Part shown: positions 1 through 64,000 of the stretch, in pieces
How the letters are laid out: each line of letters opens with the position of its first letter
Position numbering within the stretch: the stretch's first letter is position 1
Assembly: GCA_049852185.1 (NCBI GenBank)
Contig: CP187540.1
Source of the DNA: Methanocaldococcus sp. 28A
GTDB taxonomy: Archaea > AGJL01 > Methanococci > Methanococcales > Methanocaldococcaceae
Direction: 5' to 3' (one strand)
DNA length: 64,000 nt
Program-made: the position numbers and the translations under genes
The notes under the pieces: generated by a model
The model's input: only the letters and a program-made list of their open reading frames with translations
Database searches by the model: none
What the model was told of the DNA's origin: nothing

Positions 1-114
1 TCTGTAGCATGTCGTAACATTATTAAATATCTTATTATTCGACAACCTCAGTTCATCCGTAAACTGTAAATATAGGAAAGAACTAACAAAATAATCGAAA
101 AAACTATTTAGTGA

Positions 115-1442
115 ATGAACATGCCAAAAACGATTAAATTATCTAAAATCGTGGTATTGAAGAGTAAGCCATTGACTAAGAGAAAAATAAAAATCATAGA
201 AAATACTATCAAAGCTTATAAAGAAATTTTATCTATTGCTTTAAATTATAGTTTAAAGAATAAAATAAAAAGCCATATAAAAATTAGAAAGGGGATATAT
301 GAAGAAATAAAAAATAAATATTCAAATCTACCGACTCATTATATTTACACTGCCTCACAAGATGTATCTACGAGAATAAAAAGCTTTATATCAATGAAAA
401 AGAGAGGAAAAGCATATACGGAAACTCCAGAAGTTAGAAACGTCTCTTTATGGTTGGACGATATTTTATTCAACTACAAAGATTTCAAAACCATATAGAA
501 AAACTATATTCGATAGATAAAAAAGGAAAGAAGACTTTGCATATAAGATTATCTACACCGAATGGTAGAATAGTTATTCCTCTAAAGCCACATAAACTGT
601 TTTTTAAACTGTTAAATGAATGTTGGAAAATAAAAGCTGGTTTTAAACTGAGATTGAATAAAGAGGATGGAACAGTAATGGTTTTAATCCCATTAGAAAA
701 AGAAATAACTATTAATGATGATTATAAAGCTGTTTATGCATTGGATTTTAATTTGGATAATATAACTTATGGTAATTTCGAAAATATAGAGATAATAAAA
801 ACTGATTTAGGAAAATTAACCGAAAAATACTCTAATATAATGGCTAATATCCAAGAGAAATTCTCATTTAAAGGTATTCATAAACAAGAAAAACCGTTAA
901 AGAGGAAAGGTTTTATCTTGCTTAAAAAATTCGGTAAGAGATTAAAGAATATCAGAGAAGATAAGTTAAAAAAGTTAGCTAACAAAATAGCAAAAGAACT
1001 TAAAGAAAAAGATACAGTTTTAATTATCGAGGATTTGTCCTCTTATTTTAACCAAAATATTGCTAAAAAGTCATTTAAAAAGCTAAAACATAGACTACAC
1101 AACATTTCCGCTAAAAAATTTTTAGACAATCTTAAAAATAAGTGCTTAGAATTCGGGGTTAAAGTTGTTGAGGTAAATCCAGCTTTCACTTCTATATTAT
1201 GCCCGAACTGTGGAAATAGATTATCTCAATTATATAGATTAGCCGATGAGAGGGCTCTGCCTTCGAGGCTAATGTATTGCTTCGATTGTGGATTTTATGC
1301 TGATAGAGATGTTGTAGCCGTTTTTAATTTGATAAAAAGATTCATGGGGCTGTATCCGTTCAGCCCGAAGTCCAATGAACTCATAGCAGAGGGAATGGTA
1401 TTCCTGATGAAGCTGTGGGTTAAGGACAACCCTTTTCTATAG
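115..1442 (+). pseudogene. tnpB: TnpB (IS200/IS605/IS607-family RNA-guided nuclease), split by a frameshift near 485-498
   Basis: ORF 115..498 has the TnpB N-terminal helical region. ORF 450..1442 has RuvC motifs ALDFN, IIEDL and ADRDVVAVFNL plus the zinc finger CPNCG...CFDCG. One extra A in ttcaaaacc would join the two frames. Confidence 0.85.
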
Positions 1443-1505
1443 CTATAAATTTATTAAATACTATCTATGAAATACTATATAACTATAATAAGCTATAGAA
1501 ATGGG
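1340..1505 (+). ncRNA. Putative omega-RNA/right-end region of the tnpB element
   Basis: Relatively GC-rich 3' tail overlapping the tnpB end. 1396-1499 has a homologous copy at 43948-44041. Boundaries are approximate. Confidence 0.45.
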
Positions 1506-1518
1506 AAACGGTGAGATT

Positions 1519-2442
1519 GTGAGGTATGTAGTAGGGCACAAAAATCCAGATACTGATAGTATAGCATCAGCTATTGTTTTAGCTTACTTCTTAGATTGTT
1601 ATCCTGCAAGATTGGGGGATGTAAATCCAGAAACAGAGTTTGTTTTAAGAAAATTTGGAGTTATGGAACCAGAGCTAATAACATCTGCTAAAGGCAAAGA
1701 AATAATTTTAGTTGACCACTCAGAAAAGAGCCAAAGTTTTGATGATTTAGAAGATGGGAAGTTAATAGCTGTTATAGACCACCACAAAGTTGGTTTAACA
1801 ACAGCTGAGCCAATTTTATACTATGCTAAGCCAGTTGGTTCAACAGCAACAGTTATAGCTGAACTCTACTTCAAAGATGCTATTGAGTTAATTGGTGGGA
1901 AAAAGAAAAAATTAGGAGCAGATTTAGCTGGTTTATTGTTGAGTGCAATAATATCAGATACAGTTTTGTTTAAATCACCAACAACAACAGAATTAGATAA
2001 AGAGATGGCTAAGAAGTTAGCAGAAATTGCTGGAATAAGCAATATAGAAGAATTTGGAATGGAAATTTTAAAGGCTAAGTCAGTTGTTGGTAAGTTGAAA
2101 CCAGAAGAAATTATTAATATGGACTTCAAAAACTTTAATTTCAATGGAAAGAAGGTTGGAATTGGACAAGTAGAAGTTATAGATGTCAGTGAAGTTGAGA
2201 GTAAGAAAGAAGATATATATAAATTATTAGAGGAGAAGTTGAAGAATGAGGGCTATGATTTGATTGTCTTTTTGATAACTGATATTATGAAAGAAGGTAG
2301 TGAGGCATTGGTTGTTGGTAATAAGGAGATATTTGAGAAAGCATTTAATGTTAAATTAGAAGGAAACAGCGTATTCTTAGAAGGAGTAATGTCAAGAAAG
2401 AAACAGGTTGTTCCTCCATTAGAAAAGGCATACAACGAGTAA
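1519..2442 (+). CDS. ppaC: Manganese-dependent inorganic pyrophosphatase (DHH family)
   Basis: GHKNPDTD, DHH and SRKKQ motifs. Start placed at GTG 1519 after RBS ggtga. Confidence 0.95.
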   Translation: MRYVVGHKNPDTDSIASAIVLAYFLDCYPARLGDVNPETEFVLRKFGVMEPELITSAKGKEIILVDHSEKSQSFDDLEDGKLIAVIDHHKVGLTTAEPILYYAKPVGSTATVIAELYFKDAIELIGGKKKKLGADLAGLLLSAIISDTVLFKSPTTTELDKEMAKKLAEIAGISNIEEFGMEILKAKSVVGKLKPEEIINMDFKNFNFNGKKVGIGQVEVIDVSEVESKKEDIYKLLEEKLKNEGYDLIVFLITDIMKEGSEALVVGNKEIFEKAFNVKLEGNSVFLEGVMSRKKQVVPPLEKAYNE

Positions 2443-2498
2443 AATTATTATAAATTTTCATTTTAATTTTTTGTTTTAATTAGCAAAAAAGTGATATT

Positions 2499-2738
2499 AT
2501 GCACTACTCTATAATAAAACCAATATGCAAAAAAGAAGTTGTTGAGATAGATAAAGGTTCTCTAAAAACTAAGAGAAAGTTTGCATTTTTGTTAGAAATA
2601 GAGGATAAAATATTAAAAAATAAAGAATTTTGGGCTAATGAAGATGTTGAAGTTGTAGTAGATTACTCTTTTACAAATTCTAAAAGACCTAAGGAAAAAA
2701 TTGAAATTTATATAATAAAAAATATAGAGAGGGAATAA
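2499..2738 (+). CDS. Small hypothetical protein
   Basis: 79-aa ORF with RBS gtgat, in an operon with the downstream genes. Confidence 0.7.
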   Translation: MHYSIIKPICKKEVVEIDKGSLKTKRKFAFLLEIEDKILKNKEFWANEDVEVVVDYSFTNSKRPKEKIEIYIIKNIERE

Positions 2739-2739
2739 T

Positions 2740-3015
2740 ATGGATTTAGAAGGAAAATGTTGTTTAATTCATGCTATTGGTGGAATTATTTTTGGTTATT
2801 TGGCAAATTATATATACACTGCTGGCTTAGGAATGTTTAGCGGAATTGCCACTTTGATATTTTTATTTATTGGAGCAGTAATTTTTGGACACATTTCTGC
2901 TAAAGTGTTTGGAGAAGAGAGTTTAACTCAAAAACAGTGGCTTGGCTGTGGAGTTCTACCATTTTTTTTAGTAGCTATAGTCGTCTGGATATTGAAGTTT
3001 AACGGGCTAATTTAA
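2740..3015 (+). CDS. Three-TM membrane protein, probably archaeal EMC6-like
   Basis: Three hydrophobic segments ending [14 protein letters not shown]. Resembles M. jannaschii MJ0606 from memory. Confidence 0.6.
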
Positions 3016-3031
3016 ATATTGGGGTGAAAAC

Positions 3032-4312
3032 ATGGTTTTAAAAATGGATAAGTCAAAAGATTTATTTGAAGAGGCAAAAAAATACTTAGTTGGAGGTGTT
3101 AATAGCCCAGTTAGATACTTTAAGCCATATCCATTTTTTGTTGAGAGAGCTAAAGATTGTTATTTATTTGATGTTGATGGAAACTGCTACATAGATTACT
3201 GCTTAGCTTATGGTCCTATGGTTTTAGGTCATGCAAATGAAAAGATTATTGAAGCTGTTAAAGAGCAACTTGAATTAGGTAGTGCTTATGGATGTCCTAC
3301 AGAGAAAGAGATTATTTTAGCTAAGGAAGTTATAAAGAGAGTTCCTTGTGCAGAGATGGTGAGATTTGTCAATTCTGGAACAGAAGCAACGATGTCAGCA
3401 ATAAGATTGGCAAGAGGAGTTACTGGAAGAAAAAAGATTATAAAATTTGATGGAGCTTATCATGGAGCTCATGATTATGTTTTAGTTAAGAGTGGTAGTG
3501 GAGCTTTAACTCATGGACATCCAAACTCTCCAGGAATTCCAGAAGAAACAACAAAAAATACTATCTTAATTCCATTTAATGATGAAGATGCTGTAAAAAA
3601 AGCAATAAATGAAAATAAAGGTGAGATAGCTTGTATTATAGTTGAGCCAGTAATGGGAAATGTGGGATGTATCTTACCAAAAAAAGGTTATTTAGAATTC
3701 TTGAGAGAAATAACTGAGGAAAATGACATTTTATTAATATTTGATGAAGTTATAACTGGATTTAGATTGGCAAAAGGAGGAGCTCAGGAATATTTTGGGG
3801 TAGTTCCAGATATTGCTACTTTGGGTAAAATATTGGGGGGAGGGTTTCCAATTGGAGCTATTGTTGGAAAAAAAGAGATTATGGAGCAGTTTTCTCCATT
3901 AGGAGCTATATATCAAGCTGGAACATTCAACGGAAATCCGATATCAATAACTGCTGGAATTGCTACACTTAAACAATTGGATGATAAATTCTATAGAGAA
4001 ACAGCAAGAACAGCTAAAATATTGGCAGACACTTTAAGAGAGTTAGCTGATAAATACAATATTAAGGCTAAGGTTTATAACATTGCATCAATGTTCCAAA
4101 TATATTTCAATGAAAATGAGGTTTTAAATTATGAAATAGCTAAGCAGAGTGATGTTGAGAGATTTATGAAATACTTCTGGGGGTTATTAGAGAGGGGAGT
4201 TTTTGTTCCTCCTTCACAATTTGAATGTTGCTTTACATCAATAAAGCACAATAATGAAGTTGTTGATAAGACAATAAAGGCTATGGAAGATGTCTTTAAG
4301 AGATTAGAGTAA
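3032..4312 (+). CDS. hemL: Glutamate-1-semialdehyde 2,1-aminomutase
   Basis: [25 protein letters not shown] and GKILGGGFP motifs. Confidence 0.97.
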
Positions 4313-4323
4313 ATTTATTGTTA

Positions 4324-4475
4324 TATGACTTTCGCAAGAATGAATTTTTTATTGAACATGGACTTCTTTATGCCTCTTAATAAGAAGGTGAAATTTACCT
4401 CAGTGAATATTATAATATTCAACTAACCATAGGTCTAACGCCTAATGGTTTTGATGAAACTTTTTCTAAAAGTTT
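4324..4475. repeat. MITE-B left end plus REP-like hairpin modules
   Basis: tatgactttcgca matches the IS701-like TIR. taaccataggtctaacgcctaatggtt and tgatgaaactttttctaaaagttt match modules inside 42602-42910 and 15320-15402. Confidence 0.6.
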
Positions 4476-4545
4476 ATGTGAGAATGGTCTAAGTAAGGTT
4501 GTAGGCATTAGATTATAACAAAAAGTTCAAAATGGAGAGATAAAA

Positions 4546-5277
4546 ATGATAAGGGAAATTTTTAGCTCAATAATGGGAGAAGGGAAATATATAGGAAGAA
4601 GGTTTATATTTGTAAGATTTGCTGGATGTCCATTAAAGTGTGTTTACTGCGATGAAAAAAGCAAAGAATATTTTAATAGAGTGGAAAAAATCCCAGGCAG
4701 TGGAGAATTTGAAACTTTACAAAATATGAAGATTGAAGATGTAATAAATGCTATAGACAAATTAAAAACACCAGATTTGTTTGCTATATCATTTACAGGA
4801 GGAGAGCCTTTATTATATCATAAACAAATAAAAGAAATCGTTGAAATTTTAAAAGATAAAGGATACAGAACATTTTTAGAGAGCAATGGAATGTTTCCAG
4901 AAAAAGTTTTTTATTTTGATATTGCATCTATAGACATAAAGCTGAGGGAACATTTTGACCATATAAAAGATGAAGATTATGAAAAACTCTACAAAAATGA
5001 GCTTAAAACAATAAAAAAGCTGTATAATTTAAATTCTGACGTCTATGCAAAGGTTGTTATAATGGAAAAAACAGATATAGAAGAAGTAAAAATAATAGCA
5101 AAGGATTTGAGTGATATAGGAAATATAACTTTATGCATTCAACCAGTAACACCTCATGGAAATATAAAATCTCCTTCTCAAAAGAAATTGTTTGAAATTA
5201 TGGAAGCTTGTGGAGAGTATTTGAAAGATAATGTTATGCTAACAATACAAATGCATAAGTATTTGGGGATGTTATAA
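4546..5277 (+). CDS. queE: 7-carboxy-7-deazaguanine synthase (radical SAM)
   Basis: EIFSSIMGEG, FVRFAGCPLKCVYCD, TGGEP and the C-terminal QMHKYL. Confidence 0.92.
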   Translation: MIREIFSSIMGEGKYIGRRFIFVRFAGCPLKCVYCDEKSKEYFNRVEKIPGSGEFETLQNMKIEDVINAIDKLKTPDLFAISFTGGEPLLYHKQIKEIVEILKDKGYRTFLESNGMFPEKVFYFDIASIDIKLREHFDHIKDEDYEKLYKNELKTIKKLYNLNSDVYAKVVIMEKTDIEEVKIIAKDLSDIGNITLCIQPVTPHGNIKSPSQKKLFEIMEACGEYLKDNVMLTIQMHKYLGML

Positions 5278-5465
5278 CAGTATCTCAATATAAAACATTG
5301 AACAGTTATCAAAAAACGATTTTATAAACGAGGTTTTGCATACTAATCTAAGGATTTATAAAGTAAAAGAGTATACAAAAGGACTAAAGAAATATTCAAC
5401 AATTAAGAAAACTTATAATAAATGTAAAAATAAAAAATATTGGTAATAGATACTGAGGTGGCATT

Positions 5466-5678
5466 ATGAATACATTAAAATTAAAGGGTGATAATAAAGA
5501 GAATTATAAATTATATTGGCATATTTGGTATATATTATTTGGAATTCTTCTTATCTTAATGTTTAATTTAAAACCTCCATATAAAACATTAATTATTGGG
5601 ACATTACTTATTATGATTTTATTTAGGATATCGATATTTTTTATTAGAATTTTAAAAATTACCAACGGCAAAATCTAA
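5466..5678 (+). CDS. Small two-TM hypothetical protein
   Basis: RBS gaggtgg and two hydrophobic stretches. Confidence 0.45.
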   Translation: MNTLKLKGDNKENYKLYWHIWYILFGILLILMFNLKPPYKTLIIGTLLIMILFRISIFFIRILKITNGKI

Positions 5679-5682
5679 TACT

Positions 5683-5867
5683 ATGACGGCTCTCCGCCCT
5701 AAAGGGCGGAGTTTCGAGAGAGCGAGCCTAAGCTCGCCCTCTCCGGCCCCGCCAAAGCCACTACCCGTATCCCATTAGGGATTCGGGGCTACGCTTTAAC
5801 CATTTCCATGTCCCCAGCGGTGGAGTTTTCGATAACCCCACCAATTAATAACTTGGACTGGGGACAT
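5683..5867 (-). ncRNA. Structured GC-rich RNA, omega-RNA-like, inside the IS605 derivative
   Basis: TATA box TTTATATA (complement of 5889-5896) lies about 22-25 nt upstream of a 10-bp stem (atgtccccag/ctggggacat). Further hairpins run to the right end. Confidence 0.6.
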
Positions 5868-6021
5868 AAGTTAGTTTATTAATTCGAGTATATAAAAGTT
5901 ATGTTTGTCCCACTCACCTCCCCTATCTCCTTGCTTCGCAAGGAGAGTAATGAAATCTGAAAGATTTCATCTGAATTCATCACCGCCCTAAAGGGCGGTG
6001 CTTTCTTAGCGACAATAAATG
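5683..6021 (-). mobile_element. Non-autonomous IS200/IS605-family element (PATE/MITE-like) with both ends intact
   Basis: Identical subterminal hairpin core ccgccctttagggcgg at both ends. On the minus strand the left end is TTAC|...AAAG-hairpin and the right end is GAAA-hairpin...TCAT|. No transposase ORF. Confidence 0.85.
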
Positions 6022-6149
6022 GTAAAACTATGAAAAATTTACCAATAATATTAAATAAGATTCATATAAAACTATAAAAAGAGTATAAAAAGAGAAAGAA
6101 TAAAACAAAAATTAAATAACTATTATTAATAACATAAGACACACTACCA

Positions 6150-6791
6150 ATGAAAAAAATGAGGGAGATTATGAATAAAGAAATATTAAAAAAGGTTATA
6201 GAACTAAAAAACAATGGGCTTACAATTGGAGAGATTGCTGAAGAACTCAACGTATCAATGGAAACAGCAAGATATTTAGTTTTAAATGCTGAGAAACTAT
6301 TAAAAGAGGAAGAAAAAACTATGAAACTTAAAAATGTAGATGTATTCATTAGTTGGAAAAATATTGGTTGTTCAGCAAATAGGTTAAAATGCATAAGCTC
6401 AATAATAGTTGATATCTTAAAAAGTAGGAATATTGAGTTTGATACTGTAGTAGGAATCTCTACAAGTGGTGTTCCTATAGCTACCTTAGTAGCTTCTGAG
6501 TTAGGGAAGGAGCTAACTATCTATATACCAAAAAAACATATATCTGAAGAAGGGAAAAAGATAACTGGTTCAATTTCACAAAACTTTTCTTCTGTAAATT
6601 ACAAAAGGGCTATTATTATAGATGACGTTGTAACAAGTGGAAGCACATTAAAAGAGTGCATAAAGCAATTAAAAGAAATTTGTAGCCCAAAATTTATAGT
6701 TGTATTGATAGATAAAAGTGGATTGGATGAAATTGAAGGAATACCATTAATTCCATTGATAAGAGTTGGAGTTGTAAATGTAGAACATTAA
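6150..6791 (+). CDS. gfcR: PyrE-like protein with N-terminal HTH (GfcR-type regulator)
   Basis: HTH GLTIGEIAEELNVSMETARYL and PRPP motif IIIDDVVTSGST. Confidence 0.75.
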   Translation: MKKMREIMNKEILKKVIELKNNGLTIGEIAEELNVSMETARYLVLNAEKLLKEEEKTMKLKNVDVFISWKNIGCSANRLKCISSIIVDILKSRNIEFDTVVGISTSGVPIATLVASELGKELTIYIPKKHISEEGKKITGSISQNFSSVNYKRAIIIDDVVTSGSTLKECIKQLKEICSPKFIVVLIDKSGLDEIEGIPLIPLIRVGVVNVEH

Positions 6792-6862
6792 ATAAATTTA
6801 TTTGTTTTATCTTTATTTTTTTATTCTAAATTTTTTTATACTAAAAATTTGGAGGGCTATTT

Positions 6863-7153
6863 ATGTTACCAAAAGCTACAGTAAAGAGGATAATGAAACA
6901 ACATACAAACTTTAATATATCTGCAGAAGCTGTCGATGAACTCTGTAAAATGCTCGAAGAAATTATAAAAATAACTACTGAAGTAGCTGAACAAAATGCA
7001 AGAAAAGAAGGTAGAAAAACTATTAAAGCAAGAGATATTAGGCAGTGTGATGATGAAAGATTAAAGAGAAAGATTATAGAGCTCAGTGAAAGAACTGATA
7101 AAATGCCAATATTAATTAAGGAGATATTAAATGTAATATCATCTGAATTATAG
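6863..7153 (+). CDS. Archaeal histone variant with C-terminal extension (MJ1647-like)
   Basis: LPKATVKRIMK...RKTIKARDI histone fold plus an extension of about 27 aa. Confidence 0.88.
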   Translation: MLPKATVKRIMKQHTNFNISAEAVDELCKMLEEIIKITTEVAEQNARKEGRKTIKARDIRQCDDERLKRKIIELSERTDKMPILIKEILNVISSEL

Positions 7154-7176
7154 TAGAAAAAGCAGAGGAGATTAAT

Positions 7177-7869
7177 ATGAGAATAGCAGTAACAAAATTC
7201 TTAGGGACTAATTGTGATTTAGATGTATGCCATGCAGTTAAATTAGCTGGTGGAAATCCTGAGCTTGTTTTTTTCACTCAAGAGAACTTAGATAACTATA
7301 GTGGAGCAGTTATTCCTGGGGGATTTTCTTATGGCGATTATTTGAGAGCTGGAGCAATAAGTGCAAGAACACCAATAATTAAAGGGTTAAAAAAGTTAGT
7401 TGATGAAGGAAAACCAGTATTAGGAATATGTAATGGAGCTCAAATTGGTTTAGAGGCAGGATTTTCTAAAGGAGTTTTAACAAACAACTTAAATTCAAGA
7501 TTTATTTGTAAATGGGTTTATATTAGAGTTGAAAATAACAAAACACCATATACACAGTATTATAAAAAAGGAGACATTTTAAAAATACCTATTGCCCACG
7601 CTGAGGGAAGATTTTACGCTGACGATGAAACACTCGACTATATGTATAAAAATAATATGATTGTTTTCAAATATTGTGATGAGACTGGAGAAATAACCGA
7701 GGAAGCTAATCCAAATGGCTCTATTGACAATATAGCTGGTGTTTGTAATGAAAACCAAAATTGTGTTTTATTAATGCCACATCCAGAAAGAGCAAGTGAG
7801 AAAATACTCGGCTCAGATGATGGGTTGAAGATGTTTAAAGGAATGATTGATTATGCTAAAAAACTTTAA
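7177..7869 (+). CDS. purQ: Phosphoribosylformylglycinamidine synthase subunit PurQ
   Basis: PGGFSYGDYLRAGAI, GICNG and MPHPERA motifs. Confidence 0.97.
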   Translation: MRIAVTKFLGTNCDLDVCHAVKLAGGNPELVFFTQENLDNYSGAVIPGGFSYGDYLRAGAISARTPIIKGLKKLVDEGKPVLGICNGAQIGLEAGFSKGVLTNNLNSRFICKWVYIRVENNKTPYTQYYKKGDILKIPIAHAEGRFYADDETLDYMYKNNMIVFKYCDETGEITEEANPNGSIDNIAGVCNENQNCVLLMPHPERASEKILGSDDGLKMFKGMIDYAKKL

Positions 7870-7899
7870 CATAATATATTAGAGTTTTAAATGCATATA

Positions 7900-8251
7900 T
7901 TAAGGGATTTAATTTTACTTTCTTGCTTTTATATACCCCTGCCTTAATTTTAGTACTAGAAAATTGATAAAAAGTATTACTAATTTTTTCTGATTAAAAT
8001 TTAGATTTTTTAGAGATTTTTGTTATTTGTTTTTATTGTGTAGATTTTATAGATAAATAAGATTTATTTTATATAAAATAATGTCTGATTATTGAGATTT
8101 TTGTTTATGGTTGTGCATTTTATTTATAAAGAGTTTGCACAATCTTTCTTACTCTTATAAAGGTTTCAATAATTGGGCAGTCAGAAAAATCGGATGTTAA
8201 AAGAAAGTTTTATATAGGAGTTTGTGTATTAGATAAGTAATAGTTGGTAGG
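7900..8251 (+). promoter_or_regulatory. AT-rich leader of CRISPR array 1
   Basis: Non-coding. BRE/TATA-like aaagttttatatag lies about 40 nt before the first repeat, and the degenerate repeat is at the opposite end of the array. Confidence 0.7.
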
Positions 8252-8889
8252 GTTTGAATAGTTAGTCCATTAAAACAAGGATGGAAACTCTTTTATTTTC
8301 TCGTATTGATTTGTACATCCAAGTTTGAATAGTTAGTCCATTAAAACAAGGATGGAAACGATTCAAACATTTTCATCAGATACATTCTTAATCACAAATA
8401 TGTTTCCATGTTTGAATAGTTAGTCCATTAAAACAAGGATGGAAACAAGAAATTATCAAAATTAAAAAAGGAAAAATATGCATTGTTTGAATAGTTAGTC
8501 CATTAAAACAAGGATGGAAACTGGTAATATTGTGCACAACTATGATTAGGCAATTGTGTTTGAATAGTTAGTCCATTAAAACAAGGATGGAAACAATATG
8601 GTTTTGCAAATGGCTAAAAGGGAAGGGTTAAATGTTGAAACGTTTGAATAGTTAGTCCATTAAAACAAGGATGGAAACATTCTACTATTTCTATCATGCC
8701 CTATCACCTCCCTGTTTGAATAGTTAGTCCATTAAAACAAGGATGGAAACTCTACTATAACATTCAACAACCTCTTAAGCTCTAACGTTTGAATAGTTAG
8801 TCCATTAAAACAAGGATGGAAACAATAGGTGAAACTATGGCAACGACTTATGAGATAATGTTTGAATAGTTAGTCCATTAAAACAAGGA
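8252..8889 (+). CRISPR. CRISPR array 1: 37-nt repeat GTTTGAATAGTTAGTCCATTAAAACAAGGATGGAAAC, 9 repeats (last truncated), 8 spacers of 34-50 nt
   Basis: Repeats start at 8252, 8323, 8410, 8485, 8558, 8642, 8714, 8787 and 8860. No cas genes in the window. Confidence 0.98.
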
Positions 8890-8913
8890 ATAACAAATAA
8901 AAAAGGCAAAATA

Positions 8914-8958
8914 ATGGGGGAGTATACCAATAGAGGGGGCGAAGCCCCCTCTATGGTT
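8914..8958 (-). repeat. REP-like GC-rich hairpin module
   Basis: atagagggggc-gaa-gccccctctat. Its reverse complement matches 42604-42648 at 42 of 45 positions. It supplies the stop codon of the adjacent gene. Confidence 0.85.
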
Positions 8959-10114
8959 TTAGATAAAAAAAGATACACTTTAAATATTCAAGATTTTTAT
9001 TTCCTATTGATATTGGATGGTCTGGAGCTTGCCCTTTATAATCAATCATAATTAACTCTTTTTTTGCTCTAAAAGCTGATGATATAACTGTTCTTTTAAA
9101 CATCTCCTTATCTACATGATGAGAGCAAGAACAAGATACAAATATCCTTTTAGCTAATTTTATTCCTAAATAATTTAGAGAGGCATAAGCCCTCAAAGCA
9201 TTTTTTATATCTTCTTCAGTTTGTGTAAATGCTGGAGGGTCTAAAATTACTATATCAAATTTCTCTCCATCTTCTATAAACTCTTCCATAACTTTAAAGG
9301 CATTCCCTTCAATAAACTCATACCTATCTTTTGGAATATTGTTTAGTTCCATATTTTCTTCAGCTGTTTTTAGTGCCTTTTTAGATAAATCTACTCCTAC
9401 AACCTCAGCTCCTTTTATAGCACAATGAACTGAAAATCCTCCAGTATAACAGCAAATATCTAAAACTTTATCTCTTTCTTTCACAAATTTCTCTATCTCC
9501 AATCTATTTTCTCTCTGGTCTAAAAAAAATCCTGTTTTATGCCCCTTAACATTTACTTTAAATTTAACTTCTCCCTCTTTAATAATTGTTTCAAATTTCT
9601 CTTTATTTCCAAAAATTTTATTTTTAAGAGGAGCTCCTTTCTTTCCTCTCTTTACATATATTGTTTCTAAGTCAGATAATTCAAATAAAATATCAACAAT
9701 ATCCTTTAAGTATACCTTTTCAATAAGCTTTGACATCAACTGCATAGCCCCTATCTCATTATATTTATCAAATATTATTGTTGGTAGTTCATCCCCTTCA
9801 GCATAAATCCATCTGTAAGTGTTTTTATAATTTAAAATATCTTCTCTATAAATTTTTGCATTAAATATTCTTTTGTAGAAGAAATCATAATCAATTTCTT
9901 CATTTTCAGTGGTTAAAATCTTTAAAATTACTGATTTTGGATTGTATAAAGCCTTAGCAACAAATTTTCCATTATATGTAAGAATAACTATCTCCTCTTT
10001 TTCTGGTAAATCTTCTTTGTTTTTTATTGCTTTAGTATATACCAATCTTGAAAAATTTTTTATTGAATTATATGCCCTCTTATCAATCTCTAATTTAATC
10101 ATTAGTTCCACCAA
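8951..10114 (-). CDS. RlmI-like class I SAM-dependent rRNA methyltransferase (PUA + MTase)
   Basis: KTGFFLDQRENR, VLDICCYTGGFS, ILDPPAF and APDHP motifs. Confidence 0.9.
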   Translation of the reverse strand: MVELMIKLEIDKRAYNSIKNFSRLVYTKAIKNKEDLPEKEEIVILTYNGKFVAKALYNPKSVILKILTTENEEIDYDFFYKRIFNAKIYREDILNYKNTYRWIYAEGDELPTIIFDKYNEIGAMQLMSKLIEKVYLKDIVDILFELSDLETIYVKRGKKGAPLKNKIFGNKEKFETIIKEGEVKFKVNVKGHKTGFFLDQRENRLEIEKFVKERDKVLDICCYTGGFSVHCAIKGAEVVGVDLSKKALKTAEENMELNNIPKDRYEFIEGNAFKVMEEFIEDGEKFDIVILDPPAFTQTEEDIKNALRAYASLNYLGIKLAKRIFVSCSCSHHVDKEMFKRTVISSAFRAKKELIMIDYKGQAPDHPISIGNKNLEYLKCIFFYLKP

Positions 10115-10119
10115 ACCAT

Positions 10120-11259
10120 TTATTGTTTATTCTTATCTTCTACTTTATTTACTAAATATGGAACTTCATCTTTTTTAAATATCTTAACTTTATCCCCCTC
10201 TTTAATCTCTACATCTTCAATATTATCAAACTCATAAACTTCATAGCTTTTATCATCCATAACCATAATGTTTGGTGTAGTTGCTATAACTGTTGCTGTA
10301 TCTAATTCATCATTCTTTTTTGCCATTTTTGTTTCCTTCTCTGCAATATGCCAAGCTAATCCGATTTTTTCTCTTTTATAATCGATAGATTTCATATAAA
10401 CCTTATCTTCAGTTATTGCAGTAACCAAGTAGTATTTATCTTTATACTCTACAACATCTCCAACTTTATATTCAGGAATCCTTACAGAAACTGTAACTCT
10501 ATAAAGCTCTTTTCCACTATCTCTATCAACTCCAACTAATGTTGCAGTCTCTGTAATCTTTCCTCCATATCTTTCTTTAATTTTTTGAGCAACATTTCTT
10601 GCAGCTCCAACTGAACCTATCTGATAGTCTAATCCCTCTTTTTGTGGAATGAATTTTGCTATGAATGCCATTCTGTCTTTTTTTAGTCTTTTAGCTAACT
10701 CTTCTCTAACAAAGTTATCTAACTCTTCTCTTTCTTCTTTAGTTAAATATCTATTCATTGCTCTAACTTGTAATGTTGCTTCGTAATAGTTAGACATAAA
10801 TCTTGAACATCTTGGACATTGAACCATCCTTAAATGCACTTCAATATCTTTTTCATAAATTCTATCTTCTTTCTCTCCTGGCAATCTTCCCTTAGCTACA
10901 ATATGAACTGGAATAATTAACTTACTTCTCTTTCCTCCAGGAAGTTGGGTAACTTTAGGGTAAATTTCAACATCTACCATAACACTTTTCTTTTTAATAG
11001 CATCTTTTGTTGCGTAATATGCAATTTCATTTAATATCTCAAATGCTTCTTCACTCTTAGGTGTTTGCCATATCTTTCTTTTGTAAGAACCACACATATG
11101 GCAAACTTCTATCTCAACTCTCTCTGGAACTTCAATTAATGGATGTTCTTGAGCATAGCAAACAGGACAAAGCCCATCTATAAGCTCATCCTCTGCCCCA
11201 CATCTGTAACAGAATCCTCTAATCTTCATAATCTCACCTCGAACACAACTTATATACAA
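10120..11259 (-). CDS. nmd3: NMD3-family ribosome biogenesis protein
   Basis: Four CxxC pairs and YYEATLQVR. True start may be MKIRGFC. Confidence 0.88.
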
Positions 11260-11325
11260 TATTTTATCAATATTTTATAATTAAAATATTAATATTAAAA
11301 TTAAGTTATAATTAAAGGCGAAAAA

Positions 11326-11600
11326 ATGAATATTTCAGAAGGATTAAAATTTTCTATGAAAGATAAAGATTGGACTAAAAAAGTCCTTATTTGGGGTTAT
11401 TAAATATTGTCCCAATTGTAAATATTATAAGCATGAGATATTCATTAGAAACTAATGAAATTAATTATATATAAATGAAAATACACTTCCAGAATATCCA
11501 GAATAGGATAATTTAGTTTCTAAGTTTATAAAAGGTTTGTTGAGTGTTATAATAAGCTGTAATAAAATAAATAATAATATTAATATTTATAGCTTTGTTA
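11326..11600 (+). pseudogene. Decayed DUF4013-like membrane protein gene
   Basis: Reads MNISEGLKFSMKDKDWTKKVLI / GLLNIVPIVNII / LPEYPE across several frameshifts and stops. Confidence 0.55.
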
Positions 11601-11660
11601 AATGCTGATGAAAGTATTAATTCATCCTTAATAAATAATTTATTTTTTAAAGGTGGGATT

Positions 11661-12740
11661 ATGAAATTTTTCAACAGAAAGAAAGAAATTAACGAAATCC
11701 TGTCCATTTTAGAAAGAGAGCCTGATGATATTTACTTTGTATTTGGACCTATAAACAGTGGAAAGACAGCATTAATTAATGAAATAATAACTAACAGGTT
11801 AGATAAAAATAAGTATGTAGTATTTTACTTTGATTTGAGAGAGATATTTTTATCGAAGTATGAAAACTTTATAGAGGTTTTGTTTGAATAATACAGTGAA
11901 GATAAAAAACCATTAGATTTAATCAAAAGGATTATTAAAGATATTCCAGTTGTTAGTGGTATTCCAGTGCCAAAGAATACCTTAAACGAACTATTGAATA
12001 AAAAAACTACTAAAAATGTTTTTAAATATATAACAAATATTTTATTGGAGTTAAAAAAGCAAGGAAAGCAACCAGTTATAATTATTGACGAATTACAAAA
12101 AATTGGAGATTTAAAAATAAATGGGTTTCTAATTTATGAACTTTTTAACTATTTTATTTCTTTAACTAAACATAAACACCTATGCCATGTTTTTTGCATC
12201 TCATCAGATAGTTTATTTATAGAGAAGGTTTATCATGAGGCCATGCTTACTGGTAGAGCAAAATACCTATTAGTTGATGATTTTGATAAAGAAACTGCCT
12301 TAAAGTTTATTGACTTCTTAGCTAATGATATATTAAATAAAAATCTTTCTAATGAAGAAAAAGAATTAATTTATTCTTATGTTGGTGGAAAACCAAAGGA
12401 TATAAAATATGTCGTTGGGGAGAGTAAGTTTAAAAATTTAAAAGAGATTTTGGACTTGAGGATAAAAGAAGAAATTCAAAAACTAAAAAACTTTATAAAA
12501 GATTTAAATTATGTAAAACCAAAAATAAAAATTGAAACTGAAGTTATAGAAATTAAAAAAGAAGAAATAATAAATGCTTTAAAATTGTTTAAAAATAATT
12601 ATGAAATTAGTGATGATTCAATAGATAAGCCAATTTATATTTATTTGGTTAAAAAGAACATTTTATTTTTAAATCCTATTGATGGGACTTTAAAACCACA
12701 GAGTTATTTAGTTTGGAACGCTATAAAGAGAATTTTATAA
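11661..12740 (+). pseudogene. Methanocaldococcus-type archaeal ATPase (AAA/STAND-like) with an in-frame nonsense codon
   Basis: MKFFNRKKE, Walker A GPINSGKT and Walker B IIIDELQ are in one frame, interrupted by TAA at 11889-11891. Confidence 0.85.
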
Positions 12741-12864
12741 AAGACATAATTAATACGCAATGATAAAAGTCTTTTAACTAAGAATGACATTGAAAAGTTT
12801 GAGAAAAGGCATGAGACGTTTAGAAGATGATAAAAAATTTTATATATTTAAGTTGAAAAAATAA

Positions 12865-13626
12865 TTAATTAATAATCTTAATCTCATCCAAATAATCAAC
12901 ACCTAACAACTTTGAAGCGTTGTCCATAAACTTAGATATCTCTAAGAATCCTTCACTATTTATTAAACATATAAAGTTATTTCCCCCTTCAAAGTATGAT
13001 TTAACAAACTTACATTTAATTACTTTATCTCCATTTTTTGTTTTTATTTTAATTAAAACCTCATCATAAATATCAAAATCTATTTCATCAGCTCTAATAT
13101 TGGTTATTATATTTCCAAATCTATCTATGTGTATAACTCTCTTTTTTTCAGTATTTAATTTAACTATATCACTTAGCTCCTCTCCATCATAGCTGTTATT
13201 AATTAAAATTTCAGCCCCTACAACGGCATACACATCTCTCCCATGAAATGTTGAAGATGGTTTATATTTGCTCTCATCAATTTTAATAATTCTTTTTATT
13301 CCTAATTTTTCAGACACATAAGTGAATAATCCATTATCAGGCCCAACTAAATAATGTCCATTTTTTGTTTCAATAACGATTGAATTCCTTTCACTACCAA
13401 CTGTTGGGTCTATAACTGCAACATGAACTGATGGTGGAAAATATGGAATAGCAGTTAGTAATATATAAGCCCCATGATAGATATTGAACGGTTTTATTTC
13501 ATGGCAAATATCAATTATTTTTGCGTCTTTATTATGTTTTTTTAAAATATCTAAAATCCTACCTTTTATTGCCCCAACATATCCCTCACAATTTCCAAAA
13601 TCTGTTGTTAAAGTTATTATATCCAT
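12865..13626 (-). CDS. SAM hydroxide adenosyltransferase (DUF62 / chlorinase-fluorinase family)
   Basis: ITLTTDFG, VIDPTVGSER, GPDNG and STFHGRDV motifs. Confidence 0.93.
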   Translation of the reverse strand: MDIITLTTDFGNCEGYVGAIKGRILDILKKHNKDAKIIDICHEIKPFNIYHGAYILLTAIPYFPPSVHVAVIDPTVGSERNSIVIETKNGHYLVGPDNGLFTYVSEKLGIKRIIKIDESKYKPSSTFHGRDVYAVVGAEILINNSYDGEELSDIVKLNTEKKRVIHIDRFGNIITNIRADEIDFDIYDEVLIKIKTKNGDKVIKCKFVKSYFEGGNNFICLINSEGFLEISKFMDNASKLLGVDYLDEIKIIN

Positions 13627-13649
13627 TTTTTCACCAAAAAAGGATATTT

Positions 13650-15269
13650 TTATTTTATTTCAACTTTTGCATTTAAAAAGACCGGTCCCCTAACATCTAT
13701 AACTTTGTTTTCTCCCATTATCTGTTTTAAAGCCAACTCATCAACTTTTAAGTTTATATCACTTAAACTCCTAACTATTGGAACTCTGAACTTAAATTCA
13801 TCTACATTAGAAACTAAAGCTTCTTCAATCTTAGCAACCAATTTGTAGATAATTCCATCTATGTATCTAATGTTTGTAGAAACTCCTTCTTCCTTAGCTT
13901 TCTTTAAAATTGGGATATACTGCTCTTTAACTCCTTCATAAGTTGGAGGAATACCATAGATATTTCCATCATAGACATAAACTTCATTTAATACTGAAGG
14001 TCCTAAAAGCTTTTTATTTGGTTCATTCTCAAATATTTCAACCTTAATTACTCTTTTTACTCCATTAAAGTTAAACTCTTTTTTAACTTCAATAGAACAT
14101 GGGCTTTCCTTATCTTTGTTGGCTATACAAATATCAATAAGCTCATTGGCAAAATTATAGAGCTCATCTAATATAGGAACTTTATCTATCTTAATCATTC
14201 CAGCTATATCTCTATCACTAAGTTTATATTCATAAAATTGAGGATAAACCATTGCCCTAACATCTTCATAGCCGTAAATAATCATTGCCAATCTCTCAAC
14301 TCCCAACCCAAGGTTCATAACTGGCACATCAATGTTGTATTTGGCTAAGGCAATTGGTGAATAAACTCCAAAAGTTGCTACTTCAATCCACTCTCCTAAT
14401 TTTGGATGATATGCATAAACTTCTGTTTGAGTCTCTGGAGTATAGTATTTACTCTTTTTCTCATCTGGCTTGAACCTAAATTTTGTAAATCCAAACTGCT
14501 CTAACAATCCTTCAGCAACGATTTTTCCATCATCTATACTAACATCTTCACCAACAACAACACATGATGCGGAGTGATAAGTCATTAAATGGCTTCTATC
14601 TTCTTTTTGTTCTCTCCTAAAGCATCTATCTATAGAGAATAGCTTTAAAGGCAGTTTTCTCTTTTTTATTAGATGGCTTAAAGTTATAAACCATCCAGAA
14701 GTCATGTGACTTCTTAAAGTTAATGTTGATGCCTCAGGTTTTAAATCCTTAAATTCAGGAAATGCAGTTTCTAAAACCTTTAAACCCATCTCGTTACTTA
14801 CATTTAACGCCTTAGCCATCTCGAAAACCAAATCATCCCCATCTATAGCTCCTTTCTTATATAAGTGAAGAACTTCCCTTAAACTTTCTTTCTTTTCCTC
14901 ATCTATATCTATACCTAATTTCTTTATAATTTCAACTTTATCATTACCTAAACCTACATCAGGTCTTGGCAATCCAGCTAAGTAAAAACATCTATCTAAA
15001 ACAGCCATAGCTTCTGGCCCAAATTGCTTGTAAATCTCTAATTCATCAACAATGACTGGATTAATCATCTCTTCAAATCCCATTCTTAAATATGCCTGCC
15101 TTAATTTTTCTATTGTTTCCATTACAGGATGAGGTTTTCCATAAATTGGCTTAATTCTTGGATACTTATCATCTATATGTTTATCTTTAATTAATGCCTT
15201 AGTCTCTCTCCAAGCCTTTTCAAAATCTTTCTCCGCTAAATCTAAAACCTTTTTTATATCAAATCTCAT
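13650..15269 (-). CDS. sepS: O-phosphoseryl-tRNA(Cys) synthetase
   Basis: TLRSHMTSGWF, IDRCFRREQ and NLGLGVERLAM motifs, 539 aa. Confidence 0.96.
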   Translation of the reverse strand: MRFDIKKVLDLAEKDFEKAWRETKALIKDKHIDDKYPRIKPIYGKPHPVMETIEKLRQAYLRMGFEEMINPVIVDELEIYKQFGPEAMAVLDRCFYLAGLPRPDVGLGNDKVEIIKKLGIDIDEEKKESLREVLHLYKKGAIDGDDLVFEMAKALNVSNEMGLKVLETAFPEFKDLKPEASTLTLRSHMTSGWFITLSHLIKKRKLPLKLFSIDRCFRREQKEDRSHLMTYHSASCVVVGEDVSIDDGKIVAEGLLEQFGFTKFRFKPDEKKSKYYTPETQTEVYAYHPKLGEWIEVATFGVYSPIALAKYNIDVPVMNLGLGVERLAMIIYGYEDVRAMVYPQFYEYKLSDRDIAGMIKIDKVPILDELYNFANELIDICIANKDKESPCSIEVKKEFNFNGVKRVIKVEIFENEPNKKLLGPSVLNEVYVYDGNIYGIPPTYEGVKEQYIPILKKAKEEGVSTNIRYIDGIIYKLVAKIEEALVSNVDEFKFRVPIVRSLSDINLKVDELALKQIMGENKVIDVRGPVFLNAKVEIK

Positions 15270-15286
15270 TTTATCATCCCTTAATT

Positions 15287-15435
15287 TTAATCAATTTTAA
15301 TTACTTCTAATATTTCTCTGAAACTTTAATAAAGTTTCATCAAAGCTAACACCTCCGAGCATAAGCGAGGAGTTGTAAATATCCACCTTTTTATTATCCC
15401 TGTTAGTCAATTTTAATTACTTCTAATATTCCTCT
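15287..15435 (-). repeat. Hairpin cassette (15320-15402) flanked by a 33-nt direct duplication
   Basis: 15287-15319 and 15403-15435 differ at 2 positions. The insert has gaaactttaataaagtttc and an acacctcc...gaggagttgt module. Confidence 0.85.
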
Positions 15436-15725
15436 AATTGCCAACAAATCTAATTTACTTTGTGGTTTTAAAATACCTTCTTCAATATTTACAAACAAAA
15501 TGTTTTTCTTAACACTCCAGACAATCTCATCAGTTATTTTTTTATTAAAATATTTCATCATTGTTTTTAAAGTTTTCAAATAACTTAATAACTCTTCTAA
15601 ATAAATCTTTATCTTCATCCTCTAAAGAATATATTAAGTCCATTAACTGCCTTTTTCTAACTCTGAGAGATTTTTCGCAGAATTCTTTAATATCTTCTCC
15701 TAAGATTTTTTCTTGAACTACTTCA
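15403..15725 (-). pseudogene. C-terminal fragment of an archaeal ATPase paralogue
   Basis: VKKNILFVNIEEGILKPQSKLDLLAIR matches the C-terminus of the 11661-12740 paralogue. The 5' part is missing. Confidence 0.75.
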
Positions 15726-15771
15726 TCCTATTAATTATATAAACTACTTAATTATATAAACTACGAAAGTC

Positions 15772-16128
15772 CTATTTTAAGCTAATTAAATCAGGTCTTG
15801 GCTTTTTAAATTTATATTCTTCCCTACAAATATTACAAAGCTCTCTAACTCCAATATTTATTACATCATCACTTCCTGGCAACACTCTAACAAATATCCA
15901 ATCAGCATTTATATCATAATTTTTAGCTAACTCCTCCAATTTATTTAAAATCTTCTCTTTAAATATTTCAACATCATCAATAAAAAGCCCCCTAACAGTT
16001 ATCATTATCCCTACACAAGAGCATCTTGAAGCAAAAACATCCATTTCAGAGATAAAAATTTCTCTACCTAAAAGTTTTATAAAAAACTTCTCAATCTCTT
16101 CCCTATCCTTCAAAATTTTATTTTTCAA
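15772..16128 (-). CDS. Small Cys-containing hypothetical protein (DUF5402-like)
   Basis: SRCSCVG and ELCNIC motifs. Overlaps the U32 gene stop. Its TAG lies within a MITE-B-like end (cgaaagtccta). Confidence 0.7.
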   Translation of the reverse strand: MKNKILKDREEIEKFFIKLLGREIFISEMDVFASRCSCVGIMITVRGLFIDDVEIFKEKILNKLEELAKNYDINADWIFVRVLPGSDDVINIGVRELCNICREEYKFKKPRPDLISLK

Positions 16129-17123
16129 TTTTTCACCTTTAAGGCTTTCTCTGCCAAATCTTTACAGAAATTGCATTTACTACATAATTTATTACATGAT
16201 TTCCAATATTCTATAGCTCCATCCAAAGCCCTATTATCTAAATAATAAAAATGCTCTAACTCTCTTGGGCAATCCAATAATTCCATCAAATTTCCTTCCC
16301 ATTTTTCATTTAAATAAGCATTTAAGGCTCTCTTTATCCATCCAATTGGATGACTTCTTCCAGAAATTTTAAATATATCAACTAAACCTTTATAGTATTT
16401 TAAATCTTCTGGTCTTATGAAAGGGCTTTTTATTATTAGCTCTTTTTTCTTAATTCTTAAATTTATGCATTTGTTATAATAATAATCATCCAACGCAGGA
16501 ACATTTTGAGCATTTGCATGGGAAAAGAAATTGAAATGCTGAATTCTCATAGGGCATTTGTATAAGCAGGATTCATTAACTAAAATTTTTAACTTACAGC
16601 TAACATTCTCTTTAATCTCTTGTATTATATCAAAGTGCCTATTTATTGAGCTGTCTAAGGTTATTGCATAAACCTCTTTTTCATCCCAAAATAGGGCTTT
16701 ATCTAAACTATCAACTAAGGCAATACATGAGACATTAACATCCAATCCATTACTTTTTGCCAAATCAATTAAATAAGGGTCTGATAAGGCAACACTATCA
16801 ACATCTATGTTTTTTAATTGGCTAAATATCCAATTTATATAACTGATACCTTTTAGTGTTAAGTGTATTCCACCAATGCAGGAAGCGTTTATAACTACCT
16901 CAAATCTGATGTTATTTTTCTTTGCATAATTAACTTGCTTAGCTAAATCTTCGAAATTTGGTTTGTATAAAGTTGCTCTTCCAGTTCCTATAAACTCTGG
17001 AAATCCCATATAAACTTCAAAACTTTCCTTTCTTAGCTTTTTATTTATTCTTCTATGTTTATTTATCTCATCTACAATAATTTTTAATGATTCAAAATTT
17101 CCTGGATGTGGAATAGAGAACAA
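16125..17123 (-). CDS. Peptidase U32-family protein (probable Fe-S hydroxylase)
   Basis: LVNESCLYKCP, FKISGR and a C-terminal Cys cluster. TTG start with RBS ggtga. Confidence 0.85.
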   Translation of the reverse strand: MFSIPHPGNFESLKIIVDEINKHRRINKKLRKESFEVYMGFPEFIGTGRATLYKPNFEDLAKQVNYAKKNNIRFEVVINASCIGGIHLTLKGISYINWIFSQLKNIDVDSVALSDPYLIDLAKSNGLDVNVSCIALVDSLDKALFWDEKEVYAITLDSSINRHFDIIQEIKENVSCKLKILVNESCLYKCPMRIQHFNFFSHANAQNVPALDDYYYNKCINLRIKKKELIIKSPFIRPEDLKYYKGLVDIFKISGRSHPIGWIKRALNAYLNEKWEGNLMELLDCPRELEHFYYLDNRALDGAIEYWKSCNKLCSKCNFCKDLAEKALKVKN

Positions 17124-17224
17124 TGGTCATCACCATATAGATTATTTTGTAATTAAAAAAAGAGAAAAATTACTCCTTTTATATCATTTAAATCTCCATT
17201 TATAAATTTACATCTTCTTTGATA

Positions 17225-17257
17225 TTTATATGTGCAAAATATTTTTGGATACCTCCA
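17225..17257 (-). mobile_element. Solo IS481-like terminal repeat relic
   Basis: Reverse complement ggtatccaaaaatattttgcacatataaata resembles the end at 25093. Confidence 0.55.
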
Positions 17258-17691
17258 GCTATAAAATCCTTTTTATAGCGTTCCAAACTAAATAACTCTG
17301 TGGCTTTAAAAAGCTTTAAATTGAATTTAAGTATAAAATATTTCTTTTAATTAAAAATTCTCTAATTTTTTATGGATTTTAGTGTCTTCAATTATGTAAT
17401 TTTAAATAAACTTATAATAATTAACAACTTCTTTATAAAGTTCTTTATTTTCCTCTTTGACATTTTCTAAAAAGTATACATAGTCATGTAAAAATTACAG
17501 CGCAATATTAAACGAAATATGTGCTGGCTGTAAAGTCATACTTTAAAATACTATTCGAGTTATAAAAACTATTTCTATATTATATAGAGAATAATAAATA
17601 TAAAAATAATTTATTCGCTCAAGAATCGAACTTAGGGTTCTTAAATCTCGATTATAAAAAAATTATATACCTTATGACCAAACTCTAAAAG

Positions 17692-19854
17692 TTAAGAAGA
17701 TGTAAAAATGTAATATTGAGCATTTTGTGAGGAATATATTTTATTGGAGTGTAAAAGCATATTGAATATTTCTGGAGTTTTAATTGGCAATTCTTCTTTC
17801 TGCCCTCTACCAATAGGGATTACCATAAAATTCAGTTTTTTATTTTCAATATTCCACGATCCTAAGAACAAATAATAACCATATGATGTCTTTTTAGGTT
17901 GTACTATGTTGTTTTCTGAATTTATCAGGAGCATGTGATTGTCTACAGATTGTCCGAGTAATCCTAAAAATAAGGGAACCCTATCGAAATCAGCATAGAT
18001 TGAATTATTATTTTTGTATTCTTTTATCCACAATCCAGCCATAATCTCAGAATTAGTCCATCTCGCACATGATACTTCTTTTCCAAGATATCCAGGATAT
18101 GGTGGATCATTTGCAACTTTATATATTAAACCTGAAGTAAATACCAAATAAATTACCAAAAATACTGTGAAAAACTTTAAAATTACTTGGTTGTTTAGTT
18201 GTATTTTGGTAACTTTTTGTAAAAATCTAAAAACGGCGATATAACCAATGACCTCAAACGGGGCTAAAAAGAATAAAGTAAGCTGATAAAGTCTTGAAGC
18301 ATTTAGAGCATTTGCAAAGTATGGAACTACAATACCTGCTACATCATATGCAAACCAAACAAAAGTTAATGCAACATATTCTTTATTAATTTTTGTTTTT
18401 TTATAATTAAAGAATAACCATAAAATACCTATACCAATAAACCCTTGAGTAATTAAATAGATATACTTACCTATGTTATGTAATAGTGAGAGATGTCTAA
18501 TAATGAAGTAAAACCCTTGAGCTTTAGGTGTAAATACATCATAAATTGAGTTTAAGATAATATTTCCAGTTTGAACAATAGTATCAAACACAGAAGAGCG
18601 TGAAACTAAAATGTGATATAATAGGGTTATTATAATAAATATAATAATACATCTTCCATTAAGCAATAGTTCTTTTTTTTCTTCAGGATATAGAATTGAG
18701 TAAACAATCCATCCTATGATTAGTGATATTATAAATAGCCAGACGGTTCCATAATGGGATATAACTAAACCAAATCCAAACATTATCAGAAAAATTTTTT
18801 TTGTATTGTAATTTAAATTTCTTGTAAATATTAAAAGTATCAAAAGCATTAAATAAAGTTCAGCAATTTGTTGTCTTGCTACTGCTAACATCTCAATAAA
18901 GAATGTACTTAGAGAAATGAAAAAAAATGTTGCTAAAAAGGACTCTTTTTTTCTTAAGAAGTAGCAGTATGTTCTGTATAATCCAACTGGAACTAATGAA
19001 AATATGAGAGGATATATTATTTTGAAAACCATAATTTGACTAAGATTAAGAAAAATTGAGTATATAGGATTTAAAAGTACTACACTTAAAACAGAATTAT
19101 AATTATTTAATACTACATTTGGATCCCAATATCCATGTGTTAAAACCAAATGAGCTAAGTAGTATTCACCATTAATATCATATCCCCAAATGTAATTCCA
19201 TGATGTCCCAAAATCAGATACATAAAGTAAAGATATTGTTAAAATCCAAATAGTCCATGTTAGATATCTTGTTTTTTTACTATATATTACATATATTGGA
19301 ATAATAATAATTAACAAGAATGTTAGCATAATTAATGAAGAATCTCCAGTAATATTGAAAAAGTATGCACTACCTATTCCTAATATTGGTAGAATTAATA
19401 AACCTAAGACATACGGATTTAATATATCTTTAAATAGAATTAGATTCATATTGTTTTTATTATTAATATATGTCTTGTCCTTAAAGTATGCTAATATTAG
19501 AAATAAAATAAATGTAATGTTAAATGTAATTAAAAGTGGTATAAGAGATATTGGACGTTTAATACCAATCATTGGATAAAAAATGTCCATAAATAAACCT
19601 ATTATCATAATATACAATAAACTTAAACCTGTAGCGAAGAGTAATGCTTCAATCCTATCTATTTTATTAATTCTCAGGATTCTTAAAATGGTATATCCTG
19701 GAATAAAAGTCAAAAATAAGAATCCAGTTACCTGTCTTATTATTGGAATGTTCAATCCTATCTCATCAAGTATTATCAACCCATCAAACACTAAAAGTAA
19801 AGAAAGTGAAATTATAACAAATTTTTTAAATCCCCATTCATTTAGACTCAACAT
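17692..19854 (-). CDS. DUF2206-family polytopic membrane protein
   Basis: 720 aa with many TM segments, GYDINGEYY and ARQQIAEL motifs, in a glycosylation cluster. Confidence 0.82.
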   Translation of the reverse strand: MLSLNEWGFKKFVIISLSLLLVFDGLIILDEIGLNIPIIRQVTGFLFLTFIPGYTILRILRINKIDRIEALLFATGLSLLYIMIIGLFMDIFYPMIGIKRPISLIPLLITFNITFILFLILAYFKDKTYINNKNNMNLILFKDILNPYVLGLLILPILGIGSAYFFNITGDSSLIMLTFLLIIIIPIYVIYSKKTRYLTWTIWILTISLLYVSDFGTSWNYIWGYDINGEYYLAHLVLTHGYWDPNVVLNNYNSVLSVVLLNPIYSIFLNLSQIMVFKIIYPLIFSLVPVGLYRTYCYFLRKKESFLATFFFISLSTFFIEMLAVARQQIAELYLMLLILLIFTRNLNYNTKKIFLIMFGFGLVISHYGTVWLFIISLIIGWIVYSILYPEEKKELLLNGRCIIIFIIITLLYHILVSRSSVFDTIVQTGNIILNSIYDVFTPKAQGFYFIIRHLSLLHNIGKYIYLITQGFIGIGILWLFFNYKKTKINKEYVALTFVWFAYDVAGIVVPYFANALNASRLYQLTLFFLAPFEVIGYIAVFRFLQKVTKIQLNNQVILKFFTVFLVIYLVFTSGLIYKVANDPPYPGYLGKEVSCARWTNSEIMAGLWIKEYKNNNSIYADFDRVPLFLGLLGQSVDNHMLLINSENNIVQPKKTSYGYYLFLGSWNIENKKLNFMVIPIGRGQKEELPIKTPEIFNMLLHSNKIYSSQNAQYYIFTSS

Positions 19855-19966
19855 TAAAACCCCTCAACTATTAATATTTTTGAGATATCTTTATATAGAT
19901 TTATGATAAGTAATGATAAATAAACAGATATTAATAGTTTTGTAATAATTATGTTCTGGTGTCTGT

Positions 19967-21037
19967 ATGTATCCACGGGTTTCCATAATAATTTTGAATT
20001 GGAATGGTTGGAAAGATACTATAGAATGTTTAGAATCGCTCTATAAAATAACTTATCCCAATTATGATGTTATTATTGTGGATAATGGATCCAAAGATGA
20101 CTCTATTCAAAAGATAAAAGAGTATGCTGAGGGGAATATCGAGGTTAATTCAAAGTTTTTCAGGTATAACCCAAACAATAAGCCTATTAAGGTTTTCGAG
20201 ATAAGCGAAGATGACGCAAAACAAGGAAAGTTCAATAAACCGGTCTATGAAAAGTTTGATCCTAACAGGCGGATGATTTTGATCAAAAACAATGATAACT
20301 ATGGATATGCTGGTGGAAATAACGTTGGGATAAAATTTGCTTTAAGTGTTTTGGATCCTGATTATGTTTTGCTTTTAAATAATGATACAGTAGTTGATTC
20401 AAACTTTTTAACGGAGCTTGTTAAGGTTGCAGAGAGTGATAAGAATATTGGTATTGTGGGGCCAAAAATTTATTATTATGATTATAAGGGGAGGAGTGAT
20501 GTTATTCAGTATTGTGGTGTAACATTTATTCCAAAGCTATTGCATAAAAAAGTAGTAGGGTATAAGGAAACTCACTACAATCATATTGAACCGGTTTTAA
20601 CCGATGAGGTTCATGGAGCATGTATGCTAATTAAAAAAGACATCTTTTGGAAAGTCGGTTTTCTAGATAACAACTTTTTTGCATATTGGGAGGAAACAGA
20701 CTTTTGTTATAAATCAAGAAGAATGGGGTATAAACTGAAGGTTGTACCAATAGCAGAAATATGGCACAAAACTGGCTCAAATAATCCATCAGAAAAACGA
20801 ATAAGCACTTTTGCAACATATTTATTCGCTAGGAATGCTATTTATTTCATTCGAAATAATTTGAATGGTTTTGATAAATTTATCAGTCTATGTTTTATAT
20901 TTACGATAAATTTTGCTTTTTTAGAGGCTGTTTATTTCATATATTACAAAAAACCCAAAGTAGCTGTTAGTTATTGCTTGGGCTTAATAAATGGCATTTG
21001 GGGGGAGAAAGGAAAACCCAATTTAATGTTTAAGTAA
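19967..21037 (+). CDS. Glycosyltransferase family 2
   Basis: VSIIILNWNG, VDNGSKD, LLLNNDT and YWEETD motifs. Confidence 0.92.
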   Translation: MYPRVSIIILNWNGWKDTIECLESLYKITYPNYDVIIVDNGSKDDSIQKIKEYAEGNIEVNSKFFRYNPNNKPIKVFEISEDDAKQGKFNKPVYEKFDPNRRMILIKNNDNYGYAGGNNVGIKFALSVLDPDYVLLLNNDTVVDSNFLTELVKVAESDKNIGIVGPKIYYYDYKGRSDVIQYCGVTFIPKLLHKKVVGYKETHYNHIEPVLTDEVHGACMLIKKDIFWKVGFLDNNFFAYWEETDFCYKSRRMGYKLKVVPIAEIWHKTGSNNPSEKRISTFATYLFARNAIYFIRNNLNGFDKFISLCFIFTINFAFLEAVYFIYYKKPKVAVSYCLGLINGIWGEKGKPNLMFK

Positions 21038-22156
21038 AGATTGATAAACTTTCTCATAATCCCTTGCAACTTCCTCCCATGTCCTTATTTTCTTGCTAAA
21101 CGGCCCTACCTTAACATCACTATTCACAATTTTTAATATTAACTCAGCAACTTCTTTTGGATTAGGTGGATAATTAACACCAAAACATCCTGGTTCATTT
21201 AAAAACTCTTTTAGAGCTGTTCTTTTTGTAACTATTACAGGAGTTCCTAGAGCTAAGGCTTCAGCAACGGTTATTCCATAAGCTTCAGACTCAGAGAGCA
21301 ACAAAAATACATCCGCATTTTTTATTTCATTTATAAGTTCCTCTCTAGGTAAAAAAGATTTCCACATAATTTTATCATTTATTCCAAATTTTTTTGCTAA
21401 TTTTAATAACTTTTTCTTTTCTGGACCATTTCCAATTATCGTAAGAACTACATTTTCTACTCCAAAATCATAAGATAAACTATATAAACTTTCTAATATA
21501 TACTCTACTTTTTTTCTTTTTATTAAATATCCAGAATAAAGAAGATTGATTTTATCTTGATGTTTTATAGTCTTTTTCGTATTGATTATATCCACACCAT
21601 GAGGTATTATCGATATTTTATCTAAACTAATGTCAAATATCTGCATAAGCGTTTTAGCTTCAAATTCAGATGGTGAAATTATATAATCTACTAGTTTAAA
21701 TATTTTACTTCCAATAAAAAAATTGTATATTCCCCAAAAATATCTTCCGACAAATGTACTTCTGGCTACATCTAAATGAGGAGAATATACTAATGGAGTC
21801 TTAGGAAAATGTTTCTTAATAATGTAAATCATTTCTGGTGAAAACAATGTATGGTATCCATGAACATGAACAATATCTGGATTAAACTTTTTTATACTTT
21901 TATATATTACGTCAATATTCTTGATACTAATCCCGTAGAGTATTTTTCTATATTTATATCCTCTAATTAATATAAAACCCTCTTTTTTTTCTTTAATCAT
22001 CTGTAAATTATCATCCCATGATGGATTAAAAACTATAACATCATGACCCCACTTAGAAAGCCATCTAGCTGTTTCAAAAACGACTTTGTTTATTCCTCCA
22101 GGTGCTGTAGTTTCCATATAGTTTATTAATAGAATTTTCATTATCATCTCCTCCAA
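21023..22156 (-). CDS. Glycosyltransferase family 4
   Basis: PDIVHVH and EAYGITVAEALALGTPVI motifs. Confidence 0.92.
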   Translation of the reverse strand: MEEMIMKILLINYMETTAPGGINKVVFETARWLSKWGHDVIVFNPSWDDNLQMIKEKKEGFILIRGYKYRKILYGISIKNIDVIYKSIKKFNPDIVHVHGYHTLFSPEMIYIIKKHFPKTPLVYSPHLDVARSTFVGRYFWGIYNFFIGSKIFKLVDYIISPSEFEAKTLMQIFDISLDKISIIPHGVDIINTKKTIKHQDKINLLYSGYLIKRKKVEYILESLYSLSYDFGVENVVLTIIGNGPEKKKLLKLAKKFGINDKIMWKSFLPREELINEIKNADVFLLLSESEAYGITVAEALALGTPVIVTKRTALKEFLNEPGCFGVNYPPNPKEVAELILKIVNSDVKVGPFSKKIRTWEEVARDYEKVYQSLLKH

Positions 22157-23331
22157 ACAAAAAATTTAAACACTCTCTCATACTCCTTCGCAACTTTCTC
22201 CCAGTTGTACTGCCTTCTTATCCTCATAATTTGAGTCTTCTTTATAAGCTTTAAATCAAACATCCCTCTCTCAAGCATTTTCATTTTGTTAGCTAAATCA
22301 TCAGCATCTTTAAAGTATATTCCCCCTTCCTGCAGAACCTCCTTGTTAAACGGCACACCATAAGCTAATATTGGTCTCTTAAACAGCATCTGCTCAAGTA
22401 GAGAGGGATTTGTCCCTCCAACTTCATAAGCGTGAATATAAGCAAAACAGTACTTCCTCAAAACTCCGAGAACTTCTCTGTCATATATTGGATCTAGGAA
22501 AATTATATTGTCATTATTACTTTTTAATTTAAGCAAATGTTGTGTATAGGGGTCCCTTTTGTTGAAGTTTCCAACTATAACAAGCTTATTTATAGAATCT
22601 GCTTTTTTAAATCCTTCAATTTCCAAATGAATATTGTTCTCAGCAACTATACGAGCAACTGTTAGGTAATACCTCCTCGGTTTTAATCCAAAGCTATTTA
22701 AAATTTCTATCTCGTCCTCTTTTGATAACTTCGATGGAAGAAGTTCTCTTGCACCATAAGCAATGTAAATTACTTTTTTTGGTTTATGTTTCCTTTCTAA
22801 ATGCTTTTTAATACCCAAGGAGTCAGCGACCACAATATCAGGTAACTTACAAGACAAGTATTCCATCAAATACATGTAGATCATTGTAGCTAAATAAATT
22901 GGAAATAAATAAAATGGCACAAAATAGCTTCTCTTTATCAGTCTTCTCCATTCCACACCATCTGGGTTTATCATAATTTTTTTCTTTGCAAGTTTTGCAA
23001 GAATTGCTGCTACAGAGCTATCAGGTCCAAGAAAGTAAAATAACTCTATGCTTTTTTCATGTTTTGCGAGAATATATGAAGTATTGAGAAGGTCATTAAT
23101 TGTTGGAATACTTGTACTTTTACTTTCAATTGCTGGAGAATGAACTCTGATAATTTCAGTATAGTTATCTTCATAAAATTTATTATCCTCATGCATAACA
23201 TAAAATTGAAATTTATCTTTTAATCTCATAGTGAGTTCTTCTACAAAAGTTTCAGTACCTCCATAGTTAGATGGAATTCCTCTTAATCCAATAATTGCAA
23301 TTTTAGGTTTATTTTTAGGTTTATTCAACAT
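22144..23331 (-). CDS. Glycosyltransferase family 4 (DUF1972-type)
   Basis: GLRGIPSNYGGTETF, NPDGVEW and EVGGTNPSLLE motifs. Confidence 0.9.
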   Translation of the reverse strand: MLNKPKNKPKIAIIGLRGIPSNYGGTETFVEELTMRLKDKFQFYVMHEDNKFYEDNYTEIIRVHSPAIESKSTSIPTINDLLNTSYILAKHEKSIELFYFLGPDSSVAAILAKLAKKKIMINPDGVEWRRLIKRSYFVPFYLFPIYLATMIYMYLMEYLSCKLPDIVVADSLGIKKHLERKHKPKKVIYIAYGARELLPSKLSKEDEIEILNSFGLKPRRYYLTVARIVAENNIHLEIEGFKKADSINKLVIVGNFNKRDPYTQHLLKLKSNNDNIIFLDPIYDREVLGVLRKYCFAYIHAYEVGGTNPSLLEQMLFKRPILAYGVPFNKEVLQEGGIYFKDADDLANKMKMLERGMFDLKLIKKTQIMRIRRQYNWEKVAKEYERVFKFFVWRR

Positions 23332-23339
23332 CTCACCTT

Positions 23340-24044
23340 TTAATCAAACCTCTTTTTAACGAGATACCATCCAATCATTAATCCAGTTTTTATAGCACCT
23401 AATGGATTACCCCCACCTAATTTAGGTTTATTTGGTCTTTTTCTGTAATTTATTACAATTTCACCAATATTAAAACCTTTTTTTACAATTTCAGTATAAA
23501 AGTTAGCTTCAAGGTCAAAACCATCGGCATCTATTTTAATAGACTCTAAAACATACTTTCTAAACCCCCACATTCCAGTACATAAATCACTAATTTTCAT
23601 TCCATAAAGAATTGTAGCTAATAATGTCAAACCGAAATTTCCTAATTTATTAACTTTTGACATTGCTCCATTTTCAATTTTTCCTTTTAATCTAGATCCA
23701 ATAACAACATCGTATTTTTCCAATGCTTTAACAATGTCATAGATATATTCAGGAGGATAAGTATAATCTGAATCAAGCATAACTAAATAGTCATAATTGA
23801 AATCTATTAACTCTAATGCTCTTTTTACACCTCTTGCTTTACCTATTGGCACATTATATACTATTGCCCCCTTTTTCTTAGCAATTTCAGCTGTTTTATC
23901 AGTACTATGTCCATTAGCTACAACAACTTTTACATTATACCCCTCATTCTCTAATTTCTTAAATGGTATTTCGTCAATAACCTTTCCTATAGTTTCTTCC
24001 TCATTAAGTGCAGGTAATAAAACTACAACTGTTTTATTTTTCAT
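23340..24044 (-). CDS. GT2, dolichol-phosphate glycosyltransferase-like
   Basis: LPALNEEETIGKVI, MLDSDYTYP and VIGSR motifs. Confidence 0.88.
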   Translation of the reverse strand: MKNKTVVVLLPALNEEETIGKVIDEIPFKKLENEGYNVKVVVANGHSTDKTAEIAKKKGAIVYNVPIGKARGVKRALELIDFNYDYLVMLDSDYTYPPEYIYDIVKALEKYDVVIGSRLKGKIENGAMSKVNKLGNFGLTLLATILYGMKISDLCTGMWGFRKYVLESIKIDADGFDLEANFYTEIVKKGFNIGEIVINYRKRPNKPKLGGGNPLGAIKTGLMIGWYLVKKRFD

Positions 24045-24065
24045 AGTATCACACTATTTAAATTT

Positions 24066-25055
24066 TTATATGCTTAAAATTGATTTTCTATACTCTTCAT
24101 ATCTCTTCCAAGCCTCTTTAGCTTTTTCTTTTTCACCCAAATATTCATAAGCTTCAGCAACATGTTTCCACCACATTCCATCACTTTCAGCTTCCTTTAA
24201 ACAATAATCTAAAAATTTTTCATAAGCCTCTTTAGTTAAATCTTTTTTACCTAATTTTTCAGCTATTTTACCAACATCTTCCCAAAAAACTCCTTCTTCT
24301 TTTGCTTCATTAATATAATACTCTAACGCCTTTTCCCATGCATATTTTGCTTTCTCATCATTTCCAAGATTTTCATACAACTTAGCTACATCTTCCCAAA
24401 ACCATGGCTCTTCTTTTGCATATTCTTCTAAAGCCTTTACAGCTTTATCCATATTTCCTGATTTTTTCCAAAATTCATAAGCTTCTTTTAAATAATAAAC
24501 ATCATTCTCCTTTTCATATAACTTTTCATACAACTCAGCTGCCTTATCAAACTTCTTAGCCTTTTCATAAGCCCAGGCAGCACTCTCAAGCCATCCAAGC
24601 TTAAAGTACATCTCAGCTGCTTTTATATAATTACCCTCTTTCTCATACTTTCTTGCAGCTGCCTGATACTTCCCTATCTTTTCAAGAGCCTCAGCACTTT
24701 TAAACCTATCAATTAATCCTAAATCTGGTTCACTTATATACCAAACAAAACCAATCAATCCTAATATATATAAAGCTATAATTACTCCAATAATCTCAAG
24801 CTTTTGCCAAGTTATGGATAAATAAGTAGCATACCCACTTAAAATTGCAGGTATCAAAAATAACAAACAAAATTTCCAATTTTTTACATAGGCACTTAAA
24901 ATTGCAAAAAATAACAACATTAAAGTTACTCCTCCAAATCCTAAACTTAAAATTAATCTTATAAGCATCAATAAATCAAATTTCCACACTATTATTCCAG
25001 CTACTGCCAATACAACAGCTAAAAATCCAACCATATATGCTTTTAATTTGTCCAT
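24066..25055 (-). CDS. Membrane-anchored TPR/SNAP-like repeat protein
   Basis: Four N-terminal TM helices followed by helical repeats (AAWAYEKAK, WEDVAKLYE). Confidence 0.75.
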   Translation of the reverse strand: MDKLKAYMVGFLAVVLAVAGIIVWKFDLLMLIRLILSLGFGGVTLMLLFFAILSAYVKNWKFCLLFLIPAILSGYATYLSITWQKLEIIGVIIALYILGLIGFVWYISEPDLGLIDRFKSAEALEKIGKYQAAARKYEKEGNYIKAAEMYFKLGWLESAAWAYEKAKKFDKAAELYEKLYEKENDVYYLKEAYEFWKKSGNMDKAVKALEEYAKEEPWFWEDVAKLYENLGNDEKAKYAWEKALEYYINEAKEEGVFWEDVGKIAEKLGKKDLTKEAYEKFLDYCLKEAESDGMWWKHVAEAYEYLGEKEKAKEAWKRYEEYRKSILSI

Positions 25056-25092
25056 AATATTAACCTCTCTTCTCTTTTATATATTTATATAG

Positions 25093-25928
25093 TGTGGTAT
25101 CCCGAAAATATTTCGCACCTATAAATAATAAAAAAGAAAAGATAACATAAATAATGAGGGGTGTAAAACTTGGAAAAAGGATTTAAAACGAAAGAAGAAG
25201 TTGGGAATATCTACTCGTAGAGTTCATTAGATATGGATGGTATATCGAGAGACTGGAGAAATCCCAAAGATAAAGCGTAGATGTAGGAAGCCGAAAGAAA
25301 TTACTCGGGAAGAGACTATTCTTAAAGCACTCGAGGAATATAAGGGAATAAGCCCAGTTCATTTGGGACACTTTATCGAACATAGGTATAATATACATAG
25401 GACTTTCATAGGAATAAATAATTTATTGAACATAGACACCTTAAAAGGGTCCTATGTATATATTCAACATAACCGTATATATACTATACTGAAACAATAA
25501 TATAGTAAAATACAACCCAAAAAGAAAAAAAGATGTAACTCTCCGCTTACTAAAAACGATTTAACGCTTCGAAGCCTAATGAATTTGTGGTAGAGGGATT
25601 TTAAACTTGTAGATATTGATAGAATTAGGCATAATTCATTAATATTATTTATACTAACAAAAGTCTTACCATAAGAAAAGTTGAACGGATAAATAGAGAG
25701 GTTGAATATCGACTAAATAGATTTAATAGTCTAAAAGATTTCATAGTTTGAATAAAATCACTAATGTGATTTCATAACTCTCCGCTACGCTCCGATTGGA
25801 ATAATAAAATAAAACCACATCGTTCTTTAGATTATAGGACTCCTTATGAGGTTTATTTCGAAAATACCGTTAATAATATGGAGGAGATTTCATAAATTAT
25901 AATTGCGAAATAATTTCAGGATACCACA
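25093..25928 (+). mobile_element. Decayed IS481-family element
   Basis: TGT...ACA ends with TIR tgtggtatcc.gaaa.tatttcgca. Transposase relics include HNRIYTILK and KPHRSLDYRTPYEVY, with many stops and nested inserts. Confidence 0.78.
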
Positions 25929-25972
25929 GCTATAATAAAAAGCTTAAATATATTTACAATTACTGTGAAATT

Positions 25973-26452
25973 ATGAAAGTAAGAGAACTAAAAAAAAGAG
26001 AAATTAATTTAATAAAAGAAGAACTAAGTAAATACACCAATGAAGATTTTGTTAAAAATTTTAATTATGAAAATTTGGCAATTTTGGAAGGAAAATGGCT
26101 AACTGTTTGTTATGCAAATAAACAAACAATAAGAAATTTAAATATGTTTCATGAGATATTTTCAGTAGGTAATGTTTTTGGTGAGATTAAGAGAAAATTT
26201 AGATTATCCTTAGAGGGATTTACACTAATATCCCAACATATAATAAATAATTATGCAATTGTAAATGAAAAAGGAGAAACATTGTTTTTGTATGGAAGAG
26301 ACATATTTAAAGAATCAATTATAGAGGTTAAAGGCTCTGGAAGAATAGCTATTTTTAATAAAAATAGAGAATTTTTGGGAATTGGATTCTTAGATGGAAA
26401 GATGATTAAAAATATAAAGGATAAGGGATGGTATTTAAGAAAGGGGGGATAG
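25973..26452 (+). CDS. NIP7-like PUA-domain ribosome biogenesis protein
   Basis: [15 protein letters not shown] and KDKGWYLR motifs. Confidence 0.82.
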
Positions 26453-26531
26453 ATAAGGACATTAAAAAATAGACGATTTAAATATTGTTATTATTGATTA
26501 AATCATTAATTTAAATTTAATAGGTGGAATA

Positions 26532-27329
26532 ATGAAAGCAAAAGAATTGGCTCAAAAAATTTTATTAGATATTTACAAAAACTTAGATGAGTTTTCAAAA
26601 GATGTAATTAGGGGAGATTTGGCAGATGTTGAATTTAAAGGATTCTACCTAAAAGGAAAAAACGGAGAAAAAGCTTATATTAGGAATTTGGATGATTTTG
26701 AGAATTTGGAAGATTTTGATGTAGAGATGAGAAAATATACGCTAAAAAGCATTAATTTAAAAAACTTAGATGATGGTTTGATGATAATAAATCTATCTTC
26801 AAGAGCAAGTAATGAGTATAAGTTTGAGGCAAATGAATACTCAATAATCTACCCATCAAACGATACAACCATAGAGTTTAAAGAGAGGATGTTAAAGTGG
26901 ATGGAATTAGAGGATGATGAATTAGATGAAAAAATTATAGAGTTTGATACAAAGATTAATGAAATTCTCGAAGAACTATTAGAAGAAATTGATGTTGAAG
27001 AAGAGATTTCTGTATATATTGATGTATTTATGGATGTTAATAAAATCGAAAACTTTGTAGAAAAGTATGATGAGAGAGTAATTATCTGGATTCATCCAGT
27101 ATTTTTATTCTCAAATAATGATGTATTAAGAGGACTTTTGGCTTACGAGTTATCAAGATTCAAAAATAAATTCTTAGAGATTGGATATAAAGATATAATA
27201 AAATACTGCAAGGAATTGAAAAAATTAACCAATAAAAAACCAAAAGTTCTTGAAAAAATTAAGAATATTGCAAATAAATATGGAGATACTGAATCTTTAA
27301 ATTTAATAAATGAAATTGAGAATGAATAA
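26532..27329 (+). CDS. Conserved hypothetical acidic protein
   Basis: 265-aa ORF with RBS aggtgg and host-like codon usage. Confidence 0.75.
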   Translation: MKAKELAQKILLDIYKNLDEFSKDVIRGDLADVEFKGFYLKGKNGEKAYIRNLDDFENLEDFDVEMRKYTLKSINLKNLDDGLMIINLSSRASNEYKFEANEYSIIYPSNDTTIEFKERMLKWMELEDDELDEKIIEFDTKINEILEELLEEIDVEEEISVYIDVFMDVNKIENFVEKYDERVIIWIHPVFLFSNNDVLRGLLAYELSRFKNKFLEIGYKDIIKYCKELKKLTNKKPKVLEKIKNIANKYGDTESLNLINEIENE

Positions 27330-27399
27330 ATGAGAAATTTTTATGATAGTGGAATTGGTGGTAGTTTCCTTAAATAGAACCTATAAAACAAAAGATCAT

Positions 27400-27670
27400 A
27401 AAATAAAAAGTTATCAATAATTAAAGAAATTCTAATAGCAATCGATGAAACCAAACTAATGATTGAAAATGAAATTATTTACGTTTGTTATCGATGTAGT
27501 ATCTAAAGAATGTTTATGTATTTATGTTTCTATAGAAACTATGACCAAAACTCGAAAGAGTTCAATTTAATTTAAGAAATTATGTCTAAAAATTTCTTCT
27601 CTCTACGTAAAAAAGAACTAAATCTTCCTATGACCTATTCCCTAATAATACTAAATTCTTAGTCTGTCAT
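27400..27670 (+). pseudogene. IS6-family transposase relic
   Basis: Fragments LIAIDETKLMIENEIIYV and IDVVSKECLCIYVS, typical of IS6 DDE domains. Confidence 0.6.
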
Positions 27671-27693
27671 TAGCTGTTTTGTATCTTCCTCAA

Positions 27694-28884
27694 TTAATCT
27701 TTTTTAATAATTTTTAATGTTTCAATAAGATTGTCAATATGCTCTTTTTTAATGTGTGGCATAACAACAATTCTTAAAGCTTTAACACAATTACACACTG
27801 AGACATAAATTCCTTTATCTCTAAGTTTTTTACAAACGTCTTTATAATTTTCATCTTCAATTGCAACAATATTTAATATAGGTTCAATAACTGGCTTAAA
27901 ATTATTTTCTTTTAATTTTTTGTAAAGATAGAATGTGTTTTCCATACACTCATTAACTATCTTCCTCTGCCCTTCTTTACCTAAATATTTTAAAACTGCA
28001 TAAGTGCATGCTCCTCCAAATCCTACTCTTGTCCCTAAAATTGTTGCTTGCCTGGTTTCTGTTAAATAAGGAGCATTAACATCCAAATATTTTCTATAAC
28101 TTATATTTTTAAATAAAATACCTCCACTTGGAATTGGACAGTGTCCCATTTTATGAGGGTCTATGGTTATAGAATCTACTCCCAAAGAGAAGTCAAACTT
28201 ATAATTTACTTCTCTTTTTTTGTATTTATCCTCCAAAAATGGAATTACTAATCCTCCAAATGCTGCATCTACATGGATATAAATATTATTTTCCTTAGCT
28301 ATTTTGCTTAGCTCTTCTATATTATCTATAGTTCCAAGCTCTGTTGTTCCAGCAATTCCAATAATTCCATTTATCTCATAATCTTCCACTGCATCCCTAA
28401 CAAATTTTTCATCTATAGTATAATCTTTTTTAATTGAAGCATAGATATAATCCAAATCCATCATATCTCTTCCTTTCTCAAATGAGAAGTGGGCAGTTAC
28501 TGGAACAATAATTTTAGGATGTTCATTTTTTGATAGACCTTTTCTTTTTTTCTTTCTCCATATATTTTTTATACATCTCAATGCCATTAAATTAGCCTCA
28601 GTTCCTCCACTAACTATATGCCCATAGGCATTTTTATTGTTTAACAAAGAGCCTAATAATTCTATAGCTTTTTCTTCTAACAATTTAGTTCCTTTAAATA
28701 AACCTGGGTCTCCCAAGTTTGTTTCTAAGAACATATCTACAATTTTTCTTGTTATAGGTAGTATATTTGAACACATTGAACCAAAAATCTTTCCATCTTC
28801 ATACTTTAAATCTAAATCTCTGTATTTAATTAACTCTTCCAAAATTTCTCTCTCACTAACGCCCTTTTCTTGCATAATTCTCAC
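27694..28884 (-). CDS. mfnA: L-tyrosine/L-aspartate decarboxylase
   Basis: [15 protein letters not shown] and DPHKMG motifs. Start moved to GTG 28884 (396 aa); the longer ORF extension looks spurious. Confidence 0.93.
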
Positions 28885-29400
28885 GTTTATACCTCTCTGT
28901 ATTATTAGGGATAAATTATATCCCTTCTTAAAATTATTCAGAGTTTCGTATGGAATACAAAAGCCAAATTCTTTTATAAGTGCCTTCTGATACAAGGGAT
29001 AATACATTATGAAACGAAAAAATCAAATAAAACTTATTACACTGAATACTATGCTATGGAGTGATATGGACAATAAAGACGTATTTTCATAGATAAAATG
29101 CATGGTATATTCAATAGAACTCCTATATAAATTAAATGATAGTAAAGTGAAGAGACCATGATTTAATCCAAAAGCTATATTAGTTATATTCCAAAGATAT
29201 TTAAATTTTATGGATAAATGGGTTATAATATGTGTAATTTACAAAAAAGACTGATTTAGAAGGAATATTATCACATAAAAAATTAAAAAATAAAATATTG
29301 TATTATAAAAAAGTGTTGTTGAAGAGAATAAAATAAACATTATTCATTATTTATCCACATTTAAAAAATAATTTTATGTTTTTGAATATCTTTAGTTTTT

Positions 29401-29425
29401 ATGACGGTTCTCTACCCTAAAGGGC
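29401..29425 (-). mobile_element. Solo right-end relic of the IS605-like element
   Basis: atgacggttctctaccctaaagggc versus atgacggctctccgccctaaagggc at 5683. Confidence 0.65.
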
Positions 29426-29675
29426 TGTTCATCCTTACTAATAATATTATAATAATAACTATTAATTGGACAAAGGTAAATAACATTTTAATTTTAATTG
29501 TTTTTAATTGATATTTTCATATCTATCTAAAAATTATTAAATTTATGATTATTTAACAAGATTTTTCTAATTGAAAATAAAAGATGTTTAATTCAGAGTG
29601 ATATACTAAAGTTATAAATTTATGGAAATTAGTATTATCAAAATAGATTACAAAAACTATAATTTAGGTGAAAGA

Positions 29676-30536
29676 ATGAAAATCTCTGATGTTGTTGTTG
29701 AATTGTTTAGGGATGCAGTTATTTATCTGCCAAAAGATGTAAAAAATGCATTAAATGAAGCGTATAATAAAGAAAGTAGTGAAATATCAAAAAATACTTT
29801 AAAAGCAATTGTAGAAAACTATGTAATTGCTGAAGAAAAACAAGTTCCTTTATGTCAAGATACTGGTATTCCAATAATATTTTTAAAAATTGGGAAAAAC
29901 ATAAATTCATCAGAAATCATGAAAATCATTGAGGAAATAAAAGAAGGTGTAAAAAAGGCTACAAAAGAGATTCCTTTAAGACCTAATGTAGTTCATCCTT
30001 TAACAAGAGAGAATTTTAAAACAAATGTTGGATTAAATGCTCCTTTTATAAACATAGAGTTTGATGAAAACTTAGATAGAGAGATTGAGATAATTGCATT
30101 TCCAAAAGGAGCTGGTAGCGAGAATATGAGTGCTTTAGAGATGCTAAAGCCATCTGATGGTATAGAAGGAATAAAGAAATTTGTCCTTGAAACTGTAGCC
30201 AACGCTGGAGGAAAACCTTGCCCACCAATAGTTATTGGAATAGGTATTGGTGGAACTGCAGATGTGGCATTAAAATTAGCTAAAAAGGCATTACTAAGAG
30301 ATATTGGAGAAAGACATAGAGATAAAGAAATAGCTGAGCTTGAAAAAGAGTTGTTAGAGAAGATAAATAGCTTAGGAATAGGAGCTATGGGTTTAGGTGG
30401 TAATATTACAGCTTTAGATGTATTTATTGAAATTGCTGGCTGCCACACTGCTTCTTTACCGGTAGGGATTTGTATTCAATGCTGGGCTGATAGAAAAGCA
30501 TGTAAAAAAATAAAAATGGATGAAATTGAGCTATAA
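29676..30536 (+). CDS. Fumarate hydratase / tartrate dehydratase alpha subunit
   Basis: PLCQDTG, KGAGSEN, GGKPCPP and IQCWADR motifs. Start at ATG 29676 after RBS aggtga. Confidence 0.92.
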   Translation: MKISDVVVELFRDAVIYLPKDVKNALNEAYNKESSEISKNTLKAIVENYVIAEEKQVPLCQDTGIPIIFLKIGKNINSSEIMKIIEEIKEGVKKATKEIPLRPNVVHPLTRENFKTNVGLNAPFINIEFDENLDREIEIIAFPKGAGSENMSALEMLKPSDGIEGIKKFVLETVANAGGKPCPPIVIGIGIGGTADVALKLAKKALLRDIGERHRDKEIAELEKELLEKINSLGIGAMGLGGNITALDVFIEIAGCHTASLPVGICIQCWADRKACKKIKMDEIEL

Positions 30537-30595
30537 CACAAATTTCTATTTTTAATATATTCGAATATTTAAACATGATATACTAAAAAACAAAT

Positions 30596-30709
30596 TATAG
30601 TTGTGTGCAAAAGTTTTTTAAATAAAATAAGGAATTAGTGAATGCCTTCATTATGGAAGGCATTCAAATTGTCCTTATAAAAGTTTATTTTATTTTGCAC
30701 CCAACTATA
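30596..30709. mobile_element. MITE-A copy (TA-flanked, IS630/Tc1-mariner-like ends)
   Basis: TA+tagttgtgtgcaaaa...ttttgcacccaacta+TA with an internal gaatgccttc/gaaggcattc hairpin. Confidence 0.88.
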
Positions 30710-30784
30710 AATTCCATATTCTGCACTTAAAGTTTAAATATTAAATGCGTTATAATATTAATCATCAAAAAATTCTGTTAAAAG

Positions 30785-32047
30785 GTGAGATTGATGTTAA
30801 ATGAACCAGTAAAGGAAATAATGACAAAAGATGTAGTTACAGTAACACCAGATACCCCTGTTTCAAAGGCTATTGGTATAATGGAAGAGAACGGATTTCA
30901 TCATTTAATAGTTGTTGATAATAAAGATGGTAAAGAAGAATATTACTTAATAAGCATGAGAGATTTGTTGCTGGCATCATCAGTCCATGAGGAAGTAGGT
31001 TCATTAATGTATAAAGCACACTGTATACATGAAGAAACACCAGTCTTAGATGCAGTTTGCGAGATGTTAGATAGTGGGCAGAGAGCAGCTCCAATTGTTG
31101 ATGATAAAGGTAAATTAGTAGGAATTATTACTGACTATGACATAATGGCAAGAGCTGCGAAATCAAAGATAATGAAGGATACAAAAGTTACAAAGATAAT
31201 GACAAGGAATGTTATAACAATAAGAGAAGATGATTCTATTGGTAAGGCAAGAGCTTTAATGAGAGATAACAACATTGGTAGATTAGTTGTTGTAGATGAT
31301 GAAGGAAAGCCAATTGGAATGGTTACTGAAGTTGATATTATAAAGAAAATCCTTAAACCAAAGAAAAAAATGACTGTTGGTGAATTTAAAGGAGAAAAAG
31401 TTCCAAGAATGGGACAGCCAGTTAAATTAATTATGAACACTCCCCTAATTACAGTTGATGTTGATGCGAGTGCTGCAGATGCTGCAAGAGTTATGCAGGA
31501 ATATGACATTAGAGGGGTTCCAGTTGTTAAAGGTAAATCATTAAGGGGAATTGTTACAAGATTAGATATTATAAAATACATTGCTGACTTAAAGAAAGGA
31601 GCAATGATTGAAATTGAATTACATGGAATGCTTGACCCTGAATTTAAAGACCTTGCTGAGAGAATTATTGCAACAGAAGTTAAAAAGATGGTTAAACACG
31701 CTGGAAAAATCCATTGGATAAAGATAAACATCAAAAAAGATAGAGATAAGGGTGGAGTCCCATACTATACAATAACTACCTACGTTAAAACACCAAACAA
31801 ATTATATGTGGGAGAAGGTAGACCTAAAGCTTCATTACCAAACAAATTAAAGGCAGAAGGTGAAGATATAGAATACACTTCAGAACATGAAAGATGGGAA
31901 TTCATTGACATATTAAAAGAATCATTAGAATCAGTATTAAAACAGTTAGAAGCTGATTTTGAAAAACACCACCCAAAATATGCTGGTAGAGTAATTAAAG
32001 GTCAGATTCCTGAAGAATTTAACCCAGAAGAGTTTAAGATAGAGTAA
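30785..32047 (+). CDS. 4xCBS-domain protein with a C-terminal HPF/RaiA-like domain (candidate ribosome hibernation factor)
   Basis: Four CBS repeats, then IEIELHG-helix-IHWIKINIK-YYTITTYVKT-LYVGEG-helix, consistent with an HPF-type fold. Confidence 0.7.
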   Translation: MRLMLNEPVKEIMTKDVVTVTPDTPVSKAIGIMEENGFHHLIVVDNKDGKEEYYLISMRDLLLASSVHEEVGSLMYKAHCIHEETPVLDAVCEMLDSGQRAAPIVDDKGKLVGIITDYDIMARAAKSKIMKDTKVTKIMTRNVITIREDDSIGKARALMRDNNIGRLVVVDDEGKPIGMVTEVDIIKKILKPKKKMTVGEFKGEKVPRMGQPVKLIMNTPLITVDVDASAADAARVMQEYDIRGVPVVKGKSLRGIVTRLDIIKYIADLKKGAMIEIELHGMLDPEFKDLAERIIATEVKKMVKHAGKIHWIKINIKKDRDKGGVPYYTITTYVKTPNKLYVGEGRPKASLPNKLKAEGEDIEYTSEHERWEFIDILKESLESVLKQLEADFEKHHPKYAGRVIKGQIPEEFNPEEFKIE

Positions 32048-32122
32048 GCCAGTTTATTTTATTATATTATTTTAATTTTTATTTTTAATTAATTGTTTTA
32101 TTTAATTTCTGAATAGTATTAA

Positions 32123-32572
32123 GTGATTTTTATGAACGAGTTAAAGGTAAAGAGAATTGCAAATGGGACAGTTATAGACCATATAGACGCAGGAAAAGCA
32201 TTAATAGTTTTTAAGGTTTTAAATGTCCCAAAAGAAACTTCAGTAATGATAGCTATAAATGTCCCATCAAAAAAGAAAGGAAAAAAAGATATTTTAAAAA
32301 TTGAGGGCATTGAACTAAAAAAAGAAGATGTAGATAAAATATCCTTAATTTCTCCAGATGTAACTATCAACATCATTAGAAACTGTAAAGTGGTTAAAAA
32401 ATTAAAACCTCAAATTCCAGACAACATAGAAGGGATATTAAAATGTACAAACCCTAACTGCATAACAAATAAAGAAAAAATTAGAGGAAAATTTAAAATA
32501 GAGAGTAAAAATCCATTAAAGATTAGATGTTATTATTGTGAGAAGTTTTTAAATGAAGTGGTTTTTGAATGA
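32123..32572 (+). CDS. pyrI: Aspartate carbamoyltransferase regulatory chain
   Basis: NGTVIDHI, CTNPNCIT and CYYCE motifs. Confidence 0.96.
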   Translation: MIFMNELKVKRIANGTVIDHIDAGKALIVFKVLNVPKETSVMIAINVPSKKKGKKDILKIEGIELKKEDVDKISLISPDVTINIIRNCKVVKKLKPQIPDNIEGILKCTNPNCITNKEKIRGKFKIESKNPLKIRCYYCEKFLNEVVFE

Positions 32573-32575
32573 TAA

Positions 32576-32691
32576 TATAGTTTTGTGCAAAATAAACTAA
32601 ACTTTATAAGGAAAATTTGAATGTTTTCCAAAAAGAAGACATTCATTAATACCTTAATTATTAATTATAAATACTTTTACACAAAACTATA
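32576..32691. mobile_element. MITE-A copy, diverged
   Basis: tatagttttgtgcaaaa...ttttacacaaaactata. Confidence 0.8.
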
Positions 32692-32706
32692 ATTTAAAGG
32701 GAGAAT

Positions 32707-33093
32707 ATGGAATTAAAAGGAAGGAGTATTTCAAAAGGAGTTATTGAAGGAATAGCAATCGTTTCAAAAAAACCATTCTCTTTTTTAGGAGGTGTTGATA
32801 AACAAGGAAATATTATTGATAAAGACAGTGATTTATATGGGCAATCCTTAAAAGGAAAAATTTTCGTCTTTCCTTATGGTAGAGGAAGCACAGTAGGTTC
32901 TTATGTAATTTATGGTTTAGCAAAGAAAGGGATTTTAAAGGGGATAGTTAATAAAGAATGTGAGCCAATAGTTGCTACTGGAGCTATTTTAGGGGGGATT
33001 CCATTAGTTGATAAAATAGAGATAGAAAAAATAAAAACTGGAGATAGGATTGTTGTTGATGGAAATAAAGGAGTTGTAAAAATTTTAAGATAA
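32707..33093 (+). CDS. DUF126 / aconitase X swivel subunit (phosphomevalonate dehydratase small subunit)
   Basis: SFLGGVD and GRGSTVGSY motifs. Confidence 0.87.
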   Translation: MELKGRSISKGVIEGIAIVSKKPFSFLGGVDKQGNIIDKDSDLYGQSLKGKIFVFPYGRGSTVGSYVIYGLAKKGILKGIVNKECEPIVATGAILGGIPLVDKIEIEKIKTGDRIVVDGNKGVVKILR

Positions 33094-33182
33094 TATCCAA
33101 TAACAAAGTATGAATAAATCTTGATTTTTAAATTTTAGGTTTAGTTTATAATCTATTTTAAAAACTTTTTTGGTGATAATTT

Positions 33183-34196
33183 ATGAGTAGAGATGCTAAT
33201 CCATTCAAAAAAATGCCAACAATCTTAATGCCTGATGAATTGATGGCTAAAGCTTTAAGAAGAGGAGAAAAAGTTGCAAATGAGATGAGAAAGAAAGAGT
33301 TACCCTGGCTATTAAAAGCAAGATTTGTGGAAGAACATAAAGTAAGAACAATAGCCTCAGTTGTTGCTGATAATTTACAAAAAGTTATAGACAAAACACC
33401 TCCAGTAAGAAAGCTTCCTAAATTTTATCAGGAGATGGTTGAAGTTTTAGTAGGAATAGATGATTTCAAAAAATCTATGGGAGCGTTTAAATGGGCATCT
33501 GAATTAGTTAGAAAATTAGGTAATGAATATGCAAGAAAAATTAGAAAAGCAAAAACTCCACAACAGGCAGGAAAATTAAGGAAGGAATTTGTTGGTAGAG
33601 TTAAATCTATATTAGAGCAGATTCATCCAGAGATGGCATTTGTTGCTGTAGCAAGAGAGAAGCTAAAAGATTTGCCAACATTCAAAGACCTTCCAACTGT
33701 TGTTATTGCAGGTTATCCAAATGTTGGTAAATCAACATTATTAAAAAAACTTACTGGAGCTGATGTTGAAATAAATAGCTATCCTTTTACAACTAAGGGA
33801 ATAAATGTTGGATATATTGGAGAGATTCAGATGGTTGATACTCCTGGATTGTTAGACAGACCTTTATATGAAAGGAATGATATTGAGTTACAGGCTATTT
33901 TAGCTCTCAACTATTTGGCTAATTTAATTTTATTTATAATAGATGCCAGTGAATTTTGTGGTTATACTATAGATGAGCAGATAAATCTATTAAAAGAAAT
34001 AAAAGAGTTGTTTAAAGTCCCTATTGTTGTAGCCATAAATAAAATTGATTTAGTAAATGAAGAAAAAATTAAAGAAATTGAAAAGAAAGTAAGAGAAGTA
34101 GGAATTGAAAAAATATTAAAAATCTCAGCAGAAAAAGGTATTGGATTAGAAGAATTAAATAGAACTTTCGCATCCACATTTAAATACTTAGATTAA
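33183..34196 (+). CDS. NOG1-family GTPase with its C-terminus replaced by IS sequence
   Basis: GYPNVGKS, YPFTT, DTPG and NKID motifs. The last 12 codons read into the IS end. Confidence 0.9.
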   Translation: MSRDANPFKKMPTILMPDELMAKALRRGEKVANEMRKKELPWLLKARFVEEHKVRTIASVVADNLQKVIDKTPPVRKLPKFYQEMVEVLVGIDDFKKSMGAFKWASELVRKLGNEYARKIRKAKTPQQAGKLRKEFVGRVKSILEQIHPEMAFVAVAREKLKDLPTFKDLPTVVIAGYPNVGKSTLLKKLTGADVEINSYPFTTKGINVGYIGEIQMVDTPGLLDRPLYERNDIELQAILALNYLANLILFIIDASEFCGYTIDEQINLLKEIKELFKVPIVVAINKIDLVNEEKIKEIEKKVREVGIEKILKISAEKGIGLEELNRTFASTFKYLD

Positions 34197-35294
34197 CGAT
34201 AAACCAATTTCTTCACACAAAGAGATTATGGCATTACCAACGGCTATTCGATTTAGTTTTCTTCTAAGTTCGTACCAACTGATATTTTTATCGATTCTAA
34301 TTTTCTCTAAGAGGTAGAAGGCTCTCATAGAAAGGGAGATATGACCTAAAATTGGAAATTTTTTTCTAACGAAGAAATTGCCTGTATTACAGCACTGTTT
34401 AACACCCCTATGGAATTCCTCGATTCTCCAAGAGGCGTTTTTGACCTCTTGGAATTCTTCGAAACTCATAAATAGGTTATTAGTTATATAATATTTTGCC
34501 TTTCCGTTTTTGGAAAGGCAGAAGAGTCTAACATAGCCAACTTTTCGTAGATAAACGATTAATCCATTCTTAGGAATTTCCTTAAGGTCTTCGATTGATA
34601 CCCACTTTCCGTTTTTGGAGAGTTTTACCTTTCTATTCCTTTTAATTCTGCAGAGGTAGAATAAACCTAAACTATCGATAAGTTTTAAGTTATCTTTACT
34701 TGAATACCAACTATCGAAACAGATATATCTAATATTTAATCCTTTATCTACTAAAGACTTTATTATCTCCCTACATAAATTATTTTTCGTCTTTCCATCT
34801 CTTGGTCTGTCATATACTCTAAAATCGATTGGAATAATATGTTTTCCATTTGTAATTATGCAATCAACGATATGTATGCCTTTAATTACTCGTTTATGTA
34901 GATTACTCCAACAATAATAAGCAAATTCAGTCGATTTAGAGTAAATTTTATCTATAACAAAGTCATCTATAACGACAATATTATAATCAGGAGTGATTAA
35001 ATCTTTAACGAAATTAAAAAGCTTTTCTTGTGGGAAGATTCCTTCTTCCCAAAGTATTCTATTTATTGTATCGTGAGATATGTCGATTCCGAAAATACGC
35101 AACGTTTTCGATAACTCTACACACGAATTAATCTCTGAAAGTAATATAAAAAGCATATAAACGATAGTCCTCGACATTTTTAGCATATTTTCCCCAAAAT
35201 AAACTTTTTGTTTCGAAAAATTATAATATCTAATAAAAATAGATTATCATGAAATGTTATAATAAAATATTTAAATATGCTTGCAAAAGTCCTA
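34160..35294 (-). mobile_element. IS701-like insertion sequence, copy 1 (1135 bp)
   Basis: TIRs tag(a/g)acttt(c/t)gca...atttaaata. Flanks ttaaa and taata do not form a TSD. Confidence 0.9.
34188..35186 (-). CDS. IS701-like DDE transposase
   Basis: VIDDFVIDK, FDSWY and WRIEEFHRGVKQ motifs. Confidence 0.9.
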   Translation of the reverse strand: MLKMSRTIVYMLFILLSEINSCVELSKTLRIFGIDISHDTINRILWEEGIFPQEKLFNFVKDLITPDYNIVVIDDFVIDKIYSKSTEFAYYCWSNLHKRVIKGIHIVDCIITNGKHIIPIDFRVYDRPRDGKTKNNLCREIIKSLVDKGLNIRYICFDSWYSSKDNLKLIDSLGLFYLCRIKRNRKVKLSKNGKWVSIEDLKEIPKNGLIVYLRKVGYVRLFCLSKNGKAKYYITNNLFMSFEEFQEVKNASWRIEEFHRGVKQCCNTGNFFVRKKFPILGHISLSMRAFYLLEKIRIDKNISWYELRRKLNRIAVGNAIISLCEEIGLSLI

Positions 35295-35325
35295 TAATAA
35301 TAAGTAATATATAACTATCCTATAA

Positions 35326-35438
35326 TATAGTTGTGTGCAAAACTATCTTAATTAAAAAAGGTATTAAAGAATGCCTTCTAAAAGGAAGGCATCCAAATTA
35401 TCCTTACAAAAGTTTATTTCATTTTGCACACAACTATA
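35326..35438. mobile_element. MITE-A copy
   Basis: tatagttgtgtgcaaaa...ttttgcacacaactata. Confidence 0.9.
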
Positions 35439-35444
35439 ATAGAA

Positions 35445-36497
35445 TTATTGCTTATACCACTCATTAAATTTATTTTCTATAAATTCTCTTATTTTTATAG
35501 GTTCTAAACCATTAGCTATGCTATAAACTGCTACTCCTCCAGCTCCAACACCCTCTTTTACTGAACCTTTGCAGTAATTTTTTAACCCTTCAATTTTCGC
35601 ATCTTCAAAATAAAACTTAGATGCTAATATTGGAATTTCTCCAATTTGCTCAACTATCCCTTTTAAATCTCCTTTTTTATCATTTAAAACAAATTCAGTA
35701 GTACCTATGGCTATTAAGTTTTTATCTAAAATTTCTCGATTGATTTCTTTTATAATAGAGAGAACTGCACTCATCTGAGTGCCTCCAGCTAATATAACGG
35801 GCTTATTTTTTTCAGCAAAACTTATAGCTAAACCAGCAACAACAGGCATCATTTTATCTCCAACCGCATTTAAAACATCAAAGACAGATGAGTTTTCATT
35901 TATATCTGCTTTCTTTAAACCCTCTCTAACAATCTTTATTTTTAATTCATGAGGGTTATTTACAGAGCCAGAGCTAACCTTTCCCTCGGCATCATATCCT
36001 AAACCTAATAAAACTCCTAAGGCTGTTGTAGTTCCTCCAGGAACACTTTCTCCAACTATTAGCATATCAGCATCTAAGTTTTTTCCTAAAAGATAACCTT
36101 TTTTAAATAATTCTTTTGAGTTATTCATAGCTTTACCTTCTTCTATTTTTCCTGTAGGTTTTTCATCTACTTCTATAAAAGGAATCTTTGGTTTAATAAA
36201 AGCTCCAGCATCTATATGTAAGTTTTTTATATTTTTTAGCTCAACACATGCCCTTGTAATAGTTGCGGGGCTTGGAGAACCTGTAGCATCTATAGGTGGA
36301 GTTTTTAAAGTTAATGACTTTCCATAAAAAACAAGCTCAACATCTGCAGATGGTGTGTATTTAATAACCTCTCTATGAACTCCAGATATTGGTATGTATA
36401 AGGTTGTTTCTATTGATGAAATTACACAAGTAAATAATGGATTTTTTCCTTTAATTTTATCTAAAAATCCATTTTCATTTATTGCTATTATATGCAT
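35445..36497 (-). CDS. cobT: Archaeal nicotinate-nucleotide:dimethylbenzimidazole phosphoribosyltransferase
   Basis: GESVPGGTTTA, LAGGTQM and VKEGVGAGG motifs. Confidence 0.88.
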   Translation of the reverse strand: MHIIAINENGFLDKIKGKNPLFTCVISSIETTLYIPISGVHREVIKYTPSADVELVFYGKSLTLKTPPIDATGSPSPATITRACVELKNIKNLHIDAGAFIKPKIPFIEVDEKPTGKIEEGKAMNNSKELFKKGYLLGKNLDADMLIVGESVPGGTTTALGVLLGLGYDAEGKVSSGSVNNPHELKIKIVREGLKKADINENSSVFDVLNAVGDKMMPVVAGLAISFAEKNKPVILAGGTQMSAVLSIIKEINREILDKNLIAIGTTEFVLNDKKGDLKGIVEQIGEIPILASKFYFEDAKIEGLKNYCKGSVKEGVGAGGVAVYSIANGLEPIKIREFIENKFNEWYKQ

Positions 36498-36509
36498 TTT
36501 TATCCCTCA

Positions 36510-37343
36510 TTATATATTTAATCCTCGTTTTCTCAGCTCTTCATAAACTTCATAAGGTACTTTAGGTTTTTCCAAAATTTTTTTAGCCTTTTCTTTTGAT
36601 AACAAACCTAATCTAACAAGTGTTGCTACTCTATCAATCTCAAAGCTAAAACCATATTTATTATAAAATCTCTCCAATGCTACACCGAGCACTAAACAAT
36701 TTGTTGTATATCCTCCCAAATCTGGTTTTTTCCAAGGTAAATCTTCCAACATTTTATATTTCTCCTCTTCTTTAAATTTGTAAGGAGCTAATAATCTTAT
36801 CATCTTTATGCCTTCTTTCATTTCCCTTATTGCTGAATGTCCGAAAGGTAATTCATGCCCTGTAATTATATACTTCAACCTTAACAATTTAGCAACTCTC
36901 CAAACCTCTCTTAATATTAATTTTGAGCATCTTCTACAAGGGCTTTCTCCTCTTTTTATAGCATCTTCAAATAATTCAGTATAATCTCTATTTAATATCA
37001 TTAAATCAACATTATAATGTTTAGTTACATTTAAAGCATTTTCTATAGCTTCTTTAGCCATATACCTATTATCAACCATAACACATAATGGATTTAGTTT
37101 AAATTTCTTTTTTAATAGTTTTAATGCTAAAACACTATCTTTTCCACCAGAAAATGCTAAAACACAATGATATTTCCCAACTTCTTTTTTTAAATTAAAT
37201 AGAATTTCTTCAACCTCTTCTCTCATCTTATCGAAATTTGGTGGATACTTTAGCATTGTTAAACAATCTACACATATTGGTTTGCCTTCATGATTAACTA
37301 TCTTTTTTGTTTTTGATGTATGAACACAGATTGAACATTCCAT
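36510..37343 (-). CDS. PP-loop ATPase family protein
   Basis: AFSGGKDS, N-terminal CxxC pairs and PCRRC. Confidence 0.8.
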   Translation of the reverse strand: MECSICVHTSKTKKIVNHEGKPICVDCLTMLKYPPNFDKMREEVEEILFNLKKEVGKYHCVLAFSGGKDSVLALKLLKKKFKLNPLCVMVDNRYMAKEAIENALNVTKHYNVDLMILNRDYTELFEDAIKRGESPCRRCSKLILREVWRVAKLLRLKYIITGHELPFGHSAIREMKEGIKMIRLLAPYKFKEEEKYKMLEDLPWKKPDLGGYTTNCLVLGVALERFYNKYGFSFEIDRVATLVRLGLLSKEKAKKILEKPKVPYEVYEELRKRGLNI

Positions 37344-37420
37344 AATTTCACAGATAACATTTTATATGTGGATGAAAATTTATCAAAATTATAATATTAA
37401 ATTAATTTAAGGGGAGATGA

Positions 37421-37954
37421 ATGTTTTATAAGTTATTGTTTGCATCGCTTTGGTATATATTGCCAGCTTATGTTGCTAATGCTTCAGCATGTATTTTTGG
37501 TGGAGGAACTCCAGTAGATTTAGGAAAAAATTTTATTGATGGAAGAAGATTGATAGGTAATGGTGTAACATATAAAGGCAGTGTTTTTGGAATCCTATGT
37601 GGAACCTTAGTTGGAGTAATACAAGGAATTTTAGTAAATTTTAATATTTTTAACAGCTTAGATTTTTATGGTTCTGTTATTGACCATGCAATATTAGCTT
37701 TCTTTTTATCTACTGGGGCTGTTGTTGGTGATGCAGTTGGTAGTTTTATAAAAAGAAGATTAAATATTGAAAGAGGAAAACCTGCTCCATTATTAGACCA
37801 GCTTGATTTTGTAATTGGAGCTTTAGCATTTGGTTATATTGTAGCTCCAATACCTCAAGAGATGGCAATTATAATCTGTCTATTTACCGTGTTTATACAT
37901 TTACTTGGAAATATAATCGCTTATAAATTGGGAATTAAAGATGTTTGGTGGTAG
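37421..37954 (+). CDS. carS: CDP-archaeol synthase
   Basis: [18 protein letters not shown] and LDQLDF motifs. Confidence 0.93.
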
Positions 37955-37956
37955 AG

Positions 37957-38439
37957 ATGATAACTATAGATATTGAGTTAAAAGATAAACCTGGTGAATT
38001 ATTGAGAGTCTTAACACCAATCTCAAAACATGGGGCTAATGTAATAAGTGTTATACATTCAAGAGAAGAAAAGAGAGGAGGAAAAGTTCCTGTAAGGATT
38101 GTTATTGATGTTGATGATAAAGAAAAATTAAAAAATATTTTAGAGGATTTAGAAAAGGAAGGGGCTATAATTAAAAAAATTGATGGGAAGGATAAAAAGG
38201 TTTATTTGGATGTTGTTGTTATAGGGCATGTTGTTGACACTAATATAAGAGATACAATAGATAGAATAAATGAAATAGGTCTTGTTGAAGATTTAGATTT
38301 AATTATGCCACATCCAGATAAAGAATCGTCAGCAATGATGAGAATTATTATTGATAAAGATAAAATAGAAGAACTATTTTATCTATTTGAAAAATTAGAA
38401 ATAGAAAAAGGTCTGTTATTTATAAAATCCATGTTTTAA
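37957..38439 (+). CDS. ACT-domain protein (homoserine dehydrogenase regulatory partner)
   Basis: [13 protein letters not shown] motif, directly upstream of hom. Start placed at ATG 37957. Confidence 0.82.
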
Positions 38440-38471
38440 AACAATATTTTGCAGATATTAATATTGGTGAG

Positions 38472-39485
38472 ATGATGGACATTATCATAATTGGATTTGG
38501 AGCTATAGGGAAGGGAGTTGCTAAGGTTTTGCATGAAAAGAGAGAATATTTAAAGAAAAACTATGAAGAGTTTAAGGTTGTTGCTATAACAGATAGCTCT
38601 GGAGCTGCAATAGATGAAAATGGGCTAAATTTACAAAAGGCAATAGAAGTTAAAGAGAAGACAGGAAAAATTAAAAATTATCCAGAAAAAGGAAAAGAAA
38701 TAAGCTCCATAGATGTTATAAGAAATGTTGATGCAGATGTTGTTGTTGAAGTAACACCATCAAACTTAGAGACAGGAGAACCTGCTAAAACCCACATCTT
38801 AGAAAGCTTTAAAAATAAAAAACATGTTGTAACTGCTAATAAAGGGCCTTTAGCTTTATGTTATAAAGAGCTGATTGAAGAAGCAAAAAAATATAATGTT
38901 ATTTTTAGACACGAGGCATCAGTTGGAGGAGCCATGCCAATAATAAACTTAGCTAAGGAAACATTAGCTGGAAATGAAATTTTATCAATAAGAGGAATTT
39001 TAAATGGAACAACCAACTATATATTAACAAAGATGGAAAAAGAGGGTTTAGATTTTGAAACTGCATTAAAAGAAGCTAAGGAATTAGGGATAGCTGAAAC
39101 AGACCCAACTCAAGATATTGAAGGTTTAGACACTGCAGCAAAGATTGTTATTTTAGCCAATTCAATTATAGGAATGGATAAAACAATTAAAGATGTAAAG
39201 GTTAAAGGAATTAAAAGGATAACTCCAGAAGCTCTATTTTTAGCTAATAAAAGAGGATATACAATAAAATTAATTGGGCAAATTAAAGATAAACACTTAA
39301 TCGTTGAGCCAATGCTTGTTCCAATAGACAATCCATTAAATGTCAAAGGAACTTTAAATGTCGCAATGTTTGAAACTGATTTGGCAAAAGAGGTTGTGGT
39401 TGTTGGAAGGGGAGCTGGGCCTATAGAGACAGCATCAGCTATTTTAAGTGATTTAATCCATATTTATCAAGCTACAAAAAGATAA
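38472..39485 (+). CDS. hom: Homoserine dehydrogenase
   Basis: [25 protein letters not shown] and GRGAG motifs. Confidence 0.96.
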
Positions 39486-39508
39486 CTAATTTTGTTAATT
39501 ATTGATTT

Positions 39509-40369
39509 TTATTTTTTATTACCAGTATCCTGTGCTGTTGGATAAGGCATAAACTCAACAGTTCCTCTCTGCCTTATTGGTTGCTTATACAACTCCATTA
39601 GAATATAAACTTCGTCTGGAACATTTGTATCTACATTTAAACCAAGTTTTTTAGCTTCTTCAACAGTTATTGGATAGTCATGAGTCCATCTACCTTCTGT
39701 TAATGTCTTAGATAGCTCTTTAGCTTTTTCTTCCCCATATCTATCCTTTAATAAATTATATACAAAATTTTGTACTTGATTTATTGCTTTTTTAGCAATG
39801 TCTGCTAATATTAAAGTCTGGTCATCTACTTTTTCAACACCTTTCTGTTCAACAGCCCTAACAATACTTGGAGCAGGATACTGCCCAAGTTGTGGGTCTA
39901 CAGGTCCTAAGACGGCATTTTCATCCATAATTATTTTATCTGCGGCTAAAGCTATTAAAGTTCCTCCACTCATTGCGTAATGAGGAACTATAACTCTCGT
40001 TTCTGCTGGATGAGCCTTTAACGCTTTAGCTATTTGAGTAGCTGCTAAAACTAAACCTCCTGGTGTGTGTATAATCAAATCTATTGGTTTATCTTTAGGA
40101 GCAGACCTTATAGCTCTCAAAATCTCTTCACTATCTTCAATGGTTATAAATTTATAAACTGGAATCCCAAATAAACCAATACTTTCTTGCCTGTGTATCA
40201 ATGTTATCACTGTTGAATTCCTCTTATTTGAAAGTTCTTTAAGGATTTTTAATCTTGCAAGCTGTAATTGTTTATATTGTATTTGTGGAGCCATAATCAG
40301 ATAAAAGAATAGAAGCCACCAAATTAATGAGCCAATAAAACCACTAAACATATCCATTATTATCCCCAT
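39509..40369 (-). CDS. SDH-family ClpP-fold serine protease-like membrane protein
   Basis: HTPGG, AMSGGTLIALAAD, GPVDPQ and WTHDYPI motifs. True start is probably MDMFSG. Confidence 0.88.
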   Translation of the reverse strand: MGIIMDMFSGFIGSLIWWLLFFYLIMAPQIQYKQLQLARLKILKELSNKRNSTVITLIHRQESIGLFGIPVYKFITIEDSEEILRAIRSAPKDKPIDLIIHTPGGLVLAATQIAKALKAHPAETRVIVPHYAMSGGTLIALAADKIIMDENAVLGPVDPQLGQYPAPSIVRAVEQKGVEKVDDQTLILADIAKKAINQVQNFVYNLLKDRYGEEKAKELSKTLTEGRWTHDYPITVEEAKKLGLNVDTNVPDEVYILMELYKQPIRQRGTVEFMPYPTAQDTGNKK

Positions 40370-40371
40370 TA

Positions 40372-40530
40372 ATTATTTTCTTTATCCATTTATCTAACAT
40401 CTCTAAAAAATTACCTTCGCATAGGACTTCGCCCTATTGCTATACCCAGGATGCATTGCTTCCCTTAGGAAGCAATGCCTCTTAAATTATTATTTTCTTT
40501 ATCCATTTATCTAACATCTCTAAAAAATTA
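40372..40530 (-). repeat. Hairpin cassette (about 40414-40488) flanked by a perfect 42-nt direct duplication
   Basis: 40372-40413 is identical to 40489-40530. The insert has hairpins gcattgcttcc-ctta-ggaagcaatgc and atagg...cctat. Confidence 0.9.
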
Positions 40531-41930
40531 TCTTCGTTATCATTTATATTATTGTCTATTTCAATCTCTGGGATTTCTATTTCTAAATCAACATTAAAGG
40601 CATTTCTGCAGAAGTTTTCATAATCAATTTCTACCTCTGGAATTAATCCTCTACTCTCATTAACCACTTTTTTTATTCCATAAACTCTTATATTATATTT
40701 TTCAGCCAAATTTTTTAATTTCCCAAATAAATTCCAATCATACACTTTGTTTAAAATTATTCCCTCAACTTTAATCCCTAAATCTTTAAGTAAGCTGTAA
40801 TATGCCATTGCTTCTACAAAAGCCCCTTCTATTCCACTTATATTACAAGGACTTATTATATAAACTGGAAATCCAAGCCTTTTGGCAATTTGGTATGAGG
40901 AGATATTTTTTAATGCAGCTGTAAAAGCCCCCATAACTCCCTCAACAATAATATAATTATAATCTGATTTTTTTATATAATCTAAAAATTCAAAAACCTC
41001 CACCCATCCTCTCTCTCCAATCTTTATACTATTGTATTTTGTCATCCTCTCTCTCAATAAATATAAAGCTGGCACTATATCTCTAACATCTCCCCCAATT
41101 TTAGCAACAAAAACCCTTCCCTCTAATTTTGCAGATATAGCAGTGGTTAAAAATGTCTTTCCACTATTTGACGATGTAGCCAATAAAATAATTCCTCTCT
41201 TTTTATTTTTATCTTTCTTAGTATTATTATTTTTAATACTTTCTGGATTTAGCCTATATTTTAAAGCTCTCTTCCTTAGCTCATCCTTTATAATCTTATT
41301 TTTTTCAAAAATTTTCTCTTTTTCATCCTCTGTAACTCCCATAAACTTTAAAAAATTATCTCTAATAAATTCATTATCTAAGAAGTTATGAACCATTGTC
41401 CCAAACACTTTGCCTTTAAAAGCTCCAGAGATTATTTCTTGTTCTTTACTTAATTTATAATTTAGTTTTCTTACTTTTGAAATCGTAAAAATTTTTGTTT
41501 CTTTATCAACTATCTTAATGTCTCCATAGGTGTGACAGTGAAACCCCTCTCCTTTTCCTTCCCCGAATATTGATTTTTTCATCTCAAATTCAACTCTATC
41601 CGTACAAACCAATGGATAAAATTCAACATCTAACAAACCTAAACCCTCCCTAACAATTGGAATTACACTTTTCCTTCCAATGTCTATTTTTTTTGATAAG
41701 ATTTGGAATCCACTACATATTCCTATTATATAACCATCAAAGTTAATTATTTCTTTTTTTATCTCTTCATTTAATGATTTACTTTCAACTAAACTACCTC
41801 CTGGTATTATTAAAGTATCTAAATCTTTAATTTCTTTGTAGTTTTTTTCGTCTATAATTTTTGTTGTAAGATTTCCAAAATCTTCAAATAATGGTAGGGA
41901 ACCTTTTATATCTAAAATGCCAATTTCCAT
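40482..41930 (-). CDS. CobB/CobQ-like glutamine amidotransferase plus P-loop protein
   Basis: [21 protein letters not shown] and VEGVMG motifs. Confidence 0.82.
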
Positions 41931-41975
41931 AAATTACCCCCCTATAGTCTATAAAAAATACTAATTGTGATATAA

Positions 41976-42605
41976 ATGGATTTAAAAGATATAAAGTTGA
42001 GGAAGATTATAGAAATATTAAGTTTAATTTTTACATTTGAGATAGTTATTTCTTTTATATTATCAACTTATAACCCTTCCTATCAAGATTTGTTAATAAG
42101 ATTAGATTATATTTCGATAATATTCTTTACCTTTGAATTTATATACAACTTCTATTATGCTAAAGATAAAGCAAAATTTTTTAAAGATGTTTATAATATT
42201 GTTGATGCTATAGTCATATTTGCATTCATACTATATTCTTTACAGATATTCTATTCAAAAGCGTTTTTAGGCCTAAGAGTAATAAATATTTTAAGAATTT
42301 TGGTTCTACTTAGAATAATTAAGTTGAGGAGGTTAAAAGAAAATCAGGAATTATTTAACTTTTTATCACTATTAATAATTTGCTTTATTTCTTCATGTTT
42401 AATATGGATTGCTGAATCAGGTGTAAATCCTGCAATAAACAATTTTTTTGATGCTTTTTATTTTACAACAATATCTATAACAACAGTAGGTTATGGAGAT
42501 ATAACTCCAAAAACAGCAGCTGGGAAGCTGATAATAATATTCTCTGTCTTATTCTTTATTTCTGGATTAATTACATCATTGCAAAAGGCTTTAAAGGGAG
42601 AGTAA
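41976..42605 (+). CDS. mvp: Voltage-gated potassium channel (MVP)
   Basis: S4 segment LRVINILRILVLLRIIKLRR and the TVGYGD filter. Confidence 0.92.
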   Translation: MDLKDIKLRKIIEILSLIFTFEIVISFILSTYNPSYQDLLIRLDYISIIFFTFEFIYNFYYAKDKAKFFKDVYNIVDAIVIFAFILYSLQIFYSKAFLGLRVINILRILVLLRIIKLRRLKENQELFNFLSLLIICFISSCLIWIAESGVNPAINNFFDAFYFTTISITTVGYGDITPKTAAGKLIIIFSVLFFISGLITSLQKALKGE

Positions 42606-42929
42606 CCATAGAGGGGGCGTAGCCCCCTCTATTGGGATACTCCCCCATAAGCTTGTATTAGTTTAATAATAAGAGGCATTACCGAGCGAAGCGAGGTAAT
42701 GCATCCCGGGTATTCCGAACCATAGGGCTAACGCCTTATTGATATGAACCTTTTAGAAAAAGGTTCATCAAAAAATTTGGGGTATACCAATAGGGGCATA
42801 GCCCCTATGGTTCGGGATACCCAAAATTTACACCTCTGCCAAAGGCAGAGGTGTTAGGGAGTATAGCAATAGAGGGTTTCCCTCTATGCGGTGTTGAGCC
42901 CTATGGTTATAAAAGGCTTTAAAGGGAGA
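42583..42929 (+). repeat. 309-bp multi-hairpin cassette (42602-42910) flanked by a 19-nt direct duplication
   Basis: aaaaggctttaaagggaga at 42583-42601 and 42911-42929, enclosing about 7 GC-rich hairpins. Insert ends are taaccatag / ctatggtta. Confidence 0.9.
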
Positions 42930-42933
42930 TTAA

Positions 42934-43929
42934 ATGGACACTTATAAAAAAATAAAGCTTGGTATATTGGTAATTATCTTACTCATATTAATTGAATCAG
43001 TAATATTGATGACAGTTGAGGGTTGGGATTTCTTCACAGCTTTTTATACTGCAGTTGTTACAATCTCAACAGTTGGTTATGGAGATTACACACCAAAGAC
43101 ATTTATTGGAAAGCTCTCTATCATAATATACATATTTGCTGGGGTAGGAGCAGTTGCATATACTATGGGAAATATAGCAGGGTTTTTTATTGAGGGGCAT
43201 TTTAAAAAATACTTTAGGTTGAGAAAAATGATGGATAAAATCAAAAAACTAAACAACCATTATATAATATGTGGTTATGGAAAATTGGGAAAAGTTATAG
43301 TTGAAGAATTAAAAAAATGTGGAATTCCATTTGTAGTTATTGATTCAGATGAGAAAATATTGGAAGAAGCTCTTGAAAAAGACCCAAATCTTATATGTAT
43401 TGTAGGAGATGCCACATCAGACGATATTTTAAAAAAGGCAAAGATTGAAAAAGCTAAAGGATTAATTTCAGTAGTTACTTCAGATGCTGAAAATGTCTTT
43501 ATTACTCTTTCAGCAAAGAAGTTAAATCCAAATATTTATGTGGTAGCAAAAGCAGAAAAACCATCAACTCTTGATAAGTTAATAAAAGCGGGTGCTGATA
43601 GGGCTGTGTGTCCATATATAGTTGGAGGAATGGAAATTGCAAGAATTGCATTAAATCCAGATGTCGTTGAATTTATTCACTCCTTAGTAGCTACAGAAGA
43701 AGACATGGAAGTTAGGAGGTATATTTTAAAAAATAAAGAACTTGACAATAAACTTTTAAAAGATTCAAAAATTAGAGAAAAAACTGGAGCTACTATTTTA
43801 GCTATTAAAAAAGGAGATAGAATGATTACGAGTCCTCCTCCTGATACAGTAATTAATGTTGGAGATATAATATATGCTTTTGGTACTAAAGAACAGCTTG
43901 AGAAGTTAAAAAAATATGTTGAAGAATGA
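42934..43929 (+). CDS. kch: Potassium channel with RCK (TrkA-N/C) domain
   Basis: TVGYGD filter and IICGYGKLG RCK motif. Confidence 0.9.
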   Translation: MDTYKKIKLGILVIILLILIESVILMTVEGWDFFTAFYTAVVTISTVGYGDYTPKTFIGKLSIIIYIFAGVGAVAYTMGNIAGFFIEGHFKKYFRLRKMMDKIKKLNNHYIICGYGKLGKVIVEELKKCGIPFVVIDSDEKILEEALEKDPNLICIVGDATSDDILKKAKIEKAKGLISVVTSDAENVFITLSAKKLNPNIYVVAKAEKPSTLDKLIKAGADRAVCPYIVGGMEIARIALNPDVVEFIHSLVATEEDMEVRRYILKNKELDNKLLKDSKIREKTGATILAIKKGDRMITSPPPDTVINVGDIIYAFGTKEQLEKLKKYVEE

Positions 43930-43947
43930 CATAAACATAACTAAAAC

Positions 43948-44041
43948 TGGTAGTCCCAATGAAGTTGTGGGTTGAGGACTACTCATTTCCATAGCTGTCA
44001 GTTTGTATGATATGTTGTTAAATACTATGATAAACTATGGA
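43948..44041 (+). mobile_element. Orphan copy of the tnpB 3' tail / omega-RNA scaffold
   Basis: About 44 of 56 ungapped identities to 1396-1451, plus a similar terminal actatRataaRctat motif. Stem gtagtcc/ggactac. Confidence 0.7.
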
Positions 44042-44109
44042 TTAGTTTGTAAGCTAAAATTATAAAAATATGAATACTATAAATGATTTTTCAAAAAATA
44101 TATTAAATA

Positions 44110-44287
44110 TGTGTAAAATAAAATAAGCTTTAAAAAGGAAATTTTAAATGCTTTCCTTTTGCACACAACTATAATAATTTATTTATTTATAATATTATTA
44201 TATATTTTGAAATAGACTTTCGCAGTTTATGTAGTATCATCAACATCAAAAATGCTTTCCGGATATTTGTTCCTACGGAGAGCCCTA
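44110..44287. mobile_element. Partial MITE-A (44110-44173) and degenerate MITE-B (44213-44287)
   Basis: ttttgcacacaactata end, and tagactttcgca...cggagagcccta. Confidence 0.65.
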
Positions 44288-44360
44288 TTTAAAAAACTTT
44301 TAAAAAACACCTATATTTTTACAAATAAAGTAAGCAAAGTAAGATTTACGGGGGATAATT

Positions 44361-45596
44361 ATGACAAAGAAAAAACAAGCTAAACAGGCAGAAGTAAATA
44401 TTGGAATGGTTGGACACGTTGACCATGGAAAAACAAGTTTAACAAAAGCATTAACAGGAGTTTGGACTGATAGGCATAGTGAGGAGTTGAGGAGAGGAAT
44501 TTCAATTAGATTAGGGTATGCTGATTGTGAGATAAGAAAATGCCCACAATGTGGAACTTACACAACAAAACCAAGATGTCCAAACTGTTTAGCTGAAACA
44601 GAGTTTTTAAGAAGAGTATCTTTTGTAGATTCTCCAGGACATGAAACATTGATGGCTACAATGCTCTCTGGAGCTTCTTTGATGGATGGGGCAATTTTGG
44701 TTATAGCTGCTAATGAACCCTGCCCACAACCTCAAACAAAAGAGCATTTAATGGCTTTGGAGATTTTAGGAATTGATAAAATTATTATTGTGCAAAACAA
44801 AATTGATTTAGTAGATGAAAAACAGGCAGAAGAAAATTATGAGCAAATAAAAGAATTTATTAAGGGAACTATTGCTGAAAATGCCCCTATAATTCCAATC
44901 TCTGCCCACCACGAGGCAAACATTGATGTTTTATTGAAGGCGATACAGGACTTTATTCCAACACCTAAAAGGGACCCTGACGCTACACCAAGAATGTATG
45001 TTGCAAGAAGCTTTGACATAAACAAACCAGGAACTGAGATTAAGGATTTAAAAGGGGGAGTTTTAGGAGGAGCAATTATTCAAGGAGTATTTAAAGTAGG
45101 GGATGAGATTGAAATAAGGCCTGGAATCAAAGTAACTGAAGGTAACAAAACATTCTGGAAACCATTAACTACAAAGATTGTTTCATTAGCCGCTGGAAAT
45201 ACCATACTTAGAAAAGCTCATCCAGGAGGTTTGATTGGTGTTGGGACTACATTAGACCCATATTTAACAAAATCAGATGCCTTAACTGGAAGCGTTGTTG
45301 GATTGCCTGGTACTCTACCACCAATTAGAGAAAAAATAACAATAAGAGCCAATTTGTTGGATAGAGTTGTAGGAACTAAGGAGGAATTACAGATAGAGCC
45401 ATTGAGAACTGGAGAGGTTTTAATGCTAAACATTGGAACTGCTACAACCGCAGGAGTTATAACATCAGCAAGAGGGGATATAGCAGATATAAAATTAAAA
45501 CTTCCAATATGTGCTGAGATTGGAGATAGAGTGGCTATAAGCAGAAGAGTTGGTTCAAGGTGGAGATTGATAGGTTATGGAACTATTGAGGCATAA
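44361..45596 (+). CDS. eif2g: Translation initiation factor aIF2 gamma
   Basis: [23 protein letters not shown] and QNKID motifs. Confidence 0.97.
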
Positions 45597-45622
45597 TCCT
45601 ATTATTAAAATTTGAGGGATTA

Positions 45623-46708
45623 ATGATGATTGAATATCTCTTAAAAAATAAAGAACGGATTATCAAAAAAATGGAAAAAATTAATAAAATATCCTACAAC
45701 ATCAATGAATATTGGATTGAAGATAATTTTGATGATTCAGTTGAGATGAACTTTGCTGGTGGAGATGGGAGCTATAATCATATTGACTATATCTCATTTT
45801 CATTTTTTTGTGTTGGAGCAGTTAGTTTTATCCACAAAATTGGAGAAAAAGTCAAAAAAACTAAAGATAGCTACATTTTTGACATTTCTCATCCATTAGA
45901 TATTGAAAATAGATTAAGAACTTATATGCTCACTTTGGAGTTAAAAACTGCTTTCCATGTTTTAAAAAATTATGATGTTGATTATTATCTTTTGGACGGT
46001 TCATTATTCTCCCTGCTAATCTTTGCAAAGACTAACATTGATAAAGCAGATAAAGATAGGTTTAATTCTATATACAAAGAATATAAAAAAGAATTAGATA
46101 AACATATCGAAGAAGAGATAAAAACTGGAGATATTGGTGTTATATCAAAAGATTTAGAATTGGATAGAGATGAAAAATTATTAGTTGAGCATGCTGAGTA
46201 TATATTAACATTAACTAATCTTTTAAAAGAATATAAAGATAAACTAATTGGTATTTCAAAAACATCTAAGATAAATATTTATTTTAATGCTGAAATACCA
46301 GATATTGCTGTTTTCACAAAATTTACCAATAAAGAAGGTTATTCTATTCCAATAAACTTTATAGAAATGATAGGAGATAAAAAAGGAGAAGGACATAGTC
46401 AATTAAGTAGTATAATGAAGGGAATAAACTTTATAAGTAAATATGATGGGAATATTGAAACAGCATACATACAGTTTGTAAGATTGGAGAATAACTGTGG
46501 AGTTGTGGGAATAACAAGCTTTAATAAAATAAATAAAGAAGTCTTATCTGCACTAAAGCAAATATCTATTAACGGCTATCCCTATATATTAAAAAAATCT
46601 CATGAAACTGTTGAGATAACTAATAAAAAATTGCAGGCAATTGCAAAAATGCTTAATATTGATGACCCAATTGCAAGACACATTTTAGGAAAAAGAAAAA
46701 AATTCTAA
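45623..46708 (+). CDS. nurA: NurA-family nuclease
   Basis: AGGDGS, LLDGSL and [11 protein letters not shown] motifs. Confidence 0.85.
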
Positions 46709-46725
46709 CACAATGGAGGGAGATA

Positions 46726-48681
46726 ATGAAGTATTTAATAACTACCGCCTTAGCATACACAAACGGTCCTCTACACTTGGGTCATGCAAGAAGCACCTAC
46801 ATTCCAGCAGATATTATGTATAAATATTTAAAGTTGAGAGGAGATGATGTTATCCATATAGGTGGAACTGACAATCATGGGGTTCCAATAACATTAACTG
46901 CTGAGAAAGAAGGAAAAAGTCCAGAAGAAATTGTTGAAAAATACCATAATGAGATTAAAGAAGATTTAGATTTATTAGGAATAGAGTTTGATGCTTTTGG
47001 AAAGACTCACAGCCAAATACATATAGAAACAGCTCAGGAATTTTATTTAAAATTGAAAGAAAACGGCTATATATATGAAAAAGAGATAGAGCAATTTTAC
47101 TGCCCAAACTGTAAAAAATTCTTGCCAGATAGGTATGTTGAAGGAATCTGCCCATACTGTGGAGGGGAAGCAAGAGGAGACCACTGTGAGGTCTGTGGAA
47201 GACACTTAGAACCGTTTGAGTTGAAAGAGCCATACTGCGTTATCTGTAAAGAGAAGCCCGAGATTAAGAAAACAAAACATTACTTCTTTAAGTTAAGTGC
47301 TTTAAAAAAGGAATTAGAGGAATATATAAAAAATGCAGAGGAAATGCCAGAGCATGTTAAAAATATGGCATTAAATTGGATTAAAGAGTTGCATGATTGG
47401 GACATTTCAAGGGACATAAGCTGGGGTGTCCCAATTCCTGGTACTAATCAGGTAATGTATGTTTGGTTAGAGGCACCTATTGGCTATATCTCATTTACAA
47501 AAATGTTGGGAGATGTTTGGAAGAAATATTGGTTAGAGAAAGATACAAAGATTTATCACTTCATAGGGAAGGATATAACTGTCCATCATGCTGTATTTTG
47601 GCCAGGAATGTTAATTGCTCATGGTTCCTTTAATTTGCCAACAGCAGTTATTAGTGGAGGTTATTTAACTTTAGAAGGAAGAAAAATGAGTACAAGCAAA
47701 AGATGGGTAGTTTGGGTTAAAGATTTTGTAAAACACTTTGATGCTGATTATTTAAGGTATTATTTAATCATGTCAGCTCCATTGTTTAAAGATTGCGATT
47801 TCTCATTTGACGATTTCAAAAATAAGATAAATAATGAGCTAATTAATATAATTGGAAACTTTACTCACAGAGTTTTAACATTCACACATAGAAAGTTTAA
47901 AAAAGTGCCTATTGTTGATGAAAACAGATTAAAAGAGGAAGATAAAGCTTTATTGAAAAAATGTGAAAAAACTATTGAGGTAGTGGATAAAAACATAAGG
48001 AGCTTTAAGTTTAGAGATGCTTTAGTTAGTATATTACATCTTGCTATTGAAGGAAACAGCTACTTCCAAAAGATGGAACCATGGGCAGTTAAAGATGAAG
48101 AAAGATTAGAGGAAATATTATATACCTGCTGTAAGACAGTAAAAACTCTCTCCTATTTGTTATATCCATACATGCCAAGAAAATCTTCTGAACTCTTAGG
48201 ATTAATGAATGAAGAACTTGATTTGAATTTGAGAGGACATGAGCTGAAAAAACCAAAGATTATATTTAAAAAGATAGATGATAAAAAGATAGAAGAGATT
48301 AAGAAAAAACTTTATGAAAATAAAATAGAAGAAAATGAAGGAGGAGAAAAAATGGAGCAAATAGATATAAGTTATTTAGAAAAGATAGATTTGAGAGTAG
48401 GAGAAATTGTTGAAGCTGAAGATATAGAAAAATCTAAAAAGTTGTTAAAATTAATTGTTGATTTAGGAGATGAAAAAAGACAGATAGTTTCAGGAATTAA
48501 AAACTACTATAAACCAGAAGAATTAGTTGGTAAAAAAGTTATAGTTATCTGCAACTTAAAACCAGCTAAATTGTGTGGTGTTTTATCTGAAGGAATGATT
48601 TTAGCAGCTGAAGATGATGAAGGAAATGTTAGCTTATTAACTATTGATAAAGACATAAAAATAGGTAGTAAGGTTAGATAA
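46726..48681 (+). CDS. metG: Methionyl-tRNA synthetase
   Basis: HLGH, KMSTS, zinc knuckles and a C-terminal tRNA-binding domain. Confidence 0.97.
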
Positions 48682-48827
48682 AAGTTAGATAAAATAAAAA
48701 ATTAATTATATCTTAATCTAAAGGATGAATGGTCTTTAAATTCATATTAGATTCATATTTAGACTTTTGCGGGAATAACTAATAATGAACTTTGAGGCTT
48801 TTAGCATCATGAATACCTTAAATGAAA

Positions 48828-49962
48828 TAGGACTTTTGCAAGCATATTTAAATATTTTATTATAACATTTCATGATAATCTATTTTTATTAGATATTATA
48901 ATTTTTCGAAACAAAAAGTTTATTTTGGGGAAAATATGCTAAAAATGTCGAGGACTATCGTTTATATGCTTTTTATATTACTTTCAGAGATTAATTCGTG
49001 TGTAGAGTTATCGAAAACGTTGCGTATTTTCGGAATCGACATATCTCACGATACAATAAATAGAATACTTTGGGAAGAAGGAATCTTCCCACAAGAAAAG
49101 CTTTTTAATTTCGTTAAAGATTTTATCACTCCTGATTATAATATTGTCGTTATAGATGACTTTGTTATAGATAAAATTTACTCTAAATCGACTGAATTTG
49201 CTTATTATTGTTGGAGTAATCTACATAAACGAGTAATTAAAGGCATACATATTGTTGATTGCATAATTACAAATGGAAAACATATTATTCCAATCGATTT
49301 TAGAGTATATGACAGACCAAGAGATGGAAAGACGAAAAATAATTTATGTAGGGAGATAATAAAGTCTTTAGTGGATAAAGGATTAAATATTAGATATATC
49401 TGTTTCGATAGTTGGTATTCAAGTAAAGATAACTTAAAACTTATCGATAGTTTAGGTTTATTCTACCTCTGCAGAATTAAAAGGAATAGAAAGGTAAAAC
49501 TCTCCAAAAACGGAAAGTGGGTATCAATCGAAGACATTAAGGAAATTCCTAAGAATGGATTAATCGTTTATCTACGAAAAGTTGGCTATGTCAGACTCTT
49601 CTGCCTTTCCAAAAACGGAAAGGCAAAATATTATATAACTAATAACCTATTTATGAGTTTCGAAGAATTCCAAGAGGTCAAAAACGCCTCTTGGAGAATC
49701 GAGGAATTCCATAGGGGTGTTAAACAGTGCTGTAATACAGGCAATTTCTTCGTTAGAAAAAAATTTCCAATTTTAGGTCATATCTCCCTTTCTATGAGAG
49801 CCTTCTACCTCTTAGAGAAAATTAGAATCGATAAAAATATCAGTTGGTACGAACTTAGAAGAAAACTAAATCGAATAGCCGTTGGTAATGCCATAATCTC
49901 TTTGTGTGAAGAAATTGGTTTATCGTTAATCTAAGTATTTAAATGTGGATGCGAAAGTCCTA
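48828..49962 (+). mobile_element. IS701-like insertion sequence, copy 2, with 5-bp TSD TGAAA
   Basis: tgaaa|taggacttttgca...tgcgaaagtccta|tgaaa. Nested within a MITE-B spanning 48760-49987. Confidence 0.92.
48936..49934 (+). CDS. IS701-like DDE transposase
   Basis: Differs from 34188..35186 at 2 visible residues. Confidence 0.9.
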   Translation: MLKMSRTIVYMLFILLSEINSCVELSKTLRIFGIDISHDTINRILWEEGIFPQEKLFNFVKDFITPDYNIVVIDDFVIDKIYSKSTEFAYYCWSNLHKRVIKGIHIVDCIITNGKHIIPIDFRVYDRPRDGKTKNNLCREIIKSLVDKGLNIRYICFDSWYSSKDNLKLIDSLGLFYLCRIKRNRKVKLSKNGKWVSIEDIKEIPKNGLIVYLRKVGYVRLFCLSKNGKAKYYITNNLFMSFEEFQEVKNASWRIEEFHRGVKQCCNTGNFFVRKKFPILGHISLSMRAFYLLEKIRIDKNISWYELRRKLNRIAVGNAIISLCEEIGLSLI

Positions 49963-50129
49963 TGAAATATAAATTGTGAAAGTCTTATAGTTTTTAAGAC
50001 TTCAATTCATGCATTAAACATTTATTTCTGTGAAAGTTCTATGCTAAAAATAAACAATAGCTCCCTTAGGAGAAACTTTTTTATATGTAAAAAGAGATTT
50101 TTCAGCTGATGCATTAGTGGTGATTATTT

Positions 50130-50432
50130 ATGGACATTACTCAATTCTTTCCAGATATAGGTAGTGGATTTATTATTGGATTTGTAGTAGGATGGGCAGC
50201 AAAAAAGGCAATAAAGGTGGTAGTATTCTTAATAGGTGTTTATATATTAAGCTTACTTTACTTGGCTAAAATAGGTGTTATAAGTATTAATAAAGAGGCA
50301 TTTTCAGCATTACTTGGAAATCTTGAAAACTCAATATTGGTTTTTGGGAATAAGCTTATAGGTTTAATTCATTCATTTTCATTTGGAACTTCATTTCTTG
50401 TAGGTTTTGGATTGGGATTTAAAAAAGGCTAA
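50130..50432 (+). CDS. FUN14-family membrane protein
   Basis: [17 protein letters not shown] and GFGLGFKKG. Confidence 0.82.
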
Positions 50433-50447
50433 AAAATTTTAAATTTT

Positions 50448-50795
50448 TTATTTTTCTAATTCTACTACATCAACAGGCTCTAATGGAATATTCTTTAAAA
50501 CTTTTCCAATTGTTGCTTTAGCTATTCTTATAGCATGCTCTGGGCTTTCAGCGTTAAAGACTTTCATAGATAACAAAACACCAACTAATGCAGTTCTTGC
50601 TACAACTAATACACAATCTACAAGTTCTCCACATTTTGGACATATTGTTAATCCAATATCTATATCCACATAGTTTAATCCTTCTCTATTCAACATTTTA
50701 CCTATTTGGGATATTGTTACACTAATAGCATCTTCTACATCATCTACATTTCTCACAATATATGCAGCTTGTAAAGTTACATGATAATTCGGCAT
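50448..50795 (-). CDS. DUF555 / UPF0212 protein
   Basis: [14 protein letters not shown] and [15 protein letters not shown]. Confidence 0.85.
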
Positions 50796-50906
50796 TGTCT
50801 CTCACCAACAACAAAAAATCTCATTTTATTTAAAACGTTAGCTCTTTGTTAATTACCTTATTTAGGGCTTTACTATTATTTAAAGTTATTGTTTGATAAG
50901 TTTAAA

Positions 50907-50998
50907 TAGGACTTTCGCACTTTATATGCTATATAAGGAACTTTGGCACCTAAAGGTGTCTATATTTAATCAAAAAATTTATCTCTGCAAAAGTTCTA
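50907..50998. mobile_element. MITE-B (92 bp) sharing TIRs with the IS701-like element
   Basis: taggactttcgca...tgcaaaagttcta, near-TSD ttaaa/ttcaa, internal hairpin ggcacc-taaa-ggtgtc. Confidence 0.8.
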
Positions 50999-51020
50999 TT
51001 CAATAAGGTATTTTATAGGG

Positions 51021-51908
51021 ATGAATATGATAGAAAAAGCAGAGATTTTAATGGAAGCTCTTCCATTTATACAGAAATTTTATGGAAAGACTTTTGTTAT
51101 AAAGTATGGCGGTCATGCAATGATTGATGAAAAGGCTAAAAACTGGACTGCTCAAGATGTAGTTTTGTTGAAGTATGTTGGAATAAATCCAGTAGTTGTT
51201 CATGGAGGAGGGCCAGAGATTAATAAAGCTATGGAAAAGATGGGAAAGAAGCCAGAGTTTATTCATGGTTTAAGAGTTACTGATGAGGAAACGTTAGATA
51301 TTGTTGAAATGGTCTTAGCTGGAAAAATTAATGGTGATATTGTCTCTAAATTATCAAAATTTGGTGGAAGGGCTGTTGGATTATCTGGAAAATCTGGAAG
51401 GATTATAATAGCAAAGAAAAAAATAAAATATATTAAAAATGAGAATGGGGAAGAAATAGCTGTAGATTTAGGTAGAGTTGGAGAAACAGTAGAGGTAAAT
51501 ACAGAATTATTGGAAATTTTAATAAATAATGGATACATTCCTGTTATATCACCAATTGGTTTGGATGAGAAAGGAGAAGCATATAATTTAAATGCCGATA
51601 CCGTTGCTGGAGATATAGCGGGAGCTTTAAAGGCTGAAAAGCTTATTTTAATAACAGATGTTGATGGAATAATGGATGATATAAATAATCCAGAGACACT
51701 ACATAGAAAATTAACAGCTTCTGAGTTAAAAGAGATGATAAAAGATGGGAGAATAAAGGGAGGTATGATACCTAAGGCTGAAAGTGCTTTATATGCATTA
51801 GAGCATGGTGTTAAAAGTGTTCATATAATAAATGGAAAAATTCCTCACGCTCTATTGTTGGAAATATTTACAGAGGAAGGTATTGGAACTATGATAACAA
51901 AAGATTAA
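51021..51908 (+). CDS. argB: Acetylglutamate kinase
   Basis: VIKYGGHAM, VHGGGP, NLNADT and GGMIPK motifs. Confidence 0.96.
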   Translation: MNMIEKAEILMEALPFIQKFYGKTFVIKYGGHAMIDEKAKNWTAQDVVLLKYVGINPVVVHGGGPEINKAMEKMGKKPEFIHGLRVTDEETLDIVEMVLAGKINGDIVSKLSKFGGRAVGLSGKSGRIIIAKKKIKYIKNENGEEIAVDLGRVGETVEVNTELLEILINNGYIPVISPIGLDEKGEAYNLNADTVAGDIAGALKAEKLILITDVDGIMDDINNPETLHRKLTASELKEMIKDGRIKGGMIPKAESALYALEHGVKSVHIINGKIPHALLLEIFTEEGIGTMITKD

Positions 51909-51986
51909 AGTTTTTAGTCATTAAAAAGTCTATTAGCTAATTTTTTATATCTATTTTTTTAAAAACCTTATAAAAATAAAATTTTT

Positions 51987-52448
51987 TTGGTTGATAATAT
52001 GATTATTCTTTTAGATTTAAATGGAACAATAGCTACCGATGGGAAAATAAAAGAAGGTGTTAAAGAAAGATTAGCTACTTTAAAAGAAAAAGCAGAAATA
52101 TACATTTTATCAGCCGATACTTTTGGAACTTTAAAGGATATTGCAAATGATTTGAATGTTAAAGGAATAAAAGTAGATAGAGAAAAATATGGTAGTGAAA
52201 AAATAGCTAAACTAAAAATTTTAGAAGAGTTAAAAAATCAAAATCCTAACAAAAAAATTATTGCTATTGGTAATGGAAATAATGATGAACTGTTATTAAA
52301 AAATGCTGATTTAGGAATTTGCGTTATTGGTGATGAAGGAGCTTGGAGCAAAACAATATTAAGCTCAGATATTGTCGTTAAAGACATAATAGATGCCCTT
52401 GATTTGATATTAAAGGAAAATAGGATGAAAGCAACAATTAGAGATTAA
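51987..52448 (+). CDS. HAD-family hydrolase (soluble P-type ATPase-like)
   Basis: LDLNGTIATDG, SADTFGT and GNGNND motifs. Confidence 0.85.
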   Translation: MVDNMIILLDLNGTIATDGKIKEGVKERLATLKEKAEIYILSADTFGTLKDIANDLNVKGIKVDREKYGSEKIAKLKILEELKNQNPNKKIIAIGNGNNDELLLKNADLGICVIGDEGAWSKTILSSDIVVKDIIDALDLILKENRMKATIRD

Positions 52449-53593
52449 ATTAATATATCAAAAACCTTCTCGGCTGTCTTGGAAGTTAATTCATAGATTG
52501 TTATAGCTGCATCAGATATCTGTTTTAAGCTAACTGTTGGCTTTGTATTTATGCATATAGAATAAATTTTTGTCTTTCTTTTCATTTTTTCTTCTTTAAT
52601 TTTTTCTAAAAACTCTAAAGATATTTCGCACTCTCCATCTGTTATAAGGACAATATCTCCATTAAATTTTAATGCCTCTCTCAATGGTTTTTCAAAATTA
52701 GTTCCACCACCATAAAATACAGAGGCAAATTCTAAAATTTCTTCAAAAGATACCTTTTTTTCATAAATCTTTATATCCCTAACACCATCGTCAAATAATA
52801 TTGCTATATATCTCTTATTTCTTTTTAAAGATATATCCATTAAGCAGAGAGCAATAGCCTTTGCCCAAATTTCTTTGTTCCCTCTCATAGAGCCACTTAA
52901 ATCTAAACAAACTATGAAGTCTCCACAGTTTTCATTATTTTTCAATATCTTATAATTTAAAAGTCTATTTTCATTGTATCTCCTTAACAAATCAATAAAA
53001 AGGGTTTCTTCAGCAAAGTTTCTATACTCTGAAGAGAGCAGATTTATTAAATTATTTCCAAAGTTTATTGAGTATTTTTCTCCTGAGAAGTGTTTAATTT
53101 TTGTTTTATACTTCTTTATAGTTATTCTTCTAAACTTCCCTAAAATTTTTACAAACTCCTTTAATTTATTGTTTTTTAATAATTTTTCAGTCAATTCTAA
53201 TTTTTTCTTTGGGTCAGAATGGCTTTTATATCCTTCTCCTCGACCACAAGTGCTGAAAGATGATGTTATGCTTTCCATATAGCTTTCAAGCTCATCTAAC
53301 AACTCATCTATATCTTCCTCTTTACTTTTTTCCTTATGCTCTTTAAATTTCTCACAAAAAAATTCAGTGGCAATTAATGAATAATTTTCATCTAATGTAG
53401 TTATTGATTTTATATTTTTAAATCTTCTATCTCTTATAATTTTTTTAATTAAATCATTTTCTTCCAAAATCTCAATTTCATATTTAAAGAATAGATAAAA
53501 TATCATCTCTGTTTCTTTTTCACTTATATGAAAAGTTATTTTATCTTTACACCTTTCCCAAACCATCTTGTCATACTTATCATATCTAATCAT
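52445..53593 (-). CDS. VWA-domain protein (ViaA-like)
   Basis: MIDAS DLSGSM, GGGTNF and LITDGE motifs. Confidence 0.88.
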   Translation of the reverse strand: MIRYDKYDKMVWERCKDKITFHISEKETEMIFYLFFKYEIEILEENDLIKKIIRDRRFKNIKSITTLDENYSLIATEFFCEKFKEHKEKSKEEDIDELLDELESYMESITSSFSTCGRGEGYKSHSDPKKKLELTEKLLKNNKLKEFVKILGKFRRITIKKYKTKIKHFSGEKYSINFGNNLINLLSSEYRNFAEETLFIDLLRRYNENRLLNYKILKNNENCGDFIVCLDLSGSMRGNKEIWAKAIALCLMDISLKRNKRYIAILFDDGVRDIKIYEKKVSFEEILEFASVFYGGGTNFEKPLREALKFNGDIVLITDGECEISLEFLEKIKEEKMKRKTKIYSICINTKPTVSLKQISDAAITIYELTSKTAEKVFDILI

Positions 53594-53673
53594 TTTTTCA
53601 CCATAATACTAAATTTAAGATAAATCATAAAATATATATACTATTTTATACAAAAGTATTACAAGGTGGAATT

Positions 53674-54015
53674 ATGGAAGTAAATCTTCTAAATATATCT
53701 ATAAAACCTCCAATAAAAATCCCTAAGAATAGAACTGTAGAGCTAAATGTTGATTGGTACATTGAGTATAAAAAAATGGACGCAAAAAAATTTAATTTTG
53801 TGTGTAATATTAAAGCCTATGGGGAGTTTTCTTTTGAAGCTTATATTGAAGGGGAAATAAATACTGAAAAAGATTATGATATTATTCCTGAATATGTGTC
53901 AGTAAGTATCATTGAAAATTTAATGAAATCTATTCCTAAGCTAATTGGCTATGCTCAACAATTTAGAATTGAAGAAAATATTTTTGTTAATCAGCCCGTA
54001 TCTTTTGCATCATAA
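53674..54015 (+). CDS. Hypothetical protein
   Basis: 113 aa with RBS aggtgg and an upstream TATA-like box, opposite in orientation to its neighbours. Confidence 0.7.
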   Translation: MEVNLLNISIKPPIKIPKNRTVELNVDWYIEYKKMDAKKFNFVCNIKAYGEFSFEAYIEGEINTEKDYDIIPEYVSVSIIENLMKSIPKLIGYAQQFRIEENIFVNQPVSFAS

Positions 54016-54619
54016 ATACAGCTTTATCTCCAAAGTCTCTTAAAATTAGTGGGATGAACTCATAAATTAACTCTTTATCATATCTATAAAGCTCTTTTAT
54101 TATATAGAGAGAATATTCATTAAAGTTCTCAAAAATCTTTAATAGAATAGCATCTTTATTGTCTGATTTCATTATTAACTTAACCAATACTTTGGCATAA
54201 ACTTTGTTGTCTAATTTCTTTATAAGTTTTGGATATGCATAAATTGTTAATTTCGAAGGAATATTTGCCAAAGCTTCAGCACTTGCAAATCTAATACACT
54301 CAAACTCACTATCTAAGAGCTTTATTAAGTAAGGAATATAAATATAAACTAAATTTGGATATTTAACACCAACTTTTTCTATAATTTTTATGCAATAATA
54401 AATAATTTCTCTATTTTTTGAATCAGAAGTGTATTGGGTTGAGATTATATCCTCAAACCCCCTCTCTTTTGTTGATGTTAATAATTCAAATACATCATCT
54501 AAGATATTTAATTCAACCAATTCATCAACTTCCATTTTGTATAATTCTTTTAAAACCTTTAATCTCTCCCTGTTTCCATAGTTTAGTTTTAATTTCTTTT
54601 TATATTCTTCAGAGTTCAT
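53987..54619 (-). CDS. HEAT-repeat protein
   Basis: IPYLIKLLDSEFECIRFASAEALANI. Confidence 0.75.
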   Translation of the reverse strand: MNSEEYKKKLKLNYGNRERLKVLKELYKMEVDELVELNILDDVFELLTSTKERGFEDIISTQYTSDSKNREIIYYCIKIIEKVGVKYPNLVYIYIPYLIKLLDSEFECIRFASAEALANIPSKLTIYAYPKLIKKLDNKVYAKVLVKLIMKSDNKDAILLKIFENFNEYSLYIIKELYRYDKELIYEFIPLILRDFGDKAVFMMQKIRAD

Positions 54620-55739
54620 TTAAAATCCCTTCAATATAATTATTAAATTCATCCGTCTCTTTAATAACTTCATCAATAAAATCAGTTTTTCTTTTGTTTA
54701 TAATGGCTTCATTTCTAATTTTTTTCAACTCCAATCTTATATATGCCATTTTACAAAGGATTTCAATTAATTTGTTGTAATCCTTTTTACATTCACTAAT
54801 TTTCTTAATGTCTATGTATTTAAGTTCATTTTTGAGATTTTTAATTATCTCTGCCTTATCTAACACTTGTTCAGCATATTTGTTGGTTATATCAAATACT
54901 ACTCTTGAAACAACTAATATATCATCTACATCCTCCCAAAATATATGCCTCAATATTTCCAAATCTTCAATTTCAGCCTCTTTTCTTCCATTTAGATAGG
55001 CATAGCATTTAATTGCCTTAACTGATTTTTTAAATCTTCTATCTGAAATATATATATGATTTTGGGACAACTTCTTCTTTATATCAACTAAATATCCAAT
55101 AATATTTTCTATATCAACATCATTAGCTTTTTCTTGCATTTTTTTTAGTTCTTTTATAGTTATTGTGGTTTTTGGTTTATACTCTTCATCCAATTTAATA
55201 AGTTTTATCAAATTCTCACAGCTTCTAATTCCCTTAACAACTTTTCTAAACAAGAATCTATCATAAAAAGCTAAGAGCTCATTTTCTTCAGGGAGTTCAT
55301 TTGAAGCTCCGAAGAGGCTAATTAGGGGCACTTTCTCTATCCTATCCCCATTGTGATAAATCCTCTCATTAATTATTGAAAGCAAAGCGTTTAATATAGA
55401 GCTATTAGCTTTAAAAACCTCATCTAAGAATGCTATCTCTGCTGTTGGCAAATAACCAGAAGTTTTTCTAACAAACCTATCGTTGTCTTTTAACTCTTTA
55501 ATACTTAAAGGTCCAAATAACTCATCTTCGGTTGTAAATCTTGTTATAAGTTTTTCGAAATAATTGGCATTAATATGTGAGGCTATAGCCCTAATTAATT
55601 GTGATTTAGCAACTCCCGGATTTCCTAAAAAAACTGTATGTTCATTTGCCAAAATTGATGTTAATGCAATATCTATTTCTTCTCTCCTCTCTAAAAAATA
55701 ACTATTTAGCTCTTGTTTAATTTTTTCAAATTTATGCAT
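54609..55739 (-). CDS. MoxR/RavA-family AAA+ ATPase
   Basis: GNPGVAKS, FLDEVFKA, ASNELP and YDRF motifs. Confidence 0.9.
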   Translation of the reverse strand: MHKFEKIKQELNSYFLERREEIDIALTSILANEHTVFLGNPGVAKSQLIRAIASHINANYFEKLITRFTTEDELFGPLSIKELKDNDRFVRKTSGYLPTAEIAFLDEVFKANSSILNALLSIINERIYHNGDRIEKVPLISLFGASNELPEENELLAFYDRFLFRKVVKGIRSCENLIKLIKLDEEYKPKTTITIKELKKMQEKANDVDIENIIGYLVDIKKKLSQNHIYISDRRFKKSVKAIKCYAYLNGRKEAEIEDLEILRHIFWEDVDDILVVSRVVFDITNKYAEQVLDKAEIIKNLKNELKYIDIKKISECKKDYNKLIEILCKMAYIRLELKKIRNEAIINKRKTDFIDEVIKETDEFNNYIEGILNEL

Positions 55740-55748
55740 GATTTCACT

Positions 55749-56129
55749 CTAAATGCTAATTGTAGTTAGTTGAGCTAGTTCAACATTACTAATACCTTTT
55801 AGTTTATTTACCAATTCTATTATTCTATCTCTTTGCCCTTTAATTGCTATTTTTCTAATGATTTTTCCTTCAAATGGAATTTCAAGGGATACTATTACAA
55901 TATCTCTATAATAGCTCTCTAACTCAATAATATCCTCAACAGCTTTTGAATTATATATAACTGTTATTTCACCAATTTTTGATTCAATCCTGCTAAGCCA
56001 GTCATATTTTTTTACATAATACTCTAAGGCTCTTCGTATAAACTCTGAACGAGATATTTTTTCCTTATCTATAATTTCATCAACGTCTTTCAGTAGATTT
56101 TTTTCAATGGTTAATGAAATTCGTTCCAT
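55749..56129 (-). CDS. NikR-like ribbon-helix-helix regulator
   Basis: RISLTIEKNLL...SRSEFIRRAL plus an ACT-like C-terminal domain. The canonical His/Cys nickel ligands are not evident. Confidence 0.75.
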   Translation of the reverse strand: MERISLTIEKNLLKDVDEIIDKEKISRSEFIRRALEYYVKKYDWLSRIESKIGEITVIYNSKAVEDIIELESYYRDIVIVSLEIPFEGKIIRKIAIKGQRDRIIELVNKLKGISNVELAQLTTISI

Positions 56130-56142
56130 AATATCACTTTTG

Positions 56143-56168
56143 TAATACTTATTTACAGAATAGTATTA
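56143..56168. promoter_or_regulatory. Inverted repeat TAATACT-N12-AGTATTA, candidate autoregulatory operator
   Basis: Palindrome 13 nt upstream of the RHH regulator start codon. Confidence 0.4.
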
Positions 56169-56437
56169 ATAGGTGTATGATATAAAAATATTACTATTAA
56201 AAATTAAGAATTAAAATATATAAAATTTTTTTATAAATTAAAATATTGTTTTTAATTTAGTATTAATATTTTAATTTAAGATACAACTATATATTAAAAA
56301 TCAAATCGAAAATATTATATATGATGAATTTTGTCCTATAACGTATGCCCTAGGAATCACTCCCATACAATTTAGCATCTTCAAAAGAAGCATAAGTTGT
56401 ATATGGAGCTCACCTCTGTGAGGATTTATAATGGGTT

Positions 56438-56551
56438 TATAGTTGTGTGCAAAATAAAATAGACTTTTATAAAGACAATTTGAATGCCTTCCTTTTGGAA
56501 GGCGTTCTTTAATTCCTTATCTTATTTAAGATAGTTTTGCACACAACTATA
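56438..56551. mobile_element. MITE-A copy abutting truncated IS701-like copy 3
   Basis: tatagttgtgtgcaaaa...ttttgcacacaactata. Confidence 0.9.
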
Positions 56552-56845
56552 AATCTTTAACGAAATTAAAAAGCTTTTCTTGTGGGAAGATTCCTTCTTC
56601 CCAAAGTATTCTATTTATTGTATCGTGAGATATGTCGATTCCGAAAATACGCAACGTTTTCAATAACTCTACACACGAATTAATCTCTGAAAGTAATATA
56701 AAAAGCATATAAACGATAGTCCTCGACATTTTTAGCATATTTTCCCCAAAATAAACTTTTGTTTCGAAAAATTATAATATCTGATAAAAATAGATTATCA
56801 TGATATGTTATAATAAAATATTTAAATATGCTTGTAAAAGTCCTA
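56550..56845 (-). pseudogene. Truncated IS701-like copy 3 (left end plus the first 63 transposase codons)
   Basis: Near-identical to 34998-35294 and cut at a TA by MITE-A. Confidence 0.92.
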
Positions 56846-56896
56846 TTTTGGAATTTTTTTATTTTTTAGATTTTAAATTTTAATTAGAGGGGTAGT

Positions 56897-57072
56897 ATGA
56901 ACTTTGAAGTTGTTGAATTTAAAGGCATATAATAGATTCAAACATTTTATTAAAAATTTTAGATAAAATAATATCAATGGGAGGGGATTTTGAAATAGAG
57001 AAACTTGGAGTAGGAAAAACAAATGAAGATAAAAGCTATGCAAGAATCTTAGTTAAAGGAAAAGATGATTAG
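56897..57072 (+). pseudogene. N-terminal relic of a TIGR00300/LOR-SDH-like (ornithine cyclodeaminase-type) gene
   Basis: MNFEVVEFKG / IIDSNILLKILDKIISMGGDFEIEKLGVGKTNEDKSYARILVKG with a frameshift. Resembles the MJ1480-family N-terminus from memory. Confidence 0.65.
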
Positions 57073-57173
57073 TCATGATGGATATTGAATATGCTATTGG
57101 AAAAATATAAATAAGATATAGGTTTTTAAAATGAATTTTTAAAGTAAATCTTAAATTAAATTGAGGGAGAAAT

Positions 57174-57917
57174 ATGAAAATCTCTATATGTGGAAAGGGT
57201 GGTTGTGGAAAAAGCTCAATAACAACTTTAATTGCTAAGGAATTTGCTAAAAATGGTTATAGAGTTTTAGTTATTGATGGAGATGAATCAAACTTAAGTT
57301 TGCATAAATTATTAGGAATGGATTTACCAAAGGACTTTATAAATTATCTTGGAGGAAGAAAGGAGTTTATGCAAAAGTTAAAATCACAACCTAAAAAGAA
57401 CGTTAAATTATTTGAAGAGTTGTCAATAGATTCCTTACCAAAAGATTATTTAGTAGAGAAAGATAATATCAAGCTCATAGCTATTGGAAAAATCCATGAT
57501 TTTGGAGAAGGTTGTGCATGTCCAATGGGCGTTTTATTGAGAGAGTTTTTAAAATCTTTAAAATTAAAAGATAAAGAGGTTGTTATTGTTGATACCGAAG
57601 CAGGAATAGAGCATTTTGGTAGAGGTGTTGAGGGAGGATGTGATGTTATTATTGCTATAGTTGACCCAACATATGAATCCATAAGATTATCTAAGAAGAT
57701 AGAAGAGATTGGAGAGAAATTGGGTAAGAAAGTTTATTTTATAGTTAATAAGGTAGATGACGATACAAAGGAATTGGTTCTTGAAAATATTAATAAGGAT
57801 AAAGTTATTGCAATAATTTCAAATAATAAGGAAATTATGAAATGTGGATTGATGGGAGAAGAATTAAATGTGAATATTCCTGAAATTAAAAAAGTTGTAG
57901 AAATTTTAACAAAATAA
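57174..57917 (+). CDS. cooC: CooC-family nickel-insertion ATPase
   Basis: GKGGCGKS, GCACP and DTEAGIEHFGRG motifs. Confidence 0.88.
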   Translation: MKISICGKGGCGKSSITTLIAKEFAKNGYRVLVIDGDESNLSLHKLLGMDLPKDFINYLGGRKEFMQKLKSQPKKNVKLFEELSIDSLPKDYLVEKDNIKLIAIGKIHDFGEGCACPMGVLLREFLKSLKLKDKEVVIVDTEAGIEHFGRGVEGGCDVIIAIVDPTYESIRLSKKIEEIGEKLGKKVYFIVNKVDDDTKELVLENINKDKVIAIISNNKEIMKCGLMGEELNVNIPEIKKVVEILTK

Positions 57918-57942
57918 CTTTTTTTATTATATTTATATTATA

Positions 57943-57970
57943 TGTGCGAAATATTTTTCAAGATACCACA
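57943..57970 (-). mobile_element. Solo IS481-like terminal repeat
   Basis: tgtgcgaaatatttttcaagataccaca matches the TIR of 25093-25928. Confidence 0.6.
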
Positions 57971-58079
57971 CAATTTTAGAAAAATATGGTTTCTTGGATT
58001 GAATTAAGTTAGATGGATAAAATTTTATATATTGAAATTTTTATAATCTATTTTAACAAAAATCTAAAAAATTATAGTT

Positions 58080-59366
58080 ATGAGCAAAACTATAAAAATA
58101 AAGGAGGGAGAGAGAATTAAAAGAAGAGCACTTTTAGTTTTAAGAAAAGATAGTAAGTTTGACAGTAAAAATATAGAAGAACTAAAAGAATTAGCTGAAG
58201 TCCTTTACAATCCAATAAGAACAGTAGTTCAAATAAGAAAGCCAGACCCAAAATATCAAATTGGTAGTGGATTAGTAGAGAGAATTGCTGAAAAAATTAA
58301 AGAGGAAAATATAGATATTGTTATAGTTGGGAATCAGCTAACTCCTTCACAAAAATATAACTTGGCTAAGAAATTCAAGGTTGAAGTTATTGACAAGATT
58401 GAACTAGTTTTGAGAATATTTTATAAGCATGCGAGAACTAAAGAAGCTCAATTACAAGTTAGATTGGCAGAGTTGCAGTATGAATTGCCAAGAGCAAGGG
58501 AAAAGGTTAGGTTGGCTAAGATGGGAGAGCAACCAGGATTTGGTGGATATGGAGATTATGAGGTTGAAAAATACTATCAGAAAGTAAAGAGGGAGATTTC
58601 AAGCATAAAGAGGAAATTAGAGAAGCTTAGAGAACATAGAAGAATAGCAAGAAAGAGCAGAGAGAAGTTTGATTCAGTAGGTTTGATTGGTTATACAAAC
58701 GCAGGAAAAACAAGTTTATTAAATGCTCTAACTGGAGAAAGTAAAGAATCAAAAAATCAAGTTTTTACAACATTAACTACCACAACAAGAGTTATAAAGG
58801 GCATTAAAAGGAAGATATTGGTTACTGACACAGTTGGATTTATCGATGATTTACCACCATTTATGATTGAGGCATTTTTATCAACAATTGAAGAAAGTGC
58901 AGATAGTGATTTAATTTTGATTGTTGTTGATGCATCTGATGATATAGAAGAAATTAAAAGAAAATTAAAGGTAAATCATGAAATTCTAAGTAAAATTAAT
59001 TGCAAATCACCAATAATAACTGTATTTAACAAAGTAGATAAAATTACAGAAGATAAAAAGAGAATGATTTTGGAGAAATTGAATAGATATATTGTAAATC
59101 CAATATTTGTTTCTGCAAAATATAATACAAATATTGATTTGTTAATTGAGAAAATTATTGATAATCTAAACTTATCAATAGGAACAATAGAGACAAACAA
59201 TCCAAAACTCATATCTTATTTATATGAAAATACTGAGATTATTGAAGATATTTTAGATGAAGACAAACACATAATAACATTTAGAGCTAAAGAAAGAGAT
59301 GTAAATAGAATTTTAAAGTTGCATAAAACTACAGCATATAGTTGTGTGCAAAACTATCTTAAATAA
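58080..59366 (+). CDS. hflX: GTPase HflX with a 9-aa MITE-derived C-terminal extension
   Basis: EAQLQVRLAEL, GYTNAGKT, DTVGF and NKVD motifs. Start position uncertain. Confidence 0.93.
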   Translation: MSKTIKIKEGERIKRRALLVLRKDSKFDSKNIEELKELAEVLYNPIRTVVQIRKPDPKYQIGSGLVERIAEKIKEENIDIVIVGNQLTPSQKYNLAKKFKVEVIDKIELVLRIFYKHARTKEAQLQVRLAELQYELPRAREKVRLAKMGEQPGFGGYGDYEVEKYYQKVKREISSIKRKLEKLREHRRIARKSREKFDSVGLIGYTNAGKTSLLNALTGESKESKNQVFTTLTTTTRVIKGIKRKILVTDTVGFIDDLPPFMIEAFLSTIEESADSDLILIVVDASDDIEEIKRKLKVNHEILSKINCKSPIITVFNKVDKITEDKKRMILEKLNRYIVNPIFVSAKYNTNIDLLIEKIIDNLNLSIGTIETNNPKLISYLYENTEIIEDILDEDKHIITFRAKERDVNRILKLHKTTAYSCVQNYLK

Positions 59367-59451
59367 AATAAGGAAATTAGTGAATGCCTTTCTTATGGAA
59401 GGAATTCAAATTGTCCTTATAAAAGTTTATTTTATTTTGCACACAACTATA
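59337..59451. mobile_element. MITE-A inserted in the hflX stop codon
   Basis: gca-TA[tagttgtgtgc...gcacacaacta]TA-a. Removing it restores GCA TAA. Confidence 0.92.
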
Positions 59452-59460
59452 AATTTTTAG

Positions 59461-60312
59461 GTGATGAGGTTGGATGTATTAAAAAATTTACCTATTACAG
59501 ACAATCATATCCATGTTGATGATAAAAATGGATATGGAGCTGAGAAAGTTGCGAAAACATTCTATAATTCTGGAGGAAAGGTGATGATAGTTTTAAATAA
59601 ACCAACATTTGATGGGGATTTAACAAAATCAATGGATGTATTGGTTAAAGATGTAGAGAGAATAAATAAAAACACACCTGTTAAGGCTTTTGGTTTAGTT
59701 GGAGTTCATCCTGCTGAATTAACATATTTAATGAAATTTATGAGCTTGGAGGAAGCAAAACAAAAGATTATTGATGCCTTAAATTATGCAAAAAAGCTTA
59801 TTGAGGAGAATGATTTTATTGTTGGTATAGGAGAGGTTGGAAGGCCACATTATAAGGTAGATGAAAGTGTTTGGAAAGTTTCAAATGAAATATTAAAATA
59901 TTGCATGTGTTTAGCCAAAGATTTAGACTGTGCTATACAAATTCACGCAGAGAGTTCTACAGAAGAGCAATTTAAGGAGTTTTCTGAGATGGCTAAAGAG
60001 GTTAATTTAAATCCTGAAAGAGTTGTAAAACATCACTGTGGAGATATGGTAGTAGAGGGGGAGAAGTATGGTATATTTCCTTCAATTTTAGCTTCAAGAG
60101 TAAATGAAGATATTATTAAAAAATCTCTAAGGTTTGTTATGGAAACTGACTATATAGATGATTTAAAAAGACCCGGTGTTGTTTTGGGAATAAAAACAGT
60201 CCCAAGAGTTACAAGAAATTTAATTGAAAAGGGAATTTTAAATGAAGATATGGTTTATAAAATTCATAAAGAGAATATAGAAAAGATTTACAATATAGAT
60301 TTAGAATTTTAA
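59461..60312 (+). CDS. TatD-related metal-dependent hydrolase
   Basis: DNHIH, GVHP, IGEVGRPH and METD motifs. Confidence 0.87.
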   Translation: MMRLDVLKNLPITDNHIHVDDKNGYGAEKVAKTFYNSGGKVMIVLNKPTFDGDLTKSMDVLVKDVERINKNTPVKAFGLVGVHPAELTYLMKFMSLEEAKQKIIDALNYAKKLIEENDFIVGIGEVGRPHYKVDESVWKVSNEILKYCMCLAKDLDCAIQIHAESSTEEQFKEFSEMAKEVNLNPERVVKHHCGDMVVEGEKYGIFPSILASRVNEDIIKKSLRFVMETDYIDDLKRPGVVLGIKTVPRVTRNLIEKGILNEDMVYKIHKENIEKIYNIDLEF

Positions 60313-60318
60313 GTTTAT

Positions 60319-60612
60319 TTACTTTTTATCATCCTCTTTTAACATTTCGTTAATCTCTTTTTCCATTATGTGCCCTTCAACAACAACTTCTACATTTTTA
60401 ACTCCTTCTAATGATTTAACAGCATCTTTCGCCTGAAATGCCATTCCTAAGACACTCATACAGGCTGGATTTGTTGGTATTAACTTAAATTTAACGTTTC
60501 CTTCATCATCAACGTCTACATCCTTAATTAATCCCATATCTACAATACTTATTCCCATGTGTGGGTCTGCAACTGTTTTTAAAGCTTTTATAACATCTTC
60601 TTTGGTTACCAC
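60319..60612 (-). CDS. DUF59/MIP18 iron-sulfur cluster assembly factor
   Basis: VADPHMGISIVDMGLI and TNPAC motifs. Confidence 0.88.
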   Translation of the reverse strand: MVTKEDVIKALKTVADPHMGISIVDMGLIKDVDVDDEGNVKFKLIPTNPACMSVLGMAFQAKDAVKSLEGVKNVEVVVEGHIMEKEINEMLKEDDKK

Positions 60613-60890
60613 ATTTACACCTATTTGAAGTTTTTATTCCTAATTTATGGATAATCTTATAAATATTTTATTCAGGCTATCTCAATGTTCTAACTATCTT
60701 GTGGAAAACTTCAAGATTTCTCTTATTTATTTAGATAAATATATTAAAATTTTTAGTTTATTATTTCAAAATTATAATTTGCTAAAGTATTTAAAACTAA
60801 TCACAATTTTAATCTATGTTTGTGTGTTAATTGAAGATATCTATTTTTTTGAAAAAAGATAGTAATAAAGCACTATTATCTTAGAATAAT

Positions 60891-61473
60891 ATCACTACAC
60901 TGAATCGGTCTGATTTTAATGGATTATCTTCCTCATCTAAGCATAAACTAAATACAAAGTTTCCATACCGAATCGGTCTTATTTTAATGTTATCACATCT
61001 ATAAGCCTATAAACATAAACATAGTAGGGTGTTTCCATACCGAATCGGTCTTATTTTAATGAAAATTAGAAATTATTCATAAAAGTTATTCATAAAATTA
61101 GGTTTCCATACCGAATCGGTCTTATTTTAATAAGCATATGAGAACAAACTAAAAGAGATAGAAAAAGGTTTCCATACCGAATCGGTCTTATTTTAATAAA
61201 AGTAATGGTAATACATATTTAGTTTATATTGAGTTTCCATACCGAATCGGTCTTATTTTAATTTAATGTAAAATATAGAGCGTTAGAGGAATGTATGAAC
61301 GGTTTCCATACCGAATCGGTCTTATTTTAATTTGCAATCAATGTTGTTGTGGTTGCAGTTGTAATAATTTCCATACCGAATCGGTCTTATTTTAATAGTA
61401 AAAGGTAAGGCAAATATTATAAAAGCTAAAAAGAAGATGTTAAATTTCCATACCGAATCGGTCTTATTTTAAT
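60891..61473 (-). CRISPR. CRISPR array 2: 30-nt repeat ATTAAAATAAGACCGATTCGGTATGGAAAC, 9 repeats (leftmost degenerate), 8 spacers of 35-47 nt
   Basis: Plus-strand repeat starts at 60891, 60959, 61031, 61102, 61168, 61233, 61302, 61367 and 61444. No cas genes in the window. Confidence 0.98.
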
Positions 61474-61860
61474 AGGAGGCGTTTTTTGAATTAAACGAAA
61501 TTAAGCATTTTTAAACCTTTATTTTATAGGGGTTATATTACAACCCCCCAATTACTTGGTTTCTTTATATACCCTAACTCATATAAATACTTTACGGTAT
61601 TGTATTAATTAGAACAATAAAAACCCCTTAACTAAAAAATCAAATTATCTATCGGGGAAATCTAAATATAAAAATAATTATCTAAAATCTCTTAAAAATC
61701 TTACTAATTTAATACATCTAAATAAGTAAAATATTAAAAATAAGCTACCCTTAGAAATTAGCTAAAAATCTTTAAAATCAAAAAATAACCATTTAAAAAT
61801 TTCTAAATTAAAAATAAAAAAGTTTTAGCGTGATAAATATTAGTTGAATATTTAAATATT
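61474..61860 (-). promoter_or_regulatory. AT-rich leader of CRISPR array 2
   Basis: Non-coding. On the minus strand aaaggtttaaaaa lies about 35-45 nt before the first repeat, and there is a ggggtt/aacccc inverted pair. Confidence 0.75.
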
Positions 61861-61868
61861 ACAAAAAT

Positions 61869-63476
61869 TTACTCTACATATCTCGCTCTCTTTTCAACAT
61901 CTTTCATTAAATCTAATATAATTTCCCATCTATCATAGACGCTTTTATAACCTTCTAAGAATTTATCCCAAATTTCTTGAAACTTTTCATGGTGAGTAGA
62001 TATAATAGCTTTTTTAAAAACTATTAAATCAACTGCTTTATCCTCATCAAGATTTGAAATCTTTCCTAAACCAAAATCAATAATATAGAGATTTCCATCA
62101 TATAAAAAGTTAGATGTGGTTAAATCATTATGAATTATATCATTTTTATGTAATTTCCCAACAATCTCTCCAATTTTATAGGAGATATTTAAGTTATCCT
62201 CAATAATATCTTTAGCTAATTTTCCATTAATATAGCTCATCATAATTCTTTTATTGGATATATCAACATCAAAGATGTATGGAGCTGGGATGCCAAAATC
62301 TTTAACTAATGCCAAATATCTTGCCTCTCTTGCTGTTCTACTTTTTCTTATCTTCTCATCTAATCTCTCATCTCTATAGCTTTTTTTAACTCTCTCTTTT
62401 ATTATAACATCAAAATCCAAATACTTATCTTTTTTAATATCTGCCTCTGCCCCTCTGCCAATTAAATGTTCTGGAATCTTCCTCTCTTTACCTTTAATTT
62501 CTTTTATCCAATTAACTTCAACCATATCAGTCCTATAGTTTGGAATTACCTTTGTTTCATCTAAACTCATAAATTTTCCATTTTTATGCATTAACAAACC
62601 AAGCCATGCAATCATTGCTCCATTATCTCCACAAAATTCTTTTGGTGGCACATAGAACTCTACATTCTGCCCTTCACACATTGCTTTTAACATCTCTCTC
62701 AATCTGTTATTTGCCGCAACACCACCAACAAGCATTACTTCTCCTTTATTTGTGTGAGCTAAGGCTCTTTCAGTTATTTCAGTAAGCATTGAGAATGCAT
62801 ATTCTTGTAGAGAATAGCAGATATCCTCCAATCTCTCTCCAGCGTCATAAGCCCTCATAGCGGCAGTTAATAAACCTGAAAAGGCAATATCCATACCTTT
62901 AACTGTATATGGCAAATCAATTAATTTTTTTCCTTTCTTTGCTAACTCCTCTATATAAGGTCCCCCAGGATGTGGAAGATTTATATATCTTGCAAACTGG
63001 TCTAAGCAGTTACCAACGGCTATATCTAATGTCTCTCCAAAGACCCTATATTTTTTTGAGACATAAGCTATAACTTGAGTGTTTCCTCCACTAACATATA
63101 GGGTTAGAGGGTCTTCAGCTTCAGTAGTTAATTTACCAATCTCTATATGTGCTATACAGTGATTAACTCCAATTATTGGTTTTTTTAATGTTAAAGATAG
63201 AGTTCTTGCTACTGTTGCAGTTACTCTTAAACTTGGCCCTAATCCTGGACCTTGAGAAAAGGCAATCAAATCAATCTCATTTTTATCTACAACTTTAAAA
63301 GCCTCTTTTATAAGCTTAGGAAATGTTTCAGCATGATGGTCAGCGGCTTCTCTTGGATTAATTCCTTGTTTTGGAGGTTTATACAATATAGTTTTGTTAA
63401 ATAAAACTTCTCCATCTGAAGTAACAATTCCTACTCCAGTTTTTTCTGCAGTTCCTTCTAATCCTAAACAAATCAT
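61869..63476 (-). CDS. kae1: Bifunctional Kae1-Bud32 (KEOPS t6A synthase/kinase)
   Basis: LGLEGTA, HCIAHIE and VSGGNT, plus kinase motifs HNDLTTSN and IDFGL. Start at ATG 63476 gives 535 aa. Confidence 0.96.
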
Positions 63477-63496
63477 AATATCACTCAAAAAATAGT

Positions 63497-63583
63497 TATA
63501 GTTGTGTGCAAAACTATCTTAATTAAAATAAGGAATTAGTAATTGTCCTTATAAAAGTTTATTTTATTTTGCTCACAACTATA
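63497..63583. mobile_element. MITE-A copy lacking the internal hairpin
   Basis: Both TIRs present. ggaattagt is joined directly to aattgtcc. Confidence 0.88.
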
Positions 63584-63649
63584 ATATAAATTCAATAATA
63601 TATATAGTGGCATCCTTAAAAAAGTTTAAAAAAGTTTTATTTTAAAAAT

Positions 63650-64000
63650 TTATTCAAATTCAATGGTTGCTGGTGGTTTGTCAGTTATATCAAATACAAC
63701 TCTTGCTACATTAGGTATTTCCGAAGTGATTCTTTTACTAATTCTTTTTAACAAATCAAAAGGAATCTCTGGAACATGGGCAGTCATTGCATCTAAAGAT
63801 TTAACCATCCTTAATGCAACAATCCAGTTGTATTCCCTTTCATCTCCTTTAACTCCAGTAGCTTTGCAATCTAAAACAACAGCAAAATATTGCCATAAAT
63901 CTTTATCTAAATTAGCTTTTTTAACTTCTTCTTCAACTATTGCGTTTGCCTCTCTACAGATGTTTAATTTTTCTTCTGTAACCTCTCCTAAGACTCTAAC
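63650..64000 (-). CDS. guaAB: GMP synthase subunit B, 3' part (runs off the window)
   Basis: Reverse strand reads WQYFAVV...TGVKGD...DAMTA...[17 protein letters not shown]. Confidence 0.93.

Follow-up and report, generated by a model that had tools for sequence, protein, structure and literature searches.

Tiny hairpin elements at gene boundaries in Methanocaldococcus are flanked by long and variable target duplications

Why should the last codons of a gene occur twice, once at its true end and once more in front of its neighbour, with a GC-rich hairpin cassette in between? Read directly from the sequence, this arrangement (gene end, cassette, second copy of the gene end, next gene) is common to all three loci studied here in the window, a stretch of 64,000 nucleotides from contig CP187540.1 of Methanocaldococcus sp. 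28A (genome G000). The preliminary description had taken the shared architecture as the mark of an insertion, and this reading has held: at all three loci there are relatives that have no cassette and only a single copy of the target stretch, and the architecture proved to be a genome-wide trait of a repeat family. The cassettes are tiny mobile hairpin elements of a non-autonomous kind, present as copies and as nested or remodelled clusters.

At the first locus, where the genes lie on the minus strand, the upstream copy of the target (15389..15435) holds the true 3' end and the stop codon (15403-15405) of a 71-aa ORF (15403-15618). The cassette (15320..15388, minus strand) consists of a C-D bipartite hairpin unit (15321-15379; nhmmer match to the CD unit with E 1e-17, fold z -4.2) and a few extra bases, and the downstream copy (15276..15319, minus strand), formed by the displaced last codons and stop of the same ORF, is now the leader of a 539-aa ORF starting at 15269. 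The core repeat (15287-15319 / 15403-15435) comprises 33 nt with 2 mismatches, the length originally given, and, going by the 44-47 nt of single-copy overlap in G001, G008 and G010, reaches about 15276-15319 / 15389-15435. The second locus, also on the minus strand, carries a B-A unit (40420..40488; fold z -5.0) whose B end adjoins the stop codon of the upstream gene, a 482-aa ORF (40482-41930); the true 3' end of this ORF lies in the upstream copy (40489..40536), and its last 16 codons recur in the displaced copy (40372..40419), immediately upstream of a 286-aa ORF with its start at 40369. Here the repeat measures 48 nt with 1 mismatch, not 42 as first reported, within a target stretch of 48-52 nt that is single-copy, with the cassette absent, in G008, G001, G012 and G005. 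The third locus is on the plus strand and has an upstream copy (42579..42605) with the true 3' end and stop of a 209-aa channel-like ORF (41976-42605), a cassette of 305 nt (42606..42910) with the module order A, spacer, B-A, D, A, C-A, partial A, and a downstream copy (42907..42933) that holds the RBS of a 331-aa ORF starting at 42934. Its core repeat (42583-42605 / 42911-42933) spans 23 nt, not 19, and has 1 mismatch; it lies in a target stretch of 23-27 nt, the single-copy overlap being 27 nt in G010, G001, G007, G008 and G004. At the same junction, the sister genome G011 carries a 110-nt A-C-A cassette and shares the duplication seen in G000.

The flank pairs of the three loci gave local-alignment scores of 56, 91 and 41, respectively, against a 99th percentile of 34 for 2000 random pseudo-insert sites. 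Beyond these loci, further empty single-copy sites were found in G011 and in outgroups. The preliminary description had named beforehand what would speak against it, for example relatives with the duplication but without the cassette; at the three loci and 8 further sites no such relative was found, those without the cassette lacking the duplication as well, and none of the other outcomes named overturned the claim either. As proposed, the cassettes appear to be non-coding, with no ORF of at least 40 aa inside the third. No Rfam family reached its gathering score on any cassette, and locus 3 yielded sub-threshold, chance-level matches alone.

What, then, is the inserted element? The four GC-rich modules named at the outset are real, and each folds as a hairpin (DNA folding z -3.0 to -6.8, matched by 0-1 of 200 shuffles). 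In its basic form the element is a bipartite unit of 60-70 nt that pairs one B- or C-type hairpin with one A- or D-type hairpin: an outer hairpin, of type B, C or another, bears the tail ...ATTAAGAGGC / AATTTACACC and is followed by a short linker and then by the A or D hairpin. Across copies the unit ends are constant (CCATAGG... and ...GCCTCTTAAT) and are not inverted copies of each other, terminal inverted repeats being absent. These constant ends, together with the length of 60-70 nt, suggest a discrete intermediate. The stems covary: a regex for the B-module pattern gave 21 unique matches, with at least 5 compensated variants of the B stem. The DNA mini-hairpin motif GCGN(N)AGC, reported as resistant to heat and nuclease (PMC13037366), is 47-fold enriched, with 29 of its 149 genomic occurrences falling within the 0.4% of the genome occupied by cassettes. 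Inside units it lies on one strand in 15 of 16 cases, but this bias comes largely with the B module and so is not independent evidence.

In the whole genome (44 regions / 40 cassettes), direct repeats of 21-86 nt flank 16 of the 40 cassettes, compared to 1.2% of 2000 random controls; in G011 the figures are 12 of 27 cassettes and 1.6% of controls. The other 24 cassettes, without a long flanking repeat, may have decayed or have been inserted by another route. The length of the target duplication is variable, ranging from about 6 to 86 nt and commonly 25-55 nt. A gene boundary is overlapped by 15 of the 16 repeat-flanked cassettes, and in about 12 of the 16 the duplicated stretch is the 3' end of the gene upstream. 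Specificity for 3' ends, as first proposed, is not supported: at C1:254108, 650400 and 1508141 the duplication covers a gene start with its RBS, and at C1:1494779 a probable promoter or 5' leader ahead of a gene start. Of 29 units, 27 are placed between co-directional genes, an arrangement found at 68% of junctions overall (p = 0.0014). Their common orientation relative to the upstream gene, true of the three loci, is weak on the genome scale (18 vs 9, p = 0.12). Some junctions contain filler bases (6 nt at C1:1494779, 17 nt at 184681, 33 nt at 870027, 'AAGGG' in G015/G001), and some sites recur, with near-identical boundaries in seemingly independent insertions (locus 2 in G010; the C1:1494779 site in G015/G001).

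Comparison of G000 with G011 sets these elements apart from other small insertions. Among 13 clean hairpin indels the target overlap ranged from -6 to 49 nt, and after junction analysis 8 of the 13 overlapped by at least 24 nt. The overlap stayed at or below 5 nt in the 19 MITE1 indels, with a single exception of 18, at or below 8 nt in the 19 MITE2 indels, and at or below 14 nt in 52 other indels, with one at 51. The two genomes further differ by six events of pure tandem duplication (15-173 nt). Like the hairpin elements, both MITE families are small, non-coding and polymorphic between the sister genomes; unlike them, they bear TIRs (TAGTTGTGTGCAAAA in MITE1, about 110 nt; AGGACTTTCGCAG in MITE2, about 90 nt) and make short duplications of 2-8 nt. 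Long flank repeats were found at none of their copies in the same genome (0/42 and 0/12), in line with the original distinction from DDE MITEs. The ordinary small transposons of this methanogen genome do not make long target duplications. The hairpin elements themselves do not fit a classical DDE-derived MITE, as they lack TIRs and have duplications of about 6-86 nt, which are neither short nor fixed. Where one sister genome lacks a cassette, the repeats may have recombined and removed it precisely, so that a recent gain is not established site by site, and copy-correction could keep perfect repeats that way.

Palindromic repetitive elements of Methanocaldococcus jannaschii, MJRE1-3, were reportedly described by Suyama, Lathe and Bork in FEBS Lett in 2005, and these are very probably the family to which our cassettes belong, a match by description, not by MJRE1-3 consensus sequence. 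Both are small, GC-rich, hairpin-forming palindromic repeats of several sequence groups in an AT-rich hyperthermophilic methanogen, mostly extragenic with some within genes, and occur across Methanocaldococcus-type genomes (the A-B unit in 14 of 17). Any novelty would lie in the unusually long, variable target duplication made by tiny non-coding hairpins at gene boundaries. Long variable duplications were not found for such palindromic elements in the literature searched, nor, for MJRE, were bipartite units, recurrent sites or compensated stems; the text of the 2005 original lies outside that search.

Other known repeats share single traits. Bacterial REP/BIME/REPIN sequences resemble the elements as short GC-rich hairpins in doublet units and mosaic module clusters, and also by their post-gene location next to co-directional or convergent neighbours and by ends that can supply stop codons (PMC3733652). 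They differ in that we saw no GTAG/CGTC tag and no RAYT in the family genomes, with Y1 in 3 of 17, and target duplication goes unmentioned in the REP literature searched (the word 'duplication' is absent from PMC3733652 and from PMC12306157). The YPAL / RU-2 element of Yersinia is likewise small, mobile and non-coding, contains internal inverted repeats and makes target duplications that vary from 3 to 26 bp (PMC2229807); compared by description, not by sequence, it differs in its 168 bp, its bacterial host and its shorter duplication range. IS1634 of Mycoplasma mycoides, related to IS4, reportedly has 'long, variable-length direct repeats' at its insertion sites, but it is an autonomous kilobase DDE insertion sequence with a transposase gene, whereas the hairpin elements are 60-70 nt long, without TIRs or a linked gene. 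Given these two precedents, the earlier generalisation that DDE elements give only short, fixed target duplications does not hold throughout. SINE/LINE target-primed reverse transcription shares variable duplications, asymmetric ends and fillers at one junction, but has a tail and a reverse transcriptase, neither of which is seen here, and a host that is not prokaryotic.

How might such duplications arise? Variable length and junction fillers point to joining of a polymerase or repair type and not to a fixed transpososome. From this footprint we infer, tentatively and at slightly less than an even chance, a single-stranded intermediate, staggered nicks, fill-in, an order of joining and a role of selection, as follows. 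The element, as a discrete single strand capped by hairpins, would be captured or copied at two far-apart nicks on opposite strands, or would enter at a gap at a replication fork. Its B/C end would join at a stop- or RBS-like sequence and the opposite end tens of bases away, and host enzymes of replication or repair would fill in, and so duplicate, the intervening stretch. With 85% of the genome coding, an insertion would survive only where its duplication rebuilds the gene end, gene start or leader that it interrupts; on this proposal, cassettes seem designed to spare both neighbours because only gene-restoring insertions survive.

The recurrent sites would fit a sequence-specific enzyme as well. 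A dedicated transposase or integrase, encoded by an IS or a domesticated host gene, might recognise the two hairpin ends and make wide, variable staggered cuts, in the manner of IS1634-type elements or of the enzyme behind YPAL, both of which provide precedents for variable duplication (PMC2229807 for the 3-26 bp). The constant ends, the bipartite end structure and the reuse of sites in different lineages with boundaries within a few bases speak for it. It also draws on a loose co-occurrence of the hairpins with TnpB-bearing elements: TnpB is present in 8 of 8 element-rich near-complete genomes and in neither of the element-free G009 and G013. This association is confounded by relatedness, however, and has exceptions in G007 and G008, two incomplete assemblies in which hairpins are numerous but TnpB is missing. 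Terminal inverted repeats are missing, a long element with such ends was not seen, fillers occur at junctions, and the resident IS605-type element (C1:829.3-831.45 kb) has end hairpins of the CTCCGCCCTAAAGGGAGGAG type, unlike modules A-D, with Y1 itself being rare. We consider a dedicated enzyme unlikely on this balance.

Somewhat less likely again is template switching of the MMBIR/FoSTeS kind, in which a stalled nascent strand would copy one or more hairpin modules elsewhere via microhomology and return upstream of its starting point. It would account for variable duplications, fillers and mosaic cassettes of shuffled modules, and also for remodelling in place: at one occupied site the outer hairpin is swapped (C-A in G015, another hairpin plus A in G001) while the A junction stays unchanged, and the locus 3 cassette is remodelled between G000 and G011. 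The tandem duplications between the sister genomes are compatible with it, as is a possible microhomology at B-end junctions (a TTAAG / AAGAGG-like target), judged by eye from about 5 junctions. Yet genomic donors should often bring donor flanks along, while the insert ends are constantly the element ends, and inserts with long duplications are nearly all hairpin modules, the other indels contributing 1 long overlap in 52.

Enzymes of known mobile systems fare worse. The preliminary description had looked to a co-distributed HUH or RAYT enzyme, and the subterminal hairpins do resemble IS200/IS605 ends and REP doublets, as expected if IS200/IS605 TnpA or a RAYT mobilised a PATE- or REPIN-like element. 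The Y1/HUH transposase (PF01797), however, was detected in only 3 of 17 genomes, one copy being broken, and is absent in G011, G010, G015, G026, G006 and G012 despite 13-23 unit matches in each; G011 even carries cassettes missing from G000. HUH single-strand transposition is not known to make a target duplication, contrary to the long duplications seen here. Off-target integration by Cas1-Cas2 would recall CRISPR spacer integration, which duplicates a repeat of about 30 nt, and the cassette at C1:184681 lies between CRISPR-repeat-like direct repeats; but the duplications of 6-86 nt are not ruler-fixed, and Cas1, found in 15 of 17 genomes and wherever elements are abundant, is not specific to these, occurring in element-free G009 and G013 as well. 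Even taken together, the HUH and Cas1-Cas2 routes are very improbable.

RNA-templated insertion, also raised initially, is scarcely plausible. A small two-hairpin RNA, perhaps processed to the bounds of its stable hairpins, would be reverse-transcribed at a nick in the manner of a SINE, and variable duplications, asymmetric ends and fillers would follow; but the reverse transcriptase domain (RVT_1, PF00078) was found in 0 of 17 family genomes by a search that was positive in 3 of 14 named control genomes, there is no A-rich tail, and the loops match a stability motif that is DNA-specific. As hard to credit is an origin independent of insertion, by earlier tandem duplications that hairpins colonised or by later slippage at a hairpin: pure tandem duplications exist and copy-correction may homogenise repeats, but relatives lack duplication and cassette alike and repeats are far rarer at control sites, so that the empty sites have largely refuted it already. 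The insertion-linked architecture thus survives from the preliminary description, without 3'-end specificity, a strong orientation bias or an RNA-templated or HUH/RAYT route.

The A-B unit was matched (E <= 1e-4) in all family genomes except G009, G013 and G003. A separate gene comparison left 172 G011 genes unmatched in 90% of G013. In the window, the Rfam matches at threshold were CRISPR-DR13 repeats only, from an array with repeats of 30 nt. Two further family members lie there, neither with an assigned strand nor a long repeat: an A module at 8914..8956 (G000 C1:744914-744956; flank score 16), and an A-like plus D module at 4425..4475 (G000 C1:740448-740475; flank score 18).

The layout claimed for three sites of the window (loci 1, 2 and 3) is borne out at all of them: a GC-rich, non-coding cassette, assembled from hairpin modules A, B, C and D, is flanked by copies of neighbour-gene sequence. 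The genes of locus 1 lie on the minus strand. There a 71-aa ORF (15403-15618) has its final codons and stop repeated at 15276-15319, shortly before a 539-aa ORF begins (15269), and a C-D hairpin unit separates the copies. At locus 2, also on the minus strand, a 482-aa ORF (40482-41930) has a second copy of its last 16 codons at 40372-40419 (48 nt, one mismatch); the displaced copy immediately precedes a 286-aa ORF (start 40369), and a B-A unit separates the two. Locus 3 is on the plus strand: the stretch 42911-42933, in front of a 331-aa ORF (start 42934), repeats the terminus of a channel-like 209-aa ORF that ends at 42605, and the two copies enclose a 305-nt cassette comprising about eight modules. 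No Rfam family reached threshold on the cassette modules, and no tRNA was found within the 64-kb window.

One rival explanation holds that the duplications are unrelated to insertion, and the preliminary description would have been refuted by relatives that carry the duplication without the cassette; at loci 1-3 the cassette-free relatives are single-copy. At locus 2, the relatives G008, G001, G012 and G005 have no cassette, and the RBS and start of the next gene come straight after the upstream stop. The empty allele of locus 3 is seen in G010, G001, G007, G008 and G004, with flank alignments that overlap by 27 nt, and that of locus 1 in G001, G008 and G010, with an overlap of 44-47 nt. Because these relatives carry each stretch once and without the cassette, the duplications at the three loci are tied to insertion.

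The genome of strain 28A (G000; 1.556 Mb, 29.7% G+C), in which the window spans C1:736001-800000, yielded 44 regions by transitive BLAST from the three cassettes, which were merged into 40 cassettes. When 120 nt on each side were compared and direct repeats counted at a score of at least 32, repeats of 21-86 nt flanked 16 of the 40, versus 1.2% of 2000 random pseudo-insert sites. The sister genome G011 (contig C1, ~95% identical) gave 12 of 27 versus 1.6% of controls, and two TIR-bearing classical MITE families of the same genome, MITE1 and MITE2, which served as internal controls, gave 0/42 and 0/12 at the same score. We then compared the sisters through chained megablast HSPs, retaining clean presence/absence indels of 20-400 nt and using the extent to which the two flank alignments overlap in the empty allele as a proxy for duplication length. 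This overlap was at most 5 nt for MITE1 (19 indels, one exception of 18), at most 8 nt for MITE2 (19 indels) and at most 14 nt for the 52 remaining indels (one exception of 51), versus -6 to 49 for the 13 hairpin-cassette indels. Followed junction by junction, eleven of these 13 events show duplications of 36, 41, 24, 49, 32, 12, 39, 27, 6, 12 and 42 nt, and the other two none or ~8 nt; two further polymorphic sites have overlaps of 58 and 76 nt. From this comparison, with its MITE controls, it therefore follows that long, variable duplication is a property of the hairpin element family, not of the genome or the method. About one third of the cassettes differ between these 95%-identical genomes, making the family active enough for experiments. 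G000 and G011 further differ by six pure tandem duplications (15-173 nt). Perfect tandem duplications of 135 nt (C1:517602) and 173 nt (C1:645962) lie in coding-looking sequence of G000, are absent from G011 and have no hairpin insert between their copies.

With respect to crude gene calls (1522 ORFs of at least 70 aa in G000, 85% coding), co-directional gene pairs flank 27 of 29 well-scoring units versus 68% of all junctions (p = 0.0014), and none of the 29 lies between divergent genes. The preliminary description had cassettes that copy the upstream gene's 3' end and, at loci 1-3, keep one orientation relative to it. The former is true of 12 of the 16 repeat-flanked cassettes; in three, the duplicated stretch is a gene start together with its RBS (C1:254108, 650400 and 1508141), and one overlaps no called gene boundary. 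Genome-wide the orientation bias is weak, the ratio relative to transcription being 18:9 (p = 0.12, not significant). At C1:1494779, the 43-nt duplication contains the stop of one gene and, as we read it, would also span the AT-rich leader of the next gene as far as its RBS. The copy still joined to its gene is usually conserved, while the other decays. Decoy gene ends arise from the duplications, as do short upstream ORFs and second leader copies, all of which will be misread by operon models and annotation pipelines.

The recurrent unit is bipartite, consisting of an 'outer' hairpin, either B (GAGGCATTGCC...GGCAATGCATCC) or C (ACACCTCC...GGAGGTGT), a short linker, and an A (AATAGGG...CCCTATGG) or D hairpin (GATGAAACTTT...AAAGTTTC), with unit lengths of 67 nt for A-B, 63 nt for B-D and 60 nt for C-D. 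The modules fold as stable hairpins (z -3.0 to -6.8, DNA parameters). The B stem occurs in compensated variants (GCATTGCC/GGCAATGC, GCACTACC/GGTAGTGC, GCATCACC/GGTGATGC, GCATTATC/GATAATGC and GCACTGCC/GGCAGTGC), and some B copies carry entirely different stems within conserved flanks. Relatives have a third outer hairpin type in place of B/C; a 'G-type' hairpin (AAGTGGGGCTGAA..GCCCCGCT) takes this place in G001 and G010. Several cassettes (G000 C1:946586-946732, 1367892 and 1508141-1508310) contain an extra module (ACGTCCATTATGTTGCCCCTAAAAGGGGCAATTAATGTCCA-like) beside B-D units. Larger cassettes are clusters and remodelled versions of units: locus 3 is a 110-nt A-C-A cassette in G011 versus 305 nt in G000, with the same duplication, and at C1:1494779 the A junction is common to G015 and G001 while their outer hairpins differ. 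The loops often read GCGAAGC, GCGTAAGC or GCGTAGC, a 'mini-hairpin DNA' motif which, according to a 2026 review (PMC13037366), is unusually heat- and nuclease-resistant and frequent near priming sites. In G000, 29 of its 149 genome occurrences fall inside cassettes, a 47-fold excess, and within units 15 of 16 lie on one strand; this bias is a hint rather than a test, because it is largely inherited with the B module.

Some junctions are occupied in more than one genome. Locus 2 is also filled in G010, with boundaries that agree within 1-2 nt and a different B variant, and its two repeat copies both carry G010-type bases in G010 and G000-type bases in G000; in G015, the same junction holds a GAATGCCTTC-type hairpin resembling the MITE1 core. 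The C1:1494779 site, empty in G011, G010, G006 and G026, carries other unit types in G015 and G001, with the A junction ~6 nt away and an extra AAGGG. At the C1:254108 gene start, G001 and G010 have a different unit and a duplication of ~30-35 nt versus ~80 nt in G000, and the site is empty in G011, G015, G006 and G026. On one reading, a limited set of junctions is struck repeatedly; on the other, the insertions are old and have been kept, with copy-correction, replacement of modules and frequent precise loss.

As for the enzyme, RNA-templated insertion had been suggested, and retroposition would call for a reverse transcriptase; RVT_1 occurs in 0 of 17 genomes of the family. A co-distributed HUH/RAYT protein was also looked for: Y1_Tnp is present in 3 of 17 genomes, one copy being broken. 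It is missing from G011, a genome with cassettes of its own that do not occur in G000, and M. jannaschii, a named control genome, gave no match. Cas1, whose chemistry forms the other half of this rival, is found in 15 of 17 genomes and does not discriminate between them, G009 and G013, both of which lack the A-B unit, being included. Neither RT nor HUH nor fixed-ruler Cas1 chemistry can be credited with the signature. TnpB occurs in 11 of 17 genomes, among them all eight element-rich near-complete ones; it is absent from G009 and G013, and also from G007 and G008, which are element-rich but fragmented. The co-occurrence is loose and confounded by relatedness and assembly quality. A phyletic filter on the 1522 G000 ORFs (tblastn coverage of at least 60% in G011, no match in 1.2 of 1.33 Mb of G013) leaves 172 unannotated candidates, of which six are TnpB-like. 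Eight TnpB-like matches occur in the G000 genome, including a window ORF (450-1442). The one IS605-type element of G000 (C1:829300-831450), which encodes both a Y1 transposase and TnpB, was considered as a parent and discarded, its end hairpins (CTCCGCCCTAAAGGGAGGAG / CACCGCCCTAAAGGGCGGTG) being unlike modules A-D.

The two remaining rivals concern the joining itself. One is template switching from genomic donors. The constant ends and length of the unit argue for a discrete intermediate. A fixed transpososome does not fit, because duplication lengths are continuous, fillers (6, 17 and 33 nt) occur occasionally and TIRs are lacking, and these same features suit polymerase- or repair-type joining. 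The other rival, a dedicated transposase, would need a variable stagger, for which bacteria offer behavioural precedents in IS1634 and in YPAL with its 3-26 bp duplications (PMC2229807). The DNA-specific loop motif hints that the intermediate is a single DNA strand. We propose, with modest confidence, that such a strand would be captured at two nicks far apart, or at a gap in a replication fork, or would be copied there. Its B/C end would tend to join stop/RBS-like sequence; by eye, a TTAAG or AAGAGG-like target is found at this end at locus 2, 648745, 38985, 650401 and 1494779, with B-end junction positions blurred by fillers and decay. The other end would join 6-86 nt away, fill-in would create the duplication, and selection in a compact genome would retain only events that restore both neighbours. 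It is a tentative and rather doubtful possibility that DNA moves in hyperthermophilic archaea by a hitherto undescribed route: 60-70-nt single strands, capped by mini-hairpins and resistant to heat and nucleases, would be inserted by host replication/repair enzymes without a transposase, RT or HUH protein, at nicks tens of bases apart and preferably in stop/RBS-like sequence. Each event would duplicate a gene end, start or leader, and the same junctions would be struck repeatedly across species, so that the elements would systematically supply new short ORFs and duplicated regulatory sequence.

Small prokaryotic repeats, such as REP, MITE, RPE and MJRE, are usually assigned to known transposase families or left unexplained. 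The hairpin elements described here are almost certainly, we presume, the MJRE repeats published in 2005 (Suyama et al.). In the searched literature, papers citing these repeats mention only in-frame coding copies, or make no comment, and this literature, including PMC2229807, PMC3733652, PMC3184786, PMC2996958 and PMC12306157, yielded no description of long variable duplications for archaeal hairpin repeats. Newly contributed are the indel census between the sister genomes, with MITEs as controls, the lack of RT and HUH candidates across the 17 genomes within the counts given above, the recurrent sites, the bipartite unit and the mini-hairpin loop motif. One family here shows a clear, quantifiable signature (long variable duplications, fillers, recurrent sites) that is absent from classical MITEs of the same cell. 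If hairpin DNA is indeed captured by host enzymes at staggered nicks, this would be a new insertion route, and a link to a polyploid, AT-rich genome living near 85 °C is conceivable.

Other repeats were noted in the window and elsewhere in G000. MITE1 (~110 nt, TIRs TAGTTGTGTGCAAAA, central GAATGCCTTCC...GGAAGGCATTC hairpin, 2-3-nt TA-type duplication) is found in the window at 32578-32688 and 59339-59453 (G000 C1:768578-768688 and 795339-795453) and many more times genome-wide, with 42 full copies by regular expression. MITE2 (~90 nt, TIRs AGGACTTTCGCAG, duplications up to 8 nt) occurs for example at G000 C1:40806-40899, 83283-83376 and 1149227-1149315, and as a fragment on the minus strand of the window (15720-15770). 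The G011 orthologue of window 15270-15770 is without this fragment, the 71-aa ORF and the locus 1 cassette, and has a 28-nt unrelated stretch instead. A separate family of GC-rich, apparently structured inserts of 210-285 nt (G000 C1:65927-66139, 1177623-1177907, 1197682-1197965 and within 36105-36443) is absent from the same G011 sites; one insert sits in the loop of an A hairpin, the composite having a 49-nt target duplication, and these inserts might be guide-RNA-like remnants of TnpB elements. The window also contains a CRISPR array on the minus strand (60959-61473; at least eight repeats of 30 nt, Rfam CRISPR-DR13). A GTTTCCATCCTTGTTTTAATGGAC-like motif, which looks like a decayed CRISPR-type repeat, forms the 21-nt direct repeat flanking the A-A-B cassette C1:184681 (G000 C1:184656-184830) and recurs, reversed, beside an A module at window 8914 (~8870-8900).
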